Positions 1 to 64,000 of a DNA stretch of 64,000 nt are shown here, piece by piece. Each line of letters begins with the position of its first letter. Position 1 is the stretch's first letter. The position numbers were made by a program, and so were the translations under genes. The notes under the pieces were generated by a model. The model was not told where the DNA came from and did not search any database. It worked only from the letters and a program-made list of their open reading frames with translations. The stretch lies in sequence record NC_061444.1; one strand, written 5' to 3'.

Positions 1-147
1 CGGTGCGATATCCTTTTCTGTGGTAGCATCATCAAACGTACCGCCAACAACACGGAACGTCAGAGCGTCAGTATGGCTCTGGATAGTTACGTTACCAGAC
101 CACGACTGCGCACCAGTAGCTGATACTACAGGAATCATTTCAGCCAT
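1..147 (-). CDS. Hypothetical (probably virion) protein, runs off window edge
   Basis: Not in ORF track. ATG at 147 with GAGGTG RBS; 49 open codons MAEMIPVVSATGAQSWSGNVTIQ... to position 1. Confidence 0.7.
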   Translation of the reverse strand, partial: MAEMIPVVSATGAQSWSGNVTIQSHTDALTFRVVGGTFDDATTEKDIAP

Positions 148-171
148 TGTTCACCTCACGATGCGGAAACT

Positions 172-194
172 AAAAAGGGCGCCCGAAGGCACCC
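172..194 (-). terminator. Rho-independent terminator
   Basis: Minus strand GGGTGCC-TTCG-GGCGCCC-TTTTT just after stop at 203. Confidence 0.8.
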
Positions 195-202
195 TGTGAG
201 GA

Positions 203-1384
203 TTAGGCTCCGGCGCCTTCTGAGGCTTTATAGCCTTTGAGGAAGAAGATACGCATACCGGTGTTGTTCGGACTGTTAGCAGTCAGAGCTTTGTAGGTAC
301 GCTTCTTCGGTGTGCTACCGTCGTCTTCCGTTTCGTTGTACACCTGCACGTCGATCTCAGTACCGTTAGAGATAACGTCAGCAGACGCATAACCAATGAT
401 ATCCATTTCGTACGGGTAGCTGTAGCGCTGGGTATTGAAGCCCGCAGGCAGACGGAAATCGAAGTGGTTATCTTCGGAGAACGGAACCATCTGATACGGG
501 TTGATAACAGCAGAGCTATCAGCGCTGTGTACGTGTGCCGGTGCTGGTACAGTCGGTGCGTTCACGTCTGACTCACGCACGGTGAAGCGCATGATCTGGA
601 ATGAACCTGGGCTGTACGATACCGGACGCACTTCGATATCGTTGTTGATTGAGCCGCCACCGTTCACGCTGAACATACAGAACAACGGAGCTTTGCCGTC
701 AACCACAACAGTACCATCAGAGTTGATAGCACGTTGAACAACGAGCCATGAAGCGCGGCAGCCATCAGAGTCACGACCCTCAACACCGATATGCAGCGCG
801 AAGCCGTGATCAGTGAAGGACAGGTGATACGTGAACGGAGTCGCTTCCGGGTCGGCCCAAATCAGGCTGTCAGTGTTCTGCTGACCAGCAGTGGCATTGG
901 TGGCGTTCGTCGGGTAAGACATAGTACCACCGTAATAAACGGAGTTACTTGGTCCTGCGATACCACGATGATAGAAGCACACATCGTTATCACCAGTAGT
1001 ACCGCCAGTAATGCCAGTGTAGCGGGCACCAATCTGACCAGCATATTCAGGTACACCGGCAGCGCTGGTGGCAGCCGTACCGGTCTTGGCGATAGTACCA
1101 GTATCAGAAATCTGCTCAGGCGCAGCACAGTACAATTGAGTGCGCTTCTCTGTGCCCTTCATGGCGATACGCCAGCGTTGTTTACCTGTGCCAGTACCCG
1201 CCAGAGGGTCGATAGTGTTTGTCGCTTCGAGAACGAAAGACACAAGGTCAGTTGTAGGCAGAGAGGACGCGATAGTTCCGTTGTAGCTCACCAGCTGGAA
1301 TCCGTTAGCGATCATATCCTCAAGGATTGAGCGCCACATCTTCAGGTTGCTGGTGAAGCCAGATTTAACAATCAGTTTGTTCAT
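203..1384 (-). CDS. Putative virion/tail-associated structural protein, paralogue of 1404..2390
   Basis: 393 aa, Gly/Thr/Ser-rich; shares FTDHGFALHIGVEG, WLVVQR, PLFCMFS, MDIIGYASADVIS, NTGMRIFFL motifs with the neighbour; in the tail operon. Confidence 0.65.
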   Translation of the reverse strand: MNKLIVKSGFTSNLKMWRSILEDMIANGFQLVSYNGTIASSLPTTDLVSFVLEATNTIDPLAGTGTGKQRWRIAMKGTEKRTQLYCAAPEQISDTGTIAKTGTAATSAAGVPEYAGQIGARYTGITGGTTGDNDVCFYHRGIAGPSNSVYYGGTMSYPTNATNATAGQQNTDSLIWADPEATPFTYHLSFTDHGFALHIGVEGRDSDGCRASWLVVQRAINSDGTVVVDGKAPLFCMFSVNGGGSINNDIEVRPVSYSPGSFQIMRFTVRESDVNAPTVPAPAHVHSADSSAVINPYQMVPFSEDNHFDFRLPAGFNTQRYSYPYEMDIIGYASADVISNGTEIDVQVYNETEDDGSTPKKRTYKALTANSPNNTGMRIFFLKGYKASEGAGA

Positions 1385-1403
1385 GAGTTGTTGTCCCCTT
1401 TAA

Positions 1404-2390
1404 TTAAGCAGCGTCGCCGGTGCCAATAGGAAGCATCAGACGCATACCACGGTTGTCTTTACCGTTAGCGTTCATGCCCAGGTATTTGGTTTTGTTCGTT
1501 GCTTTCAGCGGGTTCAACTGAACTTCGGAGCCAGCAGAGAGAACGTCAGCAGACGTATAACCCAGCATATCTAGTGTAGCGAAGTACACATAGCGCTGAG
1601 TGTTGATCATCTGCGGGAACAGAACGATAGCACGGTTACCTTCTGCAATCATAACCTGCTGGAGCGGGTTGATGATAGGAGCAGAGTCAGGCGTCGGCTG
1701 CACAGCAGACAGTGGAACCGTAGCAGAGTAGATACCCTCTTCGATTACAGTGTAGCGCTGAATAGCGTCTGGCTTGAATGTGTCCGGATCGCCTGCCAGA
1801 CCACCGCCGCAGGAGAAGATTGCGAACAGAGGGCTTTGATCGCCAGGCTTAGTGTCAGTAGACTGAACGCCGCGCTGAACAACGAACCAGCTAAATGCAG
1901 TACCGGTGTTATCGAAACCTTCTGCGTTGATGTGCAGAGCGATGCCGTGGTCGGTAGTGATGAAGTCATACGTCAGAGGGTATGCAGACGTATCAGCAGT
2001 TGGGTCCATCTTCCAGTCGTTGGTCAGATCGATGAAGAAGTTAGTCATCAGACCAGACTTAGACATACGGCCAATTTCAACGGTGTCAGAGCGTTTTGCT
2101 GCGCGGTAGTCAGTGCTGTTTACCTGATTATCCGGCAGGACGTTTACAGCCAGAGTTTTGTCCGCGTCACTTGCAGACAGGATGATGCCCCACTTCTGAT
2201 TCTGATACAGAGGATCGACAGCATCAGAAGCAAGCAGATAGAAAGTCTTAGCAGTAGGTGTTACGGTGGTTCCTGTCTTGCCGTCAACAGCTACAAGCGA
2301 GAAGCCAGCCGTAATCATTTTGCCAACGAGATCGCGGGTCAGGTTTTCCAGACCTACGAGCTTAGTAGCATTTACACGTTGAATAGCCAT
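1404..2390 (-). CDS. Putative virion/tail-associated structural protein, paralogue of 203..1384
   Basis: 328 aa; TTDHGIALHINAEG, WFVVQR, PLFAIFS, LDMLGYTSADVLS, NRGMRLML match the neighbour. Confidence 0.65.
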   Translation of the reverse strand: MAIQRVNATKLVGLENLTRDLVGKMITAGFSLVAVDGKTGTTVTPTAKTFYLLASDAVDPLYQNQKWGIILSASDADKTLAVNVLPDNQVNSTDYRAAKRSDTVEIGRMSKSGLMTNFFIDLTNDWKMDPTADTSAYPLTYDFITTDHGIALHINAEGFDNTGTAFSWFVVQRGVQSTDTKPGDQSPLFAIFSCGGGLAGDPDTFKPDAIQRYTVIEEGIYSATVPLSAVQPTPDSAPIINPLQQVMIAEGNRAIVLFPQMINTQRYVYFATLDMLGYTSADVLSAGSEVQLNPLKATNKTKYLGMNANGKDNRGMRLMLPIGTGDAA

Positions 2391-2397
2391 ATGGTTA

Positions 2398-3183
2398 TCA
2401 CTCCATTACCAGATAGGTTACAGTGAGTTTCGGTTTCGATGGTGATGTACCGATATTCTTCATACGCCATGAGATTGTAGGCGTATTGTCTTTGTTAGAC
2501 AAGAAGGAATATCGACGCAGCTTACGAACGATAGGATTATTGTCTTCATCCACGTCAGTAAACACACCATCATCTTCGAGAAAATTAGCAGTGGAACGGA
2601 ATATATACGGGTTTCTGTCATCACGAAGTGTACTTTGATATGCAGTCAATTCCACGTCAAAGGCGTTCAGTTTAACAGAAAGCAGCATAACCGTTTTGTT
2701 CATCGCCAGATCGAAATCAAGCTGTTGGCCGGGCGTAATGTAGTCAGCGGCTTCGTACTCTACAGTCTTACGCACACCTGCCTGTTCATTACCACTCATA
2801 TCGGCCCAAAACATTGTGCCATTCGCACCAGACATGAGGGTCATACCCGCATACTCAGGTTCTGGCACTTGCTTACTTGGGTCGAGTCCAACAACCGTTA
2901 GACCTGTTTCATCCACAGCAGTAACGAACGGTGACTCAAACTTATAGTTCGAACCACCGAACTTCGCTTCTTCCCACGTCACGTTGTCTGCACCAAGCTG
3001 ATACATCTTCTTGGTCTCAGTGACGTAACACAACATCCCCGGCTTTTTATTACCGACAGACATTGTATCACGATCATTGAGCGTAGGCAGACAGCGCATA
3101 CCCCCTCGAAGATATTTGTCTTCAAGGAGGTATGGGAGTGCTGCGGATGCTGGCAACAGGAACGAAGTCATGTTAACCGGCAT
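2398..3183 (-). CDS. Putative tail fibre-associated structural protein
   Basis: 261 aa; N-terminal TLNDRDTM..GNKKPGMLCYVTETKKMYQL resembles a motif common in phage fibre proteins; operon context. Confidence 0.5.
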   Translation of the reverse strand: MPVNMTSFLLPASAALPYLLEDKYLRGGMRCLPTLNDRDTMSVGNKKPGMLCYVTETKKMYQLGADNVTWEEAKFGGSNYKFESPFVTAVDETGLTVVGLDPSKQVPEPEYAGMTLMSGANGTMFWADMSGNEQAGVRKTVEYEAADYITPGQQLDFDLAMNKTVMLLSVKLNAFDVELTAYQSTLRDDRNPYIFRSTANFLEDDGVFTDVDEDNNPIVRKLRRYSFLSNKDNTPTISWRMKNIGTSPSKPKLTVTYLVME

Positions 3184-3193
3184 CTTATTCTCC

Positions 3194-6100
3194 TTACGCG
3201 ATACCTGAACCTGGGTTAGATGAACCGTAGGTCAGTTTGAACGTATACGCCAGACCATCAAACGGGAAGTCGTTACGATAGATAACGTAATCAACACCGT
3301 TGATAGTTACTTCGGCAGGACCAGCAAAGTTGAAGTCATCGAACTCCAACGCACCATCCCATGAACCAGCAAAGCCCTGCACAGATTCGACGAAGTAACC
3401 ATAGCCCAGAGACTTCGGCCACGCAACGTAGAAGAACACGTTGTTCGAACTTGTACTGGTATTTCCCGGACAGTTCAGGAGTTGCTGACCAGTCGTAGTC
3501 AGAGCGGTTTGCAGACCCTGTACGAACTGCGCATCATAACCGCTGGTGGACTTGATCTTAGAGTGATAGCCGAAGCGAGCACCCAAGTCAGAGGACTGTT
3601 GCGGTTTGAGCGTAACGTCTTTCGTCGCAGTAACCGTCTTACCGTTCTTAACGTAACTAACGGTGATGGTCACTACAGCGTCAGCAGTAACAGCGTTAGA
3701 CTTCAACGAGCCACCAGCAACGCTCAGGCCTGTTGCAGTGCCGGACTTCACAGCTACCGACCACGTTGTACCGCTATCAGCAGTCACATCAGGCGTAGTG
3801 CCGTCAGACAGCGTAGCAGTCGCAGTGTACGCAGTAGTCACACCGCCGATGATTGAAGCAGGACCAGTGATAGTCACAGAGTCAGGCGTCGGTGGAGCTG
3901 GCGTGTTCGTCACAGTCAGGTTCGCAGTCTGCGATTGACTGTTATACGATGCAGTACCAGTGATGATTGCTGTCTGCGTCGTGCTTACCGTGTTACCGAC
4001 AATCGTGTTGTTGCCCGGGAACGTGAAGCCTGTAGTAGAACCAGAGCTACGCGTAATAACAGGCGTCAGATCGACAGTCGTGCTATCAGAGAACGTCAGG
4101 CGAAGAATGTACGTACCAGTCTCACCTTTGTTCACAGCAGTAGGACCAATCAGCTCGCGCTTAGTGATCGTTGCTGCCTGATTGATAAGCTGAATCACTT
4201 TCTCAGGTGCATACGTCTTACCGTCAACAGTCACGTTAGCGGCACGAAGCGTAGCAGTCTGGTTCTGGCTAATCGAGTTAGCAGGTACGGTCAGCTTCAC
4301 GCGAGTTGAAGTAGAACCGACAGACATAGTTGCATACGCAGCGCCTTGAGGCAGTGACCACGTTGGCAGAGAAACATACTCATTCGTTGCGCCAGACAGG
4401 CGAGTAACACGAACGAGGTAATCACCAGATACAGTACCCTCAGTGATAGAGTCTGGACCGATGATTTCAACGGTGCTCACATCGTCAGTAGGACCGACAA
4501 CAGTGAACTGGACGTTGCCTGTCTTCGATACAGTACCGACAGTTGCAACTACGTTGAGCTGGAACGTCAGAGTGCCGAAGAAACCGCTGAGTGCTTTCTT
4601 GGTGCGAATGCGCCAGCCGGTCGTGCCGCCAGCAACAATCTCAAAGTATTCTTGAGCAGCAGTTGACAGCGTGTAAGACAGTTCACCGCTAGCACCCTCA
4701 CGAGTAGTAGAGTCAGAGAACGTCAGGGTGCTGTGCAGGTCACGCGTCACACCAACAGCAGTACCGAAGTCAAACACAGGCGATGGTGCCAGCGGCTGAA
4801 CGGACAGCAGAGTGATAACGATGATGTTCTTGACCAGTACAGACTTCTGAGCGTTACGCCCATCGTAAGTCGCACGAATCAGAACAGTCGTGTCCTGAGT
4901 TACTTCACCAGCAGACAGCACACCAGTTTGCGCGATGCTTGCAACAGCGCTACCCTGAATCACAGACCACGTCGGTGAAGCTACCTGACGATCAGTACCG
5001 TCAGAAAGAATTTCCCACGCAGTGAACGTCGCAGTGGTATTCTCGTTCATCGAGTCTTGACCACGAATCTCCAGAGAGGTCACAGTCGGTGGGTTGCCAA
5101 CAATAGACACAGGCAGAGTTGCAGTCTTCGTGATACCGTTTTCAGTGTACGACGCGTACAGCGTTACGCTGGTGTTAGCGATAGGTACAGCGCCAACAAC
5201 CAACTCAGAGTTGCTGAACGTAGCGTACTGCGAAGTAGCCTGCAAACGGAACTCGTTCGGACTAATCGTTGCAGTGTGTCCGTCAGAGTAAGTGGCCAGT
5301 ACGGTATAAGGCGTAGTGGTCTTCTCTTGAACAGACGACGGACCGACGATCTTGATGCTCGACAGGTCAACTACAGGCACAACATTCATGATAAGAATAT
5401 CAAGAGTTGCAGTCTTCGTGATGCCGTCCTCCGTGTACGAGGCAGACAGTTTCACAGGAATGTCAGAAGACACTTTACCTGCGTTGACAGTCTTGTTCAC
5501 GATAGTAACGATATCGAGACGGTCTGCGGTGAACGTAGTCGGGTCTACCAGTTTGGTGTGACCGTCAGAGTACGTAGCAAGGAACGTATAGTTCGCGCTT
5601 TCTTCACTGCGGATTGTGTTAGCACCCTGAATAGCGAGAGAGGTCAGCGTTATCGCAACGTCTTCTTTCAGGATAGTAACGGTCTTGTTGCCAGAGACTG
5701 TCTGATCAGCAGTGATGTACGTCGCAGTCAGGACAACAGTGCGGTCCTGAGTTGTCTCTTTCTTCGCAGTCACCACGTTGCCACTGATAGTGGTGTACGT
5801 AGTAGGTGCAGCAGTGAAAGAGTTCGGCGTAATCATTTCAGTGTCGCCGTTAGACCACGTGATTTTAAACGTGTAGGCAGCACTTGCCTGAGATGCGATG
5901 GTAGCAGAACCCAGCACTTCGAGCAGCGTGATCATCTGAGCCTTAACAGTGACGTTCTTCGTCGCGCTAAAGGTCAGGCCGTTGTACTGATAGGTCGCAG
6001 TCAGTTTGGCCACTGTATCTGTAGAGACTTTCTTCGCAGTGCCTTGCAGACCAACAAGAGACATAGCTTCCGTCTTATCTACCGTGAAGTTCGACGGCAT

Positions 6101-7204
6101 GACAGTTGCAACAGCACCAGACTTGTAGCGAGCAGTCACGGTGTAGGTCTCTTTCTGCTTATAGAACAGCGAGTCAGCACCAACGATAGAGATAGACACC
6201 AGCTCGTCGTCAGGGATGAATGCGTTCTTAATCAGCAGGTCGTAGGTAGCAGACACCCAGTTGCCATAAACAGGGTCGCGCTTACGTGCAGTGACTTTTA
6301 GCACAACGTCAGCAGCGAGGTCAGGCGCAGTCACAGTACCGTCTTGCGCGATAGTCACACCGATAACGTTCTCTTCGATGGACCACTCAATGCCAGTAGG
6401 GTTGTGCTCAATGCTGTTAGACCATTCAGCGTCGATGTTCAGCTTGACGCTACTATTGTCCGACATGTAGCTTGCATTGCCCGGCAGGCTGATACGCAAG
6501 TTAAGCAAGTGAGGAGATTCCCACTCGACGTTATCAGCAGTAGCTTTCACCCACTTGCCGATATACTTGTTCGGGTTAACAGGGTCTTGATCGACAATCG
6601 CCAGAACATACCCAGGCTGCGGTTCGTTAGAGCTTGCGACTTCAACGAATGCTGTGGAGTTCAGGCGAATCATGGTACGCGCATAATCAGGGTGATCATG
6701 ATTAGTCGGGTAACGCGCATCGCTCATACGTGGGTCAGAGCTTGACACTGCGATTGGCATCGTAGGGTCAGAAGGTTCGGTCTTAGTAACGATGCTACCA
6801 AGACGGCTGGTGGTCGCGTGTGCGATTTCCAGATCACCTACTTCGATACCCAGGTCAGATGCGTTCTCTACAACGCGACGGAAGAACTGCTTCTGTGCAA
6901 ACAACTGCGCATAGTCATTCACGGTTACCCATGAGCCACGGTGGTTGCCGTCAGATACAGCAGAGGTACGACGCAGAACATACTGATACTGAGGGCTACC
7001 AGTGTTTGCGTCAATCCAAATCAGGTTGTACGGCTTTTCAGAAAACGATGGCTCAGTCAGAGACACAACAACCTGATGCACTTCCGTTTGATCGTTCGCA
7101 TTGGGGCGGAACAGGAAAGTGATTGGGTTACGTGGCGTCAGACCGCGAGTACGAGCCAGAGCGATATACTGTTTAGCAAAGCCGTCGATCGTGGTTACGC
7201 TCAT
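3194..7204 (-). CDS. Large Ig-like repeat virion protein (tail/fibre accessory)
   Basis: 1336 aa; about 10 repeats of ~90 aa starting L/V-x-S-I-x-I-x-G-x-x-S/T-I/V and ending TATL/K-x-V/I, typical of bacterial Ig-like domains; N- and C-terminal modules are paralogous to adjacent small genes. Confidence 0.8.
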   Translation of the reverse strand: MSVTTIDGFAKQYIALARTRGLTPRNPITFLFRPNANDQTEVHQVVVSLTEPSFSEKPYNLIWIDANTGSPQYQYVLRRTSAVSDGNHRGSWVTVNDYAQLFAQKQFFRRVVENASDLGIEVGDLEIAHATTSRLGSIVTKTEPSDPTMPIAVSSSDPRMSDARYPTNHDHPDYARTMIRLNSTAFVEVASSNEPQPGYVLAIVDQDPVNPNKYIGKWVKATADNVEWESPHLLNLRISLPGNASYMSDNSSVKLNIDAEWSNSIEHNPTGIEWSIEENVIGVTIAQDGTVTAPDLAADVVLKVTARKRDPVYGNWVSATYDLLIKNAFIPDDELVSISIVGADSLFYKQKETYTVTARYKSGAVATVMPSNFTVDKTEAMSLVGLQGTAKKVSTDTVAKLTATYQYNGLTFSATKNVTVKAQMITLLEVLGSATIASQASAAYTFKITWSNGDTEMITPNSFTAAPTTYTTISGNVVTAKKETTQDRTVVLTATYITADQTVSGNKTVTILKEDVAITLTSLAIQGANTIRSEESANYTFLATYSDGHTKLVDPTTFTADRLDIVTIVNKTVNAGKVSSDIPVKLSASYTEDGITKTATLDILIMNVVPVVDLSSIKIVGPSSVQEKTTTPYTVLATYSDGHTATISPNEFRLQATSQYATFSNSELVVGAVPIANTSVTLYASYTENGITKTATLPVSIVGNPPTVTSLEIRGQDSMNENTTATFTAWEILSDGTDRQVASPTWSVIQGSAVASIAQTGVLSAGEVTQDTTVLIRATYDGRNAQKSVLVKNIIVITLLSVQPLAPSPVFDFGTAVGVTRDLHSTLTFSDSTTREGASGELSYTLSTAAQEYFEIVAGGTTGWRIRTKKALSGFFGTLTFQLNVVATVGTVSKTGNVQFTVVGPTDDVSTVEIIGPDSITEGTVSGDYLVRVTRLSGATNEYVSLPTWSLPQGAAYATMSVGSTSTRVKLTVPANSISQNQTATLRAANVTVDGKTYAPEKVIQLINQAATITKRELIGPTAVNKGETGTYILRLTFSDSTTVDLTPVITRSSGSTTGFTFPGNNTIVGNTVSTTQTAIITGTASYNSQSQTANLTVTNTPAPPTPDSVTITGPASIIGGVTTAYTATATLSDGTTPDVTADSGTTWSVAVKSGTATGLSVAGGSLKSNAVTADAVVTITVSYVKNGKTVTATKDVTLKPQQSSDLGARFGYHSKIKSTSGYDAQFVQGLQTALTTTGQQLLNCPGNTSTSSNNVFFYVAWPKSLGYGYFVESVQGFAGSWDGALEFDDFNFAGPAEVTINGVDYVIYRNDFPFDGLAYTFKLTYGSSNPGSGIA

Positions 7205-7833
7205 TCATTATTCTCCAGAATGTCGGTCGCAATCAGATGGCCGTAAGACGCTTTCGCTGACGTGTCGGCAATGAAGGTAGAACCATTGTCGCCTACGTCT
7301 GCGTCCATGTTCACTTTGTCCTGCACAGTCTTCACTTCGACCAGAGGCTTCTCGGCGTGCATTTCATCGTGAGGCAGCGGTGTACGCTTGTCAGTGTTAC
7401 GCGGGTCAGATACAGACACGAACGTAGGACGACCGACAGTAGCAGGCTCAGTAGTCAGGCGCGCGATACCATACGTGTCAACAGACGCGTTAGGAATATC
7501 ACCACCGCCACTGATATCAGACGGATCGTAATACTGAGGCGCCCAGAGCGAGTTGAAGTTCTTCACTTCTTCCCACGTATTCTGATAACCACCAGCAGGA
7601 GTTTTAGACTTACGTGCAAGGAACTTGCGATAGAACGCGCTGTTCACTTCCATGCAGAGCCACACGACGTTCATCGGTAATACAACACCAACAGGTTCTG
7701 CTGATGCAGTGATGAACGTACAACTGATGTTGAGTGTCGGGTTAATCTGACGAACGATTTGGTCTTTCGACGTGTCGTCCATGAATCCCGTAACAGCCAA
7801 CAGAGCAGCAGCGATTTCATTCAGTGTAGTCAT
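7201..7833 (-). CDS. Structural protein, paralogue of the N-terminal module of 3194..7204
   Basis: Start moved to ATG 7833 (GGAG RBS; upstream stop at 7844); shares W...S..Y...L.R and SDPR.TD.R.P..HD motifs. Confidence 0.6.
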   Translation of the reverse strand: MTTLNEIAAALLAVTGFMDDTSKDQIVRQINPTLNISCTFITASAEPVGVVLPMNVVWLCMEVNSAFYRKFLARKSKTPAGGYQNTWEEVKNFNSLWAPQYYDPSDISGGGDIPNASVDTYGIARLTTEPATVGRPTFVSVSDPRNTDKRTPLPHDEMHAEKPLVEVKTVQDKVNMDADVGDNGSTFIADTSAKASYGHLIATDILENNE

Positions 7834-7843
7834 AACCGCTCCG

Positions 7844-8482
7844 TTAATCAGTAGGCTTGCCGAGTTCAGATTCACGTACCTTACGCCATTGAAGCGTATT
7901 GTCTTCAAGCACCATTACCTGATTCACGGCAGGAACCAGCTGGTCTTTGATAGGCACATGTTCTTCGCCAAAGCTACCGTTGATAGAGATCATAGTAGCA
8001 GGCTTCTCAGGGTGAGTGTGGTCTTTTGGATCACGGTTGTTCGTCAGCGTTTCATCGCCTTCCATCACAGCGCGTGACTCAGCTTCTGGGTATGACAGAT
8101 ACCCTATACCGCGAGTGATCGCAGTCGCCAGAGGAGGCAGAGCACGGTTGATGATTTGCAGATCGTTCGGGTCATACGCTTGTTCTTCCATAGCATCGTC
8201 ATAGAAGTACAGCGCAGTCCAAACGTCTTTGTACGGGTCAGCCTGATCTTTCGTCGTGCGCTTGAACGCCGTGCGGAAAGTAGGCGACTCAGGGTCGTAG
8301 TCAATCCAGATCGCATTGACCGGAAGGACTACAAAACGCGGAACTGCATACGAGCAGTAGAACAACAGACCTAACTGCGAACCCTCTTTGGGAAGACGGA
8401 ACAGGATTGGGTTTTTGTTCTGCTGGTGGATATTCGTAAGCAACTCAACGTTACTGATGAACTGTTCAAGTTTCAGTTCCAT
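7844..8482 (-). CDS. Structural protein, paralogue of the N-terminal module of 3194..7204
   Basis: 212 aa; NPILFRLP, IWIDYDPESPTFRTAFKRT, NNRDPKDHTHPE vs NPITFLFRP, IWIDANTGSPQYQYVLRRT, DARYPTNHDHPD. Confidence 0.65.
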   Translation of the reverse strand: MELKLEQFISNVELLTNIHQQNKNPILFRLPKEGSQLGLLFYCSYAVPRFVVLPVNAIWIDYDPESPTFRTAFKRTTKDQADPYKDVWTALYFYDDAMEEQAYDPNDLQIINRALPPLATAITRGIGYLSYPEAESRAVMEGDETLTNNRDPKDHTHPEKPATMISINGSFGEEHVPIKDQLVPAVNQVMVLEDNTLQWRKVRESELGKPTD

Positions 8483-8512
8483 TGTGTTCTCCGTTTACCA
8501 GAAGCGGTGATT

Positions 8513-8520
8513 AAAATTAT
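8513..8520 (-). promoter_or_regulatory. Putative phage promoter motif B (TAATTT)
   Basis: Minus strand ATAATTTT, 31 nt upstream of start 8482. Confidence 0.4.
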
Positions 8521-9212
8521 ACAGGGTCGCCTGACTTAGGACTGGTCGAGCCGTATTTAATACGGAACACGTAGTCGAGACTATCGAACGGGAAGTCGTT
8601 GCGATAGACAACATAATCAAAGCCACCGAGACTAACTTCCGCTGCACCCTGGAAGTTGAAGTCATTAAACTCCATAGCGCCGTCCCACGAACCAGCAAAG
8701 CCTTGAACAGTCTCTTGGAAGAATCCATAGAGTAAGCGCTTAGGCCACGCTACGTAGAAGAAGCGGTTGTTGTCAGAAGTAGATTCGTTCGGAGGACAAG
8801 TGATTAGCTGAGGACTCGACTCACCGAGAACAGTAGTCAGAGAACGGAAGAAGGTGTCATTGTAGTCTTGAATCGACAACACTTTATTGTGTACGCCAAA
8901 TCGAGGACCGTATTCACCGCTGAATGGCACAGACACACGTACCTTGTTCGACGTTGCGTTAAGCGTTGTACTAACGTTATATGCCTTAGCAACAATGTCA
9001 TGCTCGCCTGTGTCGAAAGGCAGAGTGAAGTCAAAGTACGCGCTGGTACCAGTAGTCGGCATATCAAGTGTCTTGAGCACCGTACCCGCTGCATTCTCAA
9101 TCTGGAGTGTACCACGCAGAGGTGGATTGTCCATTGCGACTAAGAAGCGCAGTTGTTTGTTACGCAGCGAGAAGCAGTATTCCAAGTTACCTTGAATGGT
9201 CAAAGTAAGCAT
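8517..9212 (-). CDS. Structural protein, paralogue of the C-terminal module of 3194..7204
   Basis: 231 aa; FFYVAWPK...VQGFAGSWDGA.EF.DFNF.G.AEV...G.DYV.YRNDFPFD nearly identical to the Ig protein C-terminus. Confidence 0.7.
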   Translation of the reverse strand: MLTLTIQGNLEYCFSLRNKQLRFLVAMDNPPLRGTLQIENAAGTVLKTLDMPTTGTSAYFDFTLPFDTGEHDIVAKAYNVSTTLNATSNKVRVSVPFSGEYGPRFGVHNKVLSIQDYNDTFFRSLTTVLGESSPQLITCPPNESTSDNNRFFYVAWPKRLLYGFFQETVQGFAGSWDGAMEFNDFNFQGAAEVSLGGFDYVVYRNDFPFDSLDYVFRIKYGSTSPKSGDPV

Positions 9213-9227
9213 AGAACCTCACAATAC

Positions 9228-9254
9228 AAAAAGAGGAGGACCGAAGCCCTCCCC
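9228..9254 (-). terminator. Rho-independent terminator
   Basis: GGGGAGGGC-TTCG-GTCCTCCTC-TTTTT after the sheath stop. Confidence 0.75.
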
Positions 9255-9259
9255 ATTGA

Positions 9260-10936
9260 TTACTGACTCAGAGTTGTGGAGGTACTGCCTGTCGGGTTGA
9301 TGTTGAAACGATAGATCAGACGCTTAGTAGTACGCGTCGGGTCCAACACGATATCCAGAATCAGGTCGCCATTAGCGATAGTCTGGTTGGTGTTGTTGTT
9401 CTCGTCACAAACAACCTGATAGCCCTGAGAGCCAGAGCTACCGCTACGCAGACCACGAGCCAGTTTGATTTCTTCGAGGAACTTCTCGACGATGCCTTTC
9501 AGATAGCCACGCAGGATGCTATCGTTCGGGTCAAACAGGCCAACGCGGCAGGTGCGCTGACAGACCTCAAGCACGTAGCCAACCATACGCTGAATCTGAA
9601 TCTGCTGGAAAGCAGAGTTCTGATTGTACTGAGTGCTCGCTTCCCACACAGCATAACCGCCACCCATGACGCTAGGCAGCTTACGAATGTAGTTCACTTG
9701 CTCACGCGTCATAGCATCACGGTCATCCTGATCGTACTTCTGAGCGATTTCCAAGAAGTCGAGAGGAGCAGACGCAGTGATACCAGCAGGTGCGAACCAG
9801 CTACCACGGTTGTTATCCGTGTACGCGAACACAGCACAGATCTGACCTACACACGCAGTCCACAGATAGCGGCCAGTGTCTTCGTCGAAGATCTTGATAT
9901 CAGGCGTATACAGAGCCATGTTGGTGTCGTTAACGTTCAGCGTCTGACGGCGATAGCGAATCGCTTTAGACACAGACTGTTCAGACGACGGGATGCCACA
10001 GATAACGAAACAGTTAACGTGCGCAGCAGCAGCGGCTTTCATGCCACGGTGAACGATGTAATCCTGAGTAGGACTAATCAGCAGCGTCACGCGAACTTCT
10101 TCTGGGTCACCGAAGTATTCCTGATATGCTTTCGCAAAGTCATCAGAAGTACAGGTGTCACCATCAGCACCACCTTGGAAGAAGATGAAGTCAGTGGTGA
10201 AGAAGTCGATATCGGTAGTGAAGTACGGGTTGCGAATGAAGCGGAAGTTTGAGCTTTCGTTCTCCATCGCATAGTCAATACGATATTGGCGGTCGAACTC
10301 ATCCGCATAATCGTACAGGCTGCACTGGTAAGAGTTTACCGGGCTGCTGCCGTTCTGATAGTTCTCGTACTCGTCGATATAAAACAGTTTCGTGTTATAT
10401 GACTTACGGTCGTCGAATGGGTCAAGACCCTTAGGACAGGCCGGACGAATCTGCAACGCCATCTGGTTGTTCCAGTCGCCTGGGTTTTCCAGAATAACGT
10501 AACCGATGATGTTATCGTTCAACGGGTCAGTAGGCAGGAATCCCAGCTGATCAGGAGAATCAACACCGACGATGTTACCATCTTCATCAGTGTAAGGGGT
10601 AATACGCACTACAGGCTGAACAGCAGTCGCGTCATCAACAGTAACCACACCGACCGCGTATTTTGCGTTCTTAGTGATACGGACGAACTTGAGCTGGTTA
10701 GTCTGTTTCGCAACAGGCAGCGCGAGATACAGGCCGAGGCCATACTTAGGATCTTTTGCACCGAAGATGTTTTTCAAATCATCTTTATTACGCACATCAA
10801 CACGCTGGTTTACAGGACCGCGACGAGCCTGACCAACAATGCCTACTACTGCCGTAGATAAAGACGTTGCACCAACGGAGAGATCCCGTACACCAGTATA
10901 AACACCAGCAGAGGAATGCGTTGAGTTAACGGGCAT
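9260..10936 (-). CDS. Tail sheath protein (contractile tail)
   Basis: N-terminal SAGVYTGVRDLS, IVGQARRGPVN, C-terminal SWFAPAG, QVNYIR, IQIQRM, VCDENNNTNQTIANGDLILDIVLDP; start moved to ATG 10936 with AGGAGA RBS. Confidence 0.92.
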   Translation of the reverse strand: MPVNSTHSSAGVYTGVRDLSVGATSLSTAVVGIVGQARRGPVNQRVDVRNKDDLKNIFGAKDPKYGLGLYLALPVAKQTNQLKFVRITKNAKYAVGVVTVDDATAVQPVVRITPYTDEDGNIVGVDSPDQLGFLPTDPLNDNIIGYVILENPGDWNNQMALQIRPACPKGLDPFDDRKSYNTKLFYIDEYENYQNGSSPVNSYQCSLYDYADEFDRQYRIDYAMENESSNFRFIRNPYFTTDIDFFTTDFIFFQGGADGDTCTSDDFAKAYQEYFGDPEEVRVTLLISPTQDYIVHRGMKAAAAAHVNCFVICGIPSSEQSVSKAIRYRRQTLNVNDTNMALYTPDIKIFDEDTGRYLWTACVGQICAVFAYTDNNRGSWFAPAGITASAPLDFLEIAQKYDQDDRDAMTREQVNYIRKLPSVMGGGYAVWEASTQYNQNSAFQQIQIQRMVGYVLEVCQRTCRVGLFDPNDSILRGYLKGIVEKFLEEIKLARGLRSGSSGSQGYQVVCDENNNTNQTIANGDLILDIVLDPTRTTKRLIYRFNINPTGSTSTTLSQ

Positions 10937-10961
10937 GATTTGTCTCCTTATATGACTGTCT

Positions 10962-10969
10962 GAAATTAT
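10962..10969 (-). promoter_or_regulatory. Putative phage promoter motif B (TAATTT)
   Basis: ATAATTTCAGACAG, 26 nt upstream of the sheath start and just downstream of a terminator. Confidence 0.5.
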
Positions 10970-10990
10970 CGTATAAGCGACAAGAAATGC

Positions 10991-11017
10991 AAAAGGGGCA
11001 GCCGAAGCCACCCCTTT
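10991..11017 (-). terminator. Rho-independent terminator (repeated GGGTGGC-TTCG-GCTGCCC family)
   Basis: GGGGTGGC-TTCG-GCTGCCCC-TTTT. Confidence 0.8.
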
Positions 11018-11020
11018 GTT

Positions 11021-12106
11021 TTAACAATCACAACCTACTGAATCGAAGTCGAGTTTCAGGCCAGGATAGAGTTCATTAAACTCCGTAAGCGGCATATTGA
11101 AACCGGCAGCACTGACATGGCCATCGCCACCACGAGTACGCGCAATATAACGAGCGCTACCCTTATGACCTTCAGGATATCCCTGAGAGCGACAGCTAAC
11201 GTAAACACGGTCTGGGTCACGATGACCTTTACGTACCAGCAGCACTGTCTGGAAGTGTGCATAGTTTTCGTAGACGTAGGTACCTGTTTCAGATGCGATG
11301 CCTTTGTCACAAGGCACCACAGCGTGTTTCACATCAATCAACGAGTTAGGCTCTGAGAAGAAGCTGTTCTCCTCAATCATCTGACGAATCTTTTCGTCAC
11401 GGATTTCGATATTCTTGAAACCTTGTTCGATGATTTGTTCGATATTGCCAGCAAGGATAATCTTGTAGGCTTTACGAACGGTCGGCGGCATTTCAGTGTA
11501 GACATGACCACACTTCTCTACTTCCGAGAACACGTCTTTCGAATAACCTTCGTAGAACGCGAACGCACGTTTGTTTGTGCGAATCCACAGGTCACGGTCT
11601 GACACCAGCTGCGCACAGCGAATGAGGTTATCGGTGCAAGCATACTGGTGCTGTTGGAACTCAGATACATGAGCCATGTACGCGAGCAGCGCACCACTGC
11701 CACCAGCAGCGAAAGTAAGTTGCAAAGGACTTACTTGCTTACGCACACCTTTATCGTCGTAGGCTTCGATGGCAGCGCACTCTTCGGCATACTTCTCGTG
11801 GCTGCGACAATCATGGTGGTCGAGCACCTTGAAGTTACCGCCATAGCGATGCGTGAAGATAGCCATCTGCTTTTCAGTGAAAGAGAAGTCAACTACAATA
11901 ACGCGTTTATACAGCGCATCTTTACCGCCTTCGAGCCCAGGAATATCTTCCATGAGAACTCCGTCAGCAGTAACTATATCCCCTTGATCTTGTGCGTAGA
12001 CAGCAGGGAAGAAGTGGAGCGTATCGTTGGGATACGCAAGTGCTGTAATAGCAGCGGCAAAACTACCATCAGCACATCCTTGATGATAAACAACAAGTGT
12101 AGTCAT
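11021..12106 (-). CDS. DHH-family phosphoesterase (NrnB/nano-RNase-like)
   Basis: YHQGCADG, VVDFSF, LDHH, SGALLAY, DRDLW, C-terminal GGDGHVSAAGF. Confidence 0.85.
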   Translation of the reverse strand: MTTLVVYHQGCADGSFAAAITALAYPNDTLHFFPAVYAQDQGDIVTADGVLMEDIPGLEGGKDALYKRVIVVDFSFTEKQMAIFTHRYGGNFKVLDHHDCRSHEKYAEECAAIEAYDDKGVRKQVSPLQLTFAAGGSGALLAYMAHVSEFQQHQYACTDNLIRCAQLVSDRDLWIRTNKRAFAFYEGYSKDVFSEVEKCGHVYTEMPPTVRKAYKIILAGNIEQIIEQGFKNIEIRDEKIRQMIEENSFFSEPNSLIDVKHAVVPCDKGIASETGTYVYENYAHFQTVLLVRKGHRDPDRVYVSCRSQGYPEGHKGSARYIARTRGGDGHVSAAGFNMPLTEFNELYPGLKLDFDSVGCDC

Positions 12107-12108
12107 GA

Positions 12109-12981
12109 CTAAACCCAGTGGTTATTAGAATTTGAGTCGGTCGCTGATTGACCTTTCGCGTGGGCAATCATGTGACGCAGGCCCTCCAGTGTCTGTTCGA
12201 GATTGTAGCGGTACTGCGCGTCAGCAACTCCTTCACCGTGATGGAATGCGATAGAAAACAGTTTCCATTCATCGGACTGTCGGAGCGCCTCAATCTTATG
12301 ATAGAGAATCTGACGACGTTCACGCGCACGTAACAGACGTTGCACTAAATTAAGTGGATCGTGAGATTTCGAAGCAAGTTCAATGTGAATTGCGTCCAAT
12401 CCTTCATAATCCAAACGAGAGACGGCATCTTTAGCCTTCAGGAACAACTCACGACGACGCAGTTGCTCTTGCTCGGACATATGGCGGCACCGGTCTGGAT
12501 GCGTCATACGCGCGATTGCTTTGTAGACAGCCTTACACTTACGAATAAGTTCCGAACGTGACCAGCGTTCGTGTTCTGCCTGTGTATCGGCATCGGATTC
12601 GTTGTCACGCGTTTCGTGGTCAGTGTCTTCCTGATCGAAGTTGTCTTCCAGAATCTTTTTCAAGTCTTCTGCATTGGCTTGGTCTTCGAGGTCATCAGAC
12701 TCGGCCATATTAATCAGCAGCGCTTGCAGTTCCGCATTAAGACGCTCGACTTCCATGATAAGAGGTTTGTTTTTGGCATTCAGCTTATCAATGATCTTTG
12801 TTACGCGTTCGCAGTCTGCACTGTATCGCAGTTCGAGGGCTGATACTTCTTCGAGAATTTCCTCAAGTGTCTCACCGCCCTCAGACTCAAGAGTTTGAAA
12901 CTCCAGTTCATCGGCGAGACTAACAGCAGTGCCTAACAGCGCGGGATGTTGAGGGATAACCATCAACTGAGTATTTGTCAT
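12109..12981 (-). CDS. J-domain (DnaJ-like) protein with coiled-coil N-terminus
   Basis: CKAVYKAIARMTHPDR carries the HPD motif in a helical context; no G/F region or Zn finger. Confidence 0.7.
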   Translation of the reverse strand: MTNTQLMVIPQHPALLGTAVSLADELEFQTLESEGGETLEEILEEVSALELRYSADCERVTKIIDKLNAKNKPLIMEVERLNAELQALLINMAESDDLEDQANAEDLKKILEDNFDQEDTDHETRDNESDADTQAEHERWSRSELIRKCKAVYKAIARMTHPDRCRHMSEQEQLRRRELFLKAKDAVSRLDYEGLDAIHIELASKSHDPLNLVQRLLRARERRQILYHKIEALRQSDEWKLFSIAFHHGEGVADAQYRYNLEQTLEGLRHMIAHAKGQSATDSNSNNHWV

Positions 12982-13172
12982 GGGCGCGTCAGCTCCGAGA
13001 TTGGTTTAGCTACCAGTTCTGCAATGCGCTGTGGGCACTGAGGATTGCGCTTCAAGTTCTTGTGCAACCATTGCAGGTTATTACCAGACGAAGACACCTC
13101 AGCGCGGAAGCTAGGCAGTTTAAGTTCGTCACGGTGTTTAGCCAGCAGCGCATTCAGTTCATTCAGTAACAT
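12978..13172 (-). CDS. Hypothetical protein
   Basis: 64 aa; 4-nt overlap with the next gene; AGG RBS. Confidence 0.65.
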   Translation of the reverse strand: MLLNELNALLAKHRDELKLPSFRAEVSSSGNNLQWLHKNLKRNPQCPQRIAELVAKPISELTRP

Positions 13173-13181
13173 TATTTTTCC

Positions 13182-13802
13182 TTAAAGAGAAGAAGTCATC
13201 AGTTCGAGAACATTGGAAACTACATGCGCAGGACCGATTGAAATACCGGTATGCGCTTGCAGGTGAATACGTTTCGTAAAAAGTTCAAGCGGGTCGGGCC
13301 CGCCGCCTGTCACTACGATGCGAGGTATCTTCGGGAACATCTCAAGGATATCACGCAGTCGTTCAATCTTATAGCTTGTGCTGTCCATAGTTACGTTGGT
13401 CAACACTAACAATGACGGTCGCTTGCTTTTGAGTTGTTCATAGTCGAAGCGATCACCATACAGCGTTACCCAGCGAGGCTTGAGCGCTGTTTCTGCGCTG
13501 TCTTCTACTGCGGCATTGAAGATATTCAACGCTGCCATTTTCGCTCGGTAGTCATTCGGGAAACTGCTAATCACCGTGATACGAGGATCAGACTCAAACG
13601 GATTCTGAATCATCTTCGCAAGGTGAGTAAGCTGTTTGGTCTTCGATACAACACGACCCTTGAAGTATGGCGACAGAGGTTTGTAGTCTTGCGCTGCCTC
13701 TACCACATCAAAGTTCTCGCGCTTGCCAAACAGAAGCTGGGGGTCTACACCCAGCGTTTGCATTTGCTTTGCCACAGCAGGTTCAAAATCGAATGTTAAC
13801 AC
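13182..13802 (-). CDS. Hypothetical protein, possibly degenerate DnaC/IstB-like AAA+ fold
   Basis: GTG start with GGAGG RBS; strand/helix order RITVISS..., RWVTL, SLLVLTNV, PRIVVTG parallels DnaC but the Walker residues are absent. Confidence 0.4.
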   Translation of the reverse strand: MLTFDFEPAVAKQMQTLGVDPQLLFGKRENFDVVEAAQDYKPLSPYFKGRVVSKTKQLTHLAKMIQNPFESDPRITVISSFPNDYRAKMAALNIFNAAVEDSAETALKPRWVTLYGDRFDYEQLKSKRPSLLVLTNVTMDSTSYKIERLRDILEMFPKIPRIVVTGGGPDPLELFTKRIHLQAHTGISIGPAHVVSNVLELMTSSL

Positions 13803-13822
13803 AATACCCTCCGTTGTTCATG

Positions 13823-14182
13823 TCAGGTATTTACAGATTCTGGAGCGCGTTGCCACACGACGAATTTGACATTCAGGCACGTCTTTTCGCTACGAGCGCG
13901 ATCACGTGGGTCATATCTGAATGCGTGACTCAGGAAATGATCTTCACGTTTAGGACCACTGAAAGGGCTATATGCAGGATTAGCCACAGACGAGTATGTA
14001 TGGCTTTCGATATTAACCAGATTGTCAATACGAAGAACACCAGGAACATCAAACACAGTAGGAACTTTGCTGGGGTCAAAAGTAGGCTCACACATCTTTT
14101 CGTGATAAGAAACAAGCGCTTTCACCAACAGTTGTCCGGCATACGTAGACAGCGTGAGATCATACTCGGTTCTAAATTCCAT
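13823..14182 (-). CDS. Hypothetical protein
   Basis: 119 aa, GGAG RBS, packed in operon. Confidence 0.7.
   Translation of the reverse strand: MEFRTEYDLTLSTYAGQLLVKALVSYHEKMCEPTFDPSKVPTVFDVPGVLRIDNLVNIESHTYSSVANPAYSPFSGPKREDHFLSHAFRYDPRDRARSEKTCLNVKFVVWQRAPESVNT
13828..13836 (-). promoter_or_regulatory. Putative phage promoter motif A (CTGTAAATA)
   Basis: Exact motif 26 nt upstream of start 13802. Confidence 0.5.
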
Positions 14183-14198
14183 GGTGTTCTCCTTGTTA

Positions 14199-14570
14199 CT
14201 ACATCAACGGCATTCCTGGATCGACGTAAGTGTATTGGAACACGATACGCCAGCCGGATGCCACAGTTTTATCTTCGTGGAAACGGAAGCCGTAGAACAG
14301 GATAAGTCCTTTAGCTTCCGGTGCCAGTGTTGGCTCGTAGATAGTAAACGCTTCTTCGAGCTTGAGGGCATCAGCGATATTGATTGCCCAGCTATCGAGA
14401 TCAAACGGACCTTCAGGAACTTCCCACGACAGCGTATGCTTCTGCCAGTGTTCGGCTTGCATGTCGGTGTCTTTGGAAATCCAGTCTAGGTGCTTGAGTC
14501 CCATGTGCAGAGCAACAGCGTGTGGAATGCCGTGCTCTTTCATGTAGCGTTGCAGTTGATCAAGACGCAT
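14199..14570 (-). CDS. Hypothetical protein
   Basis: 123 aa, AAGGA RBS, overlaps upstream gene end. Confidence 0.7.
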   Translation of the reverse strand: MRLDQLQRYMKEHGIPHAVALHMGLKHLDWISKDTDMQAEHWQKHTLSWEVPEGPFDLDSWAINIADALKLEEAFTIYEPTLAPEAKGLILFYGFRFHEDKTVASGWRIVFQYTYVDPGMPLM

Positions 14571-14883
14571 TGCATGATTCCTTAATGGTACGTGGGAAGA
14601 CTGTCACGTTAATGCGCGTGTGGTCTTTGTGCTCAGGATGCGGTAGGCATTCATGGGACACAAGCCAGATGTTCGTACACTCCAGTTTATCACGCATAAC
14701 CATTAACAGGTTGGACATGACAGACACGGAATGAACGAAGTTGGAGAAGTCGAGAGTAATGGTAATGACCTCACTCGTCGGCTCCTCGTCACCGTTACGC
14801 CACTGACTAACGTTCATTGACAGGCGGGATGCTTCACTCTTAATCATATCCATATCGAGAGTGTGCGGTAAACGCTCTTTCAT
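14560..14883 (-). CDS. Hypothetical protein
   Basis: 107 aa, AGGAG RBS. Confidence 0.7.
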   Translation of the reverse strand: MKERLPHTLDMDMIKSEASRLSMNVSQWRNGDEEPTSEVITITLDFSNFVHSVSVMSNLLMVMRDKLECTNIWLVSHECLPHPEHKDHTRINVTVFPRTIKESCNAS

Positions 14884-14916
14884 TTAAGCTCCTTATAGCT
14901 TCAAAGAGACAGTCTA

Positions 14917-14924
14917 TAAATTAA
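14917..14924 (-). promoter_or_regulatory. Putative phage promoter motif B (TAATTT)
   Basis: TTAATTTATAGACTG, 34 nt upstream of start 14883. Confidence 0.35.
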
Positions 14925-15412
14925 AGAGCGAGACCTTTCAGGAGCAAACGCGCTGCGGCCGTGAACTGTTTCTTTTTCAGGTCAGGCAGCTTGCTGTATA
15001 GGTCGATGATATCCGCAAGGCCGAGATCATTTTCATCTTCAACCACGTTTTCGTCATCGGCATAGCGACCTTCTTGTCCAGCAACACCATCAACGCCTCT
15101 CTGCCAATTAGCTTTAGTGACAGTCAGACGGAACGTGCCTTGAACTTGTTCCGTACTACGCCCGCTTACGTCTACTGGATTACGCACAACAGTATGATTG
15201 AGATCTGCAACGCGCTGCACAGCAAAGCCGTCAGGGAACGCATCAAAAACAGCGGTCAGATCAATATCAGCCTGATTGTTAGGCGCAGGCGCTTTTGCAA
15301 CGAACGAAACAATAAACGTTTCGCCGCCTTCAACGTCGTACTGACCATCCATAATAATCTTTGGATTGGCGCGTAGAGTGTTGACGATAAGAGTATGCAG
15401 TGGATCGAACAT
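14921..15412 (-). CDS. Hypothetical protein
   Basis: 163 aa, GAGG RBS, 2 nt from upstream gene. Confidence 0.7.
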   Translation of the reverse strand: MFDPLHTLIVNTLRANPKIIMDGQYDVEGGETFIVSFVAKAPAPNNQADIDLTAVFDAFPDGFAVQRVADLNHTVVRNPVDVSGRSTEQVQGTFRLTVTKANWQRGVDGVAGQEGRYADDENVVEDENDLGLADIIDLYSKLPDLKKKQFTAAARLLLKGLAL

Positions 15413-15414
15413 GA

Positions 15415-15873
15415 TTACTTCCTCAGATAATCTGCCAGCATTTGGATATGGTCTTTAATCATATCTTTCTGGACGATAGTGAGTCGATTGAATGGAGGCA
15501 GATCAGGATAGATACCCTGCATAGCCAGATACGTTGTCTGAATGTTTGGTGCAGGACGTTCACCGCGAGCAAACACACAGTTCTGATAAATGTACGCTGG
15601 TGGCTGGCCGTAGAGATTATCGTCAACCAGAACACAATCGCAACGCACTAACACAAGGTTCTTGCCTAACTTTTCTTCAACTTCTTTCATGTTGACGAGT
15701 TTGAGCACTTCATACGTTGCGTCTACAGTGCTGGTGGCAGACCCTGCGATAGATACGTCAAGTCGCAGGTCCAGCGTATATGTTAAGCTAGGAGAAGCTG
15801 GTGACGTAACCATGTTGAAGCCCTCCTCCTTGAGGGCTTTGTGTAGTAGATCTTCCAGACTATTAGTTGACAT
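15415..15873 (-). CDS. Hypothetical protein
   Basis: 152 aa, TAATG coupling with helicase stop. Confidence 0.7.
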   Translation of the reverse strand: MSTNSLEDLLHKALKEEGFNMVTSPASPSLTYTLDLRLDVSIAGSATSTVDATYEVLKLVNMKEVEEKLGKNLVLVRCDCVLVDDNLYGQPPAYIYQNCVFARGERPAPNIQTTYLAMQGIYPDLPPFNRLTIVQKDMIKDHIQMLADYLRK

Positions 15874-17474
15874 TAGAATCGCCTCATGCCTAAGTTAGAC
15901 GGCTGGCCTTTCACACGCGCTTCTGGTTCGAAGTAATCAGGCAACTCGCTATCAAGCGCTTCACTTCTCGACACAACGCCCATCCAATCACGCAGCTTCT
16001 TCGGTGTACGCTTCGCTTTCGCGTAACCAAACTTCCAGCACATCTTGAGAACGGAGCGAGCACACTGCATCGAACGTTCCATCTTTGGATCAATGAACAT
16101 ACGAATCACAGGCGTCCGCTTGTTTTCCATCGGCGTCAGAATACGACACGATTCCTGTTTCCAGTTCGGTTCGTTATTCATCGGCATGATGTAGTACAGC
16201 GTGTCCCACTTCGGAACGTTCAGACCGCGCTGCATCAGCTTACGCATACCAACAACGCAACGTATCTTACCTTCACGCGCTGCATCAATAATCGGCTTAC
16301 GCTTCTTCGCTTCTTTCGCACCTCCAAGGAACACAGCAGCAACTTCTTCCATGTAATGCTCATTGATACGCTGCACCAGACGACGTGCTTGATCAGTGAA
16401 CATGATTGGGATTGCGATACTTCGACCAGCATCAAGGTCTTTGATAATCCATTCAAAGATCTTGTCGTTACGGTCTGGATGATTCGCAAGGAACTTACAG
16501 AATCGCACCCAACCACTTTTGGTGTTGTAGTTCGCTTTCGACTGCACTCGGTTAGAAGTCTTGTGCAACGTTACTTTCGGCACAAGCTCCTCAACGAACG
16601 CTTCGGCAATCACAGGCCCGAAGATAGATTCAATCAGGTAGTGACGTCCATCTTTACGCTTCGGTGTTGCAGTCAGACCAAAACGATACTTCATTTTCAG
16701 GCTGGCCAGCACACGGCTATAGCAGCTTGCGTTTCCAGCGTGACATTCATCGACGAACAGCGTACCGTAGTTCTCGTTCAGCAACTTGAGTCGCTTCTTC
16801 GAGTTCTTACTGTCGGAGATCAGAGACTGATAGGTCACGAGGATAATCTGGAAGTTCTTATAGTCATCCAGAGTCTTCGGGAACCCATACAGCTTCTTGC
16901 CGTACTTCTCTTCCAGCTCAGGCAGATTCGTCATCGCTTCGATAGTCTCTAAGAAACCATCGAGGAAGTCTTTCTGGTCAGCCATAATGACTGTACGGAA
17001 ACCAGAGTGACATGCACCAGCAGTACCGATAACTGTCTTACCAGAACGAGGCGGCGCTTTAAACACACCACACAGTTCACCGAACATCTTCTCGAACGGT
17101 TCTTCCTGATACTCACGCAGCTTGCCCGTGAACTTCACTTTATAGTCGTAAGGTACGCGACTCGTTCCATTCACGAACTTCACTTCTTTCAGGCTCAACC
17201 CTGCTGTCTTCTCGAAACGGTGCATCTCACCGTACGGGATAGACACGTAACGCTTACCCTTAATCTCAGAGTATTTCGCCAGCACGGTAATATCGAGCAG
17301 ACCGCCTTTAGAACACGAACGGCATTCTTCGGACGGTCGTATAGAACGAAACTCACAGTTCTTACAAACGGCGTTGTCGAACTCGTAGTGAGTCATCTTC
17401 TTGATGATGTTGTCTGCGTCCACAACCTTAACTGGAATGTGCAGACGGCTATCGACCAATACTTTGGCAGTCAC
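15873..17474 (-). CDS. uvsW: UvsW-like superfamily 2 DNA helicase
   Basis: KLREYQ Q-motif, APPRSGKT Walker A, DECH, GLTATPKRKDG, GLNVP motif V; N-terminal CxxC-x8-CxxC. Confidence 0.85.
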   Translation of the reverse strand: MTAKVLVDSRLHIPVKVVDADNIIKKMTHYEFDNAVCKNCEFRSIRPSEECRSCSKGGLLDITVLAKYSEIKGKRYVSIPYGEMHRFEKTAGLSLKEVKFVNGTSRVPYDYKVKFTGKLREYQEEPFEKMFGELCGVFKAPPRSGKTVIGTAGACHSGFRTVIMADQKDFLDGFLETIEAMTNLPELEEKYGKKLYGFPKTLDDYKNFQIILVTYQSLISDSKNSKKRLKLLNENYGTLFVDECHAGNASCYSRVLASLKMKYRFGLTATPKRKDGRHYLIESIFGPVIAEAFVEELVPKVTLHKTSNRVQSKANYNTKSGWVRFCKFLANHPDRNDKIFEWIIKDLDAGRSIAIPIMFTDQARRLVQRINEHYMEEVAAVFLGGAKEAKKRKPIIDAAREGKIRCVVGMRKLMQRGLNVPKWDTLYYIMPMNNEPNWKQESCRILTPMENKRTPVIRMFIDPKMERSMQCARSVLKMCWKFGYAKAKRTPKKLRDWMGVVSRSEALDSELPDYFEPEARVKGQPSNLGMRRF

Positions 17475-17476
17475 AT

Positions 17477-18022
17477 CTATTTCCTTGAGTTCGGCAGACC
17501 GTACTCACGCTGATTGATGATGTTCATCGTATCGACAAGTGCTCGGTATGCGAAGCCACACTTATCAATGTCCTTGATATACAGGTCCAACTCTTCCTTG
17601 AGTAGTTCAAGCTGATCAGCGTATCGGTAGTATTCGGCCATAATGTTTCTGACACAACGCTCACGTTCTTTCGCAGCGCCGACGGCTTTCAGATCTTTTG
17701 CATACGTGACCGAGGCATAATCCTGAAATCGTTCTAACATATCATTTAACAGTTTTGAGGCTGTGTGGATATGCGTCATGATCTCAGTCATACGGCTTCG
17801 GTACGACTGATCTTGAATTATCGACTCGGCAACTTTGTTCAGTGCTTGAGGGTCAGAGATGTTGAGCGTTCTGACCTTACGCATCTTAAACAGCTTACGC
17901 GCTTCGTCTTGCAGTTCGGCGAGAGGTTGCTGAAAGATATCATTCGTTTTGTAGATATCCCGCAGCTTCTTATAGCGCTTGTCATTCTTGACCTTTATTC
18001 GAATGCGCTTTAGGTCGTCCAT
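17477..18022 (-). CDS. Helical protein, possible UvsY-like recombination mediator
   Basis: 181 aa coiled-coil next to the UvsW-like gene; C-terminal IKDIDKCGFAYRALVD resembles T4 UvsY LDAIKSRGFAIKHIQD (from memory). Confidence 0.45.
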   Translation of the reverse strand: MDDLKRIRIKVKNDKRYKKLRDIYKTNDIFQQPLAELQDEARKLFKMRKVRTLNISDPQALNKVAESIIQDQSYRSRMTEIMTHIHTASKLLNDMLERFQDYASVTYAKDLKAVGAAKERERCVRNIMAEYYRYADQLELLKEELDLYIKDIDKCGFAYRALVDTMNIINQREYGLPNSRK

Positions 18023-18468
18023 TAATCACCTTTGTCAGTTACGAGAATCGGACTCTCAGGAGTCTTGTTCGGCATAGCAAAGAAGCTGCCATGCTCGTCC
18101 CGATAAATTAGCAGACCCCCAGAAGGACCTTCGATAGGACAGGTGAAGTTGTGCAGTTTTTCGAGCGGTGGCATATAACCAACAGTCACATCGTTGAACG
18201 TACACCACTTCGCAGACACTTCAAGCAACGAACCTACAACTGTATCAGCAAGGCGCAGATACGATTGCTTGAAGTGATAGCTATGTTCAATAGGCGCAAC
18301 GCTATCAATGTCCAGCGTATCACCATACACAGCTTTATAGATCAGACAGAAACGACGACGCCCACGCGGGGCATTAGGTATTTCATACAGAACATCATGT
18401 ATGAGTGAACAAACGTCCCCAGAGAGGACGTTTTTCTTGATGGCTACTTTAGCCCATCTTACTGTCAT
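18022..18468 (-). CDS. Hypothetical protein
   Basis: 148 aa, overlapping stop/start with both neighbours. Confidence 0.65.
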   Translation of the reverse strand: MTVRWAKVAIKKNVLSGDVCSLIHDVLYEIPNAPRGRRRFCLIYKAVYGDTLDIDSVAPIEHSYHFKQSYLRLADTVVGSLLEVSAKWCTFNDVTVGYMPPLEKLHNFTCPIEGPSGGLLIYRDEHGSFFAMPNKTPESPILVTDKGD

Positions 18469-19643
18469 GCTGGCAGATACCCGAAGTACAACAGCGTGTG
18501 CGTGTCGAACTTATAGTTCAGGCTGAACGCGTTCAGTGCATTGATGCTACTACCGTGGAATCCCATGTTGTGTCGTTCTTCACGGCCGATGTTACGCAAC
18601 AACTCACGGATGATACGCATGTCGAGTGCGGTGCTAAACTCTTTCTCAACAGGCTTCGCCAGCTTCAAGCTGTCCTGTACGCTACCGCTATCGTTACCAA
18701 ACTTGAGTTTGAACTCTTGCTTCTTAACGAGGAGCTTCGCGTTCGTGTTGCCCTTCTTCTCGATCAGCGTCGAGATGTTAGCGAACGGAGCAGACAGGTC
18801 ACCCTTGATCACACAACCAATCAGCGGCTTACCGAGTTGTGCAATCATGTTGTCCATGTAACGATAGTCTTCATCGCTCGCCTGAATAGGAGGCAGTGTC
18901 AGAACGAACGACTCGGCCTCAGCAGCAAACGAGCTACTGTCTACGTGGAACGTTACCTTTTCTTCACCACAGAAGCGATACACCAGATCGAACATCTCGC
19001 CTGTCATACTGAAACGGAACGGCTTCACTTTCTTTTTCAGCGCAGCACGATAACGAGATGAAGTCCAGTGACCAGGACTGACGAGGCTCAGGCTCTCACC
19101 GTCACAGATAACACGACACATCACGGTCTGCCCTGTGATCGTATCTTTCAAACGAGTCAGCTTAACGCCCTGAGTCATCGCGTCGATTACTTCACGCGTC
19201 ATCTCATGGCCGCCTTCGATATGGTGATGCAGACCCTGTTCAACCATTGGAATCTGTTCGTCTGACACAGGACGCAGTTTCACTTCTGCTTTGTACTTGC
19301 CTTTCTGTTCGCTGATGTTCAGCGTCTTACCGTCGAACTCAACGTTCAGTTCTTTACGCTTACTGATCAGGCCGGTCAACTGAATCGGATCGATGTTCAT
19401 AACCGTATCAGCGTCGGCAGTCGCACCAGGAACCAGATACGCAACAAACGTATCAGGAGTACGGCCGAGAACGAACACGTCAGACTTGTAGGTGACCAGC
19501 AGATGAATGTGCGTCAGCTTGTCGTCCGACTCAGAGAAACGCGTTACGCTATCAACACGTTTAAGAATATCTGACAGGAAAGTACCGTTCAGCGTTAAGC
19601 TGCATTTCTTAGCGGGGTTCTTCGGTAATCGACAAGTCTTCAT
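18465..19643 (-). CDS. dnaN: DNA polymerase sliding clamp, bacterial beta (DnaN)-like
   Basis: 392 aa (beta-clamp size), repeated helix/strand pattern, LSDILKRVDSV start and terminal YFGYLP; two genes from the polymerase; DnaX-like loader in window. Confidence 0.55.
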   Translation of the reverse strand: MKTCRLPKNPAKKCSLTLNGTFLSDILKRVDSVTRFSESDDKLTHIHLLVTYKSDVFVLGRTPDTFVAYLVPGATADADTVMNIDPIQLTGLISKRKELNVEFDGKTLNISEQKGKYKAEVKLRPVSDEQIPMVEQGLHHHIEGGHEMTREVIDAMTQGVKLTRLKDTITGQTVMCRVICDGESLSLVSPGHWTSSRYRAALKKKVKPFRFSMTGEMFDLVYRFCGEEKVTFHVDSSSFAAEAESFVLTLPPIQASDEDYRYMDNMIAQLGKPLIGCVIKGDLSAPFANISTLIEKKGNTNAKLLVKKQEFKLKFGNDSGSVQDSLKLAKPVEKEFSTALDMRIIRELLRNIGREERHNMGFHGSSINALNAFSLNYKFDTHTLLYFGYLPA

Positions 19644-19902
19644 CTCTATCCTCTAAAACAAATTGTAGTGTGCCCTGTATATTTACAGCATTCAGGCGCT
19701 TGCCGGACGCTGCAATCAGGCCATTCAGAATGCCAACGAAGTCAGCACTGTAACATTCAGGTGCAATCTGGTGAACGTAGATATCATCAGGTACATCGCC
19801 TGGGTTAAGCTGCCAAGCAGTACGCAAGGCAGCACCCATGAATGCCGGACGTTCTACCAGATGCTTGTTCAGGAACGAACATACATCTTCTGCCGTCATC
19901 AT
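19609..19902 (-). CDS. Hypothetical protein
   Basis: 97 aa, ATGA overlap with polymerase stop. Confidence 0.65.
   Translation of the reverse strand: MMTAEDVCSFLNKHLVERPAFMGAALRTAWQLNPGDVPDDIYVHQIAPECYSADFVGILNGLIAASGKRLNAVNIQGTLQFVLEDRDEDLSITEEPR
19680..19688 (-). promoter_or_regulatory. Putative phage promoter motif A (CTGTAAATA)
   Basis: Exact motif 37 nt upstream of clamp start. Confidence 0.5.
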
Positions 19903-22900
19903 TTCTTCGCAATCCCCTTAAGTGCCATTTTAAGCATGGATTTACTGATCTTGATTTTCTTCTGGCCCGTTGCGCCAGCAGCAGCGGCTTTCTTCTTCGC
20001 TTCCTCTGCTTCGTATGCTTCGAACTTCTTAACGTTCTTCGGAAGTTCTTTGAGCCATTCTTCGACGTTCTTCTTGTCTTTGTTGGTGAGAGGATTAACT
20101 TTATCCATGCTGCGAATCTTAATGCCATTCGCCCACAGTTGTTTCTTCATCCAATCAGACATGAGGTGATACTGATCTTCCATAATGGAGTCAGTTGTCT
20201 TCTCAACGTCTAGGTCAGGTTCGTTAAGCTCGTCGCGTTTAATCTCCAGACCTTTCTTGATAAGTTTACGCAGACCAACATAAGAGAAGTCCCAACCGCC
20301 AACGTCTTTTTCAGACGCACCAATTTCGAAGTCGATCTCAGGCACCGACGTGAACTCAAACCCTGGATGACGCTTCTGTACTTTCTCAACCACAGCGCTT
20401 GTCATAGCACGTTCGATCATATCAAGTGCAAGGAAGATCCACTTGTAATCACAGTCAACGGTTAAGGAGTCATGTACAGATACGTTCATATCAAAGTCAG
20501 GGTACTCGCCGTTCGCTTTCCAGTAATCGTACTTCATGCGGTCCAGAATACGAATCGCGGACATCATCAAGTCAGAACCGAAACCCTGTACTGGACTGTT
20601 TACTGCACGACGATCACACGCAGCATGTACCATGTTCGCTTCTTTGTGCGACTCAGGTAACATCAAGCCCCACAAATGACGACGACGACCAACAGGCGAT
20701 TCGACGAAGAAGTTCTCATGCGCAAACTTCTTAATCTTATCGAACCACTTCAAGCCTACAGGGAATCGTGTCAAGAACTTGTCTTTGATCTCTGCAATCT
20801 CTTTCACATCACGACCAGTAGACTTAGCAAGACCTTTATCACCCTGCTGATAAATCAGGCCGAAGATAACTGTCTTAACCGCGTTACGTACGGACTTGGT
20901 TACGTCCATTACGTTTGGAATACCGAAGAAGTATGCGGCGTTGATTTTGTGAACGTCACCTTCTGCTTCGACGCGGTGTCCTACCCACGGGTCTGGTACT
21001 GTACGATAACGATGACGCAACGTTCGACCCTGTTCGAATACGTCTGCTACGCCTTGGTCACCCGAGATGATTGACCAACCACGAACTTCGTGCGCTGAGT
21101 AGTCGACCTTGATTAACAGGCGATTCTTACGCGCAATCAGAATACGTTTGATCAGTTTACCCATCTCACTACGCGACGGTACCTGTTGCAAGTTCGGGTC
21201 AGATGCAGAAGTACGTCCCGTTACAACTCCGAGGTAGCCATACGTCGGTCTGATTGAACGGTCGTGTTTGAAGTCTTCTGATTCTCCCCAGAGCTTGAGC
21301 AAGCTGTTAACGTAGGCGTTCTTGAGCTTGTACGCTTTTCCGAGTTTGGTATATAACGCAACAAGAGGCACATCCTTATACGCCTCCTGGAAGTCCTTGT
21401 CGAGTTTGCCCGACTTCTTACCGTTCTCACGTAATTGCTCGCTCTCTTTCAGTGGCTTGAGTTTCATCACGTCAAAGAACAGAATCTGTTTGTGTTCTGC
21501 TTTCGACATATCGAACTTGGTCACTTCGACTTTGCCCATAAGACCCATCTTAGGAACATTGTCGTCTTTGCAAATAACCTTGTTCGCAGCCTTAACTTCA
21601 GGGCTGTTCATGAACTCGCGCTCTACGTTTCGAATCTCCTCGTTAATCGGAGAGTTCGGCAGGTTGAGCTTAAACAGGTAGTCGATATCAGCGCCAGCAC
21701 CTGTTGTCTCAAGTATCGAGAACGCATGAATCTGGTCTGAGATTTGCTCACTGACCATAGACTCATACTTACCGTACTTGATATCGTTCGCTCGAAGCAT
21801 CTGCTTCTCTGCGATGCGGAACGGTACGATAACGTCTAGGCCAGCATACTCCTGAACTGACTCGTCGAGGTCAACGTCTGCAATCGTTGCTCGCATCTCT
21901 TTACCGAACGATACTTCGTGATACACCTGACAGCCAAACTGCATTGTCAGGTTCGCTAAGTTGTAGTAACCGTTACCAGTTACCATCAACAGCGACTTGG
22001 CGTTTTCATCGAACGCGAACTCACCAGCCTGAATATCCCAGACGTTCGCAGCGTAACTACGAATGCCAAAGTTAGAGCGCATTACGTTCAGGTCGAACTT
22101 CGCGTTGGTGTAGATCTGATACTTGTTCTCGTTGTCCTCGAAGTAATCTTTGAACAACTCGCGTACCTTACGCAACTCCTTAGGACTGAATGGACTATCA
22201 CGATGATAGATTGGAATGACATACGCCTTCTGACCATCAGAGGATAACTGCACCGTCAAGATTTTATTCTTGATACGATTCAGGTTCTCTGTTTCGGTAT
22301 CGACTGCAACCTTCTTGGCGCGCTTCATACGCTTCAAGATTTTCTCAAGCTGCTTGACCTTCGTTACATACACGAGGTCCCAGTTACGCTTCTTACCACA
22401 CGTAACTTCGTCGATCTTATAGCGCATCCCTTTGTTCAACCACGGCAACATCCAACGTGCCATGTAACCGAGAGTATACGATGAACCGCTAATGTGCATC
22501 GGGTTCAATACGGTGTGATAGCTAACGTTCGGCAGATGAATGAAGCTGTGCTTCTTGCCGTCGTGCTTGAGCTTTGTAGGAATCTCAACACCGTACCAGT
22601 GCTCGTAGTGATCTTTCGAGAACTGAATCTTATCGTTGTTCAACGCTTTGAACGGCGCTTTACCAAACGTCAGTACGTAATCAGGCTTGTAGTCAACAAT
22701 CAGATCACGAATGCGATTAGCGAACGCTTGGTCTGCGTCCTCTTTGAACTGTTCACCCTTGTCATACGTCTTGAACATATTGTACGAGACAACAAGGAAG
22801 TTCCAGTCGTCGAGTGTGGTCTTTGTCGGGAACACGTCTTCGAGATACTGAATCTGGTTGAGGAACAATTCTCCTTCTGTGCTACTGAATATCTTACCGT

Positions 22901-23063
22901 TACGCAAGTCATCAGTCGGCATGTGATCGAGGACGAGTAGGGCTTTACCACCCTTGGCGCTTTTGCTTACGCCTTTTAGTATTCGAACACCGTCGTATGT
23001 CTGCTGTTCAGCAAACTGTTCAGGTGGATCGAAGTCAAGAGCTACGTGCTTGATTTTCACCAT
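19899..23063 (-). CDS. polA: Family A DNA polymerase with 3'-5' exonuclease and N-terminal UDG-like domain
   Basis: VAVDTETE (ExoI), NAKFD (ExoII), TGRTSASDPNLQQVP, DYSAHEVR (A), RNAVKTVIFGLIY (B), VHDSL (C). Confidence 0.93.
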   Translation of the reverse strand: MVKIKHVALDFDPPEQFAEQQTYDGVRILKGVSKSAKGGKALLVLDHMPTDDLRNGKIFSSTEGELFLNQIQYLEDVFPTKTTLDDWNFLVVSYNMFKTYDKGEQFKEDADQAFANRIRDLIVDYKPDYVLTFGKAPFKALNNDKIQFSKDHYEHWYGVEIPTKLKHDGKKHSFIHLPNVSYHTVLNPMHISGSSYTLGYMARWMLPWLNKGMRYKIDEVTCGKKRNWDLVYVTKVKQLEKILKRMKRAKKVAVDTETENLNRIKNKILTVQLSSDGQKAYVIPIYHRDSPFSPKELRKVRELFKDYFEDNENKYQIYTNAKFDLNVMRSNFGIRSYAANVWDIQAGEFAFDENAKSLLMVTGNGYYNLANLTMQFGCQVYHEVSFGKEMRATIADVDLDESVQEYAGLDVIVPFRIAEKQMLRANDIKYGKYESMVSEQISDQIHAFSILETTGAGADIDYLFKLNLPNSPINEEIRNVEREFMNSPEVKAANKVICKDDNVPKMGLMGKVEVTKFDMSKAEHKQILFFDVMKLKPLKESEQLRENGKKSGKLDKDFQEAYKDVPLVALYTKLGKAYKLKNAYVNSLLKLWGESEDFKHDRSIRPTYGYLGVVTGRTSASDPNLQQVPSRSEMGKLIKRILIARKNRLLIKVDYSAHEVRGWSIISGDQGVADVFEQGRTLRHRYRTVPDPWVGHRVEAEGDVHKINAAYFFGIPNVMDVTKSVRNAVKTVIFGLIYQQGDKGLAKSTGRDVKEIAEIKDKFLTRFPVGLKWFDKIKKFAHENFFVESPVGRRRHLWGLMLPESHKEANMVHAACDRRAVNSPVQGFGSDLMMSAIRILDRMKYDYWKANGEYPDFDMNVSVHDSLTVDCDYKWIFLALDMIERAMTSAVVEKVQKRHPGFEFTSVPEIDFEIGASEKDVGGWDFSYVGLRKLIKKGLEIKRDELNEPDLDVEKTTDSIMEDQYHLMSDWMKKQLWANGIKIRSMDKVNPLTNKDKKNVEEWLKELPKNVKKFEAYEAEEAKKKAAAAGATGQKKIKISKSMLKMALKGIAKK

Positions 23064-23100
23064 CTAGTCCTATCAGAGTGTATCACAATTCGATGGCTGT

Positions 23101-23109
23101 TATTTACAG
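23101..23109 (-). promoter_or_regulatory. Putative phage promoter motif A (CTGTAAATA)
   Basis: Exact motif between a terminator and the polymerase start (38 nt). Confidence 0.55.
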
Positions 23110-23121
23110 ATTCCGAAACGC

Positions 23122-23148
23122 AAAAAGGGCAGCCGAAGCCACCCTTTT
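23122..23148 (-). terminator. Rho-independent terminator (repeated family)
   Basis: GGGTGGC-TTCG-GCTGCCC-TTTTT. Confidence 0.8.
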
Positions 23149-23151
23149 GGA

Positions 23152-24138
23152 TTAAAGTTTACGCAGACCTTTCTTAATCGCAGCATTGACTTGCGCTGCT
23201 GACGGGTCTTTCGTTGCAAACAGATCGATAACGTTCGTGATTGAGTCCAGCTCGCCAAGATGAATCTGGACGTTCTGCACTTTCTTCAAGTGGTCAGCGA
23301 TGAATGTCATCAGCCAGCCCTTCTGCTTCATGACAACAGCAACTTCAAGGTCCTTGTATGAGAACGAGAACTTATTGCCGGTAGCATGAAGCAATTTCGC
23401 AGCACCCGGAATAGGCTCGACAGCGCGGATAAACTCCGGCGCATACTGTCGGGCAGTCTTAGTGCGTAAGACAGAGTACGCTGGGTCAAACGTCCGCAGC
23501 TTGCTCTTAACTTTAGGCTTAGACCCAGGAGTACCGCCAGTCTGTTTCTGATCTGGGTTCTGCGTCCACGTCAGACCTTCATCCAGACAGTTCTGGCCGG
23601 TCATAGCTTCCTGAATGATGACACGCTTATCTTTGCCTGTCTCAACATTCTTCTCAGCTTCTGCCTCGGTCTTGAACGGACCTTTGACGATGATATCGTT
23701 GGCGTGACGAGTGTGGTCGATAACGTACCACTTGTTGCGTTCGATCTTACCGTTCGCGTCTACGGTGTTAGCGCGTACAGGACGGGTCGTTTTCGCAGGC
23801 GCGTTCTGCTGAATAGCGACAGGCTTGATCTTGATTGCACGAAGACCGTTGATCGTAGCCACCAGCGTCTTGGCTTTATACAAGTTCTTCATCGCAGTGA
23901 CAAGATTCTTGCCAGCAGCTTTCTTGGCCAATGCGGTGGTTGCATCAGCATCGTTCAGTACGTCGAGAACGGCAGACAGCTTTGCAGTGTCCAGTTCTTT
24001 GATCTTCACCAGCTCGTCGATCTTCTTAACGATAAGTTTTGCGTTCTTACCGAAGAGGATTTCAGCATTGGCGATCTGCTTCTTGTTGGCTGCGGAGACT
24101 GATACCACCGCGCCTGAAGGTAGAGTGATTTCGTGCAT
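23152..24138 (-). CDS. Basic Lys/Ala-rich protein, putative internal head protein
   Basis: 328 aa; N-terminus MHEITLPSGAVVSVSA carries the shared S-x-S-A motif. Confidence 0.5.
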   Translation of the reverse strand: MHEITLPSGAVVSVSAANKKQIANAEILFGKNAKLIVKKIDELVKIKELDTAKLSAVLDVLNDADATTALAKKAAGKNLVTAMKNLYKAKTLVATINGLRAIKIKPVAIQQNAPAKTTRPVRANTVDANGKIERNKWYVIDHTRHANDIIVKGPFKTEAEAEKNVETGKDKRVIIQEAMTGQNCLDEGLTWTQNPDQKQTGGTPGSKPKVKSKLRTFDPAYSVLRTKTARQYAPEFIRAVEPIPGAAKLLHATGNKFSFSYKDLEVAVVMKQKGWLMTFIADHLKKVQNVQIHLGELDSITNVIDLFATKDPSAAQVNAAIKKGLRKL

Positions 24139-24147
24139 TGCTGTTCC

Positions 24148-24696
24148 TTATCGTTTCTTGGTCCAGTTGTTCTGCTTCACTGGAGCGGGTGCGGGTGCGG
24201 TGTTCTCTTCGGAGATTTCGTCTTCTTCGACTTCATCTTCGTCATCCTGCTCAGGCTCAGGTTCAGCTTCTTTGACAGGAGCAGGAACAATCACTGAGGC
24301 AGCGAGAGGCGCTTGAGACACAGTATTTACAGTAGCGACAGGCTCTGCTTCTGCGGCCTTACGCGCTTCTGCTACTTCGCCTACAGCATGTGCGTGAATC
24401 ACATCCACAGTAAGCAGCGCACCCTTCTCTTTCAGGATAGCATCTGCTTTCTCTTGATCCCACTGATCCCAAATGATATCAAGAGTCTTGTAGCCGTAGT
24501 TCATGCCCTTAGGCAGCTTACCACGACCGTTGAAAGGCAGACCGTTAGAAGGAGTAGCTGGCTCGAACTCGTCCATCATCTCCCACTTACGTTTTGCCTC
24601 GATACACTTCGGACCCCAGACACCATCGCAGGCGCCGTCGTACAGACCCATCATAGTCATGATGACCTGTAGCTTCTGATAGAACTTGTTGAGCAT
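24148..24696 (-). CDS. Peptidoglycan-binding domain protein with Pro/Glu-rich tail
   Basis: LQVIMTMMGLYDGACDGVWGPKCIEAKRKW matches the PG_binding_1 pattern. Confidence 0.6.
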   Translation of the reverse strand: MLNKFYQKLQVIMTMMGLYDGACDGVWGPKCIEAKRKWEMMDEFEPATPSNGLPFNGRGKLPKGMNYGYKTLDIIWDQWDQEKADAILKEKGALLTVDVIHAHAVGEVAEARKAAEAEPVATVNTVSQAPLAASVIVPAPVKEAEPEPEQDDEDEVEEDEISEENTAPAPAPVKQNNWTKKR

Positions 24697-24707
24697 GATG
24701 GCCTCGA

Positions 24708-25160
24708 TCAGGCTGACTTTGGCAGAGGAGGAAGTGGCTTCCCGTTAACGCGATTAAAGATTCGAGATGCACCGATACCGTCAGAGTTATACTGCTTACT
24801 GGCCTGACGGAACTCCATAGGATGCTTCTCAATCCAATCGAGAACGTTCTGCATCTGAGCAGCGGTAATGACTTTCGCCTGCACACGCTTCTGTAAGTAC
24901 AAGCGAATGCCGTGACCTGTAGCACCGCTGGTGCTTTCGACAGAGCTAACACTGCGAATAACGCTGGTAGCAGCTTTGGCTGGAGACAGACCTTTAGCAA
25001 TCAGGTCTTTCAGCTTCTTAGGGTCGGAGTTCAGAAGTTTGATGCAGTCGTTGTACTGCGTCTGGGTGATCTTACCTGCTTTCTTACGCGCAGCAAGTTC
25101 GTTCCATAAAGAGGAACGCCCAACAACTGCGGCACTTAAACTGATAGTGATTTTAGCCAT
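24708..25160 (-). CDS. Basic protein, putative internal head protein
   Basis: 150 aa; N-terminus MAKITISLSA; two similar helical repeats (ITQTQYNDCIKLL / ITAAQMQNVLDWI). Confidence 0.5.
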   Translation of the reverse strand: MAKITISLSAAVVGRSSLWNELAARKKAGKITQTQYNDCIKLLNSDPKKLKDLIAKGLSPAKAATSVIRSVSSVESTSGATGHGIRLYLQKRVQAKVITAAQMQNVLDWIEKHPMEFRQASKQYNSDGIGASRIFNRVNGKPLPPLPKSA

Positions 25161-25181
25161 GACATACTTTCCCTATTGGTG

Positions 25182-25199
25182 AAGGGGCCGAAGCCCCTT
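25182..25199 (-). terminator. GC hairpin, possible weak terminator
   Basis: AAGGGGC-TTCG-GCCCCTT after SNF2 stop; poor U-tract. Confidence 0.45.
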
Positions 25200-25204
25200 A
25201 CCTT

Positions 25205-28200
25205 TTAGACTGATTTGTTTTTCGACGCGGTCAGTTTCAACTTGTCGATACCCTGAATCGCTTTCTTGATGTTCGTGATGGTGTAGCCAGCTTTCGCAAT
25301 CTTGTTGATTCGAGCTTTCGCACCAGCAGCGTTTTTCACGAAGCCGATCCACATACCCGGTGACAGGTCGAACGTACCGAACTTACGAGTGTTAGGCACT
25401 TTCGTTCCGACGAAGCGTTTCATCTGCGGGTTAGTTTTCAGGTCAAACATAATACGCAGACGATCTTCCATCACCATTGGATATGCCTTGACGTGTTTCT
25501 TGTCAGTGGCAGTCTTATGACGCACGAGGAAGAACTGCTGCAACTGAGACTGCAACTTAACGGCCAGTTTGTAGTTGAAGCCCATGCGAGCGTGTGTCTC
25601 GTCGAAGCTATCCTGAATGAACTCCAGACGCTTCTCGGACATGCGGTCGAATGACAGTCGTTTCCCTTCGATGAAGTCGAGCATTGCAACGAAGTCATCA
25701 TAGTACGCACAGTCGTAGTAGACGTAATCACCGAACTCGGTGAAGTCGAAACTTTTCAGAGCTTTCGCATCAGGGTCAGTCGCGTCAGCATACAGAGCAA
25801 CGAATCCGTTGTACACTGTAGGCGTCAGCTCCAGCGCCATATCAGCGCCGCCCATATCGTCTACCGCAGTGATGGCACCAGGCTTAGCACGACGAGTAGT
25901 GTTGTCCAACACTTTCAGTTCAGACGGCTTACGGCGACGAACTTTCTTGGCAGCTTCCTCAACACCTTCGTTGATTGGCTTACCTTCTTCCTTGTTCGCA
26001 ACACGCTTGGCAACACGAGCAGCTTTACGCGCTTGTGCTTCCACCTTCTTCTCTGTCTCTTTCGTGTCGGCAGTCTGCGTTTCGTCGAGAACGGTGTCTT
26101 CAACTTCAACACGGTTCGCTTCGGCATTAGCACGTTTGCGGTCTTTCTCATTCGCCCACGGCTTACGCTGTTCGAAGAAACGTTTCAGGTCGTTCTTGTC
26201 TACCTTAGTAGCGATGTGAACTTTCGTCGCAGGAATCGCAACAGTCTCACCAGTACCAGCCAGACGAACACGAACGGTGCTGATAGGGCTATCGCCGCGC
26301 AGCTTACCATCAACCATACGAACAGTCACAGACACAACAACACCGTTACCGAACTCAGTCACGACAGGTGCACGATTCAGAGAATCTTTCAGCCCTTCGC
26401 CGCTAGTGAAGTTACGGTTACGTGCCCAGTCCAGAATACGCTCAGTGCCCCAGCCATTACGATCAGGGATCTTCTGGTTGGCAACGAGAGGCGTCTGCTC
26501 CATAACACGGAAGTCAGTCAGAGCTGGAGTAGCTGGCAGCGCTTGCATTGCTGCAATCGTTGTCTTACGCATCTCTTGGAACTCTTGTGACTCGATTTCG
26601 TTCAGGTCACGCTTCGCATAGAAGTATTCCCGGAAGTCATCCATCGTGTTGTTATCGATCAGCAGCTTCGCGCTCATTTTGATCGGGTCCAGTTTGTACT
26701 GGTCGAGTGCTTCGTAGCGCTGGTTGCCTTTCTCGTCGAAGCGAGTCTTCTCCAGAGTCTTCCACATCAGACGTGCAACCTTACCAACTTCTAAGGTCTT
26801 GTTCGTCATAACCCAGTCGATGAACACAACTTCACGAGCCATGTCGCCCGGCTTACCGTTCTCATCCAGCTTCGCAGCAGCAACGTCAGGACGGAAGATA
26901 CGCGCAGTAGACTGATCGTAAGTACCAGGTGACCACGGAGTATCGCAGCGGATGATACGGCTACCCATCTGCATGTTGTGGCCTTCGGAGATTGCCTGTT
27001 CGTTCGCAATCAGAATCTGAACGTTGTTGTCAGTTTTGAATGCGTCGAGGTTAGCGTCTTTGTTCTGGCCGAGCTTACCAACTTCACCGTGATACACCAC
27101 AGCAACTTTCTTGTAGTTAGCTGGCAGTGCATTGTAGATGGCGTTAGCAGCACGAACGTAACGCGTAAAGACAATCAGTTTACCCTGCACTTCCGGTTTC
27201 CAGTAGTCTGGATCATCCGGCGGCGGAGTCATTGAAGGAGGCAGCACTTGACGCTTGAACTCTTCGGACTGCTTACGTGCCAAATACTTCTGACCGTTAT
27301 AGACAGCAATGTCCAGTTCACGCGGCTCTACGCCCGGCTTCCATTCGAAGATCTGTTGCTCACCCACCATCGGGTCACGCTCAGGCTGCACTTCAAAGTG
27401 CTTCTTGATACGGTCGATAATGGTCAGTACCTTGGCAGAGGTGAAGTGCGTAACGCCCGCAGCTTCAAACGTCATACGTGCAACGTCATCACCCATTGGG
27501 TCGGTCAGCATCATCTCCATACGCTGGAAGTACATGTTCAGGTCAGCGTTACCTGCAAGCAGTGCGCCCAGGTCATCGCCTTCTTCAATCTCGTCTTCGT
27601 CGATATCAGAAGCGCTATCGCTATCACCGCCACCAGCTTCGTCGTCATCGTCGTCGCTACTGCCACCAGATTTACGCTTCGCAGCCTTAGCAGCTTCGTC
27701 CAACTTCTCCAACACTTCTGCGTACATTGCGTTGTACACTTCTTGGTGCAGAGCAGAGTTAGGAACTGACGGGTCATCGATCTCAACCTGAATGAAGGTG
27801 TCAATCGGGTTCGGCAGCATGAACGCCCAGTGCTTACGCTTGAACGAGATGAACGCTGTATGGTTTGCCATACGTGAGTGCGCACGACGAATCATTTCGA
27901 TATCGTCTTTCGCGCCGTCATACGCAACATCCAGTGAGTCACCGAACATCGCAGGCGTCATCAGTGCAGCCTGACCAACGATATCACGCACACGGTCAGT
28001 CACCAGCGTACCGGTAGCGATACGTGCATAGCGAACAGACGGAGCAGTGAAGACCGCTTTGGTGTTGAAGTGAACCTGAGAACCAGATTGACCACCAGAG
28101 AAGTTCTTAACTTTGTGCGATTCATCGAGCAGCACGTAGCTGAACTTGAAGCGGTTAACGAACTCTACAGCACCACGCACACGAACACGCACACCGCCGA

Positions 28201-31057
28201 TATCAACGTTGAACGTACCAGTTTGCAGATAGCTCAGGCCGACGATGAAGATTGTGTTACGAGGTGACTGAGAGATCACATCGTACATACGTTCTTCGCC
28301 CCACGTGTTCACAGTGTCAGCAGTGATAGGCACTGCGTTCCAACCGTTAACGATTTTGTGGAGGTCGTCACACCAGTTCGCTACGAGGTTAGACGGACAG
28401 ATGATCAGAGGACGAATGTTCTCTTCACCTAAATCGTCAAGCTCTTTGATAGTCGCAGCGATATCAGTCAGACCGATAATCGTCTTACCACCACCAGGCG
28501 CGATAAAGATTGTTGCAAAGCGCGGACGACGACGCAGTGTTTTGTGCGCTTCGACCTGATGCGGCAGTAACGCTGCACCATCTTTCAGACCCGGAATACG
28601 GATATCATCAATCGTGATACCGCTATCAGGTTTCAGGCGTTCGATCTCAGCCTCAGCGGATTCGAAAATCTCAAGAGCTTTAGGAATCACGTCGCTGTAC
28701 ATCGTGGCGAACGGCAGAATGATTTGTTGCAGACGGCCAGAGCCGGGCGCTTGTTCGCTTTCAATCAGAGAGCTAAACAGTTTCTTACGATCAGCACGTA
28801 CCAGAGACTGTGCCATTTCACGATACAGCGCACCACCGAAGTAGTTGTTGAGTCGTGCCATGTCAGACAGTTTGGACTTCTCACCCATCACGAAGTAGTG
28901 AGTGTGTGACGGCAGAGATTCGGTTGCAGCCTGAATGCTCCCCATCTCGCTCATGCTGGTGGCAATCAGGTTAGAGCCACGCAGACCAGCAGCATCGTTC
29001 AGCACACGAATCATGATGCGAAGCATGGTCAGTGCAGGACGTTCGTTTGCCAGATCAGGTACAGAGAAGTCGTTAGCGATCAGATTCTCGTACAGGTCTT
29101 TGTCCATCGGGCTTTCAGACAGGGACGCGTTTTCTGCATCCATACCGATTGCTTTACGCGCGTTCTCCACCAGCGTTTTCAGGTCAGGAACTTGTTTGTT
29201 CTTGAGCATGAACTCGTAGGTCTGACACGTCTGCGCAATGATGTTCAACAGCTCAGGCAGATTAGAACCTTCGGTGGAGTTGAACTTGATTGTGGATTCA
29301 CTCACACTCTCAACCAACTTGCCACTGCCGGATTCAACCTTAGCAGCTTCGATCATCGTGTCATACGATGGACGATACAACGCCATACCGCCAGATGCCT
29401 GATTGTGATAGATGTTGCCAATCACGTTCGTGGCTGAGCGGAAGTTCGGTGCTTCACCAGGCTCTGCGAAGTCGTAGCCTAAAGCATCAGCAACGTCCAG
29501 AGAGTTCGGCGCTTTCATACCGACAGTACGCGTTTCGTTAACTGCCAGCCCACCGCCGTTCGAGGTGTTTACGATCAGCGAGAAGTCAGGGTCGATACCG
29601 ATACACACGTCACTGAAACGAGTCAGAGACTTAGCTTTCGCCTGAATGTCACGGTCGAAGTCCAGATTCTTGTTCTGGATAGCGAACATGTTAGTACGCA
29701 GCGTGTCGTGTTCGGTAGACAGTGGAATACCTTTCTCGAACAGGTCTTCAAGCACACCGTTCAAGGAGGTTTCGTACTGCTTGACCATTTCGAGGTCAAT
29801 GTCTTCACGACGAGGCAGCACAGCCATTGTACCGTTCGGCATGATAGTCATACCGTTCTCGTCTGCGACCACATCATTCACGGCGTAACCGAACTTCTCA
29901 CGCAGCTTCTTCAATTCAGGCAGAGAAGTAGCAGACGTTACATAGCGCGGGATACGTGCAGCACGAGTGATACCAGTACGAGTAGAACCAGCAACACGGA
30001 AGTAGTAGCTTGCCCAGCCCTGGAACCAACGATACAGACACATGGTCTGAGTGTCAGCACCCTGAGAGATGTACTCAACCATCTCTTTCTCGAAGTTAAC
30101 GATCAGGCCACCTTCAACGCGAACGTCGGTAGCGAGTGCCACTTCGTTAAAATCGACAGGAGTGTCAGGACTGATCTTCATCGCCTGAATCTTACGATCA
30201 ATCATGGCCTTGCCGGGGATTGAACGAATACCGATAGTCATGAAGTCACCCAGACCATCGACTACAGGCTTCTCCAGATTGCGGAACAGGTCGATATCAA
30301 TGTTGTGCATTGAAGGGTGAATAGAACGCAGAGCAGCGTTATACACAGACCAGTCTTTGTCGAGAGGGATGCGCACCATCTTGGTGTCGAACGCATTACC
30401 GTTAGTACGGTCAACGCCGAAGATATCTTTGTAGATAGTCTTCGCAACACGAATTGCCTGTTGAGCAATGTCAGCGCTGTACGTGCGCAGGTTAGCGCTT
30501 TCGAAGTTCGCATCGTTATCAACACGAGGACGGTCGCTACCCTGATTGTTCAGAACGTTGAAGTTACCGTTCGAAGCCAGCGGGCTAGTCGGGCACGGAG
30601 TACCTGACATGATGATATCTTTACCGCCAGGGAAGCGCGTACTGTTTTCGATGATAGCACCAGAGGAAGAAGACAGGTGCTCGGCGAGAGCAGTCTTAAT
30701 CTCACGGCTCAGCTTATCACCGTTAAGCAGCATATTGATTTTCAGCGTAGACGCGTCGATGTTATTCTTAACGCGCTTCTGGAAATCTTCAGGTGCTACT
30801 TCCAGCATGTCTTCGAACTCTGCACCGTTCACAACGATGTAGTTAATCAGGTCGAAAGCCGCATAGATACGTGCCACGGTTGATGCGGTAAACACTGCGA
30901 GGGCTTCGTAGTTACGACGAGACTTCCCTGTAGCGTACATCTTCGATGTTTTCGCATCAAACTCGGGCGGCAACGGACGAATAGCAAGCGCCTGATTAAA
31001 CGTATCGGCGATTTGCTGAGTCGCTGTTGCTGACACACTAATCATCTGATTCATCAT
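25205..31057 (-). CDS. Giant SNF2/SWI2-family helicase/ATPase
   Basis: 1950 aa; PHQVEA, APGGGKT, LIICPSNLVANW, DESHKVKN, ATGT, EGHNMQ, DTPWSP, QSTARIFR; ~800-aa unknown N-terminal region starting MMNQMISVSA. Confidence 0.85.
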   Translation of the reverse strand: MMNQMISVSATATQQIADTFNQALAIRPLPPEFDAKTSKMYATGKSRRNYEALAVFTASTVARIYAAFDLINYIVVNGAEFEDMLEVAPEDFQKRVKNNIDASTLKINMLLNGDKLSREIKTALAEHLSSSSGAIIENSTRFPGGKDIIMSGTPCPTSPLASNGNFNVLNNQGSDRPRVDNDANFESANLRTYSADIAQQAIRVAKTIYKDIFGVDRTNGNAFDTKMVRIPLDKDWSVYNAALRSIHPSMHNIDIDLFRNLEKPVVDGLGDFMTIGIRSIPGKAMIDRKIQAMKISPDTPVDFNEVALATDVRVEGGLIVNFEKEMVEYISQGADTQTMCLYRWFQGWASYYFRVAGSTRTGITRAARIPRYVTSATSLPELKKLREKFGYAVNDVVADENGMTIMPNGTMAVLPRREDIDLEMVKQYETSLNGVLEDLFEKGIPLSTEHDTLRTNMFAIQNKNLDFDRDIQAKAKSLTRFSDVCIGIDPDFSLIVNTSNGGGLAVNETRTVGMKAPNSLDVADALGYDFAEPGEAPNFRSATNVIGNIYHNQASGGMALYRPSYDTMIEAAKVESGSGKLVESVSESTIKFNSTEGSNLPELLNIIAQTCQTYEFMLKNKQVPDLKTLVENARKAIGMDAENASLSESPMDKDLYENLIANDFSVPDLANERPALTMLRIMIRVLNDAAGLRGSNLIATSMSEMGSIQAATESLPSHTHYFVMGEKSKLSDMARLNNYFGGALYREMAQSLVRADRKKLFSSLIESEQAPGSGRLQQIILPFATMYSDVIPKALEIFESAEAEIERLKPDSGITIDDIRIPGLKDGAALLPHQVEAHKTLRRRPRFATIFIAPGGGKTIIGLTDIAATIKELDDLGEENIRPLIICPSNLVANWCDDLHKIVNGWNAVPITADTVNTWGEERMYDVISQSPRNTIFIVGLSYLQTGTFNVDIGGVRVRVRGAVEFVNRFKFSYVLLDESHKVKNFSGGQSGSQVHFNTKAVFTAPSVRYARIATGTLVTDRVRDIVGQAALMTPAMFGDSLDVAYDGAKDDIEMIRRAHSRMANHTAFISFKRKHWAFMLPNPIDTFIQVEIDDPSVPNSALHQEVYNAMYAEVLEKLDEAAKAAKRKSGGSSDDDDDEAGGGDSDSASDIDEDEIEEGDDLGALLAGNADLNMYFQRMEMMLTDPMGDDVARMTFEAAGVTHFTSAKVLTIIDRIKKHFEVQPERDPMVGEQQIFEWKPGVEPRELDIAVYNGQKYLARKQSEEFKRQVLPPSMTPPPDDPDYWKPEVQGKLIVFTRYVRAANAIYNALPANYKKVAVVYHGEVGKLGQNKDANLDAFKTDNNVQILIANEQAISEGHNMQMGSRIIRCDTPWSPGTYDQSTARIFRPDVAAAKLDENGKPGDMAREVVFIDWVMTNKTLEVGKVARLMWKTLEKTRFDEKGNQRYEALDQYKLDPIKMSAKLLIDNNTMDDFREYFYAKRDLNEIESQEFQEMRKTTIAAMQALPATPALTDFRVMEQTPLVANQKIPDRNGWGTERILDWARNRNFTSGEGLKDSLNRAPVVTEFGNGVVVSVTVRMVDGKLRGDSPISTVRVRLAGTGETVAIPATKVHIATKVDKNDLKRFFEQRKPWANEKDRKRANAEANRVEVEDTVLDETQTADTKETEKKVEAQARKAARVAKRVANKEEGKPINEGVEEAAKKVRRRKPSELKVLDNTTRRAKPGAITAVDDMGGADMALELTPTVYNGFVALYADATDPDAKALKSFDFTEFGDYVYYDCAYYDDFVAMLDFIEGKRLSFDRMSEKRLEFIQDSFDETHARMGFNYKLAVKLQSQLQQFFLVRHKTATDKKHVKAYPMVMEDRLRIMFDLKTNPQMKRFVGTKVPNTRKFGTFDLSPGMWIGFVKNAAGAKARINKIAKAGYTITNIKKAIQGIDKLKLTASKNKSV

Positions 31058-31548
31058 TCACCCAGTTTGGTATAGTTGTCGATTACTGATTGCCACACGC
31101 TTGGAACAGGCAAGCGACGATCAGCAGCAAGATCAGACAGCACTACTGCCAGAGCGTAGGCTCGAAGAGGGTTCAACCCTTCAAACTTATCGCGCGTAAA
31201 CACAGACATGAGTTGATCGTTTGTCAGTGTCTGATATTGCAGGCGATACTCGGACAGATAAGCGCGGTACTTGCCGTCATCAACTGGCGTTGTATCAGGT
31301 ACGCTCTGAATGGACAGCAATGCTTTCGCAAGGGCATCCATAATCAAGAGCAGATCAGCCTGATCAAACGGAGTGATATCCGGCACGTTAGAACGGCCCA
31401 ACAGTTCGAGAACTGATTGAGGCAGTTGAATAGGCTCTCGCGCCTCAGAGATAGACTTCATGATTTCTCCAGCCGCATTTGCGTAGCGCTTATCGCTAGT
31501 CGCAATACCGGACAGCAGAGTATGAAGCCGCGAGTTTACGTCAATCAC
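31054..31548 (-). CDS. Hypothetical protein
   Basis: Start moved to GTG 31548 (AGGAGA RBS, removes the 218-nt overlap with the upstream gene); 164 aa. Confidence 0.6.
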   Translation of the reverse strand: MIDVNSRLHTLLSGIATSDKRYANAAGEIMKSISEAREPIQLPQSVLELLGRSNVPDITPFDQADLLLIMDALAKALLSIQSVPDTTPVDDGKYRAYLSEYRLQYQTLTNDQLMSVFTRDKFEGLNPLRAYALAVVLSDLAADRRLPVPSVWQSVIDNYTKLGE

Positions 31549-31558
31549 GGTTCTTCTC

Positions 31559-32341
31559 CTAAATAAAAATGCTCTTGACCAAAGAGTTGAGCTTCTTCTC
31601 CACAGCATGACGTTTGTACGAGGACAAGAAACAACACAGTCTGCGTGATTGAAGGTGCAGTGCGATTGCATTACCCTTAACACGCATACAGTCCACACCC
31701 TGTTCCATACTCCAAGGATGCCAAGACCGAGGCGACAGCATTGCTTGTTGAATTGAAGGATAAGTGTCCGGCACAACAGGCAGGGGAGACTTTGCCAGTT
31801 TCTTCGTCAAATTATCAGTTTTGAACAAAGCCTTTGGTTCTTTGTTCGAAAACCAGTAAGGAACCTGCTTATGCAGCAGCTCACCAATCTTGGGTATGCC
31901 GCCACGAGTCGTCTGTGGTACATACACCAGATAGATATCGATCGTGGTGTTGATGCAGTTAGCAACTCGGTTGTAGTCGCTATCAGTTCGACTATGTACT
32001 TCCGCCAGACGAAACTTGTTGCTGAACTCAATACGTTGCAGCCACTGTTTCAGGTCACGCTGTTGAAGCTGGAGCAAGGTCTTAGCCTGCTCGATAGAAT
32101 GCTTCGTGATAGGCGGAACAGGACGCAGCAGAAACTGAGTGCTGGTCTTTGCGAGAGAAGACAGGAAGCCTTCTACCACGCGTTGCATACCTAGAGGCTG
32201 CGGCAGTGAGTGAAACAGATCAATCGCAGTCTGCGTAGAGATGAATGCTCCCCACGCTTCGATATACTCAGGGCTGACGCAATCAGGAAAGTTGCGTAAG
32301 TCCAACCCAACGTCTGAGCCATATTTTTTCAAACGACTCAC
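31559..32341 (-). CDS. Hypothetical protein
   Basis: 260 aa, GTGA overlap with HNH stop. Confidence 0.65.
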   Translation of the reverse strand: MSRLKKYGSDVGLDLRNFPDCVSPEYIEAWGAFISTQTAIDLFHSLPQPLGMQRVVEGFLSSLAKTSTQFLLRPVPPITKHSIEQAKTLLQLQQRDLKQWLQRIEFSNKFRLAEVHSRTDSDYNRVANCINTTIDIYLVYVPQTTRGGIPKIGELLHKQVPYWFSNKEPKALFKTDNLTKKLAKSPLPVVPDTYPSIQQAMLSPRSWHPWSMEQGVDCMRVKGNAIALHLQSRRLCCFLSSYKRHAVEKKLNSLVKSIFI

Positions 32342-32703
32342 CGTCTACCTCCATGAAGCAGTCTTGAGCCACGGCGGTTGTCACTACCTATCTGGTTGTT
32401 GTCACAGTTGTAGCACAGCAGTTCAAGGTTGTGCTTCATGTTCGAACCGCCCTTGGCATGTCCAACTTTGTGGTTAAGAATAAGCTGGGCAGTCGGTACG
32501 CCACAGCGTTCACAGAACTGACCGCGCTCGTCAATGATACTCATTTTAAGACGAGTCCAATCTGTTCTATCCATTCGAACGTGAGTGCCTACGCGAGCAC
32601 GTTCAAAACCAGTAACACCTGCAAGACGTTGAGAGGTAGACATGCTACGACCGCGCCCACCCATCTGTCTTGCAGCAATACCACCCTTAGGTCTGTATGC
32701 CAT
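32338..32703 (-). CDS. HNH endonuclease
   Basis: CERCG...LNHKVGHAKGGSNMKHNLELLCYNCDN with two CxxC pairs. Confidence 0.85.
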   Translation of the reverse strand: MAYRPKGGIAARQMGGRGRSMSTSQRLAGVTGFERARVGTHVRMDRTDWTRLKMSIIDERGQFCERCGVPTAQLILNHKVGHAKGGSNMKHNLELLCYNCDNNQIGSDNRRGSRLLHGGRR

Positions 32704-32725
32704 ATTATTCTCCTAAATACAGTTA

Positions 32726-32734
32726 TATTTACAG
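32726..32734 (-). promoter_or_regulatory. Putative phage promoter motif A (CTGTAAATA)
   Basis: Exact motif 23 nt upstream of HNH start. Confidence 0.5.
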
Positions 32735-32738
32735 ACTC

Positions 32739-33566
32739 TTAGGCGCTCGCACTGAATATCTGCACGGTCTTTGTTAGACTCGCTTGATAGGACTGTTCTA
32801 CGTCTTTTGCTGCGCGTCTGATAATAGCCTGAACTGCATTCTGTGCTGCGTTAACGAGTTCGATAGGCAGGTTCTTTTTGTTCCATGCGTTCACTTGGTG
32901 GAACACACTAACCAGAATAGTACCAGACGATTCAGCGAACGGTCCCAGCACTTCTTCATTCAGAATCTCACCCAGCTGGCCTACGTCACGCAATGCGCGA
33001 AGGTCTGCAATGATTTCACGCATCTGGTTATAGAGTTGCATCAGCGCATAGATATCACGGCTCTGCAATTTCTCTTTGTAGTTCTTCTCACACAAACGAG
33101 CCATGTCCTGACACTGTTTGAACATCGTCATGTATTCGGCGATCTGTTCGTTCTCTTGCTTGATAACGTCAGGTACATCAGCCATTGCTTCGATGAACTG
33201 CCCTTCAAGCGCAACGATATCATTGCTCAGGCTCTTTTTATCTTTCTTCTTTTTCTTTTTGATCGTGTCTACAGCGTTCTCTTTCTTTTTCTTCTTCGGC
33301 TTCTTCACAGGGTCAGCGTCAGGAGCAGGAAGAGATTTGATTGCCTTTTGTGTTGCTGCAATGTCAGCATAGAAGTCACCAGCATCGGTGTTCTGAGGCA
33401 GCACATCATTAGAGGGATCAGACTTCTTTTTCTTTTTGACCTTAACGCCTTTGCTAACTGTCTTAGCTTTCTTGACGGTGGTCTTAGCTTTAACTTTCGC
33501 CTTGCTTTTCTTTTTAGCAGCAGATTGTGCGAAAGAGCCAATGTCATCCAAGCTTATGGCCGCCAT
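32739..33566 (-). CDS. Lys-rich N-terminal, helical C-terminal protein (terminase small subunit is one possibility)
   Basis: 275 aa; poly-Lys tracts followed by long helices; adjacent to HNH; function call weak. Confidence 0.35.
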   Translation of the reverse strand: MAAISLDDIGSFAQSAAKKKSKAKVKAKTTVKKAKTVSKGVKVKKKKKSDPSNDVLPQNTDAGDFYADIAATQKAIKSLPAPDADPVKKPKKKKKENAVDTIKKKKKKDKKSLSNDIVALEGQFIEAMADVPDVIKQENEQIAEYMTMFKQCQDMARLCEKNYKEKLQSRDIYALMQLYNQMREIIADLRALRDVGQLGEILNEEVLGPFAESSGTILVSVFHQVNAWNKKNLPIELVNAAQNAVQAIIRRAAKDVEQSYQASLTKTVQIFSASA

Positions 33567-33588
33567 GTGAAAATCCTCGATAGAAATG

Positions 33589-33616
33589 AAAAAGGGAACC
33601 CCGCGAGGCTCCCTTT
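33589..33616 (-). terminator. Rho-independent terminator
   Basis: GGGAGCC-loop-GGTTCCC-TTTTT. Confidence 0.75.
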
Positions 33617-33625
33617 AGGGTTTGA

Positions 33626-34432
33626 TTAGAAGCTATGACCTTTGATGATCGATGCAATCTTACCGTAGTATTCCGGGCTGTAGCGGAACACTTTAGCGTA
33701 GTAGTCCAGCAGCTTCGGTACGTCAACGCCAGCAGCAGCAGACACGCTATCGATCTCAGGGAACTGGCGCTCGTCCAGCTCGTTACCGGACAGCACAGCT
33801 ACCATGCTCATGGAGCTAATCTGTTCTTCATTACCCTGCTCGTCAACAACGAGGAAGGTGTTGTCGTCAGTTACGTTCGCAGCAACGAAGCCAACTTTCA
33901 GAACACCGCTGTTAGACACGAAGCTAACCATGTCACCGCCAACAGCGCCGGCCAGAATCAGATCGTTACGCGCAATCGCCTGTGCCAGAGTAGGCATAGA
34001 GGTTGACAGAGAAACAGCAGAAGCACCAGACACGGAACGAATCATATCGATCAGTTCAACGTTGTCGTTCGCGCTGCTCTCACGTACCAGTACGTCTTCA
34101 CCGCTTTCGCTGCGACGAATCGCCCACATGCGTTCTGACTTGTCCATGTACATGTTCTTGGACAGCGCCTGGAACTCGTCACCCATCTGAGACACAGGGA
34201 TAACGTCCTGCATACGATTCAGAATGGTGCGGACGAAGCTGGTGGTTTTACCCTGCTCGATCATGGATGACGCACCTTCAACAGGCATGTATTCACGATT
34301 GCAGGAAGCGCTTACGATAGCGCCGAAGTTGTCAGCGATGTTTTCACCGACGTTGTGAGTCACTTGCACGATAGCCACGCTCTGGGAGTCGTTGAGCGCG
34401 TCAATCTGTTTGATGAAAGCCTTCATTGTCAT
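33626..34432 (-). CDS. Hypothetical, probably head-associated structural protein
   Basis: 268 aa; AGGAGA RBS; preceded by motif B; internal SAVSLS and IDSVSA resemble the shared S-x-S motif. Confidence 0.5.
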   Translation of the reverse strand: MTMKAFIKQIDALNDSQSVAIVQVTHNVGENIADNFGAIVSASCNREYMPVEGASSMIEQGKTTSFVRTILNRMQDVIPVSQMGDEFQALSKNMYMDKSERMWAIRRSESGEDVLVRESSANDNVELIDMIRSVSGASAVSLSTSMPTLAQAIARNDLILAGAVGGDMVSFVSNSGVLKVGFVAANVTDDNTFLVVDEQGNEEQISSMSMVAVLSGNELDERQFPEIDSVSAAAGVDVPKLLDYYAKVFRYSPEYYGKIASIIKGHSF

Positions 34433-34453
34433 CTCCTGAATGTTTCGACAATT

Positions 34454-34461
34454 GAAATTAG
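34454..34461 (-). promoter_or_regulatory. Putative phage promoter motif B (CTAATTT)
   Basis: CTAATTTC, 22 nt upstream of start 34432. Confidence 0.5.
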
Positions 34462-34472
34462 TAAACTTAGGG

Positions 34473-35636
34473 TTAGCCTGTCACGCGATACCGCGCATTG
34501 ACCCAGATACTGCGGTTACCAACAGTAGCCCATTTGGTTGTTGGGCTGTTTGTGATGCCGAGCTTGCCAAGTGCGCGAGCACCGTCAATCGCACCAGAAC
34601 CCTGAGAACCATCACCGTCGTTGATTCCGGCCTTAGACAGTTTGTTCTTCAAGTTCGTAACAGGACCTTGAATCTCCGTTTCGAGTCTGCCTAACGCAGC
34701 TTCGATAGAAGGTGTTCGGTCCATGTTCAAGTTAACTACCTGACCTGTGAAGTCAAATGCTAACTGTCCTTCTGCCTGTAGTTGAGCAGCAAGCGCATAG
34801 TAGCAGCTACAGATAACCCAACCGTTCAGGATAGTACCCTGCATGTTCGTGCCGTTAAAGCCAGTAACACGAGGACCTATAGTGTTGAACAACGCAAGAC
34901 CACGGAACAGATAGTTCATGATATCTGCTTGTGTATACTCAAGCTGAGGGATAACATCCATAGCGCGAGCTTTGTTGATGTGGTCTTCAACCATTGACGC
35001 TGCAATAAGAATCTGAGGCGTAATTGCCCACAGCTTATACGTCAGCATCTTAGTTGTCTTGCGTGTCGCAGAGGTGTAGTGTGCGATTAAGCTGATAGGC
35101 TCAAGGCGGCGAGTCGCAACCCACACAGGCACTTGAAACACACAGGTCTTGGCGCGGTTCACAATCATCTTAACACCCGCATCGCCGGAGTCGATATCAG
35201 ATGCAACGATTTGGTTGTTGAGTGCGAGCTGGAATCTCAGCTTATCACCACGCGTGTCAAAGTGAAACGGCAACGTCATCTCAAACGTTTCGTTGTCACC
35301 AAACAGCGTCACGATATCTGTCACACGGTTTTCAGTCAGTGGCTCAACGGTGAGTTCCTGACTCGACTGCATGATTCCTTCTTCGGACTCATAGCGCCAT
35401 TTGACGGTCAGACGTTTATCGTCTACCAGCCCCATGTTTGGAATTGCAACATCAGCAGTCCAGTAGCCCGGTACTTCACCGGGCGTTGCGACTACTTGAG
35501 CCAGCACTGATTTGTCTTCTGGATCAATGAGACTTACGACAGGTCCCATGTCATCCGATAGAGGATAAACAGGCTGGTCTAGATCATCGAAGAAACTTTC
35601 TTCAAGGACCAGTACGTTACCTTCTGTTGTGCGCAT
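34473..35636 (-). CDS. Putative neck/head-tail adaptor-like structural protein
   Basis: Start moved to ATG 35636, directly after the upstream TGA; beta-rich N-terminal half and helical C-terminal half (DIMNYLFRGLALFN, YALAAQLQAEG). Confidence 0.4.
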   Translation of the reverse strand: MRTTEGNVLVLEESFFDDLDQPVYPLSDDMGPVVSLIDPEDKSVLAQVVATPGEVPGYWTADVAIPNMGLVDDKRLTVKWRYESEEGIMQSSQELTVEPLTENRVTDIVTLFGDNETFEMTLPFHFDTRGDKLRFQLALNNQIVASDIDSGDAGVKMIVNRAKTCVFQVPVWVATRRLEPISLIAHYTSATRKTTKMLTYKLWAITPQILIAASMVEDHINKARAMDVIPQLEYTQADIMNYLFRGLALFNTIGPRVTGFNGTNMQGTILNGWVICSCYYALAAQLQAEGQLAFDFTGQVVNLNMDRTPSIEAALGRLETEIQGPVTNLKNKLSKAGINDGDGSQGSGAIDGARALGKLGITNSPTTKWATVGNRSIWVNARYRVTG

Positions 35637-35637
35637 A

Positions 35638-36744
35638 TCAGTCTGCCTTAGTGAGTCCCAGATACTCAATCAGATTGCGTAGCTGGTCGTTATACCCACC
35701 TTCAATAAGCGCTCGTGCCATTGCAACGTGGTTCGAGTTCGCTGTGCGTACTACCTTAGCCTGATACTCAGGAACGTTCTGCATGTTCTGACTCAGGTTA
35801 TAGAAATAGCTACGCACGAAGTTGGTTCGCTCAACGTTGCTTGCTTCCATGTCGCTTGTGTCCTGCGTCGGAGTTAACAGCAAGTAGAGTGCAGCAAGCA
35901 ACTCAGGACTCTGATCGATGATAGGCGACGCCAGCGAAGCAGCAATCTTCGTCAAGCCTCTCGCAACAAAATCAACCACAGTCTTCTCGATGAACTCCGT
36001 GCCGGACTTGCCTACGTTTGGCAAATACAGGCCGGGCAGGATGAAGATACAGAAGTAAAGAGGAAAGTCTTTACGCATCACATCGGGGATAAGCATCTCC
36101 GAGTAGTCTTTCCAGATGTTGATGTTGAAGTGCCATTCATCGTAGGGCACTGTACGCATCAGGTTCGACACAGATAGGTCTTTCACAAGGTTCGCCTGCG
36201 ATGCAAGATCGCGAGCGCTCTGCGAAGGCCCAAGGTTAGAACTTGATACAAGCTGGACGTAGTTGCGAGTGACAGCACCAATAGTGTTGTACACAACGTT
36301 CAGCATCTCAACACCGTTACCGTTCAGTCCGAAGATAACTGAACGAGGAAGACCGATAGTGATGTATTCGTTATTGTTCTCAGTTCCCCACAGTCGCCAG
36401 TAGCGCCCACGGCCAAGCTGAGTCATAGGCTGAGGGAGAATACGGTTAGCGCGAGATTTCAGGCAGAACGTGAAAGCAATGCCACTGTCAATCATGATCA
36501 CTGAATCATCAGGACGATTCGAGTAACCCATCGACATATTGTTGTCAGTGCTAAACACGTTCACCAGAGTGAAGTTCAGAGCCTTGGTGAAAGGCATCTG
36601 CGCTTCAATCAAATAACCGAGAACTTGACGAACGATAGTATCGAGCACATACGGAGAAGCGTTACGCATTTGATTCGGACGATACTGCCCGCTATACGTG
36701 TTCTCCTTGAATGTGCGATCTACCTTGAAGTGCGTTAACGCCAT
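35638..36744 (-). CDS. Hypothetical, probably structural protein
   Basis: 368 aa, TAATG coupling in putative late operon. Confidence 0.55.
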   Translation of the reverse strand: MALTHFKVDRTFKENTYSGQYRPNQMRNASPYVLDTIVRQVLGYLIEAQMPFTKALNFTLVNVFSTDNNMSMGYSNRPDDSVIMIDSGIAFTFCLKSRANRILPQPMTQLGRGRYWRLWGTENNNEYITIGLPRSVIFGLNGNGVEMLNVVYNTIGAVTRNYVQLVSSSNLGPSQSARDLASQANLVKDLSVSNLMRTVPYDEWHFNINIWKDYSEMLIPDVMRKDFPLYFCIFILPGLYLPNVGKSGTEFIEKTVVDFVARGLTKIAASLASPIIDQSPELLAALYLLLTPTQDTSDMEASNVERTNFVRSYFYNLSQNMQNVPEYQAKVVRTANSNHVAMARALIEGGYNDQLRNLIEYLGLTKAD

Positions 36745-38027
36745 TACTTAACAGACTGTTTCAGCAGGCGTTTCTGTTGCGGGTTCAGGCCCATAACGTC
36801 TGCAATCTCGTCGATCTTACGCAGAGTCAGGACGCCTTTAGCAGTGCCGCCGCTACCAGTCAGTGAGACTTTAACGAACTCACGACCGTTACGGCCATTC
36901 ACCATCTGATGCACGATGCTGTTCTTACCGCCGCGGCCAGCGCGAAGTGCGGTAGATGCCATGCCCAGAATTTCCGTAACAGCTTCTTTCTTCTCAGTCG
37001 GGCTAAGACCCGGAACGAGGCGAACATACAGGCTGTCGTTCTGCACACGCACGTTGTCGAAGATTTCTTTCTTACGACCGCGAATGGTGTGCTGCGCATT
37101 ACCCAGCATCGTCGTGTCACGCAGGTTCTGCGTAGAACGGTTGATTGGCTTACGCTCACTGTAGTTCAAGAATCCGTCGAGAGCCATCAGGTGGTTGATG
37201 GTACGCTTCATCTCTGGAGCAGTAGCAATCTGACGACCCATAGGGAATGAGCCAGGGACTTTCTCGTCAACGAGTGACGTCAGGAAGTTTTCGCTGATAC
37301 CGCTTGCGACCGCGATCGTGGTAGACAGTACAAGAGCATAGTTCGGGTAGTGCATACCGTCTGAGTTCACGAAGTTGTCGATGAACACATAGGTCTGGAA
37401 GCAAATCGGGTCAGTGCCGGACGCGATGAAAGTACGAGTACGAATCTTCGAATAGTCTTCTTTATTCAGAATCTTCGACAGGTAGTTAGCGATGGTTGCG
37501 GCCAGCTTGGTGTGTTCTTTAGGAGCGCCGTTCTTAACGTCGATGCTCATAAGTTTAACCAGTTTGTTCTGCTGGTCTTTCGCTTGTGCGATAACGCTCA
37601 ACAGAGACTTAGCGGCTGCGCTTTGGTCTTTGAACGCGCTGAAAGTTTTGCTGCTGAGAATCTGATACGCAACGGACAGTTCGCCGATTGCCTGACTGAG
37701 TTGACTCACCTGATTGTTGTACTGCGCTTTGTTGCGTACATCGGTGATATCAATCTTAGACAGGTCGATAACCTGATTCAGGTCAATCGTCTTTGTCTGC
37801 TTGCCTTTGATACCGCCTTCGATATCGGACAGCTCAATAGCTTTAGCGCTGACAGACAGAAGGTGCTTAGGGATAGTGACGCTTTGTGCAGTTGCAACTA
37901 CACGGTCGAGTACGTTACGGAACTCTTTCGCTGTACGTGCACCACGCAGGGCAGCCATGTTCCCAGAGCTATAGTCAACAGATGCGCTGATACTGCTAAC
38001 TTCATTGTTTTTGGCAGTCTTAGCCAT
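36744..38027 (-). CDS. Hypothetical, probably head-associated protein
   Basis: Second ATG preferred by GAGG spacing; N-terminus MAKTAKNNEVSSISA; first gene after motif B. Confidence 0.55.
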   Translation of the reverse strand: MAKTAKNNEVSSISASVDYSSGNMAALRGARTAKEFRNVLDRVVATAQSVTIPKHLLSVSAKAIELSDIEGGIKGKQTKTIDLNQVIDLSKIDITDVRNKAQYNNQVSQLSQAIGELSVAYQILSSKTFSAFKDQSAAAKSLLSVIAQAKDQQNKLVKLMSIDVKNGAPKEHTKLAATIANYLSKILNKEDYSKIRTRTFIASGTDPICFQTYVFIDNFVNSDGMHYPNYALVLSTTIAVASGISENFLTSLVDEKVPGSFPMGRQIATAPEMKRTINHLMALDGFLNYSERKPINRSTQNLRDTTMLGNAQHTIRGRKKEIFDNVRVQNDSLYVRLVPGLSPTEKKEAVTEILGMASTALRAGRGGKNSIVHQMVNGRNGREFVKVSLTGSGGTAKGVLTLRKIDEIADVMGLNPQQKRLLKQSVK

Positions 38028-38064
38028 GATCATCCTCTACTGGGTCTAGTAATCATATCGAGTG

Positions 38065-38072
38065 AAAATTAG
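38065..38072 (-). promoter_or_regulatory. Putative phage promoter motif B (CTAATTT)
   Basis: CTAATTTT, 38 nt upstream of start 38027. Confidence 0.5.
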
Positions 38073-38139
38073 CGACTAAGGCGTGTTTTGTTCGATATAG
38101 TGTGCGTACTGACTTTACAAATTTAGGACGCTAGAATGC

Positions 38140-38168
38140 AAAAAGGGGCAGCCGAAGCCACCCCTTTT
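38140..38168 (-). terminator. Rho-independent terminator (repeated family)
   Basis: GGGGTGGC-TTCG-GCTGCCCC-TTTTT. Confidence 0.8.
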
Positions 38169-38199
38169 TGTTTCGTAATTGTCTTACCGACCAGGTCGA

Positions 38200-38871
38200 T
38201 TAAACGCTTACTTTACCAGTTTTCTTGGTCTTAGCTGCTTTCTTCGCGCCGGCTTTCTGTGCTGCGGTGCCGGTGTGATGAACCTGCTTCTGGGTAGTCT
38301 CTTTACCCTTTTTCAGGCGCGGCAGTGGTTTCAGCTTAGGCTTCTTCAGGGTAACAGCTTTCGGCTGAACCTTCGGAGTTACCAGCTTACCGTTTTTGAT
38401 CATCGGCTTACGTGCTTTACGCGCGGCCAGACGAGCTTTCTGTTTCGCGATCAGGTTGCTGTAGCCAGCTTTCTGTTTCGCTTTCAGGTTGCTCAGAGCG
38501 ATGGTCTGACGTTTCAGCAGCAGCTTACGAACCTGCGCCTGAGATTTAGCGGTGGTTTTCAGACCGGCCTGGTATTTAGCCAGACGCTCTTTCAGACGTT
38601 GCTCGATGCTTTTGCCTTTCGCTTTCTTAGCCTGCTTACGCAGGTGAGTAGAACGCTCGTTGTCGAACTTCTTCTCAGAAGCGGTTTTCTTTGCAGCAGG
38701 CTTTTTAGCCTTTGCAGTTTTAGGAGCTTTAGCTTTGGCAGCCTTAGGCGCTTTAGCTTTTTTGGTGGTAGCTTTCTTGGCACCAGATGCTTTCTTGGTA
38801 CCAGCTTTCTTAGCTTTAGAACCGCCTTTAACTGGGTCGGTCGGGGAGGTCAGTTTGCGTTTTACGGCCAT
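38200..38871 (-). CDS. Histone H1-like Lys/Ala-rich DNA-binding protein
   Basis: 223 aa dominated by KKA, KAPKA and KKPAAKK repeats; monocistronic between motif B and a terminator. Confidence 0.7.
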   Translation of the reverse strand: MAVKRKLTSPTDPVKGGSKAKKAGTKKASGAKKATTKKAKAPKAAKAKAPKTAKAKKPAAKKTASEKKFDNERSTHLRKQAKKAKGKSIEQRLKERLAKYQAGLKTTAKSQAQVRKLLLKRQTIALSNLKAKQKAGYSNLIAKQKARLAARKARKPMIKNGKLVTPKVQPKAVTLKKPKLKPLPRLKKGKETTQKQVHHTGTAAQKAGAKKAAKTKKTGKVSV

Positions 38872-38938
38872 GGTTATATCCTCAAGTTACAATTGAACTT
38901 TCGTCCTGTGGACATTAAGTTTTGAAATCAGCATGTAA

Positions 38939-38945
38939 AAATTAG
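38939..38945 (-). promoter_or_regulatory. Putative phage promoter motif B (CTAATTT)
   Basis: CTAATTTTT, 68 nt upstream of H1-like gene. Confidence 0.45.
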
Positions 38946-38987
38946 TATAATCCCTGAAACTTTTATCAGGAAATTTCCTAAATCTTT

Positions 38988-40064
38988 TTACATAGCAGTA
39001 TACCCTATTTCAGATAACACCGCGTTAAGTTCCTTCCGAGCGCTAACCCGCAAGGACTTTTTAATTCCCGAAGCCTTGAGGTATTCCTTAAGGCCATCGC
39101 GTGGATCAATATCCGCGAGCGCTAACTCGCTAACATCGACTGTATCTATATTATCGAGATCCACACGTTTATTCGTGGAATTTATTTGAGAAATATTCGG
39201 GACGCGAGTACGGATATCTGCCGGAATAGAAACGGTATCTTTAACAATAACACGGTATCTAATCGCAGGGTTTACTACCAGACGTGACCAGTCTTTCTGA
39301 TTCTCTATTGCAACTGTCTCTAACCTGAATCCGGGTTTGCTGTCAACAAACTTCTGTTGAACCACCAGCTCACCCTTCTTGTAGAACGCACGAATGTGGA
39401 GGAATCCCTTCGGCAGTGCCTCACCGAATGTCTTCTGGTAAGGCGACCCGCAGTATGTGAAACGTTTAGCCTCAAGTACCTGGTGCAGGTGAATGTGTCC
39501 ACTGATTGTGTAATCGCGTGGATCGACTTTGATATCTTTCTTTGCTTTGAGCGGACGACCGTTATCTCCCAGAGCACCTACAGCCTCTACGTGACAGAAG
39601 TTAAGACACGGCTTCTTATGCTTAATGCTTTCTTTTGCAGGGTGAGGCAGGAAGTTAACGATGACGCCATCAATCTCAACCTGCTCAGGTCTGAGGTAGA
39701 TATGCAGCGACTTGAGGAAGTCCCACTCACAGAAGGTCTTGATCAAGTCCATGCTGGTGGACGTCATATCTGCCCAGTCGTGGTTGCCACCGCAGTACCA
39801 CGTTTCAATAACACCTTCGTACTTGAGGAAGAACTGGAGCAGCTTACGCTTTGTCTCGTCTTCCATTTTGAACTTGTCGGTGATATCACCGGGAACGATA
39901 ACGTGACGAATCCCGTGCTCGATAGCATACTGATAGATGCGGTCGATTGTTTCAAGCTGACGATCAACATGGTCAGTAGGGAAATGATTCGACAGACCTT
40001 CGAAGTGCCAGTCAGAAGTCGTAATCGCCTCTAACATCTCTGATACTTTTTTCTTTTTCATCAC
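38988..40064 (-). CDS. sbcD: SbcD/Mre11/gp47-like metallophosphoesterase nuclease
   Basis: SDWH, GDITD, GNHD, GHIH, YCGSP motifs; true start may be ATG 40037. Confidence 0.88.
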   Translation of the reverse strand: MMKKKKVSEMLEAITTSDWHFEGLSNHFPTDHVDRQLETIDRIYQYAIEHGIRHVIVPGDITDKFKMEDETKRKLLQFFLKYEGVIETWYCGGNHDWADMTSTSMDLIKTFCEWDFLKSLHIYLRPEQVEIDGVIVNFLPHPAKESIKHKKPCLNFCHVEAVGALGDNGRPLKAKKDIKVDPRDYTISGHIHLHQVLEAKRFTYCGSPYQKTFGEALPKGFLHIRAFYKKGELVVQQKFVDSKPGFRLETVAIENQKDWSRLVVNPAIRYRVIVKDTVSIPADIRTRVPNISQINSTNKRVDLDNIDTVDVSELALADIDPRDGLKEYLKASGIKKSLRVSARKELNAVLSEIGYTAM

Positions 40065-40090
40065 TACAGTCCACAGGTTTCTTTGACTGC

Positions 40091-40099
40091 TATTTACAG
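40091..40099 (-). promoter_or_regulatory. Putative phage promoter motif A (CTGTAAATA)
   Basis: Exact motif immediately after a terminator, upstream of sbcD. Confidence 0.55.
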
Positions 40100-40124
40100 A
40101 AAAATGGGCACCCTAAGGCACCCA
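40100..40124 (-). terminator. Rho-independent terminator
   Basis: TGGGTGCC-TTAG-GGTGCCCA-TTTTT. Confidence 0.75.
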
Positions 40125-40130
40125 TCAAGA

Positions 40131-41018
40131 TCAAAGAGCAAAAGAATGTGTCCACATCTTAGGCGTTAGACGCATGTTGCGTCCAGGCTCTATTGCTGTC
40201 TTACTTGCCTCAAAGTCGTTCGCGTCCAGCATGAAGGCCTTGTTATCCTTTATCTGCACCAGACGATCAATCGTTACTCGCTCTGGTTGGTCAGTTGATT
40301 GCATACGTGGTGTTGCTTGTTGCAGCGTAGCACTGCCAGACCTGTGATACATACTCACAACGTAACCGCCACCACCAATAGCAGGAAATCCCACGGAGTA
40401 TAGATGGTTGAAGAACTGCATATCAGCAGGCTTCGTTCCTATTGGAGTAACTACACCGCTACCACCACCGGATGAAGCAGGCATATGAGCAGTTCCGCTA
40501 AGAACTGACATGGCGTTATTCAAGTTTAGACCATAACACGTCACAATCACATTGAAGGCGGCCGTGATGCCAGCTTGATACACAGGAGCCAGATATGTAG
40601 GAAACGTTCTGCCATCATACTTCTTAGGCACTACGACAACCGTATGAGCACCTGAGTTGAACGCACTATAGCTCAAGGTACTCACAATATAACTATCCGT
40701 GTCTTGTTGAATCTGAGGCAACCCTGAGTATGTGTATGCTTCGAACACTTGGTCAAGGGTGTACGTAGGAGATACAGACACTGGACCACGAAAGGGCAGT
40801 GTGGTTAGATAAATGAATTTATCGTCAGCAACTCCGCTGATAGGATGACAAACGCCTTGCGTATTGAAGCCTAGAAAAGATCTAGCAGTACGCATGGCGT
40901 TCGTAGTCGTACTCAAGTCCATTTCATTCTTAGACGTGTCAAACAAGAAGCTCCATCTCAATGTATCAGATCGAGAGATGAACTTCCTAAAATCGGGTTG
41001 AGCGCAACAGTATTGCAT
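40131..41018 (-). CDS. Hypothetical protein, low-GC paralogue family member 1
   Basis: 295 aa; MQY start, FLFD, ARSFLG, HPISG, C-terminal MLDANDFEAS..IEPG..MRL. Confidence 0.6.
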   Translation of the reverse strand: MQYCCAQPDFRKFISRSDTLRWSFLFDTSKNEMDLSTTTNAMRTARSFLGFNTQGVCHPISGVADDKFIYLTTLPFRGPVSVSPTYTLDQVFEAYTYSGLPQIQQDTDSYIVSTLSYSAFNSGAHTVVVVPKKYDGRTFPTYLAPVYQAGITAAFNVIVTCYGLNLNNAMSVLSGTAHMPASSGGGSGVVTPIGTKPADMQFFNHLYSVGFPAIGGGGYVVSMYHRSGSATLQQATPRMQSTDQPERVTIDRLVQIKDNKAFMLDANDFEASKTAIEPGRNMRLTPKMWTHSFAL

Positions 41019-41019
41019 A

Positions 41020-41538
41020 TCATGTCCTTTTCAGGTGCCCGTTATACCTCAGCCAGTCTTTCCACCAGTACTCAACCGACTTACCATTACGAAGCGCATA
41101 GTCGATGCAGTTCTGAGTTCCTGATGGAGCACCGCAACACAATGAGATCAGACGATCTGTTTCGTCTACCATATAGTTGTTGCGTTTGTTCAGCAGAAAC
41201 CCAGGCTGGTGATTGTGTGCTTCAATCTCTTCTTTGGTCGTTACGATTCTAACTTCGTGACTTTGATTGAGTAGACCATCAAGCTCGAACACACTGGACA
41301 TTTGCCAACGCGTGTTAAAGCCAAGAAAAGGCAAGCACGATATTACCTTGTGACCTTGCTCTAGTGCAGCAGTGGCGATTGCCATATCGAAACCAAGAGC
41401 GCAACCTACATAAATCAGAGCGTCGTCTTGGACTGCAAGCATCTTACGATGCGCGAACTTATAGAGGCGTCGTTTTGCCTCAGGGCCAAAGCCTCCGAGA
41501 TACTGAGGTCGATGACCAGTGAAGGATATCTTTTCCAT
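41020..41538 (-). CDS. YspA/DUF1273 SLOG-family nucleotide-binding protein
   Basis: ISFTGHRP, GCALGFD, RNNYMVD, SGTQNCIDYA. Confidence 0.82.
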   Translation of the reverse strand: MEKISFTGHRPQYLGGFGPEAKRRLYKFAHRKMLAVQDDALIYVGCALGFDMAIATAALEQGHKVISCLPFLGFNTRWQMSSVFELDGLLNQSHEVRIVTTKEEIEAHNHQPGFLLNKRNNYMVDETDRLISLCCGAPSGTQNCIDYALRNGKSVEYWWKDWLRYNGHLKRT

Positions 41539-41544
41539 GACTGG

Positions 41545-41553
41545 TATTTACAG
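41545..41553 (-). promoter_or_regulatory. Putative phage promoter motif A (CTGTAAATA)
   Basis: Exact motif 7 nt upstream of the SLOG gene ATG. Confidence 0.5.
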
Positions 41554-41559
41554 AACTGA

Positions 41560-42426
41560 CTACATGGCTATGAGGCGCTGGGTACGAGAGAAGTCGATTG
41601 TATATGAAGTACCAGCAACGCAGTTATCTTCAACGTCGAAATCAATTCCCTTCTTCAACTTGATAAGGCTCTTGCCGTCAGCATTACACAGCAAACCATC
41701 GGTCAGGTTGAACACTTCATCTTTAGATACAAGGTACTGCGGTATACGAGGTGAACGGCGCTCTGCAATCACAGACGGATATACGATAGTCGGACCGTAG
41801 CCTGTATCAGAAACAGACATGCTTGTAGGATAAGCGAAGTGCGTGTATGCGTCCTGCATCACAAAGTAGTTATTCTCTCCCTGAGCTACCGTACCACCTG
41901 AAGGTGAGGAACCAGGAGTATAAGTACCGGTAGCTGTTGTTGACACCACGCTGCCGTTGGTTGTTACCATTTGAAGATTACAGTACACAGTGTAGGTTCG
42001 AGAAGATGGGATACCCGAACGTACACCAAGCATTGCCATATACGTGGCTCGGTTGCCTAGACCAGACGGATAGAGGCAGATAATGCGGCTGCCGTTATTT
42101 GGAATACCTATACCCGCAGTCCATTGGCCGTGTGGGCCGTAATAAGTCCCTGTCGCACGAGCATGTTCAACCAGACTCGATGCGTTTACACTTCCTATAG
42201 CCTTAGGGAGTTCCGTCAGAAAATATTCAGCACCTTTCTGACCGCGTGTAATCATAGTACGAGAATTATTACCAAGAATTGTTCGTGCGTTACGCAACAC
42301 TTGATTCAGTGTAGTGTCATTGACCGCGCCATCGAAGTCAATGTTGTCCAGCTCAGGATCGAAAAAGAATATGTCAGGCGTGGTGGGCTTTGTCCACGAG
42401 TTACCTGCTACCGCTATGTACTGCAT
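41560..42426 (-). CDS. Hypothetical protein, low-GC paralogue family member 2
   Basis: 288 aa; MQYIA, FFFD, VLRNARTILG; Gly/Ser/Thr-rich middle. Confidence 0.6.
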   Translation of the reverse strand: MQYIAVAGNSWTKPTTPDIFFFDPELDNIDFDGAVNDTTLNQVLRNARTILGNNSRTMITRGQKGAEYFLTELPKAIGSVNASSLVEHARATGTYYGPHGQWTAGIGIPNNGSRIICLYPSGLGNRATYMAMLGVRSGIPSSRTYTVYCNLQMVTTNGSVVSTTATGTYTPGSSPSGGTVAQGENNYFVMQDAYTHFAYPTSMSVSDTGYGPTIVYPSVIAERRSPRIPQYLVSKDEVFNLTDGLLCNADGKSLIKLKKGIDFDVEDNCVAGTSYTIDFSRTQRLIAM

Positions 42427-42439
42427 AATCCCTCCTTAT

Positions 42440-43282
42440 CTATAGATCGATAGTTGCATGGTTCCCACGGCTGTTCAAAGCTACTGAATATCTGTTTCCT
42501 GGTGTAAGAGTACCTATAGGTGAGGCAATCATCTCAGCACCATATTTCTTGAACACACCAGAAGCGGGATCGTACATGAGGAAGCAATCCAGAATAACAC
42601 TCTCTCTCGCATCCGAAGTAGTGGACAAAGGTAAGCCCCCAGAGTAAACAGAAGTTACTACTGTTTCTGCACGAGATGATTTAGGAAAACGACGTCCATA
42701 CGACACAGCACAAGGGTCAGAAGAAAATGTCATAGTAGTGACACCACTATATCTACTCGAAGATCCTAATGGACTGACTAGGTATTGTATTTCGTATGTT
42801 TGATTTGGCTGCTTTGTCCCAGAGACTTGTTGAACATCGTAGGTGTAAGTAATGCCTAGAGTACCACTAAACGTCGGATTAGTGAACTGATAATCGACGT
42901 TTGATCTTACTGGCGCAGCACCTGTAAGTAAGGCAACGGTATTGATGGTGCCGTCACCATACGTGCTGTAGTAACCGCTGCGCTTAGACGTCAGAGGAGA
43001 TACGGGATCATTCGATCTGTCCCCTGTGCAAAGATTGAGGAGATCAAAAGAATCCTGAGTTATTCCCCAACGGAGAAAAGTGACATACCGAGAACCATCC
43101 CATACTCCGGCTATTGGATTCAAGAAACCATCTTCACCTAAAACTGAGCGAGCTTTACGCAACACATTTAACGCAGCGTTGTTTGGCTTTATATTATCCG
43201 GAGGGTCGTATAGAGCGCTGGAATAAAAGAGAACTTCGCGGTTTGACGTGCTTATAAAATCTTTTGAGTAAAGATAGAGCAT
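42440..43282 (-). CDS. Hypothetical protein, low-GC paralogue family member 3
   Basis: Start moved to ATG 43282 (GGGGA RBS); VLRKARSVLG, LNPIAG, C-terminal TLTPGNRY. Confidence 0.6.
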   Translation of the reverse strand: MLYLYSKDFISTSNREVLFYSSALYDPPDNIKPNNAALNVLRKARSVLGEDGFLNPIAGVWDGSRYVTFLRWGITQDSFDLLNLCTGDRSNDPVSPLTSKRSGYYSTYGDGTINTVALLTGAAPVRSNVDYQFTNPTFSGTLGITYTYDVQQVSGTKQPNQTYEIQYLVSPLGSSSRYSGVTTMTFSSDPCAVSYGRRFPKSSRAETVVTSVYSGGLPLSTTSDARESVILDCFLMYDPASGVFKKYGAEMIASPIGTLTPGNRYSVALNSRGNHATIDL

Positions 43283-43326
43283 GTTCAATTCCCCCAAGAG
43301 AGCACTTCCCTGTGCTTCACCTAATG

Positions 43327-43692
43327 TTAGGACACTACTTCGAGTTCGTGATCGCCTGAGTTCCATACGAGTTCACGAATATTGCGAGGCATGATGATAC
43401 AACCGCTCGATGCAGTACCAGGAGCTTTGATGCTGTCACCGTGCATCTGAAATGCAGAGCGACCGAACATCACGTTCTCTTTCGCAGGTGTCAAGTCCAT
43501 TGCATAAGGACCAGTCTTCGCGCTTGTGCGTGGCGCATTCAGCGTGTAGCGTCCTACAGGCAACGGCCCCATACCAACAACTGACTGCGACTCATGTTTG
43601 TTCTTATGCTCACCTTTACCAGCGTAGCCTGTAGCGATAACTTTACCAGATGCGTTATACAGGCGTCCTGTAGTTTGTTCATATTTCCACAT
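43327..43692 (-). CDS. Tlde1/DUF2778 L,D-transpeptidase-like peptidoglycan enzyme
   Basis: GYAG.G..KN, GPLP.GRY, RSAFQMHGD...ASSGCII (HxxxxxxxxxxSxGC catalytic motif). Confidence 0.8.
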   Translation of the reverse strand: MWKYEQTTGRLYNASGKVIATGYAGKGEHKNKHESQSVVGMGPLPVGRYTLNAPRTSAKTGPYAMDLTPAKENVMFGRSAFQMHGDSIKAPGTASSGCIIMPRNIRELVWNSGDHELEVVS

Positions 43693-43717
43693 AAGTGCTC
43701 CGATATGTGTATAATGG

Positions 43718-43748
43718 AAAAAGGGCCTACACCTTTCGATGCAAGCCC
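43718..43748 (-). terminator. Rho-independent terminator
   Basis: GGGCTTGCA-loop-TGTAGGCCC-TTTTT. Confidence 0.6.
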
Positions 43749-43753
43749 CAGTA

Positions 43754-43891
43754 TCAGACTATAACAGTCTTGATCACGTTTCGGTTCTTCTTTGGGTCGA
43801 ACCATATTTCTTCGATAATCTTGCCCATGCCGAAGTTGATCATCTGCACCGTGCGTCGTCGGACTAAGAGCAGACGTTTTGACTGGAACAT
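43754..43891 (-). CDS. Small hypothetical protein (45 aa)
   Basis: Not in track. ATG 43891 with GGAG RBS; MFQSKRLLLVRRRTVQMINFGMGKIIEEIWFDPKKNRNVIKTVIV; fills the gap before the terminator. Confidence 0.55.
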   Translation of the reverse strand: MFQSKRLLLVRRRTVQMINFGMGKIIEEIWFDPKKNRNVIKTVIV

Positions 43892-43893
43892 GA

Positions 43894-44403
43894 TTACTCC
43901 TTAATCATCTTGACGCGCGTATGATCAAATATACCAAAGGTAGGAACATCATGGTGCTCACCCTCATTACCTTTGATAGAATCATAGCCCGCCAGTTTTA
44001 GGATTTTACTGATCTCTGTATACTCGTCCCACCACATGTACACTCGCTTGTGTTGATTAGCAGGTATGTGTTTGTTCAGAGCATCCAGACGACCGACTAG
44101 TGTTATCGCTTCATCTTTGCCAACCAGATGCAACTGAAAGGCTTCCATGATTAGCTGTTTCACTCGTCTATAAATCTCAGCGAACCGTACTTCCGTCCAC
44201 AGAGAACGGAATTTCAGGCTGGCATAGCGACCTGGGTCCGCATGAAACTTGTAGAGGCGCCCACCTTCCGCATACTTCTCAGCATACGCACGATCTGGTG
44301 TTACCCAAGTCATGTGTTGCTTCTTAGCATGTTCATCTGACCAGTCTTCTGCAAGACCGCGATAGTAGATTGTAGGCGCACTTAGGCTGACGAAGATCTG
44401 CAA
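43894..44403 (-). CDS. ADP-ribosyltransferase-fold (ART-PolyVal-like) protein with shared N-terminal peptide
   Basis: TTG start, MQIFVSLSA; YYRG, WVTPDRAYAEKYA, GRLY, GYDSI, FGIFD..RVK. Confidence 0.5.
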   Translation of the reverse strand: MQIFVSLSAPTIYYRGLAEDWSDEHAKKQHMTWVTPDRAYAEKYAEGGRLYKFHADPGRYASLKFRSLWTEVRFAEIYRRVKQLIMEAFQLHLVGKDEAITLVGRLDALNKHIPANQHKRVYMWWDEYTEISKILKLAGYDSIKGNEGEHHDVPTFGIFDHTRVKMIKE

Positions 44404-45315
44404 TTACTTGCCCAGACGTTTGAACGTAACACCCTTCTCACCCTGAGTGAACTTAATAACGCCAGGGACTTCAAAGCCATTTGCCGTTTTCTGCACTGGG
44501 ATATTTTTATCCTCAAGGTGCATACGCAGCTCAGTCATAACAATGTTGTTCTTGCCTATGGCCTTGCCTTTGAGATCTTTGGTATCGTATTTAACAGAAC
44601 CTGATTTCTTGTTCTGATCAAAATTGATACCTACAGTTTTAAGCATCTTCGGCAGAGACTTATTGACTTTTGCAGCCAGTGTAGCCGGGTTCATTTCCAC
44701 TGGTTTCTTCGCAGCGCGCTTTTTAGCAGATGGAGCTTTCGCGTCTGCTTTGGCCTTGCGAGTTGCAGGCGTGCTGGCTTTGCCTGCGGTCAACTTTTCG
44801 GCCTTCATGAATACAGGCTTGAATGTACCGCGCTTGCCAGTAATACCGAACTCAGTCAGCTTGATACCGCGAACAGTTTTCAGAGCCTTGGCCAGACCCG
44901 GACCTGACATTACGATATCAGATGCAGACAGCGGAAGGTTCAGTCCACCGAAACCGTGTTTCTTCGCGTGGGCATTCGCTTCTTTGATCAGCTTCTTAGC
45001 CTGCTTGATATCCGCAGACGATTTAGCTTTCTCGGTCTTATAGGTTTCGCGCAACGCAGTCTTACGCGGGCCTTTAGGAGTTTGTTGTGCTTTGGTAAAA
45101 GCGGTCGCAGCTTTGATACGTGAAGACATACCAGACACAGCGGCAGTTTTCGCTTTCTTCAACAGACCGACAACAGCCTGCAATTCAGCTTTTCGCTCAG
45201 ACACAACTACGAGCGTAGTTTTGCCGCCGACTTTAGCTACCTTATAGCTTACTACCTTAACACGAGCAGACTCAGATACTAAAGAATCTGCAATATTGAT
45301 TCTAATAAGAGCCAT
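44404..45315 (-). CDS. Lys/Ala-rich basic protein, putative internal head protein
   Basis: MALIRINIADSLVSESA leader; N-terminal half paralogous to 45353..46318. Confidence 0.55.
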   Translation of the reverse strand: MALIRINIADSLVSESARVKVVSYKVAKVGGKTTLVVVSERKAELQAVVGLLKKAKTAAVSGMSSRIKAATAFTKAQQTPKGPRKTALRETYKTEKAKSSADIKQAKKLIKEANAHAKKHGFGGLNLPLSASDIVMSGPGLAKALKTVRGIKLTEFGITGKRGTFKPVFMKAEKLTAGKASTPATRKAKADAKAPSAKKRAAKKPVEMNPATLAAKVNKSLPKMLKTVGINFDQNKKSGSVKYDTKDLKGKAIGKNNIVMTELRMHLEDKNIPVQKTANGFEVPGVIKFTQGEKGVTFKRLGK

Positions 45316-45352
45316 TTGTTTTATTCCTTAACCGCCACGCAGATGCAGCGAT

Positions 45353-46318
45353 TTACCAGTTAGTGTCTGTGATGTTGGACTCACCCAAAGCGCGTTTGAA
45401 AGAATCAGGAGTTAAACCGAATCTAGCCATATCGGATTTCTTAACCACCAGCTTCTGGCCCTTCTTATTGGTGAATACACCTTTACCTTTTTCGACAGTA
45501 CCGGTCCAGCCAGCAGCAGAAGTGATAGCTTTACCGCCATTCAACTCTTTCAGCATACGCTTGGACATGCGGGTGTCTTTATCCCACTGACGGGACTGCG
45601 CCTGCAACGACTGACGAGCAGCATCACGAAGCTGACCCTCAGTTTTATACTGTTCGCCTTTCGGTCCGCTTGATTTGTCATAGTGACGCCACAAGCTATT
45701 CTCGTTCTTAGGCTTAGGCTTAGCTTTCGCATTAGGTGCAGTACCCGGCTTCAATTTCTTCGCAGCAGGAGAAGCACCAATCTTATCGAACTTCTCACCA
45801 GTCGCGTATCGCGGCTTGAGTAGAGAAGGTGCACGATGCGTACCGCTCGCTTTTACCCAGAAGCTATTCGTTTTAGCTTTACCGATTTTACCAATAGTAT
45901 AATCAGGCTGGGTAGATGTGATGTACGTAGGACGCACTGTGGGATCTAAGACCTTCAAGCCTGCTTTAGCTAAGGAGGACAGTGCATCTTTAGCCAGCTT
46001 TTTGGCCGCAGCAACGTCCTTCTTGATCGTAGCATTGTTTGCTTTGATCTTGTCACGTAGCGGCCCTTTCTTACCTGCATCACGCGTAGACTTCAACTTG
46101 AGTTTAAGTTTCTCGGTGGCTTGGCTAAGTTTAGCCGCAGACAGACCAAGCTTCTTCGCGGAAGCGAGAGAAGTGGCGGCCTTTGTGACAACAGGCTTGT
46201 GCTTCGAATCAATAACGATCATAGGACCGCTAGAAGATTGTACGATGTGGTACGCAGGTTTCTTTGCAGCAGATTCGGACAACAACGTGTCCGCGATATT
46301 AATACGAATGAGTGCCAT
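45353..46318 (-). CDS. Lys/Ala-rich basic protein, putative internal head protein
   Basis: Start moved to ATG 46318 (AGGGA RBS), giving MALIRINIADTLLSESA. Confidence 0.55.
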   Translation of the reverse strand: MALIRINIADTLLSESAAKKPAYHIVQSSSGPMIVIDSKHKPVVTKAATSLASAKKLGLSAAKLSQATEKLKLKLKSTRDAGKKGPLRDKIKANNATIKKDVAAAKKLAKDALSSLAKAGLKVLDPTVRPTYITSTQPDYTIGKIGKAKTNSFWVKASGTHRAPSLLKPRYATGEKFDKIGASPAAKKLKPGTAPNAKAKPKPKNENSLWRHYDKSSGPKGEQYKTEGQLRDAARQSLQAQSRQWDKDTRMSKRMLKELNGGKAITSAAGWTGTVEKGKGVFTNKKGQKLVVKKSDMARFGLTPDSFKRALGESNITDTNW

Positions 46319-46328
46319 TCTATTTCCC

Positions 46329-46934
46329 TTAGACCAGGGCTCTGCCTGGGAGATCGAAGTTTTTACCGGCTGAGTAATCACCCAGCGCTTGGTACAGGGA
46401 GTTGCGTAGCATCTGCTCAATGATATCTGAGTTGTGTGCCGAAGCGTCTTTGAAAGAGACCTCGATCGACTCAGTTCTCGGATTCACAACTGCATACCGC
46501 AGAGGACAGATAGCCTGTGCTTCACACCACGCATCGACTTTAATCTGCAAGTCAGGTGTTAATGGAATGCGGAAATCACTTAGCTGAAACACAACGCTTT
46601 GAATTGGTGGAGGGGAGGACTGAGACAGGAACTTACCGTTCACATTCAATCGCTCCATAGCGTTTGCGGCTTCATAGATCGTCTGATAGCCGTCACCGAT
46701 TGTAGTGAGGCTATTGAGCTTGAAGCTATGCGTTGTCAATCCTTTACGAATCAACTTGGCGATATTAAGCTCATAATCACCAGAGTCATCTCGCATAAAA
46801 GTGACGAACGCGTAGAAGGCGAAACCATCTTCTTCGCGTAAAAGTTTGTGATCTAATACACGAAAGCCCACGACACTTTGCAGTGCCTGGGCTGTGATTT
46901 GCGTCGCCTTAGATAGGGAGACGTAGATTTCCAT
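46329..46934 (-). CDS. Hypothetical protein with shared N-terminal peptide
   Basis: 201 aa, MEIYVSLSK. Confidence 0.6.
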   Translation of the reverse strand: MEIYVSLSKATQITAQALQSVVGFRVLDHKLLREEDGFAFYAFVTFMRDDSGDYELNIAKLIRKGLTTHSFKLNSLTTIGDGYQTIYEAANAMERLNVNGKFLSQSSPPPIQSVVFQLSDFRIPLTPDLQIKVDAWCEAQAICPLRYAVVNPRTESIEVSFKDASAHNSDIIEQMLRNSLYQALGDYSAGKNFDLPGRALV

Positions 46935-47269
46935 TAACGCAGACGGGCGAGAGCTTTCTTAGCAGCAGCCAGAGTAGGTTGGATATCGCCTTCGTCGTCG
47001 AACTCACCTTCGAAACGAATGTCGAGACCAGTCACGTTGAAACCTTCGTCTTCATCTTTGGTGATGATGCCGAAACGAGCGGTGTCGCCGGTAGCGCTGA
47101 TGAAACGCAGATCCAGAATGTCGTTCGGACCTTCGAGGTCAGACGGCATACCATCGTCGATGATCTCGAACAGAGCTTTCTTGTCCAGACCCTTGAAGAA
47201 GGCGTTCAGTGCAGGAGATGCAGACTCGGATTTAACAGCGTCGTTCAGGTTCAGTTTGATAAGAGACAT
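46934..47269 (-). CDS. Small acidic protein with shared N-terminal peptide
   Basis: 111 aa, MSLIKLNLNDAVKSESA. Confidence 0.6.
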   Translation of the reverse strand: MSLIKLNLNDAVKSESASPALNAFFKGLDKKALFEIIDDGMPSDLEGPNDILDLRFISATGDTARFGIITKDEDEGFNVTGLDIRFEGEFDDEGDIQPTLAAAKKALARLR

Positions 47270-47271
47270 GA

Positions 47272-47844
47272 TTAGTTTACTCCAACTTGTTTAGTGATTG
47301 TGATAACACGCTGGTACCAACCATAAATGTTATCTTCCTGAGTTTCGTCTGCCTTAGCGATGTTTTTCAACTTCGCAATACGACAGCCGTTATAGGCATA
47401 CGCCAGAACTTTGATATCACGCACTTTGCAGTACGCATCAAGAGCAGCGAGAGTCTTAGGACCAATATTCGCAGCAGGAGCAAAATCAGGATAGAGTCTG
47501 CCTCGGCTGTTTAAGATGTTCAATTGGTCTTGCAACTCTGCGATTGCTGCTGGTGGACCTGAGTTTACTGCGTAGTCGAATACCCACAATGCCAGTTCCT
47601 GACTGTACTTCGCAAGCTGATCGCATTTGCAGAAGTCCCAGAAATTAGCGCTGTAGATCGCATACGCAATCTCATAAGGCAGGTCTTGCATCGCACCCTT
47701 GTAGCCATAGGCACGAGCATTCTTTTCAGTGACGCCCCAACGAGTAGGACCGCCACGGTCAGCAGCGCGGTTTGTGTACTTCTCGCCACCTTCGCGATCA
47801 ATAACTTCCGCAATAGCTTTCTTTCTAAACGTCAATGCGTCCAT
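47272..47844 (-). CDS. Endolysin, glycoside hydrolase family 108 with PG-binding_3 C-terminus
   Basis: IDREGG, DRGGPTRWGVT, YSANFW, FDYAVNSG, NIYGWYQRV. Confidence 0.9.
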   Translation of the reverse strand: MDALTFRKKAIAEVIDREGGEKYTNRAADRGGPTRWGVTEKNARAYGYKGAMQDLPYEIAYAIYSANFWDFCKCDQLAKYSQELALWVFDYAVNSGPPAAIAELQDQLNILNSRGRLYPDFAPAANIGPKTLAALDAYCKVRDIKVLAYAYNGCRIAKLKNIAKADETQEDNIYGWYQRVITITKQVGVN

Positions 47845-47870
47845 AGATAAAGTCCTCTTTTAGACAGACT

Positions 47871-47878
47871 GAAATTAG
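47871..47878 (-). promoter_or_regulatory. Putative phage promoter motif B (CTAATTT)
   Basis: CTAATTTCAG, 27 nt upstream of endolysin start. Confidence 0.55.
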
Positions 47879-47880
47879 CG

Positions 47881-48765
47881 TTAGATGGCTAAGTTCGATT
47901 GTTTGAATCGCATATTAGGTCTGGTTCCCGGAATGAGGTTCGACGCAACATCGTAGTCCCTCGAATCCAACATTACCAGAGTGTTGAATGCTTTCCAGTA
48001 GAACAGGCCAAACGTGAGATTGACCGTTTCGTCCGGTGCTGACCTTGATCCCCAGAAAAGGCCGTTGTCCCTATATGGCAAATATATGTCGGCATAGTTT
48101 CCTTTGTCTGTTGCAACGATTATCTGTCTCAGCGCCATTGCATATCGAAAATTAACAGTATAGGTTGTATACACATCTGTTGGAACTATACTTGGATGGT
48201 CATAGCCAGTGATAAACTGATCAGAATTGGATGCAGGTTTATCAACGATTGCGCCATTGTAGGACAGAAGATGAATGGTACTAGGAAATCTTCCAAATTG
48301 ATCGCCCCACGTGTCTGTTGCGTAAGCAGCACATTTTGGAAAGTGTAATTGCACGTCGAACGGACAGTTAACAATTATAGTACCCTTCGTTACTGTATAC
48401 GAGGATTGATACGGTGCGCGTGTCGCTGCATAGCTCTGATAATCAGTAGACACAGCATCGGAATTATGCAGTGAAAATCCTACAGTGTTCTCCTGAGTTA
48501 TAGGGTCATACGTAGCAGGTGACCAGTTCGCATCTGCTGCGTACTTTGCGAAAGTAGGGAAGTATTTATTTCCATATTGTCCAGCAATAGGATTGAGTTG
48601 ACTACCCGTACCAAGAATTGCTCGCGCTTTGTGTGCGTTGGCTTTCGCAAATGTCATGTCACGCATTTGAGCTTTGGTGACACCGTCCTTATCATCGAAG
48701 AAAAGAACGTTTGGCATTGTTGCCACAGGACTCGCGAGTCCGAATAGAGCAGCTATGTACTGCAT
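47881..48765 (-). CDS. Hypothetical protein, low-GC paralogue family member 4
   Basis: 294 aa; MQYIA, LFFD, KARAILG, LNPIAG, MLDSRDYDVASNLIPG..NMRF. Confidence 0.6.
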   Translation of the reverse strand: MQYIAALFGLASPVATMPNVLFFDDKDGVTKAQMRDMTFAKANAHKARAILGTGSQLNPIAGQYGNKYFPTFAKYAADANWSPATYDPITQENTVGFSLHNSDAVSTDYQSYAATRAPYQSSYTVTKGTIIVNCPFDVQLHFPKCAAYATDTWGDQFGRFPSTIHLLSYNGAIVDKPASNSDQFITGYDHPSIVPTDVYTTYTVNFRYAMALRQIIVATDKGNYADIYLPYRDNGLFWGSRSAPDETVNLTFGLFYWKAFNTLVMLDSRDYDVASNLIPGTRPNMRFKQSNLAI

Positions 48766-48811
48766 ATGATTACCTCTAGGTAAACAAATTTAAGGTACTC
48801 CGAATTTAGGT

Positions 48812-48819
48812 AAAATTAG
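48812..48819 (-). promoter_or_regulatory. Putative phage promoter motif B (CTAATTT)
   Basis: CTAATTTT between a terminator and start 48765. Confidence 0.5.
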
Positions 48820-48832
48820 ATGCAAGATCGAC

Positions 48833-48852
48833 AAAAGGGGCCGAAGCCCCTT
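48833..48852 (-). terminator. Rho-independent terminator
   Basis: AAGGGGC-TTCG-GCCCC-TTTT. Confidence 0.8.
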
Positions 48853-49192
48853 AGAATACCCAACGTGTTGACCAAGCGATTAAAGCAGAGAGAATACCTA
48901 TATGCGCGAGATATGCGTATTGCAACACATGACCTCTGACGTAGCGATTTAGTCCACCAGCATACGCACCATCATAGACAGCGGCAATGATCACAAACGA
49001 CATGACGTAGGTGAACACATGCCACTTGGTCATCTCCATGGCTTCATTGCAAAACACAAGCAGGAACAATGCTACACCCATGATGTACCATGCGCGTTTT
49101 ACTTCGGTTAGTTTGATACCGAGAACAACAGGTCGCATCGCAAATGACGCAAGTATCGACACCAGCACTAACGCTTCATAATCGGCTGACAT
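48851..49192 (-). CDS. Small multi-pass membrane protein (holin is a possibility)
   Basis: 113 aa, 3-4 hydrophobic segments; 1 kb from the endolysin but separated by a terminator. Confidence 0.5.
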   Translation of the reverse strand: MSADYEALVLVSILASFAMRPVVLGIKLTEVKRAWYIMGVALFLLVFCNEAMEMTKWHVFTYVMSFVIIAAVYDGAYAGGLNRYVRGHVLQYAYLAHIGILSALIAWSTRWVF

Positions 49193-49482
49193 GCTTCCTC
49201 CACCTGAGCAGAGGTTACACGGGAACGACGAGCATCAAGAGCAAGTTGTGCCCTGCGTCCAATACGTGCCATAGACTCAAGATCTTCATCAGAGTAACCG
49301 CTCATGCTTTCAGCAACCGTAGCAATCTTGGTCATCTGATCGGGAGTTAGGTCATACTGATCGATACCGCCAATGAGACCAACATCGAACCCTGCCAACT
49401 TATTCCAAACGTCAGGCACACTGTCATCGATCTTAACCATCAATGTTCCATGCCGCGCTACGTCGTGAATATTACGAGACAT
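49168..49482 (-). CDS. Hypothetical protein
   Basis: 104 aa, GGAG RBS. Confidence 0.65.
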   Translation of the reverse strand: MSRNIHDVARHGTLMVKIDDSVPDVWNKLAGFDVGLIGGIDQYDLTPDQMTKIATVAESMSGYSDEDLESMARIGRRAQLALDARRSRVTSAQVEEACQPIMKR

Positions 49483-49483
49483 A

Positions 49484-50203
49484 CTAAACTCCCTGATTAG
49501 CGAGATAAGTATCGGTGATGTTCGAGGTCTTCTCTACGTTACCACGAATGTAACCGATTTCGAATACCTGCACGTTGTGTTTCACAACTGCTTCGCCAAC
49601 AGTCTCACACGCACCGCTGTTCAGATCGAGGAAAGCCTGACACAAACGTTCTGCGACAGGCTTGGCTAAGATCTTCATCAGCGTGTGCTTTTGAATAGCA
49701 GTCAGCTTGATAGGCAGCGCGTCGATCTCGCGCTCTATGTTCTTGCGACCACCGTGATAGATCCAACGACAGATGGTTGCAGTCAAAGGCTTCTGGTGAG
49801 TCTTCGACGGCAACGTGTAGATGTAGGTCATCAGTCGATAGAACAGGCTACCGTCGATTGCACGTTTCTTGAGATCATCAAGATACTGACCGACAGGTGC
49901 GAGCTTACCTTTTTGCGGAACCATTTCGTCGAGTTTGAGATCAACGTCAAGTCCGTAACGACGCAGCGTTTCAGAATGACCAAACACATAGAAGATATGG
50001 TCAGGCATGTCACGAATCGCTACTGCATTGCGCGAATACTCTTTCGTACCTACAATAAACAGGTACTTACGATATTTCTTTGAAGGGTCAATGGTGCCAC
50101 CCTGAGGAACGAATGTCACTCGGTCTGCATGACCCTTCTTCTTGAGCCAGCCCAGAACTTGCTCTGGGCTTTGGCGTGTTACCGCGATTACAGGCATTGT
50201 CAC
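49484..50203 (-). CDS. Hypothetical protein
   Basis: 239 aa, packed in operon after sbcC. Confidence 0.7.
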   Translation of the reverse strand: MTMPVIAVTRQSPEQVLGWLKKKGHADRVTFVPQGGTIDPSKKYRKYLFIVGTKEYSRNAVAIRDMPDHIFYVFGHSETLRRYGLDVDLKLDEMVPQKGKLAPVGQYLDDLKKRAIDGSLFYRLMTYIYTLPSKTHQKPLTATICRWIYHGGRKNIEREIDALPIKLTAIQKHTLMKILAKPVAERLCQAFLDLNSGACETVGEAVVKHNVQVFEIGYIRGNVEKTSNITDTYLANQGV

Positions 50204-50520
50204 TCCACTGTGTTCAACGCATTAGCAGTGTACTCGCGCAGAGTACGTTCGATATTTGTCGCTAACGTAGGATGACAGATCAGCTGGTGGTCTTTCATGT
50301 ACACACGCAGCGAAGGTCGCATCACCTTACGCACTTTAGGATAAAGACCGAATATGCGATGCAGAGGAGTTTTGAAGTAGAACTCCTCTTGCTCCTCCAT
50401 GCAGTTGTGATTAGCAACAACTTCGTATTTGGCAAAGATGCCTGGGTTGCGATTTATATACGCAGGGTCGAGAGGCACACTGCCCTTCTCGTGCTTAGTA
50501 TCAAGCTGACCGAAGATCAT
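50200..50520 (-). CDS. Hypothetical protein
   Basis: 106 aa, TAATG coupling to sbcC. Confidence 0.65.
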   Translation of the reverse strand: MIFGQLDTKHEKGSVPLDPAYINRNPGIFAKYEVVANHNCMEEQEEFYFKTPLHRIFGLYPKVRKVMRPSLRVYMKDHQLICHPTLATNIERTLREYTANALNTVE

Positions 50521-52856
50521 TACATCACCTTACGCGTGAGTGCGGACCTGCCCTGTTTCTTGGTCACAGTCCACTGATTGTTAGAGAAGTGCTCAACGTC
50601 ATTCGGAGTTATCCAGTAGATGTTCGGGATAATCTGTTTGAGTATTGGCAGGAAGTTATTGATGATATGCTCACTGACTGCTGGGCTGCAACTGTTATCA
50701 GGCTCGTCGAGAATGATAAAGTTCGTGCGGCGATTAGCAGGGATGAATGGCATGATCGCTACAGCAAACAACAGGCGGAAGCAGTTAGTCTCTGCACCAC
50801 TCATGATTGCAATGTCGGTTGTCTTCTTAGAAGACACACGCGTAACGGTAGCGCCAACACCTTGCTTAGTCGTGAACAAATCGAAACGCATAGGCTCAGG
50901 GAATACCAGACTGGAGTATTCGTTCAACTTCGCCTCAATCTGTTTGATACGACCTTCAACAGCTTTCAGTTTGAGTGCGTTGTTGCTGTATGCCTTGTAC
51001 AAGACTTCGAACACCTTGCGCTTATCAATCAGCGGTTGCAGGTCTGCGAGTTTACCACGAAGCTCTTTGAGAGTTTCCTCGTAGTGCTCATGCTCCTGAA
51101 TACGCATCTGGATGTTCTGCGCTTTGCGTTCTTTCTTCTCGATATCGGTAATCAGCTTTTCAACTTCGGCGCTTACCTTTTTATATCGGCCATCGAGAAT
51201 GTAGAATGGATCTTCCGGCTCACCAACAGCTTTGAGTGCAGCACGAATGTCTTTCAGAATCTCAAGGTCCTTGATGCGGTTCTTGATTGTCTTACGAGCT
51301 TTCTTAGGCTGCTTCACTGCTTTTGGTTTCTTGAGCGCATCACGTCTGGCCACCAGCTTCTCATACTTCTTCGCTGTCTCGAATTGTTCTTCGATATCGT
51401 CCAGAGCAGCACCGACAGCTTTGAGTTTACGCTCAAGGTCTTTGCGCTTATGCTTAGGCTTCTTCACTTTGTTGTCTTGCAACTCGGTGAGTTCTGCATT
51501 CAGCTTGTGATATTCGATTGCTTCAATGCACTCGTCAATGATTGCCTGAGCTTTCGTTGCAGCGCGAGCCATAGCTTTCAGGTTAACACCCTGACCGCAC
51601 GTAGGACAAGAGTTGCCGTCGTGATCGTGTTCTTCAAACGCGCGATACGCCTGAACTATTGCTTTGGCTTCTGCTCGGGAATCCTGTGCCTCTTCCTGAG
51701 TTCGTTTAGGAGCTTTGAGCTTAGACAGCTTTTTACTGAGCTTGTCCACTGCTTCTCGCCAGTCGTCGTACTCTTCCTGCTGTTCATCGACTTTCTCCAA
51801 TAACGCTTCGAGGCTTTCTTCCTCTTTAACTAAGCGTCCATGTTCTTTGCGTAGCTTTTTGTTGTCGAGATCAGCAACATCACCAAGCGCTTTGATTTTC
51901 TTTTTGACTTCGGACAGTTCAGACTGATACTCGTCCAGAGCTTCGACAAAGGCATCGTAGCGATCATGTTCTTGCAACAGACCGCGCAGATTGTTCAGTT
52001 CACCTTTAAGGTCGTCTGTCTCAATTCCCAACGTGTCGAGTTGGTGCTTGAGTTTTTCGTACTTCTTCGCAGTAGAACGTTGGGTACCGAGTTCAATCAA
52101 TTGCTCGGACAACTCATTACGCCGCGCTTTCATCTTGTCAGAATGCTTGATGATTGCTTTCAGCGTATTCTTTTCTTCTGCGTGAATAGACAGAGCGTTC
52201 TGCTTACGTTGTGTAACGTCAAGCATATCAGCAAGACCCTTCGATTCTGTCTCGGCGTCTTTGGCCAAGTCCAGTTTCTTCTTCAACGCCTGTCGAATGT
52301 TGTCGAAGATATCGAGGTTGAACAGCGAGGTCAGGTACGTCAGGCGTTCAGCAGGTGTAGCGCGTTGGAACGGATGCTGAATCTGCGACTGAATGTACGC
52401 ATAACTATAGAACTCGTCACGCGTTAGTGGCCAGTGCTTTGTCACCCAAGAGCGAGCAACATCCTGACGATCTACTTTCTGGTTCTCACCGTTGTAGAAT
52501 ACCTGATACTTTGTTTTGGTCTGAATAATACGAACTTCACCACCAAGAGGTGATTGCCATGCAAGCTCGATGGAGCTGTCTTTGCCTAGCATGTTCCCCT
52601 TGTCTTTCTTTTTCATTGCAAGAGGATCTGCTTCGTACAGCAGAGTAGGTATAGCACCGAACAGGAGGCTTTTGCCTACACCGTTCGTATTGTCTTTAAC
52701 ATTAGGACTGTCGAGGTTCTTACCACAAATGGTTGCGAAGCCTTCACTGTCCAGTGTAGCAATATCAAGTTCTTCGTAAACACCAACATCACGCAGATGG
52801 ATTTCTTTCAACCCTATCCCGTGATGATGTTTCTGCTTTTGCTTCGCTTTGCCCAT
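50520..52856 (-). CDS. sbcC: SbcC/Rad50/gp46-like SMC-type ATPase
   Basis: GKN...NGVGKS Walker A, long coiled coil with CPTCGQ zinc hook, MSGAE signature, ILDEPD Walker B. Confidence 0.9.
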   Translation of the reverse strand: MGKAKQKQKHHHGIGLKEIHLRDVGVYEELDIATLDSEGFATICGKNLDSPNVKDNTNGVGKSLLFGAIPTLLYEADPLAMKKKDKGNMLGKDSSIELAWQSPLGGEVRIIQTKTKYQVFYNGENQKVDRQDVARSWVTKHWPLTRDEFYSYAYIQSQIQHPFQRATPAERLTYLTSLFNLDIFDNIRQALKKKLDLAKDAETESKGLADMLDVTQRKQNALSIHAEEKNTLKAIIKHSDKMKARRNELSEQLIELGTQRSTAKKYEKLKHQLDTLGIETDDLKGELNNLRGLLQEHDRYDAFVEALDEYQSELSEVKKKIKALGDVADLDNKKLRKEHGRLVKEEESLEALLEKVDEQQEEYDDWREAVDKLSKKLSKLKAPKRTQEEAQDSRAEAKAIVQAYRAFEEHDHDGNSCPTCGQGVNLKAMARAATKAQAIIDECIEAIEYHKLNAELTELQDNKVKKPKHKRKDLERKLKAVGAALDDIEEQFETAKKYEKLVARRDALKKPKAVKQPKKARKTIKNRIKDLEILKDIRAALKAVGEPEDPFYILDGRYKKVSAEVEKLITDIEKKERKAQNIQMRIQEHEHYEETLKELRGKLADLQPLIDKRKVFEVLYKAYSNNALKLKAVEGRIKQIEAKLNEYSSLVFPEPMRFDLFTTKQGVGATVTRVSSKKTTDIAIMSGAETNCFRLLFAVAIMPFIPANRRTNFIILDEPDNSCSPAVSEHIINNFLPILKQIIPNIYWITPNDVEHFSNNQWTVTKKQGRSALTRKVM

Positions 52857-53065
52857 TAGATATACTCGTAGGTCTTTTCTTGGATCAGGCCTTTGCCGTG
52901 AATCTGCTCGAACACTTCGATTTCATCGGCAGTGTATTCTTCGGCAGACTCTGCGATCACGTCATACGCGTATGACTCGTCACTCGTATCGGACTCAACG
53001 AGTTTAACGATACGCCAGAGAGGTACCTGCACAGGCTCGCGCTTTAACATGGTTGCATTCGTCAT
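52856..53065 (-). CDS. Small acidic hypothetical protein
   Basis: Start moved to ATG 53065 (TAATG coupling); 69 aa. Confidence 0.6.
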   Translation of the reverse strand: MTNATMLKREPVQVPLWRIVKLVESDTSDESYAYDVIAESAEEYTADEIEVFEQIHGKGLIQEKTYEYI

Positions 53066-53274
53066 TAGTGAATCACCGTCGTTGGTTCGATCCACAATTC
53101 AACCGCGTTGTATTTCTTACGCAGTTCGTTCAGTACCTTGTCAGACACAGGTTTGGGTGAGGAGAAGATGCACTGAGGTACTTTCTCCTCTTGTCCTGTC
53201 ACTGGGTTGATATCGAGATCGTGACGCATTACGTTCCAGCGCTTATTCTCGCGGATATTGATAGTCTGTTTCAC
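53065..53274 (-). CDS. Small hypothetical protein
   Basis: 69 aa, first gene after motif A. Confidence 0.6.
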   Translation of the reverse strand: MKQTINIRENKRWNVMRHDLDINPVTGQEEKVPQCIFSSPKPVSDKVLNELRKKYNAVELWIEPTTVIH

Positions 53275-53311
53275 AGCAGGTACCTATTATTTCAGTATGA
53301 ATGATACTCGT

Positions 53312-53320
53312 TATTTACAG
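53312..53320 (-). promoter_or_regulatory. Putative phage promoter motif A (CTGTAAATA)
   Basis: Exact motif after a terminator, heading the sbcC operon. Confidence 0.55.
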
Positions 53321-53337
53321 TTTTAAAGGGTATAGAC

Positions 53338-53370
53338 AAAAAGAAGGGCCACCAGCATAGGCAGCCCTCT
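53338..53370 (-). terminator. Rho-independent terminator
   Basis: GGGCTGCC-TATGCT-GGTGGCCC-TTCTTTTT. Confidence 0.7.
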
Positions 53371-53372
53371 TT

Positions 53373-53822
53373 TCAGTAGCGTCTCGGCTTCTTAGGTTTC
53401 TTAGGCCTCGTAGATTTAGGACGCTTAATGCGTTGCAGCGCTTTACGTGCCTCTGCAATCTGACCAGACAGTGCTGCGCGTTGCTTCTTCGTCGCATCAG
53501 TATCTTGCTCAGTGCCTTTGAGTTTCTCAAGGCGATTCCACTCTTTGACCAAGCGATCCACAACAGCGGCACGGGAGACACGTTGTTGGTTGGTGCGCAC
53601 AATATCCTGTTGCGTCTTAACAGAGCGTTGAGCGTCAAGCACTTTGTTTCGTGCGGACTCTACACCTTTCGTATCACCTTCGGACTGTTTATCGTTAAGA
53701 GCTTTACGTGCAGCATTCGAACGGCGCTGTGCCCCTTTCAGGTCATCACGCGAGTTCTCTAAACTGACTTTAGCTTCTTCGAGTGGGCTTGAACGCACAC
53801 TCAAACTAACCATGATTTCCAT
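53373..53822 (-). CDS. Basic coiled-coil protein with shared N-terminal peptide
   Basis: 149 aa, MEIMVSLSV; Lys/Arg/Pro-rich C-terminal tail. Confidence 0.6.
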   Translation of the reverse strand: MEIMVSLSVRSSPLEEAKVSLENSRDDLKGAQRRSNAARKALNDKQSEGDTKGVESARNKVLDAQRSVKTQQDIVRTNQQRVSRAAVVDRLVKEWNRLEKLKGTEQDTDATKKQRAALSGQIAEARKALQRIKRPKSTRPKKPKKPRRY

Positions 53823-53828
53823 AGGACC

Positions 53829-54380
53829 TCACACAGGCTGTATGGTGAGAATTGTGTACTGACCTTCCTTACGTGTGCCAACGACTTTGAACTTATAGCC
53901 CACAGGGTAGATCCATTCTTTCTCTTCCTCTACACCCTCAATGAGATCGTCACGCCATTCTTCGTCACCAGAAAAGGCTTCTTCGAGAGGGATAGACAGG
54001 ATGTAATCTTTCAGGCGCTGGTGGTAGTTAAAGCCCTTGAGTTTGGGCGATGGTGCAGGTAAGAGTTCGAGCACAACATGAACCTCTGCGAACTTCTTGG
54101 CGATAGCCTTATCCTCAGAGAATGACATGTAACGATTCAGACGAGCGTAACCCTGTTCTTCCAGTTGCTCATTGATCCGGCTTTGCTCTTGTCGATAGAT
54201 GCCGCGATACAATGGCTTCTTAGGGACTTCGGAATACTTTCTGATAAGTTCATTCAAATCATCATCACCACCAAACGCAGAGATGATCTGAGACTTGTCG
54301 TGAATAAGACCCATCAGAACTTCTTGTTGTTCTTCTGTGTACTTAGGTACTTTTGCGCTAAGACTAACGTGAATTTCCAT
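53829..54380 (-). CDS. ADP-ribosyltransferase (R-S-E class, Alt/Mod-like) with shared N-terminal peptide
   Basis: MEIHVSLSA; LYRG, YMSFSED..IAKKFA, EEKEWIYPVGYKFKVV. Confidence 0.75.
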   Translation of the reverse strand: MEIHVSLSAKVPKYTEEQQEVLMGLIHDKSQIISAFGGDDDLNELIRKYSEVPKKPLYRGIYRQEQSRINEQLEEQGYARLNRYMSFSEDKAIAKKFAEVHVVLELLPAPSPKLKGFNYHQRLKDYILSIPLEEAFSGDEEWRDDLIEGVEEEKEWIYPVGYKFKVVGTRKEGQYTILTIQPV

Positions 54381-54397
54381 ACGTGCTCCGTAAAATG

Positions 54398-54424
54398 AAA
54401 AAGGGCAGCCGAAGCCACCCTTTT
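54398..54424 (-). terminator. Rho-independent terminator (repeated family)
   Basis: GGGTGGC-TTCG-GCTGCCC-TTTTT. Confidence 0.8.
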
Positions 54425-54511
54425 GTAGATGGCGCGCTATGCACCCGACTGTTAAGTCTACTACGGTTATTTTACCTCGCAGTAGTCAGCGAGGAGATTG
54501 GGATCACCTCC

Positions 54512-55048
54512 TCATGCTGATTGAAGATCGACAACTTCATCGTCTTCGATATCAGCGGCAGACCACGAACGAAGCACGGACGCATTGCCGCGATTGCCTG
54601 TCAACATCATTTTGATTGACGGTCGAGCATCGCGCTCTGCATAATGGTCGATAAGAGCTTTGTCATTAGCGAACCACAAAATGGAGTGACCACCTTTAGG
54701 GCAGATCAAGAATTGAGGTGGACGCTGAGGAACGTTCAACGTCATGTAGAAATCACCAGCGCCAGTAGGACCAACCATAGGCATTGGCTTCATGACCTGC
54801 ATAAAATCAGTGGCGTCTGTAAGACGTTTATCGCCCAGCAACCAGATAGCACCCTCTTCACCTTCACGCACAGCAGACAACGTGCCTTTGCGTGTAGTGA
54901 TTGAACCGAATACGTCTTGGTCAAATCGTGCAAGACCAAAGATAAGCGATGCGAGTTTCTTTAAGTCAGGCGTGGTACATGGACTTTCGATCTTCGCCAT
55001 GCCCTCAGACCCAACTGTAATCTTCGAGAGTGATACAAAGATTTCCAT
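54512..55048 (-). CDS. Hypothetical protein with shared N-terminal peptide
   Basis: 178 aa, MEIFVSLSK, first gene after motif B. Confidence 0.6.
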   Translation of the reverse strand: MEIFVSLSKITVGSEGMAKIESPCTTPDLKKLASLIFGLARFDQDVFGSITTRKGTLSAVREGEEGAIWLLGDKRLTDATDFMQVMKPMPMVGPTGAGDFYMTLNVPQRPPQFLICPKGGHSILWFANDKALIDHYAERDARPSIKMMLTGNRGNASVLRSWSAADIEDDEVVDLQSA

Positions 55049-55083
55049 TATTGTCTTCCAGAGCTGTATGATTGATTGTAGTT

Positions 55084-55091
55084 AAAATTAC
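55084..55091 (-). promoter_or_regulatory. Putative phage promoter motif B (TAATTT)
   Basis: GTAATTTT between a terminator and start 55048. Confidence 0.45.
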
Positions 55092-55115
55092 TAACGAGTC
55101 AGACATTTCTGAAAT

Positions 55116-55147
55116 AAAAATGGGTGGCTATTTAGCCACCCATTTTT
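55116..55147. terminator. Perfect 15-bp inverted repeat, bidirectional terminator-like
   Basis: AAAAATGGGTGGCTA-TT-TAGCCACCCATTTTT. Confidence 0.8.
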
Positions 55148-55157
55148 CACTTATTTA

Positions 55158-56441
55158 TTACTTCTTCTTTTTCTTTTTCTTCTCTTTGGGTTCGTCGTCT
55201 TCATCGTCGTTACCCAAATCAACCACCAGCTTGCCACTGTAGATATCAGACATTGTTCTGGTGATGCCTGTTTCCAGCATGATATCCGCAGGTACCGATG
55301 TAGAGTTGAATGCTACTTCGGCGTCTGCTAATGCTGATTGCAGATACACCAGACTGACCAGATTGACTTTGATTTTGTCTTTCTTGATCATGTTCATAAA
55401 CATCTTGAGGCCAGCTGACTGCCACTTATTCGTTTCGGCGTAATGACCCAGCACACCGTGAATGATCCAACGCGCTTTCGCTACGATTGCACGAGGGTTG
55501 TTCGCTTCACGCAGGAACTGAATAACACCAATCAGGTCCATACTGAGATAAGCACCAATCATCTGAACTGCTTTCGCTTCCATGTCGATTTCTGGATCAG
55601 CAGCAGCGAGTTCTGCAACGAGGTTCTTATCAAAGTCTTCGCCGCCTTTAACAGACGAGTAAATGTTTTGCAGCATGGTGATTGCACCACGCATCTGACC
55701 ACCAGCGTATTCTGCAACCTGATACAATGCCGCTTCTGCTTTCTCACGCGCTTTGTCTTTCTTCGGCATGATATCCAGCTTCTCGCCAATCTCAACCAGA
55801 CGCTTATGAATCACGTCAGTTGGAATAGGTCTGATAGGCAGTTGCGTCATACGACTGATCATCGTGCCTTTCATCTTCTCTGGGTTCGTTGTTACGAAGA
55901 TGAAGACAACGTGCGCTGGTGGCTGTTCGGTAATCTTGAGCAGCTTGGATTCAGCAGCACTGGACATGAGGTGCGATTCATCGAAGATAAACACGCGACG
56001 TTTGAACATAGGGCTTAACGGTGCAGAGTCAACGATCTTCTGTGAACCGTCTACTTTACCTGCATCGCCACCCATATCAAATTCTTGTACGTCCATGTGA
56101 CCGCCAGTTTCCATAAGCTGACATGAACGACACTTGCCACACGCAGAGAACGAATCGCAGTTGATGTACTTCGCTACCAGACGTGCGAACGTTGTCTTAC
56201 CAGAACCGAGGTGGCCGGTAATGATCATCGTTGACGGAATCGTTTTCGACTTCTGCCAACCTTTCATGATCTTAACGATGTGGTCTTGACCAACGTAGTC
56301 TTCGATACGTTTAGGTCGGAACTGATCAGCAAAGTTAACCGTAGTCAACTCAACTGACTCAGAAGAACCGCTTTTCTTTTTCGATGGCTTATCGTCACCG
56401 AAGGAACGCGCTTTCTTCTTTTTCTTTTCTTCTTTCGCCAT
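55158..56441 (-). CDS. dnaX: Clamp loader AAA+ subunit, DNA polymerase III gamma/tau (DnaX)-like
   Basis: RPKRIEDYVGQDHI, GHLGSGKTTFAR, CGKCRSC, DESHLMS, LLKITEQPP..VVFIFVTT, TMISR; Lys-rich ends. Confidence 0.9.
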   Translation of the reverse strand: MAKEEKKKKKARSFGDDKPSKKKSGSSESVELTTVNFADQFRPKRIEDYVGQDHIVKIMKGWQKSKTIPSTMIITGHLGSGKTTFARLVAKYINCDSFSACGKCRSCQLMETGGHMDVQEFDMGGDAGKVDGSQKIVDSAPLSPMFKRRVFIFDESHLMSSAAESKLLKITEQPPAHVVFIFVTTNPEKMKGTMISRMTQLPIRPIPTDVIHKRLVEIGEKLDIMPKKDKAREKAEAALYQVAEYAGGQMRGAITMLQNIYSSVKGGEDFDKNLVAELAAADPEIDMEAKAVQMIGAYLSMDLIGVIQFLREANNPRAIVAKARWIIHGVLGHYAETNKWQSAGLKMFMNMIKKDKIKVNLVSLVYLQSALADAEVAFNSTSVPADIMLETGITRTMSDIYSGKLVVDLGNDDEDDEPKEKKKKKKK

Positions 56442-56478
56442 TTTACTTTCGCCCTATAGTTTGATGCGTTACATCAGG

Positions 56479-56487
56479 TATTTACAG
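56479..56487 (-). promoter_or_regulatory. Putative phage promoter motif A (CTGTAAATA)
   Basis: Exact motif 38 nt upstream of clamp loader start. Confidence 0.55.
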
Positions 56488-56496
56488 ATTTCAGAC

Positions 56497-56532
56497 AAAA
56501 AGAAAGGACCACATCCAAAATGGAGGGTCCTT
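56497..56532 (-). terminator. Rho-independent terminator
   Basis: AAGGACC/GGTCCTT plus TCCA/TGGA stem followed by TCTTTTT. Confidence 0.6.
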
Positions 56533-56585
56533 ATGGTGTTACAATAAGTTTTGGATGGTAACGCATCGGCAGTGGGCGCTGTCGA

Positions 56586-56783
56586 TTAGGCAAAGCACAT
56601 TTCCCATCGCGGTACGACGCGGAAGAAGTGCTTAAAGTTGGACGGTGGGTTGTTCTTGATTGATTCAAGTTTCTGTTCCACTACGTCATAATCTTTTATG
56701 CCACTCTCTACGGTGTGAGTGGTGAATGTACCGTCAGCCTGAATCAGGTCGGCGACAACACGGTAGCTTGGTTTACGAAGCAT
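56586..56783 (-). CDS. Small hypothetical protein
   Basis: 65 aa, AGGAGA RBS. Confidence 0.65.
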   Translation of the reverse strand: MLRKPSYRVVADLIQADGTFTTHTVESGIKDYDVVEQKLESIKNNPPSNFKHFFRVVPRWEMCFA

Positions 56784-56822
56784 CTATTCTCCTGTGCTAA
56801 AATTTCTCGTTCTTCTGAATTA

Positions 56823-56831
56823 TGTTTACAG
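56823..56831 (-). promoter_or_regulatory. Motif A variant (CTGTAAACA)
   Basis: One mismatch; 40 nt upstream of start 56783. Confidence 0.35.
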
Positions 56832-56876
56832 TTTACTGCGAGTAGTCACACAAGAATAAAGTCAGAAAAGTCTTAA

Positions 56877-57205
56877 ACTCCAATAGGCTCTCAGAGAAAA
56901 CATATTGGAGTCCACCCTCGCCAGATGACGGTCTAGCCAGGGCTTTCTCCCCGTGTCTTTCAAATGCACCGACACGGTAGCGCTCGCGGTCTTACGCTCT
57001 CTGCGGCAGCGAACGTTTCGGCAGGTAGCGGAGTTCGCAGCCTAGAGCAGCCGCTTTTCGGCCATAGCGATAACGCGGTGTTACGCTACTTGGCCTAGGG
57101 TGACTCAGGGCCGAGTCTGTACAAAAAAGAGTTCGGCCTATCCCCAAATTCGGCAAAAGAAACAGGCCGAACTAAACAGTCAGCGCAAACTCCGTATGCA
57201 CTGTT
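56877..57205 (-). ncRNA. Candidate structured non-coding RNA (unknown family)
   Basis: ORF-free GC-rich island with at least 7 stems; several extend by G.U pairs only on the minus strand; motif B at 57217-57224 upstream. Confidence 0.45.
57123..57173 (-). terminator. Long hairpin with U-tract (terminator or attenuator)
   Basis: AGTTCGGCCT/AGGCCGAACT 10-bp stem, extended by G.U pairs, then CTTTTTT. Confidence 0.65.
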
Positions 57206-57216
57206 TTGTACTGTTA

Positions 57217-57224
57217 TAAATTAG
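57217..57224 (-). promoter_or_regulatory. Putative phage promoter motif B (CTAATTT)
   Basis: CTAATTTATAACAG with no CDS downstream for about 430 nt. Confidence 0.45.
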
Positions 57225-57251
57225 AAACATTCCGAAATATTCAGACAATTC

Positions 57252-57839
57252 TTAGTTCAGCATTGGACGCAGCTTTGACAAGAAATGTTGTCTGTCGAAT
57301 GATTCAATTCGGTGAGGATGATCGATGTGCAGGTTCCATCCTTTGGTAAACAGCAACACGTTACGCGGCAGTACCAGTTGATCACCAACGCGAGTGAACT
57401 TGTCACGCACAGCAGTAACAGGATTGTCGTCAACAAGAATCCAAGTACCTTCCCCGTACTTCTCATTGAGGTAAGCAATCTTGTCAGGATGTTGGCGACT
57501 GTCCAGCACGTCGATGTGATCGAACAACGACAGGTGTTTCTCCAGAGCCTTACGTGTGTTGCGTTCACCCTTAGCATGATAGCCACGATGCGTACAAATG
57601 CCGACGCTGAATCCTTCGCGCACCAGGAACGCCACAGTCTGGATGAAGTAGTCACGCATGTTGGCTTCTAACATGAAGCGACCATCTTCCAGCATATCGA
57701 CAAAAGGCTGGTGGCCGTTTTCAGGAGTGATGTAAGTATCTGTCCCAGGGTAGATTCCCCAGTTCATTAGATAACACAACATGAAGTTGTGCGTATCAAA
57801 TGCCGTGTCGTCCATGTCGAAGAAAATATGTTTGATCAT
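57252..57839 (-). CDS. HAD-superfamily 5'(3')-deoxyribonucleotidase-like phosphatase
   Basis: IFFDMDDT (DxD motif I), ICTHRG, K in DKIAY, ILVDDNP (motif IV). Confidence 0.82.
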   Translation of the reverse strand: MIKHIFFDMDDTAFDTHNFMLCYLMNWGIYPGTDTYITPENGHQPFVDMLEDGRFMLEANMRDYFIQTVAFLVREGFSVGICTHRGYHAKGERNTRKALEKHLSLFDHIDVLDSRQHPDKIAYLNEKYGEGTWILVDDNPVTAVRDKFTRVGDQLVLPRNVLLFTKGWNLHIDHPHRIESFDRQHFLSKLRPMLN

Positions 57840-58183
57840 TAATGCCTCGTGCTTTTAACTACCAGAGGAATATCGTTGATGAAGGCGAGAGTGAGCAACT
57901 CGCTGGTATAGCGCATTCGCATTTCGTCCGCGTTCATTACAACGATGATATCGGCGAGAGGATCTACTTTGAAGATTGGAACCTCGATAAGCGTAGCAGC
58001 GTCTGGGTCTTCTTCATCGTCAACAACAAAGTAGGCGCCGTACATTAATACATTGTCACCGGAATCGACGAGGTGTCCAACGATTGCATCATCGCCGTCC
58101 ATCACCATGTGCAGTGGCTGGTCGATGTAGTAACCGCTGTCATCGTCTGCTCCGAACTCAAAATCGAAGTCCTCGTCGTCCAT
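57839..58183 (-). CDS. Acidic hypothetical protein
   Basis: 114 aa, TAATG coupling. Confidence 0.65.
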   Translation of the reverse strand: MDDEDFDFEFGADDDSGYYIDQPLHMVMDGDDAIVGHLVDSGDNVLMYGAYFVVDDEEDPDAATLIEVPIFKVDPLADIIVVMNADEMRMRYTSELLTLAFINDIPLVVKSTRH

Positions 58184-58186
58184 AAA

Positions 58187-58762
58187 CTATGCCCTCAAAT
58201 CAACCAAGATAGACGCAGACAAATCTCGGAGCATGTCACGACCGAGAGGTGTATACATCGTTTGAGCTACCACAATGCGTTCAAGGAATAGGCGCGAGCT
58301 AATAACATCTCTGCCTGTTTTCTGTTGAACGAAGTCGATGATTGATGATGGAGGTTGAATGAGGAACGTTAAGATCTCAGCATCGTGCAGCACGTTGCCC
58401 ATCTCTGTCACAGGACGCATCTCTGTCTCCTGATCGAGTATGTAAGAGATCACACGGTCCTCATTACCAATATTGCGATGTGTCTTGAAGAACCTACGTG
58501 CAGCATTAACAGTCTGCATGAAATCGTATTCCGAAGAAGTCGGCATACGGAGAAATAGGGAAGCGAGCAGCAGATTTATTTCTAACTTCGGACCTTGCTC
58601 AATGTTCAGCATGGCGTGTGAGGTTAACACGACATTCAGCGAGAAGTCACGAGTGTAGAGTGGGTGAGAGATCGCTGTCTGATCGAAGTAGTCAAGGGCT
58701 TGACGTAACCCTTGACGATTCAACAGGTGCTCTGCCTTGATACGAGTTAGGCGCTGCATCAT
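58187..58762 (-). CDS. Hypothetical protein, possibly degenerate HD-domain fold
   Basis: 191 aa, helical; VLHDAEIL and LLLASLF recall HD hydrolases but the canonical HD pair is missing. Confidence 0.45.
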   Translation of the reverse strand: MMQRLTRIKAEHLLNRQGLRQALDYFDQTAISHPLYTRDFSLNVVLTSHAMLNIEQGPKLEINLLLASLFLRMPTSSEYDFMQTVNAARRFFKTHRNIGNEDRVISYILDQETEMRPVTEMGNVLHDAEILTFLIQPPSSIIDFVQQKTGRDVISSRLFLERIVVAQTMYTPLGRDMLRDLSASILVDLRA

Positions 58763-59733
58763 TCGCCGCTACTAATCTCTTTCAGGCTGTTCTTGATTGC
58801 CTTACGCAACGTCTTGCCTGTGTCGATGCCGTCGATGTGACGAGCGAATACGTTAGCGAACAGCGTGGTTGGATTTTTCATAATCGCTTTATCAAGGTCA
58901 GGACGACCCTCAGCGATTTGCATTTCACCAGGCCAGAGTTCTGCTACTGCCGCGCTGTCAGTCGCTGCGATCATTTCCAGTTCGCGGACAGAGATAGAGT
59001 TCTGCCGTGCGATAGTGCGGAAAATCATGTCAACAAAAGGCAGCAGGTCTTCGGACACAACGTTCTTAACGTCTTTCGCGTCACCAGCACGTTGGAAGTC
59101 TTCGAGCAGACCAGTAAGAGTGCTCAGGTTCAGGCGCTGCACATTGCGCAGTTTCTTGAACAGCAGCATCCACTTGACCTTGCGCTTAGAACTCAGCAGG
59201 TGAGTCCACACTGATTCACCGAGAGCGATCATCAGTTTGTTGTAGACGTCAACCGATACGCAGTCACGATCAACGAACACATTGATCTCGTCGTGCCATT
59301 CGTCCTTGCGGAACTTAGAGCGGAACGAGTGTGTCTTCGAACCAGACTGCTGGATGAAGTTGATTTGCTTGCAGCGACGAACCGCTTCTTGCAGATTGTA
59401 CTTCTCGATAATCTTCGGAAGTTTCTTGACTGCGATGCGACACGCTTTAGCGACTTCGGCCTCACGCCCATAAAGAGCAAGACGAGGCAGACCGCCATAG
59501 ACAGGCATCGAAGCATATGGTCTGACAGTCACACCACATACTGACATACCTGGCTCTGGGTCTGGGCCGAGAACAGCAAGCACGTCACCAGCTTTAGGAC
59601 TGAACTTAATTGTTTCTGGTTCAGGCGAACCAAGCGTATTAGCCAGAAGGCCAACAGTTTTGCCGGTTGCCAGAACAAGATGATTTTTATTACCCTGTCT
59701 TACGACAACGTAATCTCTTTCACTATGTTTCAT
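58759..59733 (-). CDS. Hypothetical protein
   Basis: 324 aa, typical codon pattern, ATGA overlap. Confidence 0.7.
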   Translation of the reverse strand: MKHSERDYVVVRQGNKNHLVLATGKTVGLLANTLGSPEPETIKFSPKAGDVLAVLGPDPEPGMSVCGVTVRPYASMPVYGGLPRLALYGREAEVAKACRIAVKKLPKIIEKYNLQEAVRRCKQINFIQQSGSKTHSFRSKFRKDEWHDEINVFVDRDCVSVDVYNKLMIALGESVWTHLLSSKRKVKWMLLFKKLRNVQRLNLSTLTGLLEDFQRAGDAKDVKNVVSEDLLPFVDMIFRTIARQNSISVRELEMIAATDSAAVAELWPGEMQIAEGRPDLDKAIMKNPTTLFANVFARHIDGIDTGKTLRKAIKNSLKEISSGE

Positions 59734-59744
59734 AACGGCCTTTA

Positions 59745-60263
59745 TTAATAGAGTGAGTCAACGATGTGGTTAACGTGAACCTGCGCTGTGTGACCGCGAC
59801 AGGCGCGTCCTTCGGTTTGTTCGAACGTTGCAGGGCGCCAGTTCTCTGCGAGTTCAACGGAGACGATAACTTGTTCATCCCACATATCTCCGTCTTCAAG
59901 AACACCTGCGATCATGCGAAAAGCCGCCGGGCAGTCTTTGCCTAGATGCGACAGTTGAGCAATGATGACATGAGGCTTGGTTCGATCTTCGAGTTCATCG
60001 AGCGCCCAGCCAAGTTCAGACAGAGAACGAATTTGGAATGATTCTACTTGAGAATTTCCACGATACTCGTCTGGTCCGAAATAAACAATTTCAAAATCGT
60101 TGACGTCGGTTTGACTAACAAAAAAGTGAGGCGCGTCCACCAAAATAGAAGGTGCGGCGCGCATCTGGAGAAAGCCCATATATGGGTATGGAACATCACG
60201 GACTTCTACCGAACAGGACTTCCCAGCAAAACTTTGGATTATGCTGTGTGCGAGATTATTCAT
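59745..60263 (-). CDS. Hypothetical protein
   Basis: Start moved to ATG 60263 (GAGG RBS); 172 aa. Confidence 0.6.
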   Translation of the reverse strand: MNNLAHSIIQSFAGKSCSVEVRDVPYPYMGFLQMRAAPSILVDAPHFFVSQTDVNDFEIVYFGPDEYRGNSQVESFQIRSLSELGWALDELEDRTKPHVIIAQLSHLGKDCPAAFRMIAGVLEDGDMWDEQVIVSVELAENWRPATFEQTEGRACRGHTAQVHVNHIVDSLY

Positions 60264-60270
60264 AGTAACC

Positions 60271-60462
60271 TCATTTCTCAGGAGGAGTGAAGGGGCTTTG
60301 AGCATAGCTATACCCATAGCTTACCATTTTGTTTTGCTGACGCTTCGCATTCTGCTTACGCTTGGCCTCGGCTTCACGTTTGTCTAGCTCGTCAAAGATA
60401 CCTACGCGACGGGCGTAACGAAACTTAGGATGCACGGAGATATGTTTGACGATAGCTGTCAT
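60271..60462 (-). CDS. Small basic hypothetical protein
   Basis: 63 aa, GAGGA RBS. Confidence 0.6.
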   Translation of the reverse strand: MTAIVKHISVHPKFRYARRVGIFDELDKREAEAKRKQNAKRQQNKMVSYGYSYAQSPFTPPEK

Positions 60463-60472
60463 TCGTTATTCC

Positions 60473-61006
60473 TCAATCAGGTCTGTTCATCTGTCGATCG
60501 ATATACTCGGCCATTTCGTCTTCGTCATCTTCATCCATGTTTGCCTTTAAGTCTTTCTGCTCCAACGCAGATAACTCTCGGACATACTTCTGGCGAGCAC
60601 GAAGCGCAACAATGTTTTCTTTAGGTAGTTGGTAGATCAACCACGTATACGAATACATCAGAGGGAAACTTTTCAAACGCTTTTCAGGCTTGAGCATTTG
60701 ACGCATAATGCGCTGCGAATAATCATCAAACTTGGCTTGCATTCCTTTTGTCGAATCAAGCCAACGATCAAGAAACGCAAAGCCATTTTTATCTACAAGA
60801 CTTTGCGCATCACACGCAGCAGAAAGCATAAGACGGCTATCCTTTGTCTTGTTGTATTTCTTTTCCAACTCAGGAAACGTTCCATGTTTCTGTTCGATAT
60901 ACAACTCGATTATGATCGCATACCGAATGCGTTGGTTCTCATTAACCTCTGGATAGATCTTTACCACTACGTCCTCTACACTGGTTTGAGTTTCAGATGG
61001 GTCCAA
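60473..61006 (-). CDS. Hypothetical protein
   Basis: 177 aa, helical with acidic tail. Confidence 0.65.
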   Translation of the reverse strand: MDPSETQTSVEDVVVKIYPEVNENQRIRYAIIIELYIEQKHGTFPELEKKYNKTKDSRLMLSAACDAQSLVDKNGFAFLDRWLDSTKGMQAKFDDYSQRIMRQMLKPEKRLKSFPLMYSYTWLIYQLPKENIVALRARQKYVRELSALEQKDLKANMDEDDEDEMAEYIDRQMNRPD

Positions 61007-61479
61007 GGAAAATCACAATCTTCCATAGAGTCGTTCGCTTCTGCAAATTCAGCAAAGTCTGCTATGTCTTCGTCGTGACCGAACATAGCTGTGAACTCTT
61101 GACCTTCTAATTCCGCCTGCCAGTCTTCGTCATCTTCGATAACACGTTTCCAGATTGCGTCATGAAGCTCTGTGAACTTCTGGGCTTTCTTAGGGAAACG
61201 CACGTTCAAATAATCACGAGCGTAGCAGATCGTATAGTCTCCAGAATCAACAAGACGCTTGATTGAGGAGTACGGCTTTTTAGGGTCGAAGCCTGCAACA
61301 CACTTCAAGTAACTCTGATGAAGTTCAGGAGAGGCACTCTCCATGTCAGTCAGGCTCGCAGTTTCGATCAGGCGATTGACAACTTTTTTATTAGCCAGAA
61401 TTGGCCATTGGCTCGGCGGCAGTTCAACACTTTCGGACAGAACAAACTCCAACCGAAATAGAACTTCAAGCAAACTCAT
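60976..61479 (-). CDS. Hypothetical protein
   Basis: 167 aa, ATGA overlap with upstream gene. Confidence 0.65.
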   Translation of the reverse strand: MSLLEVLFRLEFVLSESVELPPSQWPILANKKVVNRLIETASLTDMESASPELHQSYLKCVAGFDPKKPYSSIKRLVDSGDYTICYARDYLNVRFPKKAQKFTELHDAIWKRVIEDDEDWQAELEGQEFTAMFGHDEDIADFAEFAEANDSMEDCDFPWTHLKLKPV

Positions 61480-63053
61480 TCGCTGTCCTCAGTAAAATCA
61501 ATCGTGTCAGAAAACTTCTTACGAACAAACTTAGCGTAGTCGCTTGATAGATTGCGCAGCGGTTGGAGCAGCGCACCATCGTGTTCGAAAGAATACACGG
61601 AACGTACCTGAGATGAATCCCTGACGACTTCAAACAAATACGAACTCTCTAATCCTGTAATGATATGGTTGAGCATCGTTCGTTTGTCTTTCGATGACGG
61701 TCCTTTCAACGGCCACGAGAACTTTGTGCCTGTAGCACACGTCAGGTACATTCTATTTCCTGAACGTCGTGCTCGCTTCTCATAAAGCTGCTGTAAGATA
61801 ACCAATCCCTCAACAAGACCTTCGGTCAACTTGTCCCACTTGTCAAGCATAGCATGTGTCGCCGCACGATCACCTTTATGCGATTCAAGTAATGACGCGT
61901 ATATCTGACCTTTATCCGAACGTCGAATCTTACCGAGAGTATACACAGTACCATAGAAACATTTCTTGGTAGTTGCGACGCTCTCACCAATCATCTCTGC
62001 TAGTTCATTTACAGAATTAAGGCTTTCAACAAGAGCGCAAGGGATGTTGTACGCAGCGAACTCCCTCTTAATGATGTTGAGCTGGCTGGACTTCATGTCC
62101 CAGTTTACACCAACAACATAGCACGCCTGTTTCAACTTGCTCGGCATGTTTTGAAAACCACCGCCAATCTCAAACAGTCGCCCGCCTTTAGTCGCAACTT
62201 TATAGGCCGGCCAGTATCTGATTGTCAGAGGATCTTCGTCAACAATCTCAATCGGCCCAGACAGAATAGAATCCAGCAGATACATCGCCTGTTGAAATTT
62301 CTTCTGGTCTTTCTTGTTGTTACGCAAGGACATTTGCTCAAGGAAAGCAAGTATCGGTTCGATTAAGATTTCATTCGGTGCTAAAACATCTAACACCTGT
62401 TTGTAATAGCGTTTGACCTCACGGCCCGAGTTTTTGTCGATGGGACTCAGGTCATGTTTACGCATCGTGAATTTCTTCTTCGCTGCCGCGTGGATGCGCT
62501 CGATTATCGTATGCCCGAAACGAGACTGAGGTGCTTTCAGTGGACTATATAGCCGCACAGTATTGAGCAAATCATATCGCGTTCTCGGTACGACAGGGTA
62601 CATCTGCTCAAGGTGGAATCGCTTAACACGATACTCCCGACATTTCCCAGGCTGACCATTCTTGCCCAGCTTCTTACGCTTAACGTCAAATACGTTTTCG
62701 ATTAACCAGTCAAGGGCCCTATTGAACTGATTAGAACCTCTTTTCTGTTTCGACGCAGCAACAGCACCTGTTTTCAGTCGATAATCCCCGAAAACTAGCG
62801 GCAGAACAGATCGCCCGTACGAATAACTGAATGGACAGAACGTTTCCCCGAACAGCTCGCCCCTGTTACGCTTAGAGCGATAGATAGACACGTTAAGCAC
62901 ATGCCAGAAGAACAGGTTGATTTGCTCCCTGAACTCCTTTTCGTTCTCTGCCGGGCCTTCGTACGGACAGGCAAAGACTATGTTATCTCGTACCCATTGA
63001 ATTGCTTGAAGCTCTTGGTACGAGGGATTTTTAATTAGAAATGGCTGACTCAT
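61476..63053 (-). CDS. Divergent family A/T7-RNAP-superfamily polymerase-like protein (TV-Pol-like)
   Basis: GGRLF...FQNMP, WDMKSSQL (A), TKKCFYGTVY (B), EHDGALL (C) in the expected order; no exonuclease domain. Confidence 0.6.
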   Translation of the reverse strand: MSQPFLIKNPSYQELQAIQWVRDNIVFACPYEGPAENEKEFREQINLFFWHVLNVSIYRSKRNRGELFGETFCPFSYSYGRSVLPLVFGDYRLKTGAVAASKQKRGSNQFNRALDWLIENVFDVKRKKLGKNGQPGKCREYRVKRFHLEQMYPVVPRTRYDLLNTVRLYSPLKAPQSRFGHTIIERIHAAAKKKFTMRKHDLSPIDKNSGREVKRYYKQVLDVLAPNEILIEPILAFLEQMSLRNNKKDQKKFQQAMYLLDSILSGPIEIVDEDPLTIRYWPAYKVATKGGRLFEIGGGFQNMPSKLKQACYVVGVNWDMKSSQLNIIKREFAAYNIPCALVESLNSVNELAEMIGESVATTKKCFYGTVYTLGKIRRSDKGQIYASLLESHKGDRAATHAMLDKWDKLTEGLVEGLVILQQLYEKRARRSGNRMYLTCATGTKFSWPLKGPSSKDKRTMLNHIITGLESSYLFEVVRDSSQVRSVYSFEHDGALLQPLRNLSSDYAKFVRKKFSDTIDFTEDSE

Positions 63054-63100
63054 TGCCTTTTCATACCCATATCTCGATCCTTGCTTCTTTTTCTATAGGT

Positions 63101-63109
63101 TCTTTACAG
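63101..63109 (-). promoter_or_regulatory. Motif A variant (CTGTAAAGA)
   Basis: One mismatch; 48 nt upstream of start 63053. Confidence 0.35.
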
Positions 63110-63440
63110 AATCAACTTATCAACCCTTACAAACCTTGTACCGTCAACTATCCTCGCTTGGCTCGCTCTGGATGGCGAGGTCAGGACGGCTAGGTACGGC
63201 TTGGAACTGATCGATAACATACAGGGCTATAGTACACTGCGGTAAAAAAGACCTGACCTGCGAAAAACGCTATGATCTGCGTGTCTACAGTGGTCAAAAT
63301 AGCCCTATATTGAAAAAATAGCCGCAAAAAGATCTCGCCGATTCCGTGTAATTTGGGCGTGTTTTTTGAACCCCCACCCACGGAGCGCTTAAAACGCAAA
63401 TCTACCCAAAATCGGTTAATCTTTATCCAGATATTTTGAG

Positions 63441-64000
63441 TCATTTTTTCTGCGAAACGCGCTTCCCTAACTTCACTCCAATCTGCGTCAGGATGCGCTT
63501 AACGGTCTCTCCGTCGTGCTCCGCCATAGCGTTTGCGAGCCTTTCGCCCTGTTCGCGCGATAGCTCAGGCATAATCATTTTGAGCATCTGCGAGCGCATT
63601 TTAGCAGACTTTGAGCGCCCTTTCGATATTGAAACACCAGCCTCGTCGAGTTCCTCTGCTACGCGACTCATGGTGCGCTGCACACGACGATCAGCGAAGA
63701 TATCAGCGAATAAACTGCCGAACAACTGCTTAAAGTTGCCCTGTGCGTTAGGGAAACCTCCCGTTTGTGTGCAGTGCGTAGATTCAACCTGATTCGTTGT
63801 GCGTCCACCAGCACGGAAGTTCTCGTCAGGGCGCGACGCTTTACCCTCTGCACCCGGCTTAGTGTTGCCGTTACGCAGATCAGCATCGCCTTCGACAGCT
63901 TTATCCGGGTCAAACATGTCGTCAGCTTTCGCGCTTTGATTAGCGTCGAACGGAATCTTACCTGTCAGCTTATTCGGGTCTGGCCAACTGTCAGGGATAT
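63441..64000 (-). CDS. Hypothetical protein, 5'-truncated by window edge
   Basis: Frame of the 63441..63917 ORF stays open to 64000 (..IPDSWPDPNKLTGKIPFDANQSAKADDMFDP..). Confidence 0.65.
   Translation of the reverse strand, partial: IPDSWPDPNKLTGKIPFDANQSAKADDMFDPDKAVEGDADLRNGNTKPGAEGKASRPDENFRAGGRTTNQVESTHCTQTGGFPNAQGNFKQLFGSLFADIFADRRVQRTMSRVAEELDEAGVSISKGRSKSAKMRSQMLKMIMPELSREQGERLANAMAEHDGETVKRILTQIGVKLGKRVSQKK

What the first reader, a model, noticed from the sequence alone, without database searches (positions are those of the whole stretch)
23152..55048. Shared N-terminal S-x-S peptide on ~12 unrelated proteins: candidate capsid-targeting/maturation signal for an injected cargo set
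Seen: five ORFs start M-(E/Q)-I-x-V-S-L-S (43894 MQIFVSLSA, 46329 MEIYVSLSK, 53373 MEIMVSLSV, 53829 MEIHVSLSA, 54512 MEIFVSLSK). Related leaders occur in 24708 (MAKITISLSA), 25205 (MMNQMISVSA), 23152 (..AVVSVSA), 36744 (..EVSSISA), 44404, 45353 and 46934 (..V/L/K-SESA). The bodies are unrelated (ART folds, H1-like, coiled coil, SNF2). In the five core genes the V-S-L-S codons differ synonymously (GTC AGC CTA AGT; GTC TCC CTA TCT; GTT AGT TTG AGT; GTT AGT CTT AGC; GTA TCA CTC TCG), so the peptide is what is conserved. Established: T4 internal proteins carry a ~10-aa capsid-targeting leader removed by the prohead protease, and T4/phiKZ-like proteases cut after Glu. Inference: this is an analogous but distinct Ser-x-Ser leader that loads diverse effectors into the head for delivery with the DNA. 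It could also be a usable packaging tag.
Basis: partly seen in the sequence, partly recalled or inferred. Interest (0 to 1): 0.88.

Follow-up and report, generated by a model that had tools for sequence, protein, structure and literature searches.

The report
Ser-x-Ser head-loading leader on phage proteins
A giant Erwinia phage puts the same 8-16-residue N-terminal tag ending in Ser-x-Ser on about twenty unrelated proteins, and the same motif marks its capsid protein, scaffold and head protease, so the tag is most likely a new version of phage T4's signal that loads proteins into the head and is then cut off.

Summary
The window is Erwinia phage pEa_SNUABM_32 (Alexandravirus, 266 kb), record positions 124001-188000.

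All 12 leaders are present as described and their codons differ synonymously.

- S-x-S sits at two conserved sites in the major capsid protein's propeptide.
- It is three-fold over-represented in the acidic scaffold-like protein gp143.
- The leader recurs on different bodies in Yoloswag, Dickeya phage JA11, Alexandra and metagenomic relatives.
- The gp196 family and an ART-PolyVal protein sit side by side with S-x-S-type leaders on a relative's contig. They sit side by side with T4-type leaders (MKTFKQFIxE) on a T4-like contig.
- One cargo is a T4 Alt/Mod-like ADP-ribosyltransferase. The PaBG counterpart of the 1950-aa helicase is a virion band.

No proteomic data exist, so cleavage, packaging and ejection are all inferred. 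I found no description of this motif in the literature. Verdict: a new variant (P1 = Ser/Ala, not Glu) of the known capsid-targeting leader.

The parts
43894..44403 (-). gp196, 169 aa, TTG start. Class-A leader MQIFVSLS|A is encoded at 44380-44403. The body belongs to a 'YYRG' family that also occurs as a domain inside giant polyvalent proteins.
   Evidence: (the Alexandra ortholog is annotated from the TTG)
46329..46934 (-). gp199, 201 aa. Class-A leader MEIYVSLS|K at 46911-46934. The Alexandra ortholog reads MEIFVSLA|K (Ser to Ala at P1).
53373..53822 (-). gp210, 149 aa. Class-A leader MEIMVSLS|V at 53799-53822. Orthologs read MKILISLS (Alexandra), MEILISLS (Yoloswag) and MQVLISLS (JA11).
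53829..54380 (-). gp211, 183 aa. Class-A leader MEIHVSLS|A at 54357-54380. The body is a T4 Alt/Mod-like ADP-ribosyltransferase.
   Evidence: phrog_832 'RNA polymerase ADP-ribosylase' E=2e-15 and weak DRAT; PF26816 Mod_ADP_RT on homologues; leader kept at 45% identity
54512..55048 (-). gp212, 178 aa. Class-A leader MEIFVSLS|K at 55025-55048. Body of unknown function.
44404..45315 (-). gp197, 303 aa. Class-B leader MALIRINIADSLVSES|A at 45268-45315.
45353..46318 (-). gp198, 321 aa. Class-B leader MALIRINIADTLLSES|A at 46271-46318. Its body has no BLASTP match to gp197, although the leaders are nearly identical.
46934..47269 (-). gp200, 111 aa. Class-B leader MSLIKLNLNDAVKSES|A at 47222-47269. 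Alexandra has ..AVKSTS|A.
23152..24138 (-). gp176, 328 aa. Leader MHEITLPSGAVVSVS|A at 24094-24138. The Yoloswag ortholog carries a class-B-like leader, MPLINLNLNTGVASTS|A.
24708..25160 (-). gp178, 150 aa. Leader MAKITISLS|A at 25134-25160.
25205..31057 (-). gp179, 1950-aa SNF2-type helicase. Leader MMNQMISVS|A at 31031-31057. Yoloswag has MLISTS|K and JA11 has MQIFSTS|A. The PaBG counterpart is a 221-kDa virion band.
36744..38027 (-). gp187, 427 aa. Leader MAKTAKNNEVSSISAS|V at 37980-38027, with a second conserved site LSVS|A at residues 57-60.
31054..31548 (-). gp180, 164 aa. Candidate 35-residue propeptide ending ..IMKSIS|E. The site is conserved in Yoloswag (QSIS|A) and JA11 (ESVS|A).
33626..34426 (-). 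gp184, 266 aa. Candidate 41-residue propeptide ending ..IVSAS|C. Yoloswag has VSES|T and JA11 has LSES|A. The protein holds 9 S.S against 3.7 expected.
60976..61479 (-). gp222, 167 aa. MSLLEVLFRLEFVLSES|V is a low-confidence candidate leader; its conservation was not checked.

Best explanation
The shared N-terminal peptides are propeptide leaders of a capsid-loading system like that of the T4 internal proteins, with a different protease specificity.

Two leader classes are seen:
- Class A has 8 residues: M-[EKQ]-[IV]-x-[VIL]-S-L-[S/A].
- Class B has 16 residues: M-[AS]-L-I-[KR]-[IL]-N-[IL]-x-D-x-[VL]-x-S-x-S.
Several less regular leaders also end in S-x-S.

Proposed mechanism:
1. The leader directs the protein into the assembling prohead core.
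2. The head maturation protease gp145 cuts directly after the second small residue (P3 = Ser/Ala, P1 = Ser/Ala). gp145 is a Ser/His enzyme distantly like T4 gp21 and lies outside the window at record 111818-112597.
3. The same enzyme trims the major capsid protein (sites near residues 36 and 68), cuts its own N-terminus (..KSES|F) and fragments the acidic scaffold-like protein gp143.
4. The released cargo stays in the head and is presumably ejected with the DNA. The cargo includes an Alt/Mod-like ADP-ribosyltransferase, a Nudix hydrolase, the 1950-aa SNF2 helicase and many proteins of unknown function.

Shown from sequence: the motif, its N-terminal enrichment, selection at the peptide level, its presence in head-morphogenesis proteins, its modularity across genera, and the parallel with T4-type leaders on the same cargo families. 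Inferred: cleavage at that bond, gp145 as the enzyme, targeting, and ejection.
For: 1. N-terminal enrichment. There are 11 hits against 0.48 expected in the window and 6 against 1.76 outside it, and 20 against 1.6 with the broader motif. S.S is the top gapped dipeptide. The class-A octapeptides form the largest unsupervised cluster.

2. Selection acts on the peptide. Ser codons switch between AGY and TCN, five Leu codons are used, and upstream DNA is unrelated. The bodies show no BLASTP similarity.

3. The same motif marks the head-morphogenesis proteins.
- Capsid protein..LALSES|TGEINA and ..VHSHS|G. Both regions keep S-x-[SA] across about 100 homologues, with A-x-A-type sequences in the PaBG clade. 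The HK97-fold body aligns from about residue 70. That fits the roughly 20% mass loss of the PaBG capsid protein (PMC7412058).
- Protease: the N-terminus carries S-x-S-F in about 30 of 40 homologues, with a variable middle residue, inside a disordered segment. T4 gp21 likewise has its own motif at LIE-9 (PMC9026906).
- gp143: 24 S.S against 8.0 expected, p<0.0005, the strongest excess in the genome. Its D-S-E-S repeats are conserved in Yoloswag and JA11. S-E-S in this phage aligns with A-E-A in relatives.

4. Modularity.
- Yoloswag, JA11, Alexandra and a 49%-identity metagenomic relative all carry class-A leaders on different bodies. The logo from 34 instances is.
- The PaBG Nudix ortholog lacks the leader.
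- The Yoloswag ortholog of gp176 has a class-B leader.

5. Cross-system parallel.
- On a T4-like contig (T4-type portal and gp19 tail tube), the gp196 family and a neighbouring ART-PolyVal protein sit in a row of seven genes that all start MKTFKQFIxE.
- On a relative's contig the same two families are also adjacent, and there they start M-x-I-Q-L-S-[LM]-S.
- Distant gp211 homologues lie next to a T4 gp13-like gene and carry ..VFVIRE.

6. The cargo is plausible. It includes an Alt/Mod-like ART, and the PaBG giant helicase is a virion band.

7. The predicted gp145 structure (pLDDT 86) has T4 gp21 (5jbl) as its only specific PDB match. H124 and S181 are invariant.
Against: - There is no virion proteome or N-terminal sequence for any phage that carries these leaders, so cleavage, packaging and ejection are all inferred.
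- The structural match of gp145 to T4 gp21 is weak (E=0.05, TM 0.34/0.48), and no Pfam protease family matches it.
- S-x-S also occurs in proteins unlikely to be substrates, so the tripeptide alone is not sufficient.
- Capsid site 1 is shifted in one subclade.
- PaBG, the only relative with proteomic data, has few class-A-like leaders.
- Three class-A genes (gp122, gp237, gp246) lie among nucleotide-metabolism and replication genes, so their expression timing may not suit prohead assembly.
- An 8-residue leader could simply be the extended P8-P1 recognition site, without a separate targeting role.
Confidence: 0.7

Rival explanations
1. The peptide is only a cleavage site and pro-peptide, not a targeting signal. 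The leaders are removed by the prohead protease, for instance to keep toxic enzymes inactive or simply as the extended P8-P1 recognition sequence. Incorporation into the head would then depend on other parts of each protein or on co-assembly.
For: - Class A has only 8 residues, all within the range a protease groove can read.
- In T4 the targeting and processing determinants are separable within the leader (PMC9026906).
- In P1, 9 residues of DarB were not enough for packaging and 30 were (PMC9024508).
Against: - Residues well upstream of P4 are conserved: E/K2 and I3 in class A, and the whole L-I-K-[IL]-N-L segment in class B.
- Unrelated bodies of 78 to 1950 residues are unlikely to share any other incorporation determinant.
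- The same cargo families use a bona fide T4-type targeting leader elsewhere.
Confidence: 0.15
2. The S-x-S sites are cut by a different protease: the HExxH metallopeptidase gp144 encoded next to gp145, the 'peptidase' gp218 in the window (58759-59733), or a host enzyme.
For: - gp144 has a KMPT-N domain and a conserved HELAH motif, and it lies between the protease and the scaffold-like gene.
- gp145's assignment rests on a PHROG label and a weak structural match.
Against: - All characterised maturation proteases of tailed phages with this gene order are assemblin-fold Ser/His enzymes (established knowledge).
- gp145 has an invariant His and Ser, and its own conserved S-x-S-F N-terminus.
- The gp144 relatives gp135 and gp151 themselves carry S-x-S leaders, so they look like cargo rather than the processing enzyme.
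- At the corresponding position (between the scaffold-like gene and the genes upstream of it) PaBG encodes gp83, which aligns poorly with gp144 and shows no HExxH motif in the alignment; PaBG's protease gene lies elsewhere in its genome. PaBG still keeps the motif in its capsid protein and protease.
Confidence: 0.06
3. The peptide is not cleaved. It would be a retained N-terminal strand for docking to a common partner, or a translation or stability signal unrelated to the capsid.
For: - No experimental N-termini exist.
- The alternating hydrophobic/polar pattern would suit strand addition to a partner.
Against: - Conservation stops exactly after the second Ser, and the next residue is free.
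- The same tripeptide in the capsid propeptide, the protease N-terminus and the scaffold-like protein is not explained.
- Upstream RNA is not conserved and codons vary, which argues against an RNA-level signal.
Confidence: 0.05
4. The pattern is chance, or a remnant of recent gene duplication or 5'-end recombination.
For: - Many of the genes are neighbours in two clusters (43.9-47.3 kb and 53.4-55.0 kb), as paralogue arrays are.
- gp197 and gp198 both match one Alexandra protein.
Against: - The statistics are given.
- The bodies are unrelated.
- Two-step Ser codon switches rule out recent DNA copying.
- The leader is conserved across four genera on different bodies.
Confidence: 0.02

Closest known systems
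Phage T4 capsid targeting sequence (CTS) of internal proteins IPI-III and Alt, removed by prohead protease gp21
   Same: - A short N-terminal leader (7-19 residues in T4, 8-16 here) is shared by unrelated, dispensable-looking proteins.
- The genes are clustered in variable arrays.
- The leader ends in the motif that also marks the capsid protein, the scaffold and the protease's own N-terminus.
- An Alt/Mod-like ADP-ribosyltransferase is among the cargo.
- The same cargo families (gp196 family, ART-PolyVal) are found with either leader type.
   Different: - The cleavage motif is Ser/Ala-x-Ser/Ala rather than Leu/Ile-x-Glu.
- The leader sequences are unrelated.
- The protease is only distantly gp21-like and carries a Cys/His-rich insertion (CxxC...CxH).
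- The host phage belongs to the PaBG/Lu11 group of jumbo phages, not the T4-like phages.
- Nothing has been tested experimentally.
phiKZ/SPN3US giant-phage head proteolysis (gp175/gp245; motif S/A/G-x-E) and their ejection proteins
   Same: - Both are jumbo myoviruses with many head-internal proteins.
- N-terminal propeptides are removed by one protease with a three-residue motif.
- A small residue sits at P3.
- Long propeptides are cut at several sites (PMC10052503).
   Different: - P1 is Glu there and Ser/Ala here.
- Most SPN3US propeptides are long (111-254 residues) and do not share one leader, and about 80% of its head proteins are uncut.
- Here a short common tag is reused on many proteins.
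Phage P1 Dar system (250-kDa DarB, N-terminal packaging signal)
   Same: - A very large helicase-containing protein is carried in the head.
- An N-terminal signal is sufficient for packaging a reporter in P1.
- A PmgG-like gene is present in this genome (PMC9024508).
   Different: - P1 Dar proteins share no consensus N-terminus.
- The DarB signal needs more than 9 residues.
- The P1 capsid protein is cut after Glu120.
- Homology of gp179 to DarB was not tested.
Herpesvirus assemblin / HK97-type prohead serine proteases
   Same: They share a Ser/His catalytic pair (invariant His and Ser in gp145), and assemblin also takes a small residue at P1 (it cuts Ala|Ser; from established knowledge, not tested here). 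Whether gp145 shares the assemblin fold rests only on its weak structural match to T4 gp21.
   Different: There is no sequence-level match, and the substrate context and leader usage are not comparable.
Polyvalent proteins of phages and conjugative elements (ART-PolyVal and related domains)
   Same: The gp196-family domain occurs inside proteins of 2000-5000 residues. ART-PolyVal genes are its neighbours. Both routes deliver effector domains together with the DNA.
   Different: Here each domain is a separate small protein with its own leader, not a fused multidomain protein.

Membership tests
T4-type capsid-targeting leader / internal-protein system | A short N-terminal peptide is shared by proteins with unrelated bodies | tested here: met
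   Eight class-A and 3-4 class-B leaders plus others; the bodies have no BLASTP similarity
T4-type capsid-targeting leader / internal-protein system | The leader ends in the resident prohead protease's cleavage motif, which also occurs in the capsid protein, the scaffold and the protease itself | tested here: met
   S-x-S in the capsid propeptide (two sites), at the protease N-terminus (about 30 of 40 homologues) and in scaffold-like gp143 (24 against 8 expected). This is sequence evidence only.
T4-type capsid-targeting leader / internal-protein system | The cleavage motif is Leu/Ile-x-Glu | tested here: not met
   P1 is Ser (31/34) or Ala (3/34) and P3 is Ser (32/34). The T4-type motif is seen only in homologues from T4-like contigs.
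T4-type capsid-targeting leader / internal-protein system | The proteins are present in virions with the leader removed, and the leader suffices to package a foreign protein | not testable with these tools
   Indirect evidence only: the PaBG helicase counterpart is a virion band, and PaBG virion proteins are processed (PMC7412058)
T4 gp21-like / assemblin-fold prohead serine protease (for gp145) | Assemblin-like fold with a catalytic His and Ser | tested here: inconclusive
   AF2 model pLDDT 86. T4 gp21 (5jbl) is the top and only specific Foldseek hit, but it is weak (prob 0.82, E=0.05, TMt 0.48). H124 and S181 are invariant. No Pfam hit. PHROG label 'head maturation protease'.
phiKZ/SPN3US-type protease substrates | Cleavage after S/A/G-x-Glu | tested here: not met
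   Glu is not found at P1 of the leaders; it occurs at P2 (S-E-S)
Sec/lipoprotein signal peptide | A positively charged n-region, a hydrophobic core of 10 or more residues, then A-x-A | tested here: not met
   The leaders have 8-16 residues without a hydrophobic core. A true signal peptide (gp294, MKFTSIAIALVMSASASA) looks different.
T4 Alt/Mod ADP-ribosyltransferases (for cargo gp211) | A profile match to the family and R / S-x-S / E-x-E type motifs | tested here: met
   phrog_832 E=2e-15; PF26816 Mod_ADP_RT on homologues (weak on P0177); conserved PLYRG, S-F-S-ED and E-K-E-W. Activity not tested.

The most novel reading that the evidence does not exclude
PaBG-group jumbo phages use a previously undescribed prohead-protease specificity (Ser/Ala-x-Ser/Ala, cut after the second small residue) together with a portable 8-residue tag, M-E-I-x-V-S-L-S, that by itself loads any protein into the head. 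Evolution moves the same effector families between this tag and the T4-type tag to match the resident protease. The tag would therefore define, from sequence alone, the complete injected-protein repertoire of these phages and of uncultured relatives.
Probability: 0.5. Interest if true: 0.7.

Novelty: new variant of a known kind. Interest (0 to 1): 0.62.

Why it matters
- **Reading the cargo from sequence.** If confirmed, the motif lets one read the head-internal, probably injected, protein set of a whole group of jumbo phages directly from genomes and metagenomes. That group includes Alexandravirus, Yoloswagvirus, Salmondvirus and PaBG-like phages. Most of these proteins are otherwise 'hypothetical'.
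- **A third specificity class.** It would add a third specificity class for prohead proteases, alongside L/I-x-E (T4) and S/A/G-x-E (phiKZ/SPN3US).
- **Evolution of leaders.** It shows that capsid-loading leaders are exchangeable modules that track the protease, while cargo families move between phage lineages.
- **Practical use.** It offers a very short candidate packaging tag for putting reporter proteins into Erwinia and Dickeya jumbo phages.
- **Annotation.** It corrects several annotations, including the gp196 start and the 'ATPase' label on gp143.

Tried and rejected
- **DNA-level signal.** Upstream regions of the leader genes are unrelated. A TAATTTTCAC-like motif lies upstream of a few of them but is not enriched in the window (10 matches against 18.6 expected). 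I rejected it as an explanation and left it as a side note.
- **Paralogy.** All-against-all BLASTP of the bodies found nothing except gp135/gp151.
- **Domain annotation of cargo bodies.** Pfam, even at E up to 5, and PHROGs gave no function for gp176, 178, 196-200, 210 or 212. The H1-like proteins gp183 and gp188 carry no leader.
- **PaBG whole-genome scan.** I scanned 250 of 258 kb. My simple gene caller was too inaccurate for statistics: it recovered 281 of 336 stops and 180 starts on the control genome. No class-A cluster was found, and only one or two class-A-like starts.
- **Literature.** Seven searches found no virion proteome for Alexandra, Yoloswag, Y3, AD1 or the JA phages. No paper links this phage group to a cleavage motif. 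The Y3 and phiRSL1 proteomic papers are not in the library.
- **Solved structures.** No close capsid protein or protease structure reveals a mature N-terminus. The only hit is the phage G capsid protein, 6wkk.
- **Foldseek of the protease.** The match to T4 gp21 is weak, so fold membership is left inconclusive.

Full report
**Identity of the window.** The window is identical to Erwinia phage pEa_SNUABM_32 (NC_061444.1, Alexandravirus, 265,891 bp), record positions 124001-188000, with all genes on the minus strand. I fetched the rest of the genome with its 336 annotated genes so that the motif could be tested genome-wide. The phage belongs to the PaBG/Lu11 group of jumbo myoviruses, with phiRSL1 and BcepSauron as more distant relatives.

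**Observation.**
- Five ORFs start M-(E/Q)-I-x-V-S-L-S. The first (43894-44403) uses a TTG start that RefSeq omitted here but annotated in phage Alexandra.
- Three ORFs share a 16-residue leader ending S-E-S (gp197, gp198, gp200).
- gp176, gp178, gp179 and gp187 end their N-terminal peptides in S-x-S.
- The quoted codons are exact. Ser alternates between AGY and TCN, Leu uses five codons, and the 45 nt upstream are unrelated. What is conserved is therefore the peptide.
- Without the leader, the bodies have no BLASTP similarity to each other.

**Is it more than chance?**
- In the 264 genes outside the window, which played no part in defining the pattern, there are 6 against 1.76 (p=0.009). This count misses gp237 (MEIYVSLSQ) and gp246 (MEMLVSLSH).
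- S.S is the most N-terminally enriched of the gapped dipeptides tested.
- Unsupervised clustering of the first eight residues of 3109 candidate ORF starts returns eight class-A leaders, all annotated genes, as the largest cluster. Three lie outside the window: the Nudix hydrolase gp122, gp237 and gp246.

**What the motif is tied to.** The same tripeptide marks the head-morphogenesis proteins, which lie outside the window.
- *Capsid protein gp141.* It has ..GDLALSES|TGEINA (residues 33-36) and ..NIVHSHS|G (64-68). Among 102 homologues, both regions keep S-x-[S/A]. One subclade has the first site shifted a few residues, and the PaBG clade has A-x-A-type sequences at the second. The only solved relative, the phage G capsid protein, aligns from about residue 70 onward. 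That places the fold's start just after the second site. It also matches the roughly 20% mass loss reported for the PaBG capsid protein (PMC7412058).
- *Protease gp145.* It begins MTQTVKSES|FD. In an alignment of 40 homologues down to about 30% identity, S-x-S-F is present in about 30, and the middle residue varies freely. In the AF2 model (pLDDT 86) this segment is disordered. T4 gp21 likewise carries its own cleavage motif at residue 9 (PMC9026906).
- *gp143.* This 673-residue acidic protein lies between the protease and the capsid gene and is labelled 'ATPase'. It has 24 S.S against 8.0 expected from shuffles of its own sequence, the strongest excess in the genome. Its D-S-E-S repeats and several other sites are conserved in Yoloswag and JA11. 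That pattern is expected of a scaffold that is chopped up and expelled.
- *Ser/Ala interchange.* S-E-S in this phage aligns with A-E-A in relatives (gp143). S-V-S aligns with A-E-A in PaBG (gp151). One Alexandra leader ends S-L-A. The specificity is therefore better written Ser/Ala-x-Ser/Ala.

**The protease.**
- gp145 matches PHROG 'head maturation protease' but no Pfam family.
- Its homologues share an invariant His and Ser and a Cys/His-rich insertion (CxxC...CxH).
- T4 gp21 (5jbl) is the top and only specific structural match, and it is weak.
- I treat gp145 as the enzyme by position, by conservation and by analogy, not by proof.

**Modularity across relatives.**
- Yoloswag has MEIVVSLSA on a 717-residue protein, MEKVVSLSA on a 545-residue protein, and two more.
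- JA11 has nine class-A starts in the equivalent region.
- Alexandra has five, and a different small protein sits in place of the ART gp211.
- A metagenomic relative with 49% capsid protein identity has four in its head module, and its protease begins MQSIS|F.
- The PaBG ortholog of the Nudix hydrolase lacks the leader.
- The Yoloswag ortholog of gp176 carries a class-B-like leader instead.
- From 34 distinct instances the logo is M-[EKQ]-[IV]-x-[VIL]-S-L-[S/A], followed by an unconstrained residue.
- Aligning window proteins with their Yoloswag and JA11 orthologs shows conserved sites in gp179, gp187, gp199 and gp210. It also reveals two longer candidate propeptides, in gp180 (35 residues) and gp184 (41 residues).

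**The cross-system parallel.**
- A full-library search with gp196 found 81 relatives. Many are domains inside proteins of 2000-5000 residues.
- Many others are small proteins whose short N-termini fall into two kinds..S-x-S/A, and T4-like M-K-x-F-x-Q-F-I-x-E.
- One of the T4-like kind lies in a contig with a T4-type portal, sheath and gp19 tail tube. It sits in a row of seven genes that all start MKTFKQFIxE, next to an ART-PolyVal gene.
- One of the S-x-S kind lies next to an ART-PolyVal gene in a row of four genes that start M-x-[IV]-x-L-[SG]-[LM]-S.
- Distant homologues of the ART gp211 lie beside a T4 gp13-like neck gene and share a ..RL[ST]EVFxx[LI]xE leader with a neighbouring gene.
- The same cargo families thus carry the experimentally established T4 capsid-targeting leader in T4-like phages and the S-x-S leader here. 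This is the best available argument that the two leaders do the same job.

**Cargo.**
- gp211 is a T4 Alt/Mod-like ADP-ribosyltransferase. In T4, Alt is loaded into the head and loses a 7-residue propeptide.
- gp179 is a 1950-residue SNF2-type helicase. The PaBG counterpart is the 221-kDa top band of the virion gel.
- The other bodies have no assignable function.
- The lysine-rich, H1-like proteins gp183 and gp188 do not carry the leader.

**Mechanism proposed.**
1. The leader brings the protein into the prohead core.
2. gp145 cuts after the second small residue.
3. The same enzyme trims the capsid protein, trims itself and fragments gp143.
4. The cargo stays in the head and leaves with the DNA.

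Steps 1 and 4 and the identity of the enzyme are inferences. No proteome or N-terminal sequence exists for any phage with these leaders.

**Rivals.**
- The peptide is a cleaved pro-peptide without a targeting role.
- Another protease does the cutting. gp144 next door has a conserved HELAH motif, although its relatives gp135 and gp151 carry leaders themselves.
- The peptide is an uncleaved docking strand.
- The pattern is chance or paralogy, which the tests above exclude.

**Comparison and novelty.** The system works like the T4 CTS/internal-protein system and resembles phiKZ/SPN3US head proteolysis. It fails the defining cleavage motif of both, because P1 is Ser/Ala rather than Glu. P1 DarB offers another parallel, a giant helicase-containing protein with an N-terminal packaging signal, but P1 proteins share no common leader. 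No paper in the searchable library describes this motif or these leaders. I class it as a new variant of a known kind, of solid interest to phage biologists but not a new principle.

Noticed in passing
outside the window: record NC_061444.1 108591-110612 (gp143): The gene annotated 'ATPase' encodes a 673-residue, very acidic protein between the protease and the major capsid gene. It has repeated D-S-E-S motifs and a three-fold excess of S-x-S. It looks like the scaffold or core protein, and the ATPase label is probably wrong.
   Followed up: partly
window 44313-44403: The RefSeq start of gp196 (44313) cuts off 30 residues. The TTG at 44403 abuts the stop of the upstream gene and gives MQIFVSLSA. 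The Alexandra ortholog is annotated from the equivalent TTG.
   Followed up: yes
outside the window: record 110691-111818 (gp144), 102123-102797 (gp135), 117932-119758 (gp151): Three proteins share a KMPT-N domain (PF20294). gp144, next to the protease gene, has a conserved HELAH zinc-peptidase motif. gp135 and gp151 lack that motif but carry S-x-S leaders.
   Followed up: partly
window 38062-38072, 38935-38945, 55081-55091 (minus strand): A TAATTTT(C/T/A)AC-like sequence lies 30-40 nt upstream of gp187, gp188 and gp212, and also of gp151 and gp255 outside the window. It may be a promoter. It is not enriched in a crude whole-window scan.
   Followed up: partly
window 32739-33566 (gp183) and 38200-38871 (gp188): These are two lysine-rich, histone-H1-like proteins in the head-gene region with no S-x-S leader. 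The gp183 N-terminus, M-[AP]-A-I-S-L-D-D, is conserved in Yoloswag and JA11. gp183 also has an internal K-S-L-S.
   Followed up: no
L024 6001-9538 and 11615-11980 (metagenomic T4-like contig): Seven genes start MKTFKQFIxE or a close variant. This is a textbook T4-type capsid-targeting array, and it includes a gp196-family protein and an ART-PolyVal protein.
   Followed up: partly
L027 6822-9215 (metagenomic relative, capsid protein 49% identical): The scaffold-like 797-residue protein of this relative is enriched in A-x-A (20 against 7.5 expected) rather than S-x-S. Its protease and leaders nevertheless keep S-x-S. This suggests Ser and Ala are interchangeable at P1 and P3.
   Followed up: partly
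outside the window: record 5359-5574 (gp005) and 5582-7519 (portal gp006): A 71-residue ORF annotated 'DNA ligase', just upstream of the portal gene, contains ..SVKSES|N and ..ESTS|G. The portal has RSES|S (residues 41-43) and VSQS|A (52-54), which are possible processing sites.
   Followed up: no
window 54381-54430, 25161-25204 and similar: GC-rich hairpins followed by T-runs (terminator-like) lie directly upstream of several leader genes: gp211 and gp178 in the window, and gp135 and gp246 outside it. These genes may therefore be separate transcription units.
   Followed up: no
window 58759-59733 (gp218): This gene is annotated 'peptidase', and its PaBG homologue is described as a Zn-metalloprotease. 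It lacks an HExxH motif here. Its role is unknown, and it is not the head maturation protease.
   Followed up: no

Follow-up and report, generated by a model that had tools for sequence, protein, structure and literature searches.

Gene gp179 of Erwinia phage pEa_SNUABM_32, a jumbo phage, encodes a protein of 1950 residues annotated as "DNA helicase", and raises the question of where such a giant motor acts: inside the infected cell in which it is made, or, after loading into the phage head, in the next host cell. The gene (NC_061444.1, positions 149205–155057; 100% match) lies in a stretch of 64,000 nucleotides (hereafter, the window), for which a preliminary description had proposed a virion-delivered DNA translocase with a short N-terminal leader. 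The features of the locus are collected in Table 1.

Table 1. Features of the gp179 protein and its operon, with positions numbered in the window.
Feature	Position	Strand	Basis
gp179 (YP_010300956.1), 1950-aa SNF2-family ATPase	25205..31057 (including stop codon)	minus	ORF list and translation
Disordered N-terminal leader, residues 1–13	31019..31057	minus	AlphaFold pLDDT below 50
Tag core I-S-V-S-A, residues 6–10	31028..31042	minus	conservation in homologues
Family-specific, mostly helical N-terminal region without known fold, residues 14–800	28658..31018	minus	model and searches
SNF2 ATPase lobe 1, residues ~820–1100	27758..28600	minus	Pfam SNF2-rel_dom; invariant columns
Acidic Asp/Glu-rich insert between lobes, residues ~1128–1162	27572..27676	minus	sequence; variable block in orthologue alignment
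SNF2 ATPase lobe 2 (motifs IV–VI), residues ~1290–1480	26618..27190	minus	Pfam Helicase_C; relative 1z63
Likely small Tudor/KOW/SH3-like β-barrel, residues ~1538–1621	26195..26446	minus	VIA-align; weak Foldseek
Lys/Arg-rich long helices, then disordered linker, residues ~1636–1740	25838..26152	minus	sequence; model secondary structure, low pLDDT
Conserved C-terminal α/β domain, residues 1741–1950	25208..25837	minus	conserved in all orthologues
GC-rich hairpin with UUCG loop, just past gp179 stop	25182..25199	minus	sequence; no T-run
gp178, 150 aa, tag I-S-L-S-A at residues 6–10 (25131–25145)	24708..25160	minus	
gp177, 182 aa, untagged; orthologues annotated as putative lysozyme	24148..24696	minus	
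gp176, 328 aa, V-S-V-S-A at residues 12–16 (24091–24105)	23152..24138	minus	
gp180, upstream in operon; 4-nt overlap with SNF2 start	31054–31548	minus	
gp181, upstream in operon	31559–32341	minus	
gp182, HNH endonuclease, upstream in operon	32338–32703	minus	
CTGTAAATA motif (M1), 31 nt upstream of HNH start	32726..32734	minus	motif comparison
Strong terminator-like hairpin (11 pairs and T-run), after gp184	33591..33616	minus	

The gene is a single open reading frame with a complete set of SNF2 motifs in its centre, as the preliminary description had stated. The protein aligns over its full length with phrog_21391, a phage "DNA helicase" family of ~2000 residues (2811 bits; residues 4–1948 on profile positions 42–2021). 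The ATPase core (residues ~820–1480) is divergent yet complete; the Pfam models SNF2-rel_dom and Helicase_C match residues 854–987 (29.5 bits; cut-off, 24.9) and 1291–1389 (31.9 bits; cut-off, 23.5), respectively. Walker A (Gly855–Thr859, GxGKT), motif II (DESH, residues 978–981; DExH type), motif III (TGT, residues 1015–1017), and Gln1382, Arg1386, and Arg1389 of motif VI are all invariant in 20 homologues. By Pfam scores and catalytic motifs alike, gp179 belongs to the SWI2/SNF2 family of SF2 ATPases, and in NCBIfam and PADLOC it gave generic helicase-C matches only, far under the cut-offs. The best solved sequence relative of lobe 2 is an SsoRad54-like SNF2 core (PDB ID: 1z63; E 9e-6), with a match that spans only ~100 residues and leaves the flanking 1300 residues of gp179 without a counterpart; this relationship supports a mechanism of double-stranded-DNA translocation. 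We predict gp179 to be a giant SNF2-type double-stranded-DNA translocase, a reading that would correct the bare annotation.

The N-terminus of gp179 (MMNQMISVSA) carries a tag that recurs in gp178 and gp176, in agreement with the preliminary description; the orthologues of gp176 retain S-x-S-A behind a longer leader (MSLIKL...). Within the first 16 residues, S[VLI]SA was counted in 10 genes, of which nine are real and one is an artefact of taking the longest ORF; with 0.37 expected, this count gives p ~1e-11. The relaxed pattern [IVLFM]S[VLITE]S[AK], searched over the same 16 residues, was counted in 16 genes of pEa_SNUABM_32, including two artefacts of gene starts, against 0.31 expected (p = 3e-22), and about 14–17 genes are tagged overall. 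Enrichment was also found in two other genera, represented by Yoloswag (8 against 0.19 expected) and JA29 (7 against 0.57 expected). Ser7 of gp179 is invariant and Ser9 at least 90% conserved among 20 homologues down to 40% identity, and orthologues in other genera retain S-x-S-[A/K]. The Ser, Val, and Leu codons of the tag vary between copies, so that selection acts at the peptide level, and a DNA-level motif (promoter, ribosome-binding site, or downstream box) is ruled out. The tag is also modular, because the Nudix orthologues of PaBG begin at residue 16 of the pEa_SNUABM_32 protein, that is, without it. The gp179 leader, which is predicted to be disordered, is thus an N-terminal tag that is conserved, modular, and robust in its statistics, and ~15 other phage proteins share it. 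Nuclear import, as in nucleus-forming phages, was dropped as its function, since the gene set is of the PaBG/Lu11 type (DnaB, UvsX, topoisomerase II, sigma factor, and a capsid protein of 366 residues) with no phage RNA polymerase annotated.

Among the tagged proteins are an Alt/Mod-like ADP-ribosyltransferase (ART; phrog_832), a Nudix hydrolase, and KMPT-N-domain proteins, in two of which (gp135 and gp151) the KMPT-N domain directly follows the leader. The resemblance of this set, the Alt-like ART and KMPT-N in particular, to known injected proteins counts for packaging. In three genera, gp143 is the protein with the strongest enrichment of internal S-x-S-[A/K/G] sites (p = 5e-8, 1e-7, and 9e-10), and its gene occupies the scaffold position between the capsid and protease genes; this enrichment suggests that S-x-S-[A/K/G] is a candidate cleavage site of the head protease. 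In the propeptide region of the capsid protein, L-S-E-S-T is retained at about residue 33 and S-x-S at about residues 66–76, and the second site agrees with the capsid protein of PaBG losing ~20% of its mass. The scaffold-position protein of PaBG showed no enrichment of S-x-S-[A/K/G] sites, and the gp145 protease gave no sequence match in Pfam or the PDB.

Direct evidence from virions comes from PaBG. Band 1 of CsCl-purified PaBG virions, the largest Coomassie-visible band, was reported as a "RuvB helicase-like protein" of 221,161.95 Da, listed without comment on its role (PMC7412058, Table 1). Only one PaBG ORF fits this mass, namely the gp179 orthologue gp202 (YP_008433524.1; 1969 residues), with a computed mass of 221,159 Da, within 3 Da of the reported value. 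PaBG gp202 is similar in size to gp179, aligns over its full length (30% identity over 85% of the query), and begins with ...NSLSAA, placing S-L-S-A at residues 9–12. The neighbourhood is the same in the two phages (head–tail connector ... HNH ... two small genes ... SNF2 ... lysozyme-like gene ... PolA), whereas no set of other PaBG proteins clearly shares the tag; in the Lu11/HRDY3 branch, the N-terminus of the SNF2 orthologue differs. We used gp202 alone, as the other 13 virion bands of PaBG are ambiguous by molecular weight, or missing in the case of small proteins. Crude-lysate mass spectrometry of the Agrican357-type Erwinia jumbo phages lists no helicase, and was set aside because the lysates were unpurified and the phages are not close relatives. 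The direct virion support for gp179 is one gel band of an orthologue with 30% identity, and helicase bound to DNA might be carried along with the particles during purification.

With the PaBG orthologue as the sole direct link between tag and packaging, the leader might instead be another kind of N-terminal signal: a processing or degradation tag that times enzyme activity, or a docking strand for a chaperone or membrane site. The tagged Nudix hydrolase and ART could serve the phage within the infected cell as well, and the SNF2 gene carries a promoter motif of the replication class. We nevertheless regard such a role as quite improbable, considering that the motif is concentrated in gp143 and present in the propeptide region of the capsid protein, that the credible tagged genes, with one exception, share the strand block of the structural genes, and that N-terminal leaders for head loading have direct precedents in T4 and P1. 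The leader has no hydrophobic core, lipobox, or Cys, which rules out a Sec or lipoprotein signal.

The promoter motif bears on the question from the other side. The gp179 operon is headed by CTGTAAATA, which also precedes the ligase, PolA, clamp-loader, SSB, and sigma-factor genes, and not by the motif found upstream of the head and tail genes; in Lu11, the CTGTAAATA motif is annotated as a putative middle/late promoter. CTGTAAATA and TAATTTCA represent putative promoter classes of the genome. The SNF2 operon is probably insulated by the hairpin after gp184 against the late-type promoter nearest to it, at 34452–34461. Since it has no T-run, the hairpin just past the gp179 stop may be only a weak terminator or RNA end-stabiliser; hairpins of this UUCG type also close other operons of the genome. 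In four public RNA-labelled runs (X1–X4), contigs of 47–87 kb extend across the region at flat depth, a pattern that resembles phage DNA carry-over or blanket coverage and is uninformative on timing and transcript ends. The lysozyme-like gene (gp177) adjoins the SNF2 gene in all relatives, as does PolA in every one (PaBG, Lu11, NCTB, HRDY3, Y3, Yoloswag, and JA29), but conserved position carries little information because these genomes are collinear throughout.

The replication-gene motif makes a role of gp179 inside the infected cell also likely. The virion-delivered translocase of the preliminary description accordingly stands in part: the PaBG orthologue in CsCl-purified virions and the conserved tag speak for it, and the promoter motif, together with the terminator between the operon and the late-type promoter, speaks against delivery as the only role. 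The stronger alternative is that gp179 is a purely intracellular motor for replication, recombination, or repair, remodelling forks or branches together with PolA, the clamp, and ligase, and that its detection in PaBG virions is adventitious, owing, for instance, to protein adhering to packaged or co-purifying DNA. The company of the operon among genes headed by CTGTAAATA, the retained adjacency of PolA, the helicase annotation, and the proposal that jumbo-phage SNF2 proteins substitute for UvsW (PMC7824862) all fit such a motor. PaBG, however, encodes a separate UvsW, and the top Coomassie-visible band in purified virions implies many copies per particle; in addition, a purely intracellular motor leaves the conserved tag, common to the ART and the Nudix hydrolase, without explanation. 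We therefore judge it rather unlikely.

It is probable, in our view, that gp179, once synthesized in the infected cell, is packaged in the phage head and reaches the next host along with the genome. In this course of events, the leader (10–13 residues, hydrophobic-S-x-S-[A/K]) would most likely target gp179 to the core of the assembling prohead, by analogy with T4 and P1 DarB, and the head-maturation protease would probably cut it off at S-x-S-[A/K/G]. The processed protein would then be ejected together with the genome into the next host cell. As the final step, we favour an action on the incoming genome, which gp179 may clear of or shield from host DNA-binding or restriction proteins, or may help to pull into the cell.

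The ~800 N-terminal residues were described at the outset as unknown sequence, and neither they nor residues 1480–1950 match any Pfam family even at E ≤ 10. AlphaFold gave a well-folded model of the first 800 residues (mean pLDDT, 81 outside the leader; pTM, 0.70), for which two aligners found no usable match in the PDB (Foldseek best E, 0.24; VIA-align best Z, 4.2), although this model comprises several domains, and a small known fold inside it could escape a fold search. A protein atlas fold search with residues 14–800 and 1500–1950 also gave no usable match, and in BFVD residues 14–800 matched only the probable orthologues of NCTB and Lu11 (TM 0.75 and 0.71, respectively) and, weakly, the Motura helicase. 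The acidic linker and the Lys-rich C-terminal region noted previously are directly readable in the sequence. For the conserved C-terminal domain (residues 1741–1950), the sole matches, all of them weak, were to the XPB N-terminal domain, ACT-like folds, and ribosomal proteins (VIA-align Z, 4.1–4.9).

The small barrel is comparable to SAWADEE, Spt5 KOW, and Tudor domains (VIA-align Z, 4.0–4.9; root-mean-squared deviation, 1.2–2.6 Å over 45–67 residues), with weak Foldseek matches to CarD/CdnL and the RNA polymerase (RNAP)-interacting domain of Mfd; it is likely of the Tudor/KOW/SH3-like fold class. Such similarities, which extend to a NusG KOW domain, suggest another use of injected gp179, namely as a RapA- or Mfd-like remodeller whose barrel binds host RNAP and redirects it, together with the injected ART, to the phage early genes. 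It would suit a phage that has a sigma factor but no RNAP of its own, and one in which the Alt-like ART bears the same leader. The structural matches are, however, all weak (Z below 5; Foldseek E, 0.2–0.9), small barrels are a very common fold, and no RapA or Mfd family model in NCBIfam or PADLOC matches gp179; we hold this use to be very doubtful. Action on the incoming genome remains the step that we favour.

To our knowledge, few phage systems have head-loaded proteins that are injected, mainly the internal proteins and Alt of T4 and the Dar proteins of P1. The comparison with DarB made in the preliminary description holds for overall layout and packaging. DarB is a head-packaged anti-restriction protein of 2255 residues, present at ~40 copies per virion, with an N-terminal packaging signal in which residues 6–10 are critical (PMC9024508); like gp179, it is a giant with an SNF2-type core (DarB residues ~830–1520) between long N- and C-terminal regions. 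The comparison does not extend to the methylase or to sequence outside the SF2 core: DarB has an N6-adenine methylase domain, which the same search recognizes by the N6_Mtase and Eco57I models, whereas gp179 gave no methylase family match in Pfam even at E ≤ 10, and no homology to DarB was found outside the SF2 motifs (BLASTP best E, 1.2; hhalign probability, 1.7%, limited to motifs II–III). Moreover, the Dar proteins have no common leader consensus, unlike the tagged proteins of pEa_SNUABM_32.

In this last respect, the closer counterpart is the capsid-targeting sequence of T4, carried by internal proteins IPI–III, with the ADP-ribosyltransferase Alt also being packaged (PMC9026906). In both phages, a short N-terminal leader is common to several unrelated proteins, and an ART is among the packaged proteins of T4 as it is among the tagged proteins of pEa_SNUABM_32. 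The prohead protease of T4 cuts the leader off at L/I-x-E, a motif also present in scaffold and capsid, while in pEa_SNUABM_32 the motif is hydrophobic-S-x-S-[A/K] and its cleavage is predicted; the candidate cargo is also more numerous than that of T4, and includes a 217-kDa motor. The consensus leader marks ~15 candidate cargo proteins in several jumbo-phage genera infecting plant pathogens, the largest of which, the SNF2 motor, is already supported by the proteomics of a relative. Confirmation would yield a list of the proteins that enter the cell as infection begins, a cleavage motif that can be tested for an unclassified head protease, and a packaged SNF2 motor that lacks a methylase and whose function, be it genome entry, shielding, or the clearing of host proteins, is open to genetics.

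Activities like those of the tagged set are combined in the polyvalent proteins (Iyer et al. 2017, PMC5512222), which occur in phages and conjugative elements, contain SNF2 ATPase, ART, and KMPT-N/metallopeptidase-associated domains, and have been proposed to accompany the DNA into the host. In the polyvalent proteins these activities are fused in one polypeptide, whereas in pEa_SNUABM_32 they reside in separate proteins, each with the same leader. It is quite possible, and we propose tentatively, that in the PaBG/AD1/Alexandra lineage of jumbo phages one protease-removed leader loads these separate enzymes (the SNF2 motor, ART, Nudix hydrolase, and KMPT-N proteins) for injection. If so, the leader would offer a ready-made tag for packaging foreign proteins in a very large head, and the tagged set would correspond, in distributed form, to the fused polyvalent proteins.

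The window is identical (100%) to the record of Erwinia phage pEa_SNUABM_32 (NC_061444.1; 265,891 bp; genus Alexandravirus), the record position minus 124,000 giving the window position, and gp179 is encoded there in a single uninterrupted frame of 1950 codons. RefSeq labels the product "DNA helicase" and GenBank labels it "hypothetical protein"; PHROG 21391 matches it from end to end (2811 bits in a profile search). Its only Pfam matches are SNF2-rel_dom (residues 854–987) and Helicase_C (1291–1389), each above cut-off, and across 20 homologues no substitution is seen in Walker A, DESH, motif III, or the arginines of motif VI, which confirms the single 1950-aa SNF2 frame of the preliminary description. 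Among solved structures, the one closest in sequence is the SsoRad54-like SNF2 core (PDB entry, 1z63; ~100 residues aligned). Searches of NCBIfam and PADLOC returned just generic helicase-C matches, far under every cut-off; together with the Pfam core, this places gp179, as judged from its sequence, outside the named subfamilies, as a divergent ATPase of SNF2 type.

Features of the gp179 region and related genes (window positions unless stated otherwise)
Feature	Position	Strand	Description
gp179	25205–31057	minus	1950-codon frame (translation)
gp178	24708–25160		ISLSA at residues 6–10
gp176	23152–24138		VSVSA at residues 12–16
gp184	33626–34426	minus	266 aa; late-type motif upstream, strong terminator-like hairpin downstream
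Promoter-like motifs	32726–32734 and 34452–34461		two classes, CTGTAAATA and TAATTT[C/T/A]A (sequence)
gp196	43894–44403	minus	annotated start at an internal ATG (139 aa)
gp197–gp200	44404–47269	minus	cluster; longer leader (gp197, gp198, gp200) or short leader (gp199)
gp143	108591–110612 of NC_061444.1, outside the window		annotated "ATPase"; acidic repeats, 10 S-x-S-[A/K/G] sites
gp179 barrel	residues ~1538–1621		Tudor/KOW/SH3-like small barrel (model; Z 4–4.9, rmsd 1.2–2.6 Å, 45–67 residues)
gp179 α/β domain	residues 1741–1950		conserved; no clear relative in searches (model)

For the regions flanking the SNF2 core (residues 1–800 and 1480–1950), Pfam returned no family, even at E ≤ 10. Residues 1–800 were modelled with AlphaFold on 20 homologues; the model was confident (pLDDT 81; pTM 0.70), with residues 1–13 disordered. 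Against the PDB, neither Foldseek (best E, 0.24) nor an independent structure aligner (best Z, 4.2) gave a convincing relative, and among predicted viral structures the model matched only probable orthologues of gp179 (TM 0.75 and 0.71) and, weakly, the Motura helicase, suggesting that the fold is specific to its own family; a small known fold may be contained in this multi-domain model. The model of residues 1451–1950 was moderate (pLDDT 68) and predicts a small barrel, with weak CarD/Mfd-type structural matches, followed by long Lys-rich helices, a disordered linker, and the α/β domain. Both the ~800 N-terminal residues without a known family and the Lys-rich C-terminal region described earlier are borne out.

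The N-terminus of gp179 (MMNQMISVSA) carries a short leader with the core ISVSA at residues 6–10. Throughout the genome, S[VLI]SA occurs within the first 16 residues of 9 real genes (10 scored, one being an artefact of the longest-ORF start) against 0.37 expected, and only six internal copies exist in 86,000 residues. The relaxed pattern [IVLFM]S[VLITE]S[AK] is found in 16 genes where 0.31 would be expected (p = 3e-22), although two of these genes are artefacts of assigned gene starts. The leader proposed for gp179, gp178, and gp176 is therefore real and far above chance. Two types are distinguished, a short one, MEIxVSLS[A/K] (Nudix protein gp122, ADP-ribosyltransferase gp211, gp196, gp199, gp212, gp178, gp179, gp135, and gp151), and a longer one, M[A/S]LI[K/R][I/L]N...SESA (gp197, gp198, gp200, gp255, and the gp176 family). 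From copy to copy, the conserved residues are encoded by different codons, so that selection acts at the peptide level. Among 20 homologues of gp179, down to 40% identity, Ser7 is invariant and Ser9 is at least 90% conserved; S-x-S-[A/K] is kept in the orthologues of Y3, Yoloswag, JA29, Afa-NA1, NCTB, and PaBG, and the N-terminus differs in the Lu11/HRDY3 branch. The leader is similarly enriched in Yoloswag (8 against 0.19 expected) and JA29 (7 against 0.57), and is modular: the Nudix orthologues in PaBG lack it, starting at the position of residue 16 in the pEa_SNUABM_32 protein.

The leader-bearing set includes, besides the Nudix hydrolase, an ADP-ribosyltransferase with a match to the PHROG named "RNA polymerase ADP-ribosylase", and gp151 and gp135, in which a KMPT-N domain immediately follows the leader; gp144, adjoining the protease gene, has two such domains. 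In gp196, a TTG start 30 codons upstream of the annotated ATG gives (M)QIFVSLSAP, a perfect leader copy; the annotation has probably placed the start too far downstream, making the product too short. No Pfam or PHROG match was found for gp197, gp198, gp199, or gp200.

The proteome has roughly one internal S-x-S-[A/K/G] site for every 700 residues, and 10 are present in the 678 residues of gp143, whose gene occupies the usual scaffold position between the capsid and head-protease genes. In each of the three genera tested, no protein is more enriched than this one (p = 5e-8, 1e-7, and 9e-10), which resembles a scaffold or core protein cut at several sites rather than an ATPase. In two of them (those of pEa_SNUABM_32 and Yoloswag), gp184, a candidate processed head-internal protein, comes second. 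The capsid protein retains L-S-E-S-T at about residue 33 and S-x-S at about residues 66–76, the latter site being consistent with a reported loss of ~20% of its mass by the capsid protein of PaBG. S-x-S-[A/K/G] is thus likely to be the head-protease motif, and its pattern in leaders, gp143, and capsid protein mirrors that of T4, in which the capsid-targeting leader ends in a protease motif that also cuts scaffold and capsid proteins (PMC9026906). Pfam and PDB sequence searches assigned no family to the protease, gp145.

Band 1 of CsCl-purified PaBG virions was reported as the 221,161.95-Da product gp202, named "RuvB helicase-like protein" (PMC7412058). The PaBG orthologue of gp179 (1969 aa; 30% identity over 85% of the query by tblastn; same gene neighbourhood) has a computed mass of 221,159 Da and is the sole PaBG ORF fitting this band, and is therefore an abundant virion component. 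Our literature search found no virion proteome for pEa_SNUABM_32 or its genus; the Agrican357 data are from crude lysates of phages not closely related to it. The virion delivery proposed earlier is thus supported in part, by the leader and the PaBG orthologue, and is somewhat favoured as the best explanation; the task proposed for the motor after ejection is inferred.

The main rival, a purely intracellular replication or recombination motor, draws on expression signals. Two upstream motifs recur in the genome. One, CTGTAAATA, stands before the genes for ligase, PolA, the clamp loader, SSB, and the sigma factor, as well as before the HNH gene at the head of the HNH-gp181-gp180-SNF2 operon; the other, TAATTT[C/T/A]A, lies ahead of head and tail genes and of gp151 and gp212, which carry the tag. 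A strong terminator-like hairpin 3' of gp184 probably insulates the SNF2 operon from the closest promoter of the late type, and expression of gp179 together with the replication genes seems likely. Such expression fits an additional role in the infected cell and is compatible with later packaging; with the orthologue in purified virions, we regard the purely intracellular motor as rather unlikely and retain virion delivery. In public RNA-labelled runs the region is present only as 47–87 kb contigs at flat depth, so these are uninformative on timing; the four libraries, labelled metatranscriptomic RNA-Seq, hold near-identical contigs of this phage (5 differences in 5.9 kb), and either one of them may share its origin with the sequenced genome or the libraries may contain phage DNA.

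Among orthologues elsewhere, that of Yersinia phage fHe-Yen9-02 (2458 aa) is ~500 residues longer and has a LAGLIDADG_3 domain, suggesting an intein or homing-endonuclease insertion. In Dickeya phages, the helicase is reported as two separate ORFs in JA11 and JA33 and as one ORF in JA13 and JA29 (PMC6143709), so that the protein may withstand being split or may not be needed under laboratory conditions. A 266-kb contig with the label Salmonella enterica serovar Infantis carries an 81%-identical orthologue, and such a contig is cited as a near-complete phage of the group (PMC7412058). In the 78-kb record of Alcaligenes phage Afa-NA1 (PV550095.1), the genes around a full-length orthologue (55% identity) encode head-to-tail joining, HNH, and tail sheath proteins; the record seems to represent a jumbo-phage genome that is partial or rearranged.

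In P1 DarB, the precedent invoked earlier, the first 30 residues suffice for packaging and residues 6–10 are critical (PMC9024508). DarB scores on SNF2-rel_dom and shares the overall layout of gp179, but has an N6-methylase domain that gp179 lacks, and neither BLASTP (E 1.2) nor profile comparison (probability 1.7%) detected specific homology. The comparison therefore holds for architecture, and probably for packaging, and gp179 is not to be classed in the DarB family. The activities of the leader-bearing set also overlap with those of polyvalent proteins, proposed to enter cells along with phage or plasmid DNA (PMC5512222); unlike these, the pEa_SNUABM_32 set consists of separate proteins with a leader in common.

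Follow-up and report, generated by a model that had tools for sequence, protein, structure and literature searches.

[quoted passage not shown] The CTS brings every internal head protein of T4 into the prohead core, and the prohead protease cuts N-terminal propeptides off these proteins and off the ADP-ribosyltransferase (ART) Alt (PMC5694885). Alt is injected and modifies RNA polymerase at once; ModA and ModB are early gene products that are not part of the virion, and both have the R-S-EXE motif characteristic of arginine-specific ARTs (PMC10468400). According to a survey of viral NAD/ADP-ribose systems, ARTs and Nudix proteins are often packaged in myovirus virions, usually fused to MuF or portal domains or contained in polyvalent proteins, the ARTs of which are predicted to travel in virions (PMC9503650). 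ARTs in jumbo phages are already known (PMC7824862, PMC9503650).

Here we describe gp211 of Erwinia phage pEa_SNUABM_32, a jumbo phage of the genus Alexandravirus whose host is Erwinia amylovora. The DNA analyzed, called the window below, is a stretch of 64,000 nucleotides that corresponds to bases 124001-188000 of record NC_061444.1 (265,891 bp). The gp211 product resembles T4 ModA and ModB in size (183 aa versus about 200), sequence (27-29% identity), predicted fold (TM 0.66-0.77) and R-S-ExE motif. Unlike these enzymes, which are early and non-virion, it begins with an 8-residue tag that is missing from the T4-like Mod proteins, and its gene forms part of a cassette array in a jumbo phage not related to T4.

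The resemblance to Alt and the other CTS-bearing proteins of T4 is of a different kind. In both phages a short N-terminal peptide is the sole common part of diverse small proteins, an ART among them, encoded at variable loci (PMC3012670, PMC5694885), and this likeness is one of sharing pattern rather than of aligned tag sequences. It differs from the T4 case in that no Glu-type cleavage site was recognized after the tag, gp211 is Mod-like and not Alt-like, and packaging is proposed by analogy. Fusion to MuF or portal domains, or inclusion in polyvalent proteins, offers an ART an alternative route into the virion (PMC9503650), and a tagged cassette of Dickeya phage JA29 encodes an ART-PolyVal; unlike the fused enzymes, gp211 is a free-standing protein of 183 aa with a tag in place of a fused structural domain. 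In phage P1, an N-terminal signal suffices to direct DarB into the myovirus capsid (PMC9024508), but the P1 signal spans more than 9 and fewer than 30 residues and has been demonstrated for a single protein, whereas here a putative signal of 8 residues occurs on nine proteins. We found no description of the tag, or of the tagged cassette array, in the literature searched.

gp211 and its predicted enzyme

A sequence-only reading of the window had placed a 183-aa open reading frame beginning MEIHVSLSA at 53829-54380, strand unstated, and had seen in it a compact ART of Mod size. The reading frame is real and the coordinates were correct; the strand is minus, the plus-strand reading of the same interval having been rejected because its translation is full of stops. 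RefSeq annotates the gene as 'hypothetical protein'. Its parts are as follows.

53829..54380, minus strand: gp211 (YP_010300988.1), 183 aa, an 8-residue N-terminal tag followed by a predicted ModA/ModB-family ADP-ribosyltransferase (open reading frame, PHROG, tblastn, AF2, Foldseek)
54357..54380, minus strand: tag, codons 1-8 of gp211 (MEIHVSLS), common to nine genes, low in pLDDT and outside the Mod homology
53832..54344, minus strand: predicted ART domain, about residues 13-183, with R59, S86-x-S88 and E153-x-E155 (conserved columns and PDB profile matches)

The R-S-E triad had been proposed from three short motifs, and it is not a chance pattern. LYRG contains R59 (codon 54204-54206), YMSFS contains S86 (codon 54123-54125) and S88, and EEKEW contains E153 (53922-53924) and E155 (53916-53918). 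In an alignment of 120 homologues E155 was invariant, and K29, L57, R59, G60, S86, A94, F97, E153 and W156 were each conserved in at least 90%.

Database searches placed gp211 with the Mod enzymes. It matched PHROG 832, 'RNA polymerase ADP-ribosylase', with an E value of 2.1e-15, and Pfam DRAT at 4.6e-5, below the family cut-off. A tblastn search of 50,697 phage records gave matches in 993, mostly to modA/modB of T4-like phages, with 27-29% identity over about 90% of the length and E values down to 7e-11. Nine Snuvirus records matched at 43% identity, and RefSeq names the Snuvirus homologue 'RNA polymerase ADP-ribosylase'. Using a profile built from the closest metagenomic homologues, we found 188 relatives in 1.84 billion representative proteins, 127 of them at E <= 1e-10; the closest homologues carry a precomputed assignment to Pfam family PF26816. 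When compared with PDB, the family profile matched the ART domains of Vis, ExoT and ExoS, with the YRG, S-x-S and ExE blocks in alignment. The profile was required for this result, since a PDB search with the single gp211 sequence gave no meaningful matches. NCBIfam and PADLOC gave no matches for gp211, gp210, gp212 or gp199.

The predicted structure bore out the same assignment. The AF2 model of gp211 had a mean pLDDT of 93 and a pTM of 0.87, and its 50 best Foldseek matches in PDB were all ARTs of the R-S-E (R-S-ExE) type (probability 1.0, TM 0.37-0.58), including Vis, HopU1, Certhrax, ExoT/ExoS, XopAI, an ART toxin/immunity pair, C3, VIP2 and iota/CDTa. The top-ranking named entries in BFVD were models of ModA/ModB from T4-like phages (TM 0.66-0.77), and ART domains within portal, 'head morphogenesis' and minor capsid proteins were also among the matches.

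By predicted fold and catalytic motif, gp211 is a Mod-family ART. It is a new member of that family; the enzyme itself is ordinary, and relatives have already been named by automated annotation. It is probably arginine-specific, since the R-S-EXE motif of the Mod family is typical of arginine-specific ARTs (PMC10468400). By analogy with the Mod family, whose substrates include RNA polymerase alpha and S1, its activity would be NAD-dependent and directed at host proteins.

A variable array between the clamp-loader and SbcC-like genes

The gp211 gene lies amid replication genes, outside the head module. Tagged genes occur between the clamp-loader and SbcC-like genes in all relatives examined, which comprised Alexandravirus, Snuvirus, Sasquatchvirus Y3, Yoloswagvirus, Salmondvirus JA29/JA11, Yersinia phage fHe-Yen9-02 and metagenome contigs L009, L011, L023, L027, L033 and L036. 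In the window this region contains the following features besides gp211.

55158..56441, minus strand: gp213, clamp loader (DnaX-like), upstream border of the array, in the same synteny in all relatives
54512..55048, minus strand: gp212, 178 aa, tagged; phrog_31786
54399..54424, minus strand: terminator-like hairpin between gp212 and gp211, 18 nt upstream of the ART start codon
53373..53822, minus strand: gp210, 149 aa, tagged, coiled-coil-like with a basic C-terminal tail; phrog_28362
53344..53369, minus strand: terminator-like hairpin after gp210, ending the gp211-gp210 pair
50520..52856, minus strand: gp207, SbcC-like exonuclease, which bounds the array downstream and is separated from gp210 by two small genes without the tag

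The constant members of the array are the gp212 and gp210 families, and the slot between them varies.

AD1 and most Alexandraviruses: slot empty
SNUABM_32 and Snuviruses: Mod-like ART
Y3: a 256-aa protein without assigned function
L009: a 277-aa protein without assigned function and an ART
JA29: gp192, 225 aa (L016:5600-6277, plus strand), a tagged ART-PolyVal (PF18760, E 2.3e-27, above the curated cut-off)

In Dickeya phage JA29, a predicted ART of an unrelated family has thus replaced the Mod-like ART at the same place. A second slot, 3' of gp210, holds other tagged genes. In many Alexandraviruses the gene after gp210 belongs to a tagged family that starts MELTVDLSK, represented by AD1 gp202 (L002:3323-3844, minus strand) and by homologues in L020-L029. 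This family, for which we found no family match, has a 94-aa form and a form of 171-173 aa, the longer of which seems to be a twice-repeated module.

We compared the locus with those of two relatives. Relative to SNUABM_17, the closest, the ART is a 561-nt insertion equal to the ART gene. Identity to SNUABM_17 in the flanks (L031; window 52856-54540) was 98.7% upstream of the insertion and 79% downstream, and the cassette therefore marks a recombination breakpoint. Relative to AD1, homology stops 8 nt into the ART reading frame and resumes 1 nt before the gp210 start codon, so that the ART cassette is bounded by two tag starts. As judged from these genome alignments, gp211 entered the phage as a single-gene cassette in the variable array.

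We also examined the region for expression signals. The gp210 gene starts 6 nt downstream of gp211. Hairpins nearly identical to the one upstream of gp211 (core GGGTGGCTTCGGCTGCCC) precede gp160 and gp175 (within window 10937-11046 and 23064-23173), and a hairpin stands no more than about 25 nt from the start codon in three tagged genes, gp211, gp246 and gp178. The motif CTGTAAA[TC]A occurred 35 times in the whole record against 5.6 expected, in the window for example at 56487, 53320 and 56831 (all minus strand). It lies mostly 30-50 nt 5' of replication-type starts (DNA polymerase, clamp loader, SSB, sigma factor) and probably acts as a promoter element of the phage. For another motif, CTAATTT[CT]A, we counted 7 copies, all 5' of minus-strand genes, including sheath-like gp137 and the endolysin gene. 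Neither of these promoter-like motifs was found upstream of gp211. A one-mismatch variant of the motif found 5' of gp137 and the endolysin gene precedes gp212, and no predicted terminator separates gp199 and gp196 from the endolysin gene, gp201, which they follow. These sequence features hint at late expression for gp199, gp196 and gp212 only, and not for gp211.

About 4 kb upstream of the array is gp218, a 'peptidase' (phrog_17197; window 58759-59733, minus strand) found in synteny in all relatives. It had no Pfam or PDB sequence match and no structure match.

The N-terminal tag

The sequence-only reading had described a putative capsid-targeting leader at the start of gp211. A shared N-terminal leader does exist, and it is more widespread than that reading had it. 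We scanned the whole phage genome for every ATG, GTG or TTG start with a reading frame of at least 60 aa. Among 6527 candidate starts, 11 matched the tag pattern against about 0.7 expected from a rough residue-frequency estimate, and 9 of the 11 were real genes: gp122, gp178, gp196, gp199, gp210, gp211, gp212, gp237 and gp246. A tag of the exact type would be expected about 5e-5 times at the N-terminus of 336 proteins, again as a rough estimate. The tag is thus present on both neighbors of gp211, gp210 and gp212, and also on gp199; every array gene bears it, as do five or more genes at other places in the genome. The tagged genes mapped outside the array are listed below; the remaining one, gp237, encodes a charged low-complexity protein.

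Record 91157-91615 (L004:41157-41615), outside the window, minus strand: gp122, predicted Nudix hydrolase (PF00293, E 7e-13), tag MMINVSLSA
24708..25160, minus strand: gp178, 150 aa, tag shifted by one residue (MAKITISLSA)
43894..44403, minus strand: gp196, tagged, 169 aa from a TTG right after the gp197 stop codon; the RefSeq start is 30 codons later
46329..46934, minus strand: gp199, 201 aa, tagged, on the same strand as the endolysin gene gp201
Record 201330-201659 (L007:1330-1659), outside the window, plus strand: gp246, 109 aa, tagged

Several of these proteins merit separate comment. Among the PHROG matches of gp122 is a family of portal proteins with a Nudix region. The RefSeq start of gp196 is probably too late, the true start being 30 codons upstream, because the 30-codon extension is kept as coding sequence in the divergent metagenome relative L009 (L009:17975-18484). 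We considered gp196 as a second ART on account of a YYRG after its tag and rejected it, the hhalign probability against the ART profile being 0.6%. gp246 is possibly HEPN-like, having weak, sub-threshold matches to the Csm6/Csx1 HEPN region (Pfam PF09670, 1.2e-4; PADLOC Csx1, 3.6e-4). The AF2 model of gp212 was of moderate confidence (pLDDT 77), with a disordered tag (residues 1-10, pLDDT <50) and no significant fold match.

In gp211 the tag is predicted to lie outside the folded ART domain. Residues 1-10 of the AF2 model had a mean pLDDT of 58 and no secondary structure, and in tblastn the homology of T4-like Mod proteins to gp211 began at residues 10-14.

To characterize the tag further we collected 51 distinct tag-coding sequences from pEa_SNUABM_32, its relatives and metagenome contigs, representing at least six genera. 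Residue counts (n=51) were as follows.

Position 1: M 51
Position 2: E 32, K 11, Q 5, R 3
Position 3: I 39, L 7, others 5
Position 4: variable (L 15, F 14, and others)
Position 5: V 31, I 19, F 1
Position 6: S 44, D 5, A 2; Ser in six codons
Position 7: L 49, F 1, M 1; Leu in six codons
Position 8: S 50, T 1; Ser in six codons
Position 9: variable (K 18, A 13, and others)

Because the search pattern pre-selects residues, we placed weight on codon diversity and on alignments of the gp210 and gp212 families, which were assembled by homology. In the gp210 family (7 homologues from 6 genera and a metagenome contig) M1, S6, L7 and S8 were invariant; in the gp212 family M1 and S8 were invariant, and S6 and L7 nearly so. 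The gp212-family genes of Yoloswag (L015:5007-5474) and SNUABM_5 (L034) lacked the tag as annotated or as read in the reading-frame scan; in these two phages the gp210-family gene carries it. Among the tagged genes, upstream DNA is unrelated and the tag codons differ. The Ser and Leu positions of the tag use all six codons each, and it follows from this codon usage that selection acts on the tag peptide.

It could be argued instead that the 5' end is kept as DNA, either as a recombination handle or as a translation-initiation element, and that the peptide has no function. The insertion junctions do fall inside the tag's opening 8 nt (ATGGAAAT), the stretch with its strongest conservation at the DNA level, and at codon 2, GAA is used in 32 of the 51 copies and GAG in none. 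Such an origin is nonetheless hard to reconcile with Ser-Leu-Ser at positions 6-8, where each residue appears in all six of its codons, including TCN/AGY switches that need two base changes, or with the unrelated sequences upstream of the tagged genes. An 8-nt handle may aid cassette exchange but cannot account for a conserved peptide. We rejected this explanation on the basis of codon diversity and regard it as the least probable of those considered.

Virion loading and other possible roles of the tag

The best explanation for the tag, to which we assign a probability of roughly 0.5, is that it is a virion-loading signal and that tagged proteins are injected. We rated it best because of the T4 CTS precedent, because both domain types reported as packaged, ART and Nudix, are tagged in this phage, and because the tagged cassette of JA29 is an ART-PolyVal. 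The 8-residue tag would then mark cargo for loading, much as the T4 capsid targeting sequence does, docking proteins to a part of the assembling virion, probably the prohead core, and tagged proteins would arrive in the next cell together with the DNA and be active ahead of any phage gene expression. In this scheme gp211 would be an accessory mono-ADP-ribosyltransferase, acquired as a single-gene cassette in the array, that uses NAD+ to modify host proteins; by analogy its targets may be the transcription or translation apparatus, or a defense protein.

We looked for independent evidence of packaging. The searched literature contained no virion proteome for a tag-carrying phage, either an Alexandravirus or a close relative; the AD1/JA paper is without virion proteomics and the Y3 GenBank record without proteomic notes. 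For the distant relative PaBG, 14 abundant virion proteins are known from gel bands, none of which could be linked to tagged proteins, and 100 kb of PaBG sequence contained one weak tag-like start. The phage encodes a head maturation protease, gp145 (phrog_18299), which had no Pfam or PDB sequence match. Neither a Glu-type site nor any other conserved cleavage motif was found after the tag across the families, and none of the head-module proteins inspected bore the tag. The N-terminus of the major capsid protein was inspected for a similar motif; a stretch there, L-A-L-S-E (residues 30-34), resembles the end of the tag, but nothing consistent emerged across families.

A second explanation is that gp211 is made in the infected cell like ModA and ModB and never packaged, and that the tag serves another role common to small effectors, such as recognition by a protease or chaperone, of the phage or of the host, that limits lifetime or activates the protein, or localization to a site in the cell. 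It would agree with the non-virion status of the closest family, ModA/ModB (PMC10468400), with the position of gp211 amid replication genes, with our finding neither a cleavage motif nor proteomic support, and with the conserved position of the 'peptidase' gp218, some 4 kb upstream of the array across all relatives. gp218 is, however, without a family or structure match, so no link to the tag can be drawn from it. Short N-terminal tags on unrelated small phage proteins have, moreover, so far been known as virion-loading signals (PMC3012670, PMC9024508), and the tagged set is rich in domains reported to be packaged in virions, namely ART, ART-PolyVal and Nudix (PMC9503650). On balance we consider an exclusively intracellular role unlikely.

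If tagged proteins are virion-borne, they might instead be carried on the tail tip or tube, on a VgrG/PAAR-like spike, in the manner of the cargo effectors of contractile injection systems. The phage does encode PAAR- and VgrG-like tail proteins, and the alternation of hydrophobic and small polar residues in the tag is what might be expected of an edge strand joining a beta-sheet. The spike genes, however, have no tagged neighbor and such a tag has no precedent, while the basic tail of gp210 and the charged, low-complexity gp237 would seem more like DNA-associated internal head proteins. We therefore regard carriage on the tail as highly improbable.

Loading into the virion, as the preferred reading, may extend beyond this phage. 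That the tag is a general cargo-loading signal of this jumbo group, comprising Alexandra-, Snu-, Sasquatch-, Yoloswag- and Salmondvirus and uncultured relatives, is a more tentative proposal, to which we give slightly less than an even chance. The tag is of interest in that it is very short, is conserved as a peptide in at least six genera, and marks fast-changing small proteins that include NAD/ADP-ribose enzymes. If it is a loading signal, it would add to T4 a second, independent natural system whose injected proteins are recognizable from sequence, and eight residues would be able to make an injected, Alt-like enzyme out of a Mod-type one, which in T4 is non-virion. If the signal is general, the injected set of pEa_SNUABM_32 would consist of a Mod-type ART, a Nudix hydrolase, possibly a HEPN-like protein, and six proteins without assigned function, and the region bounded by the clamp-loader and SbcC-like genes would be an exchange hot spot for injected effectors. 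Phages of this kind are used against fire blight, and what they inject into their host would therefore be of practical interest.
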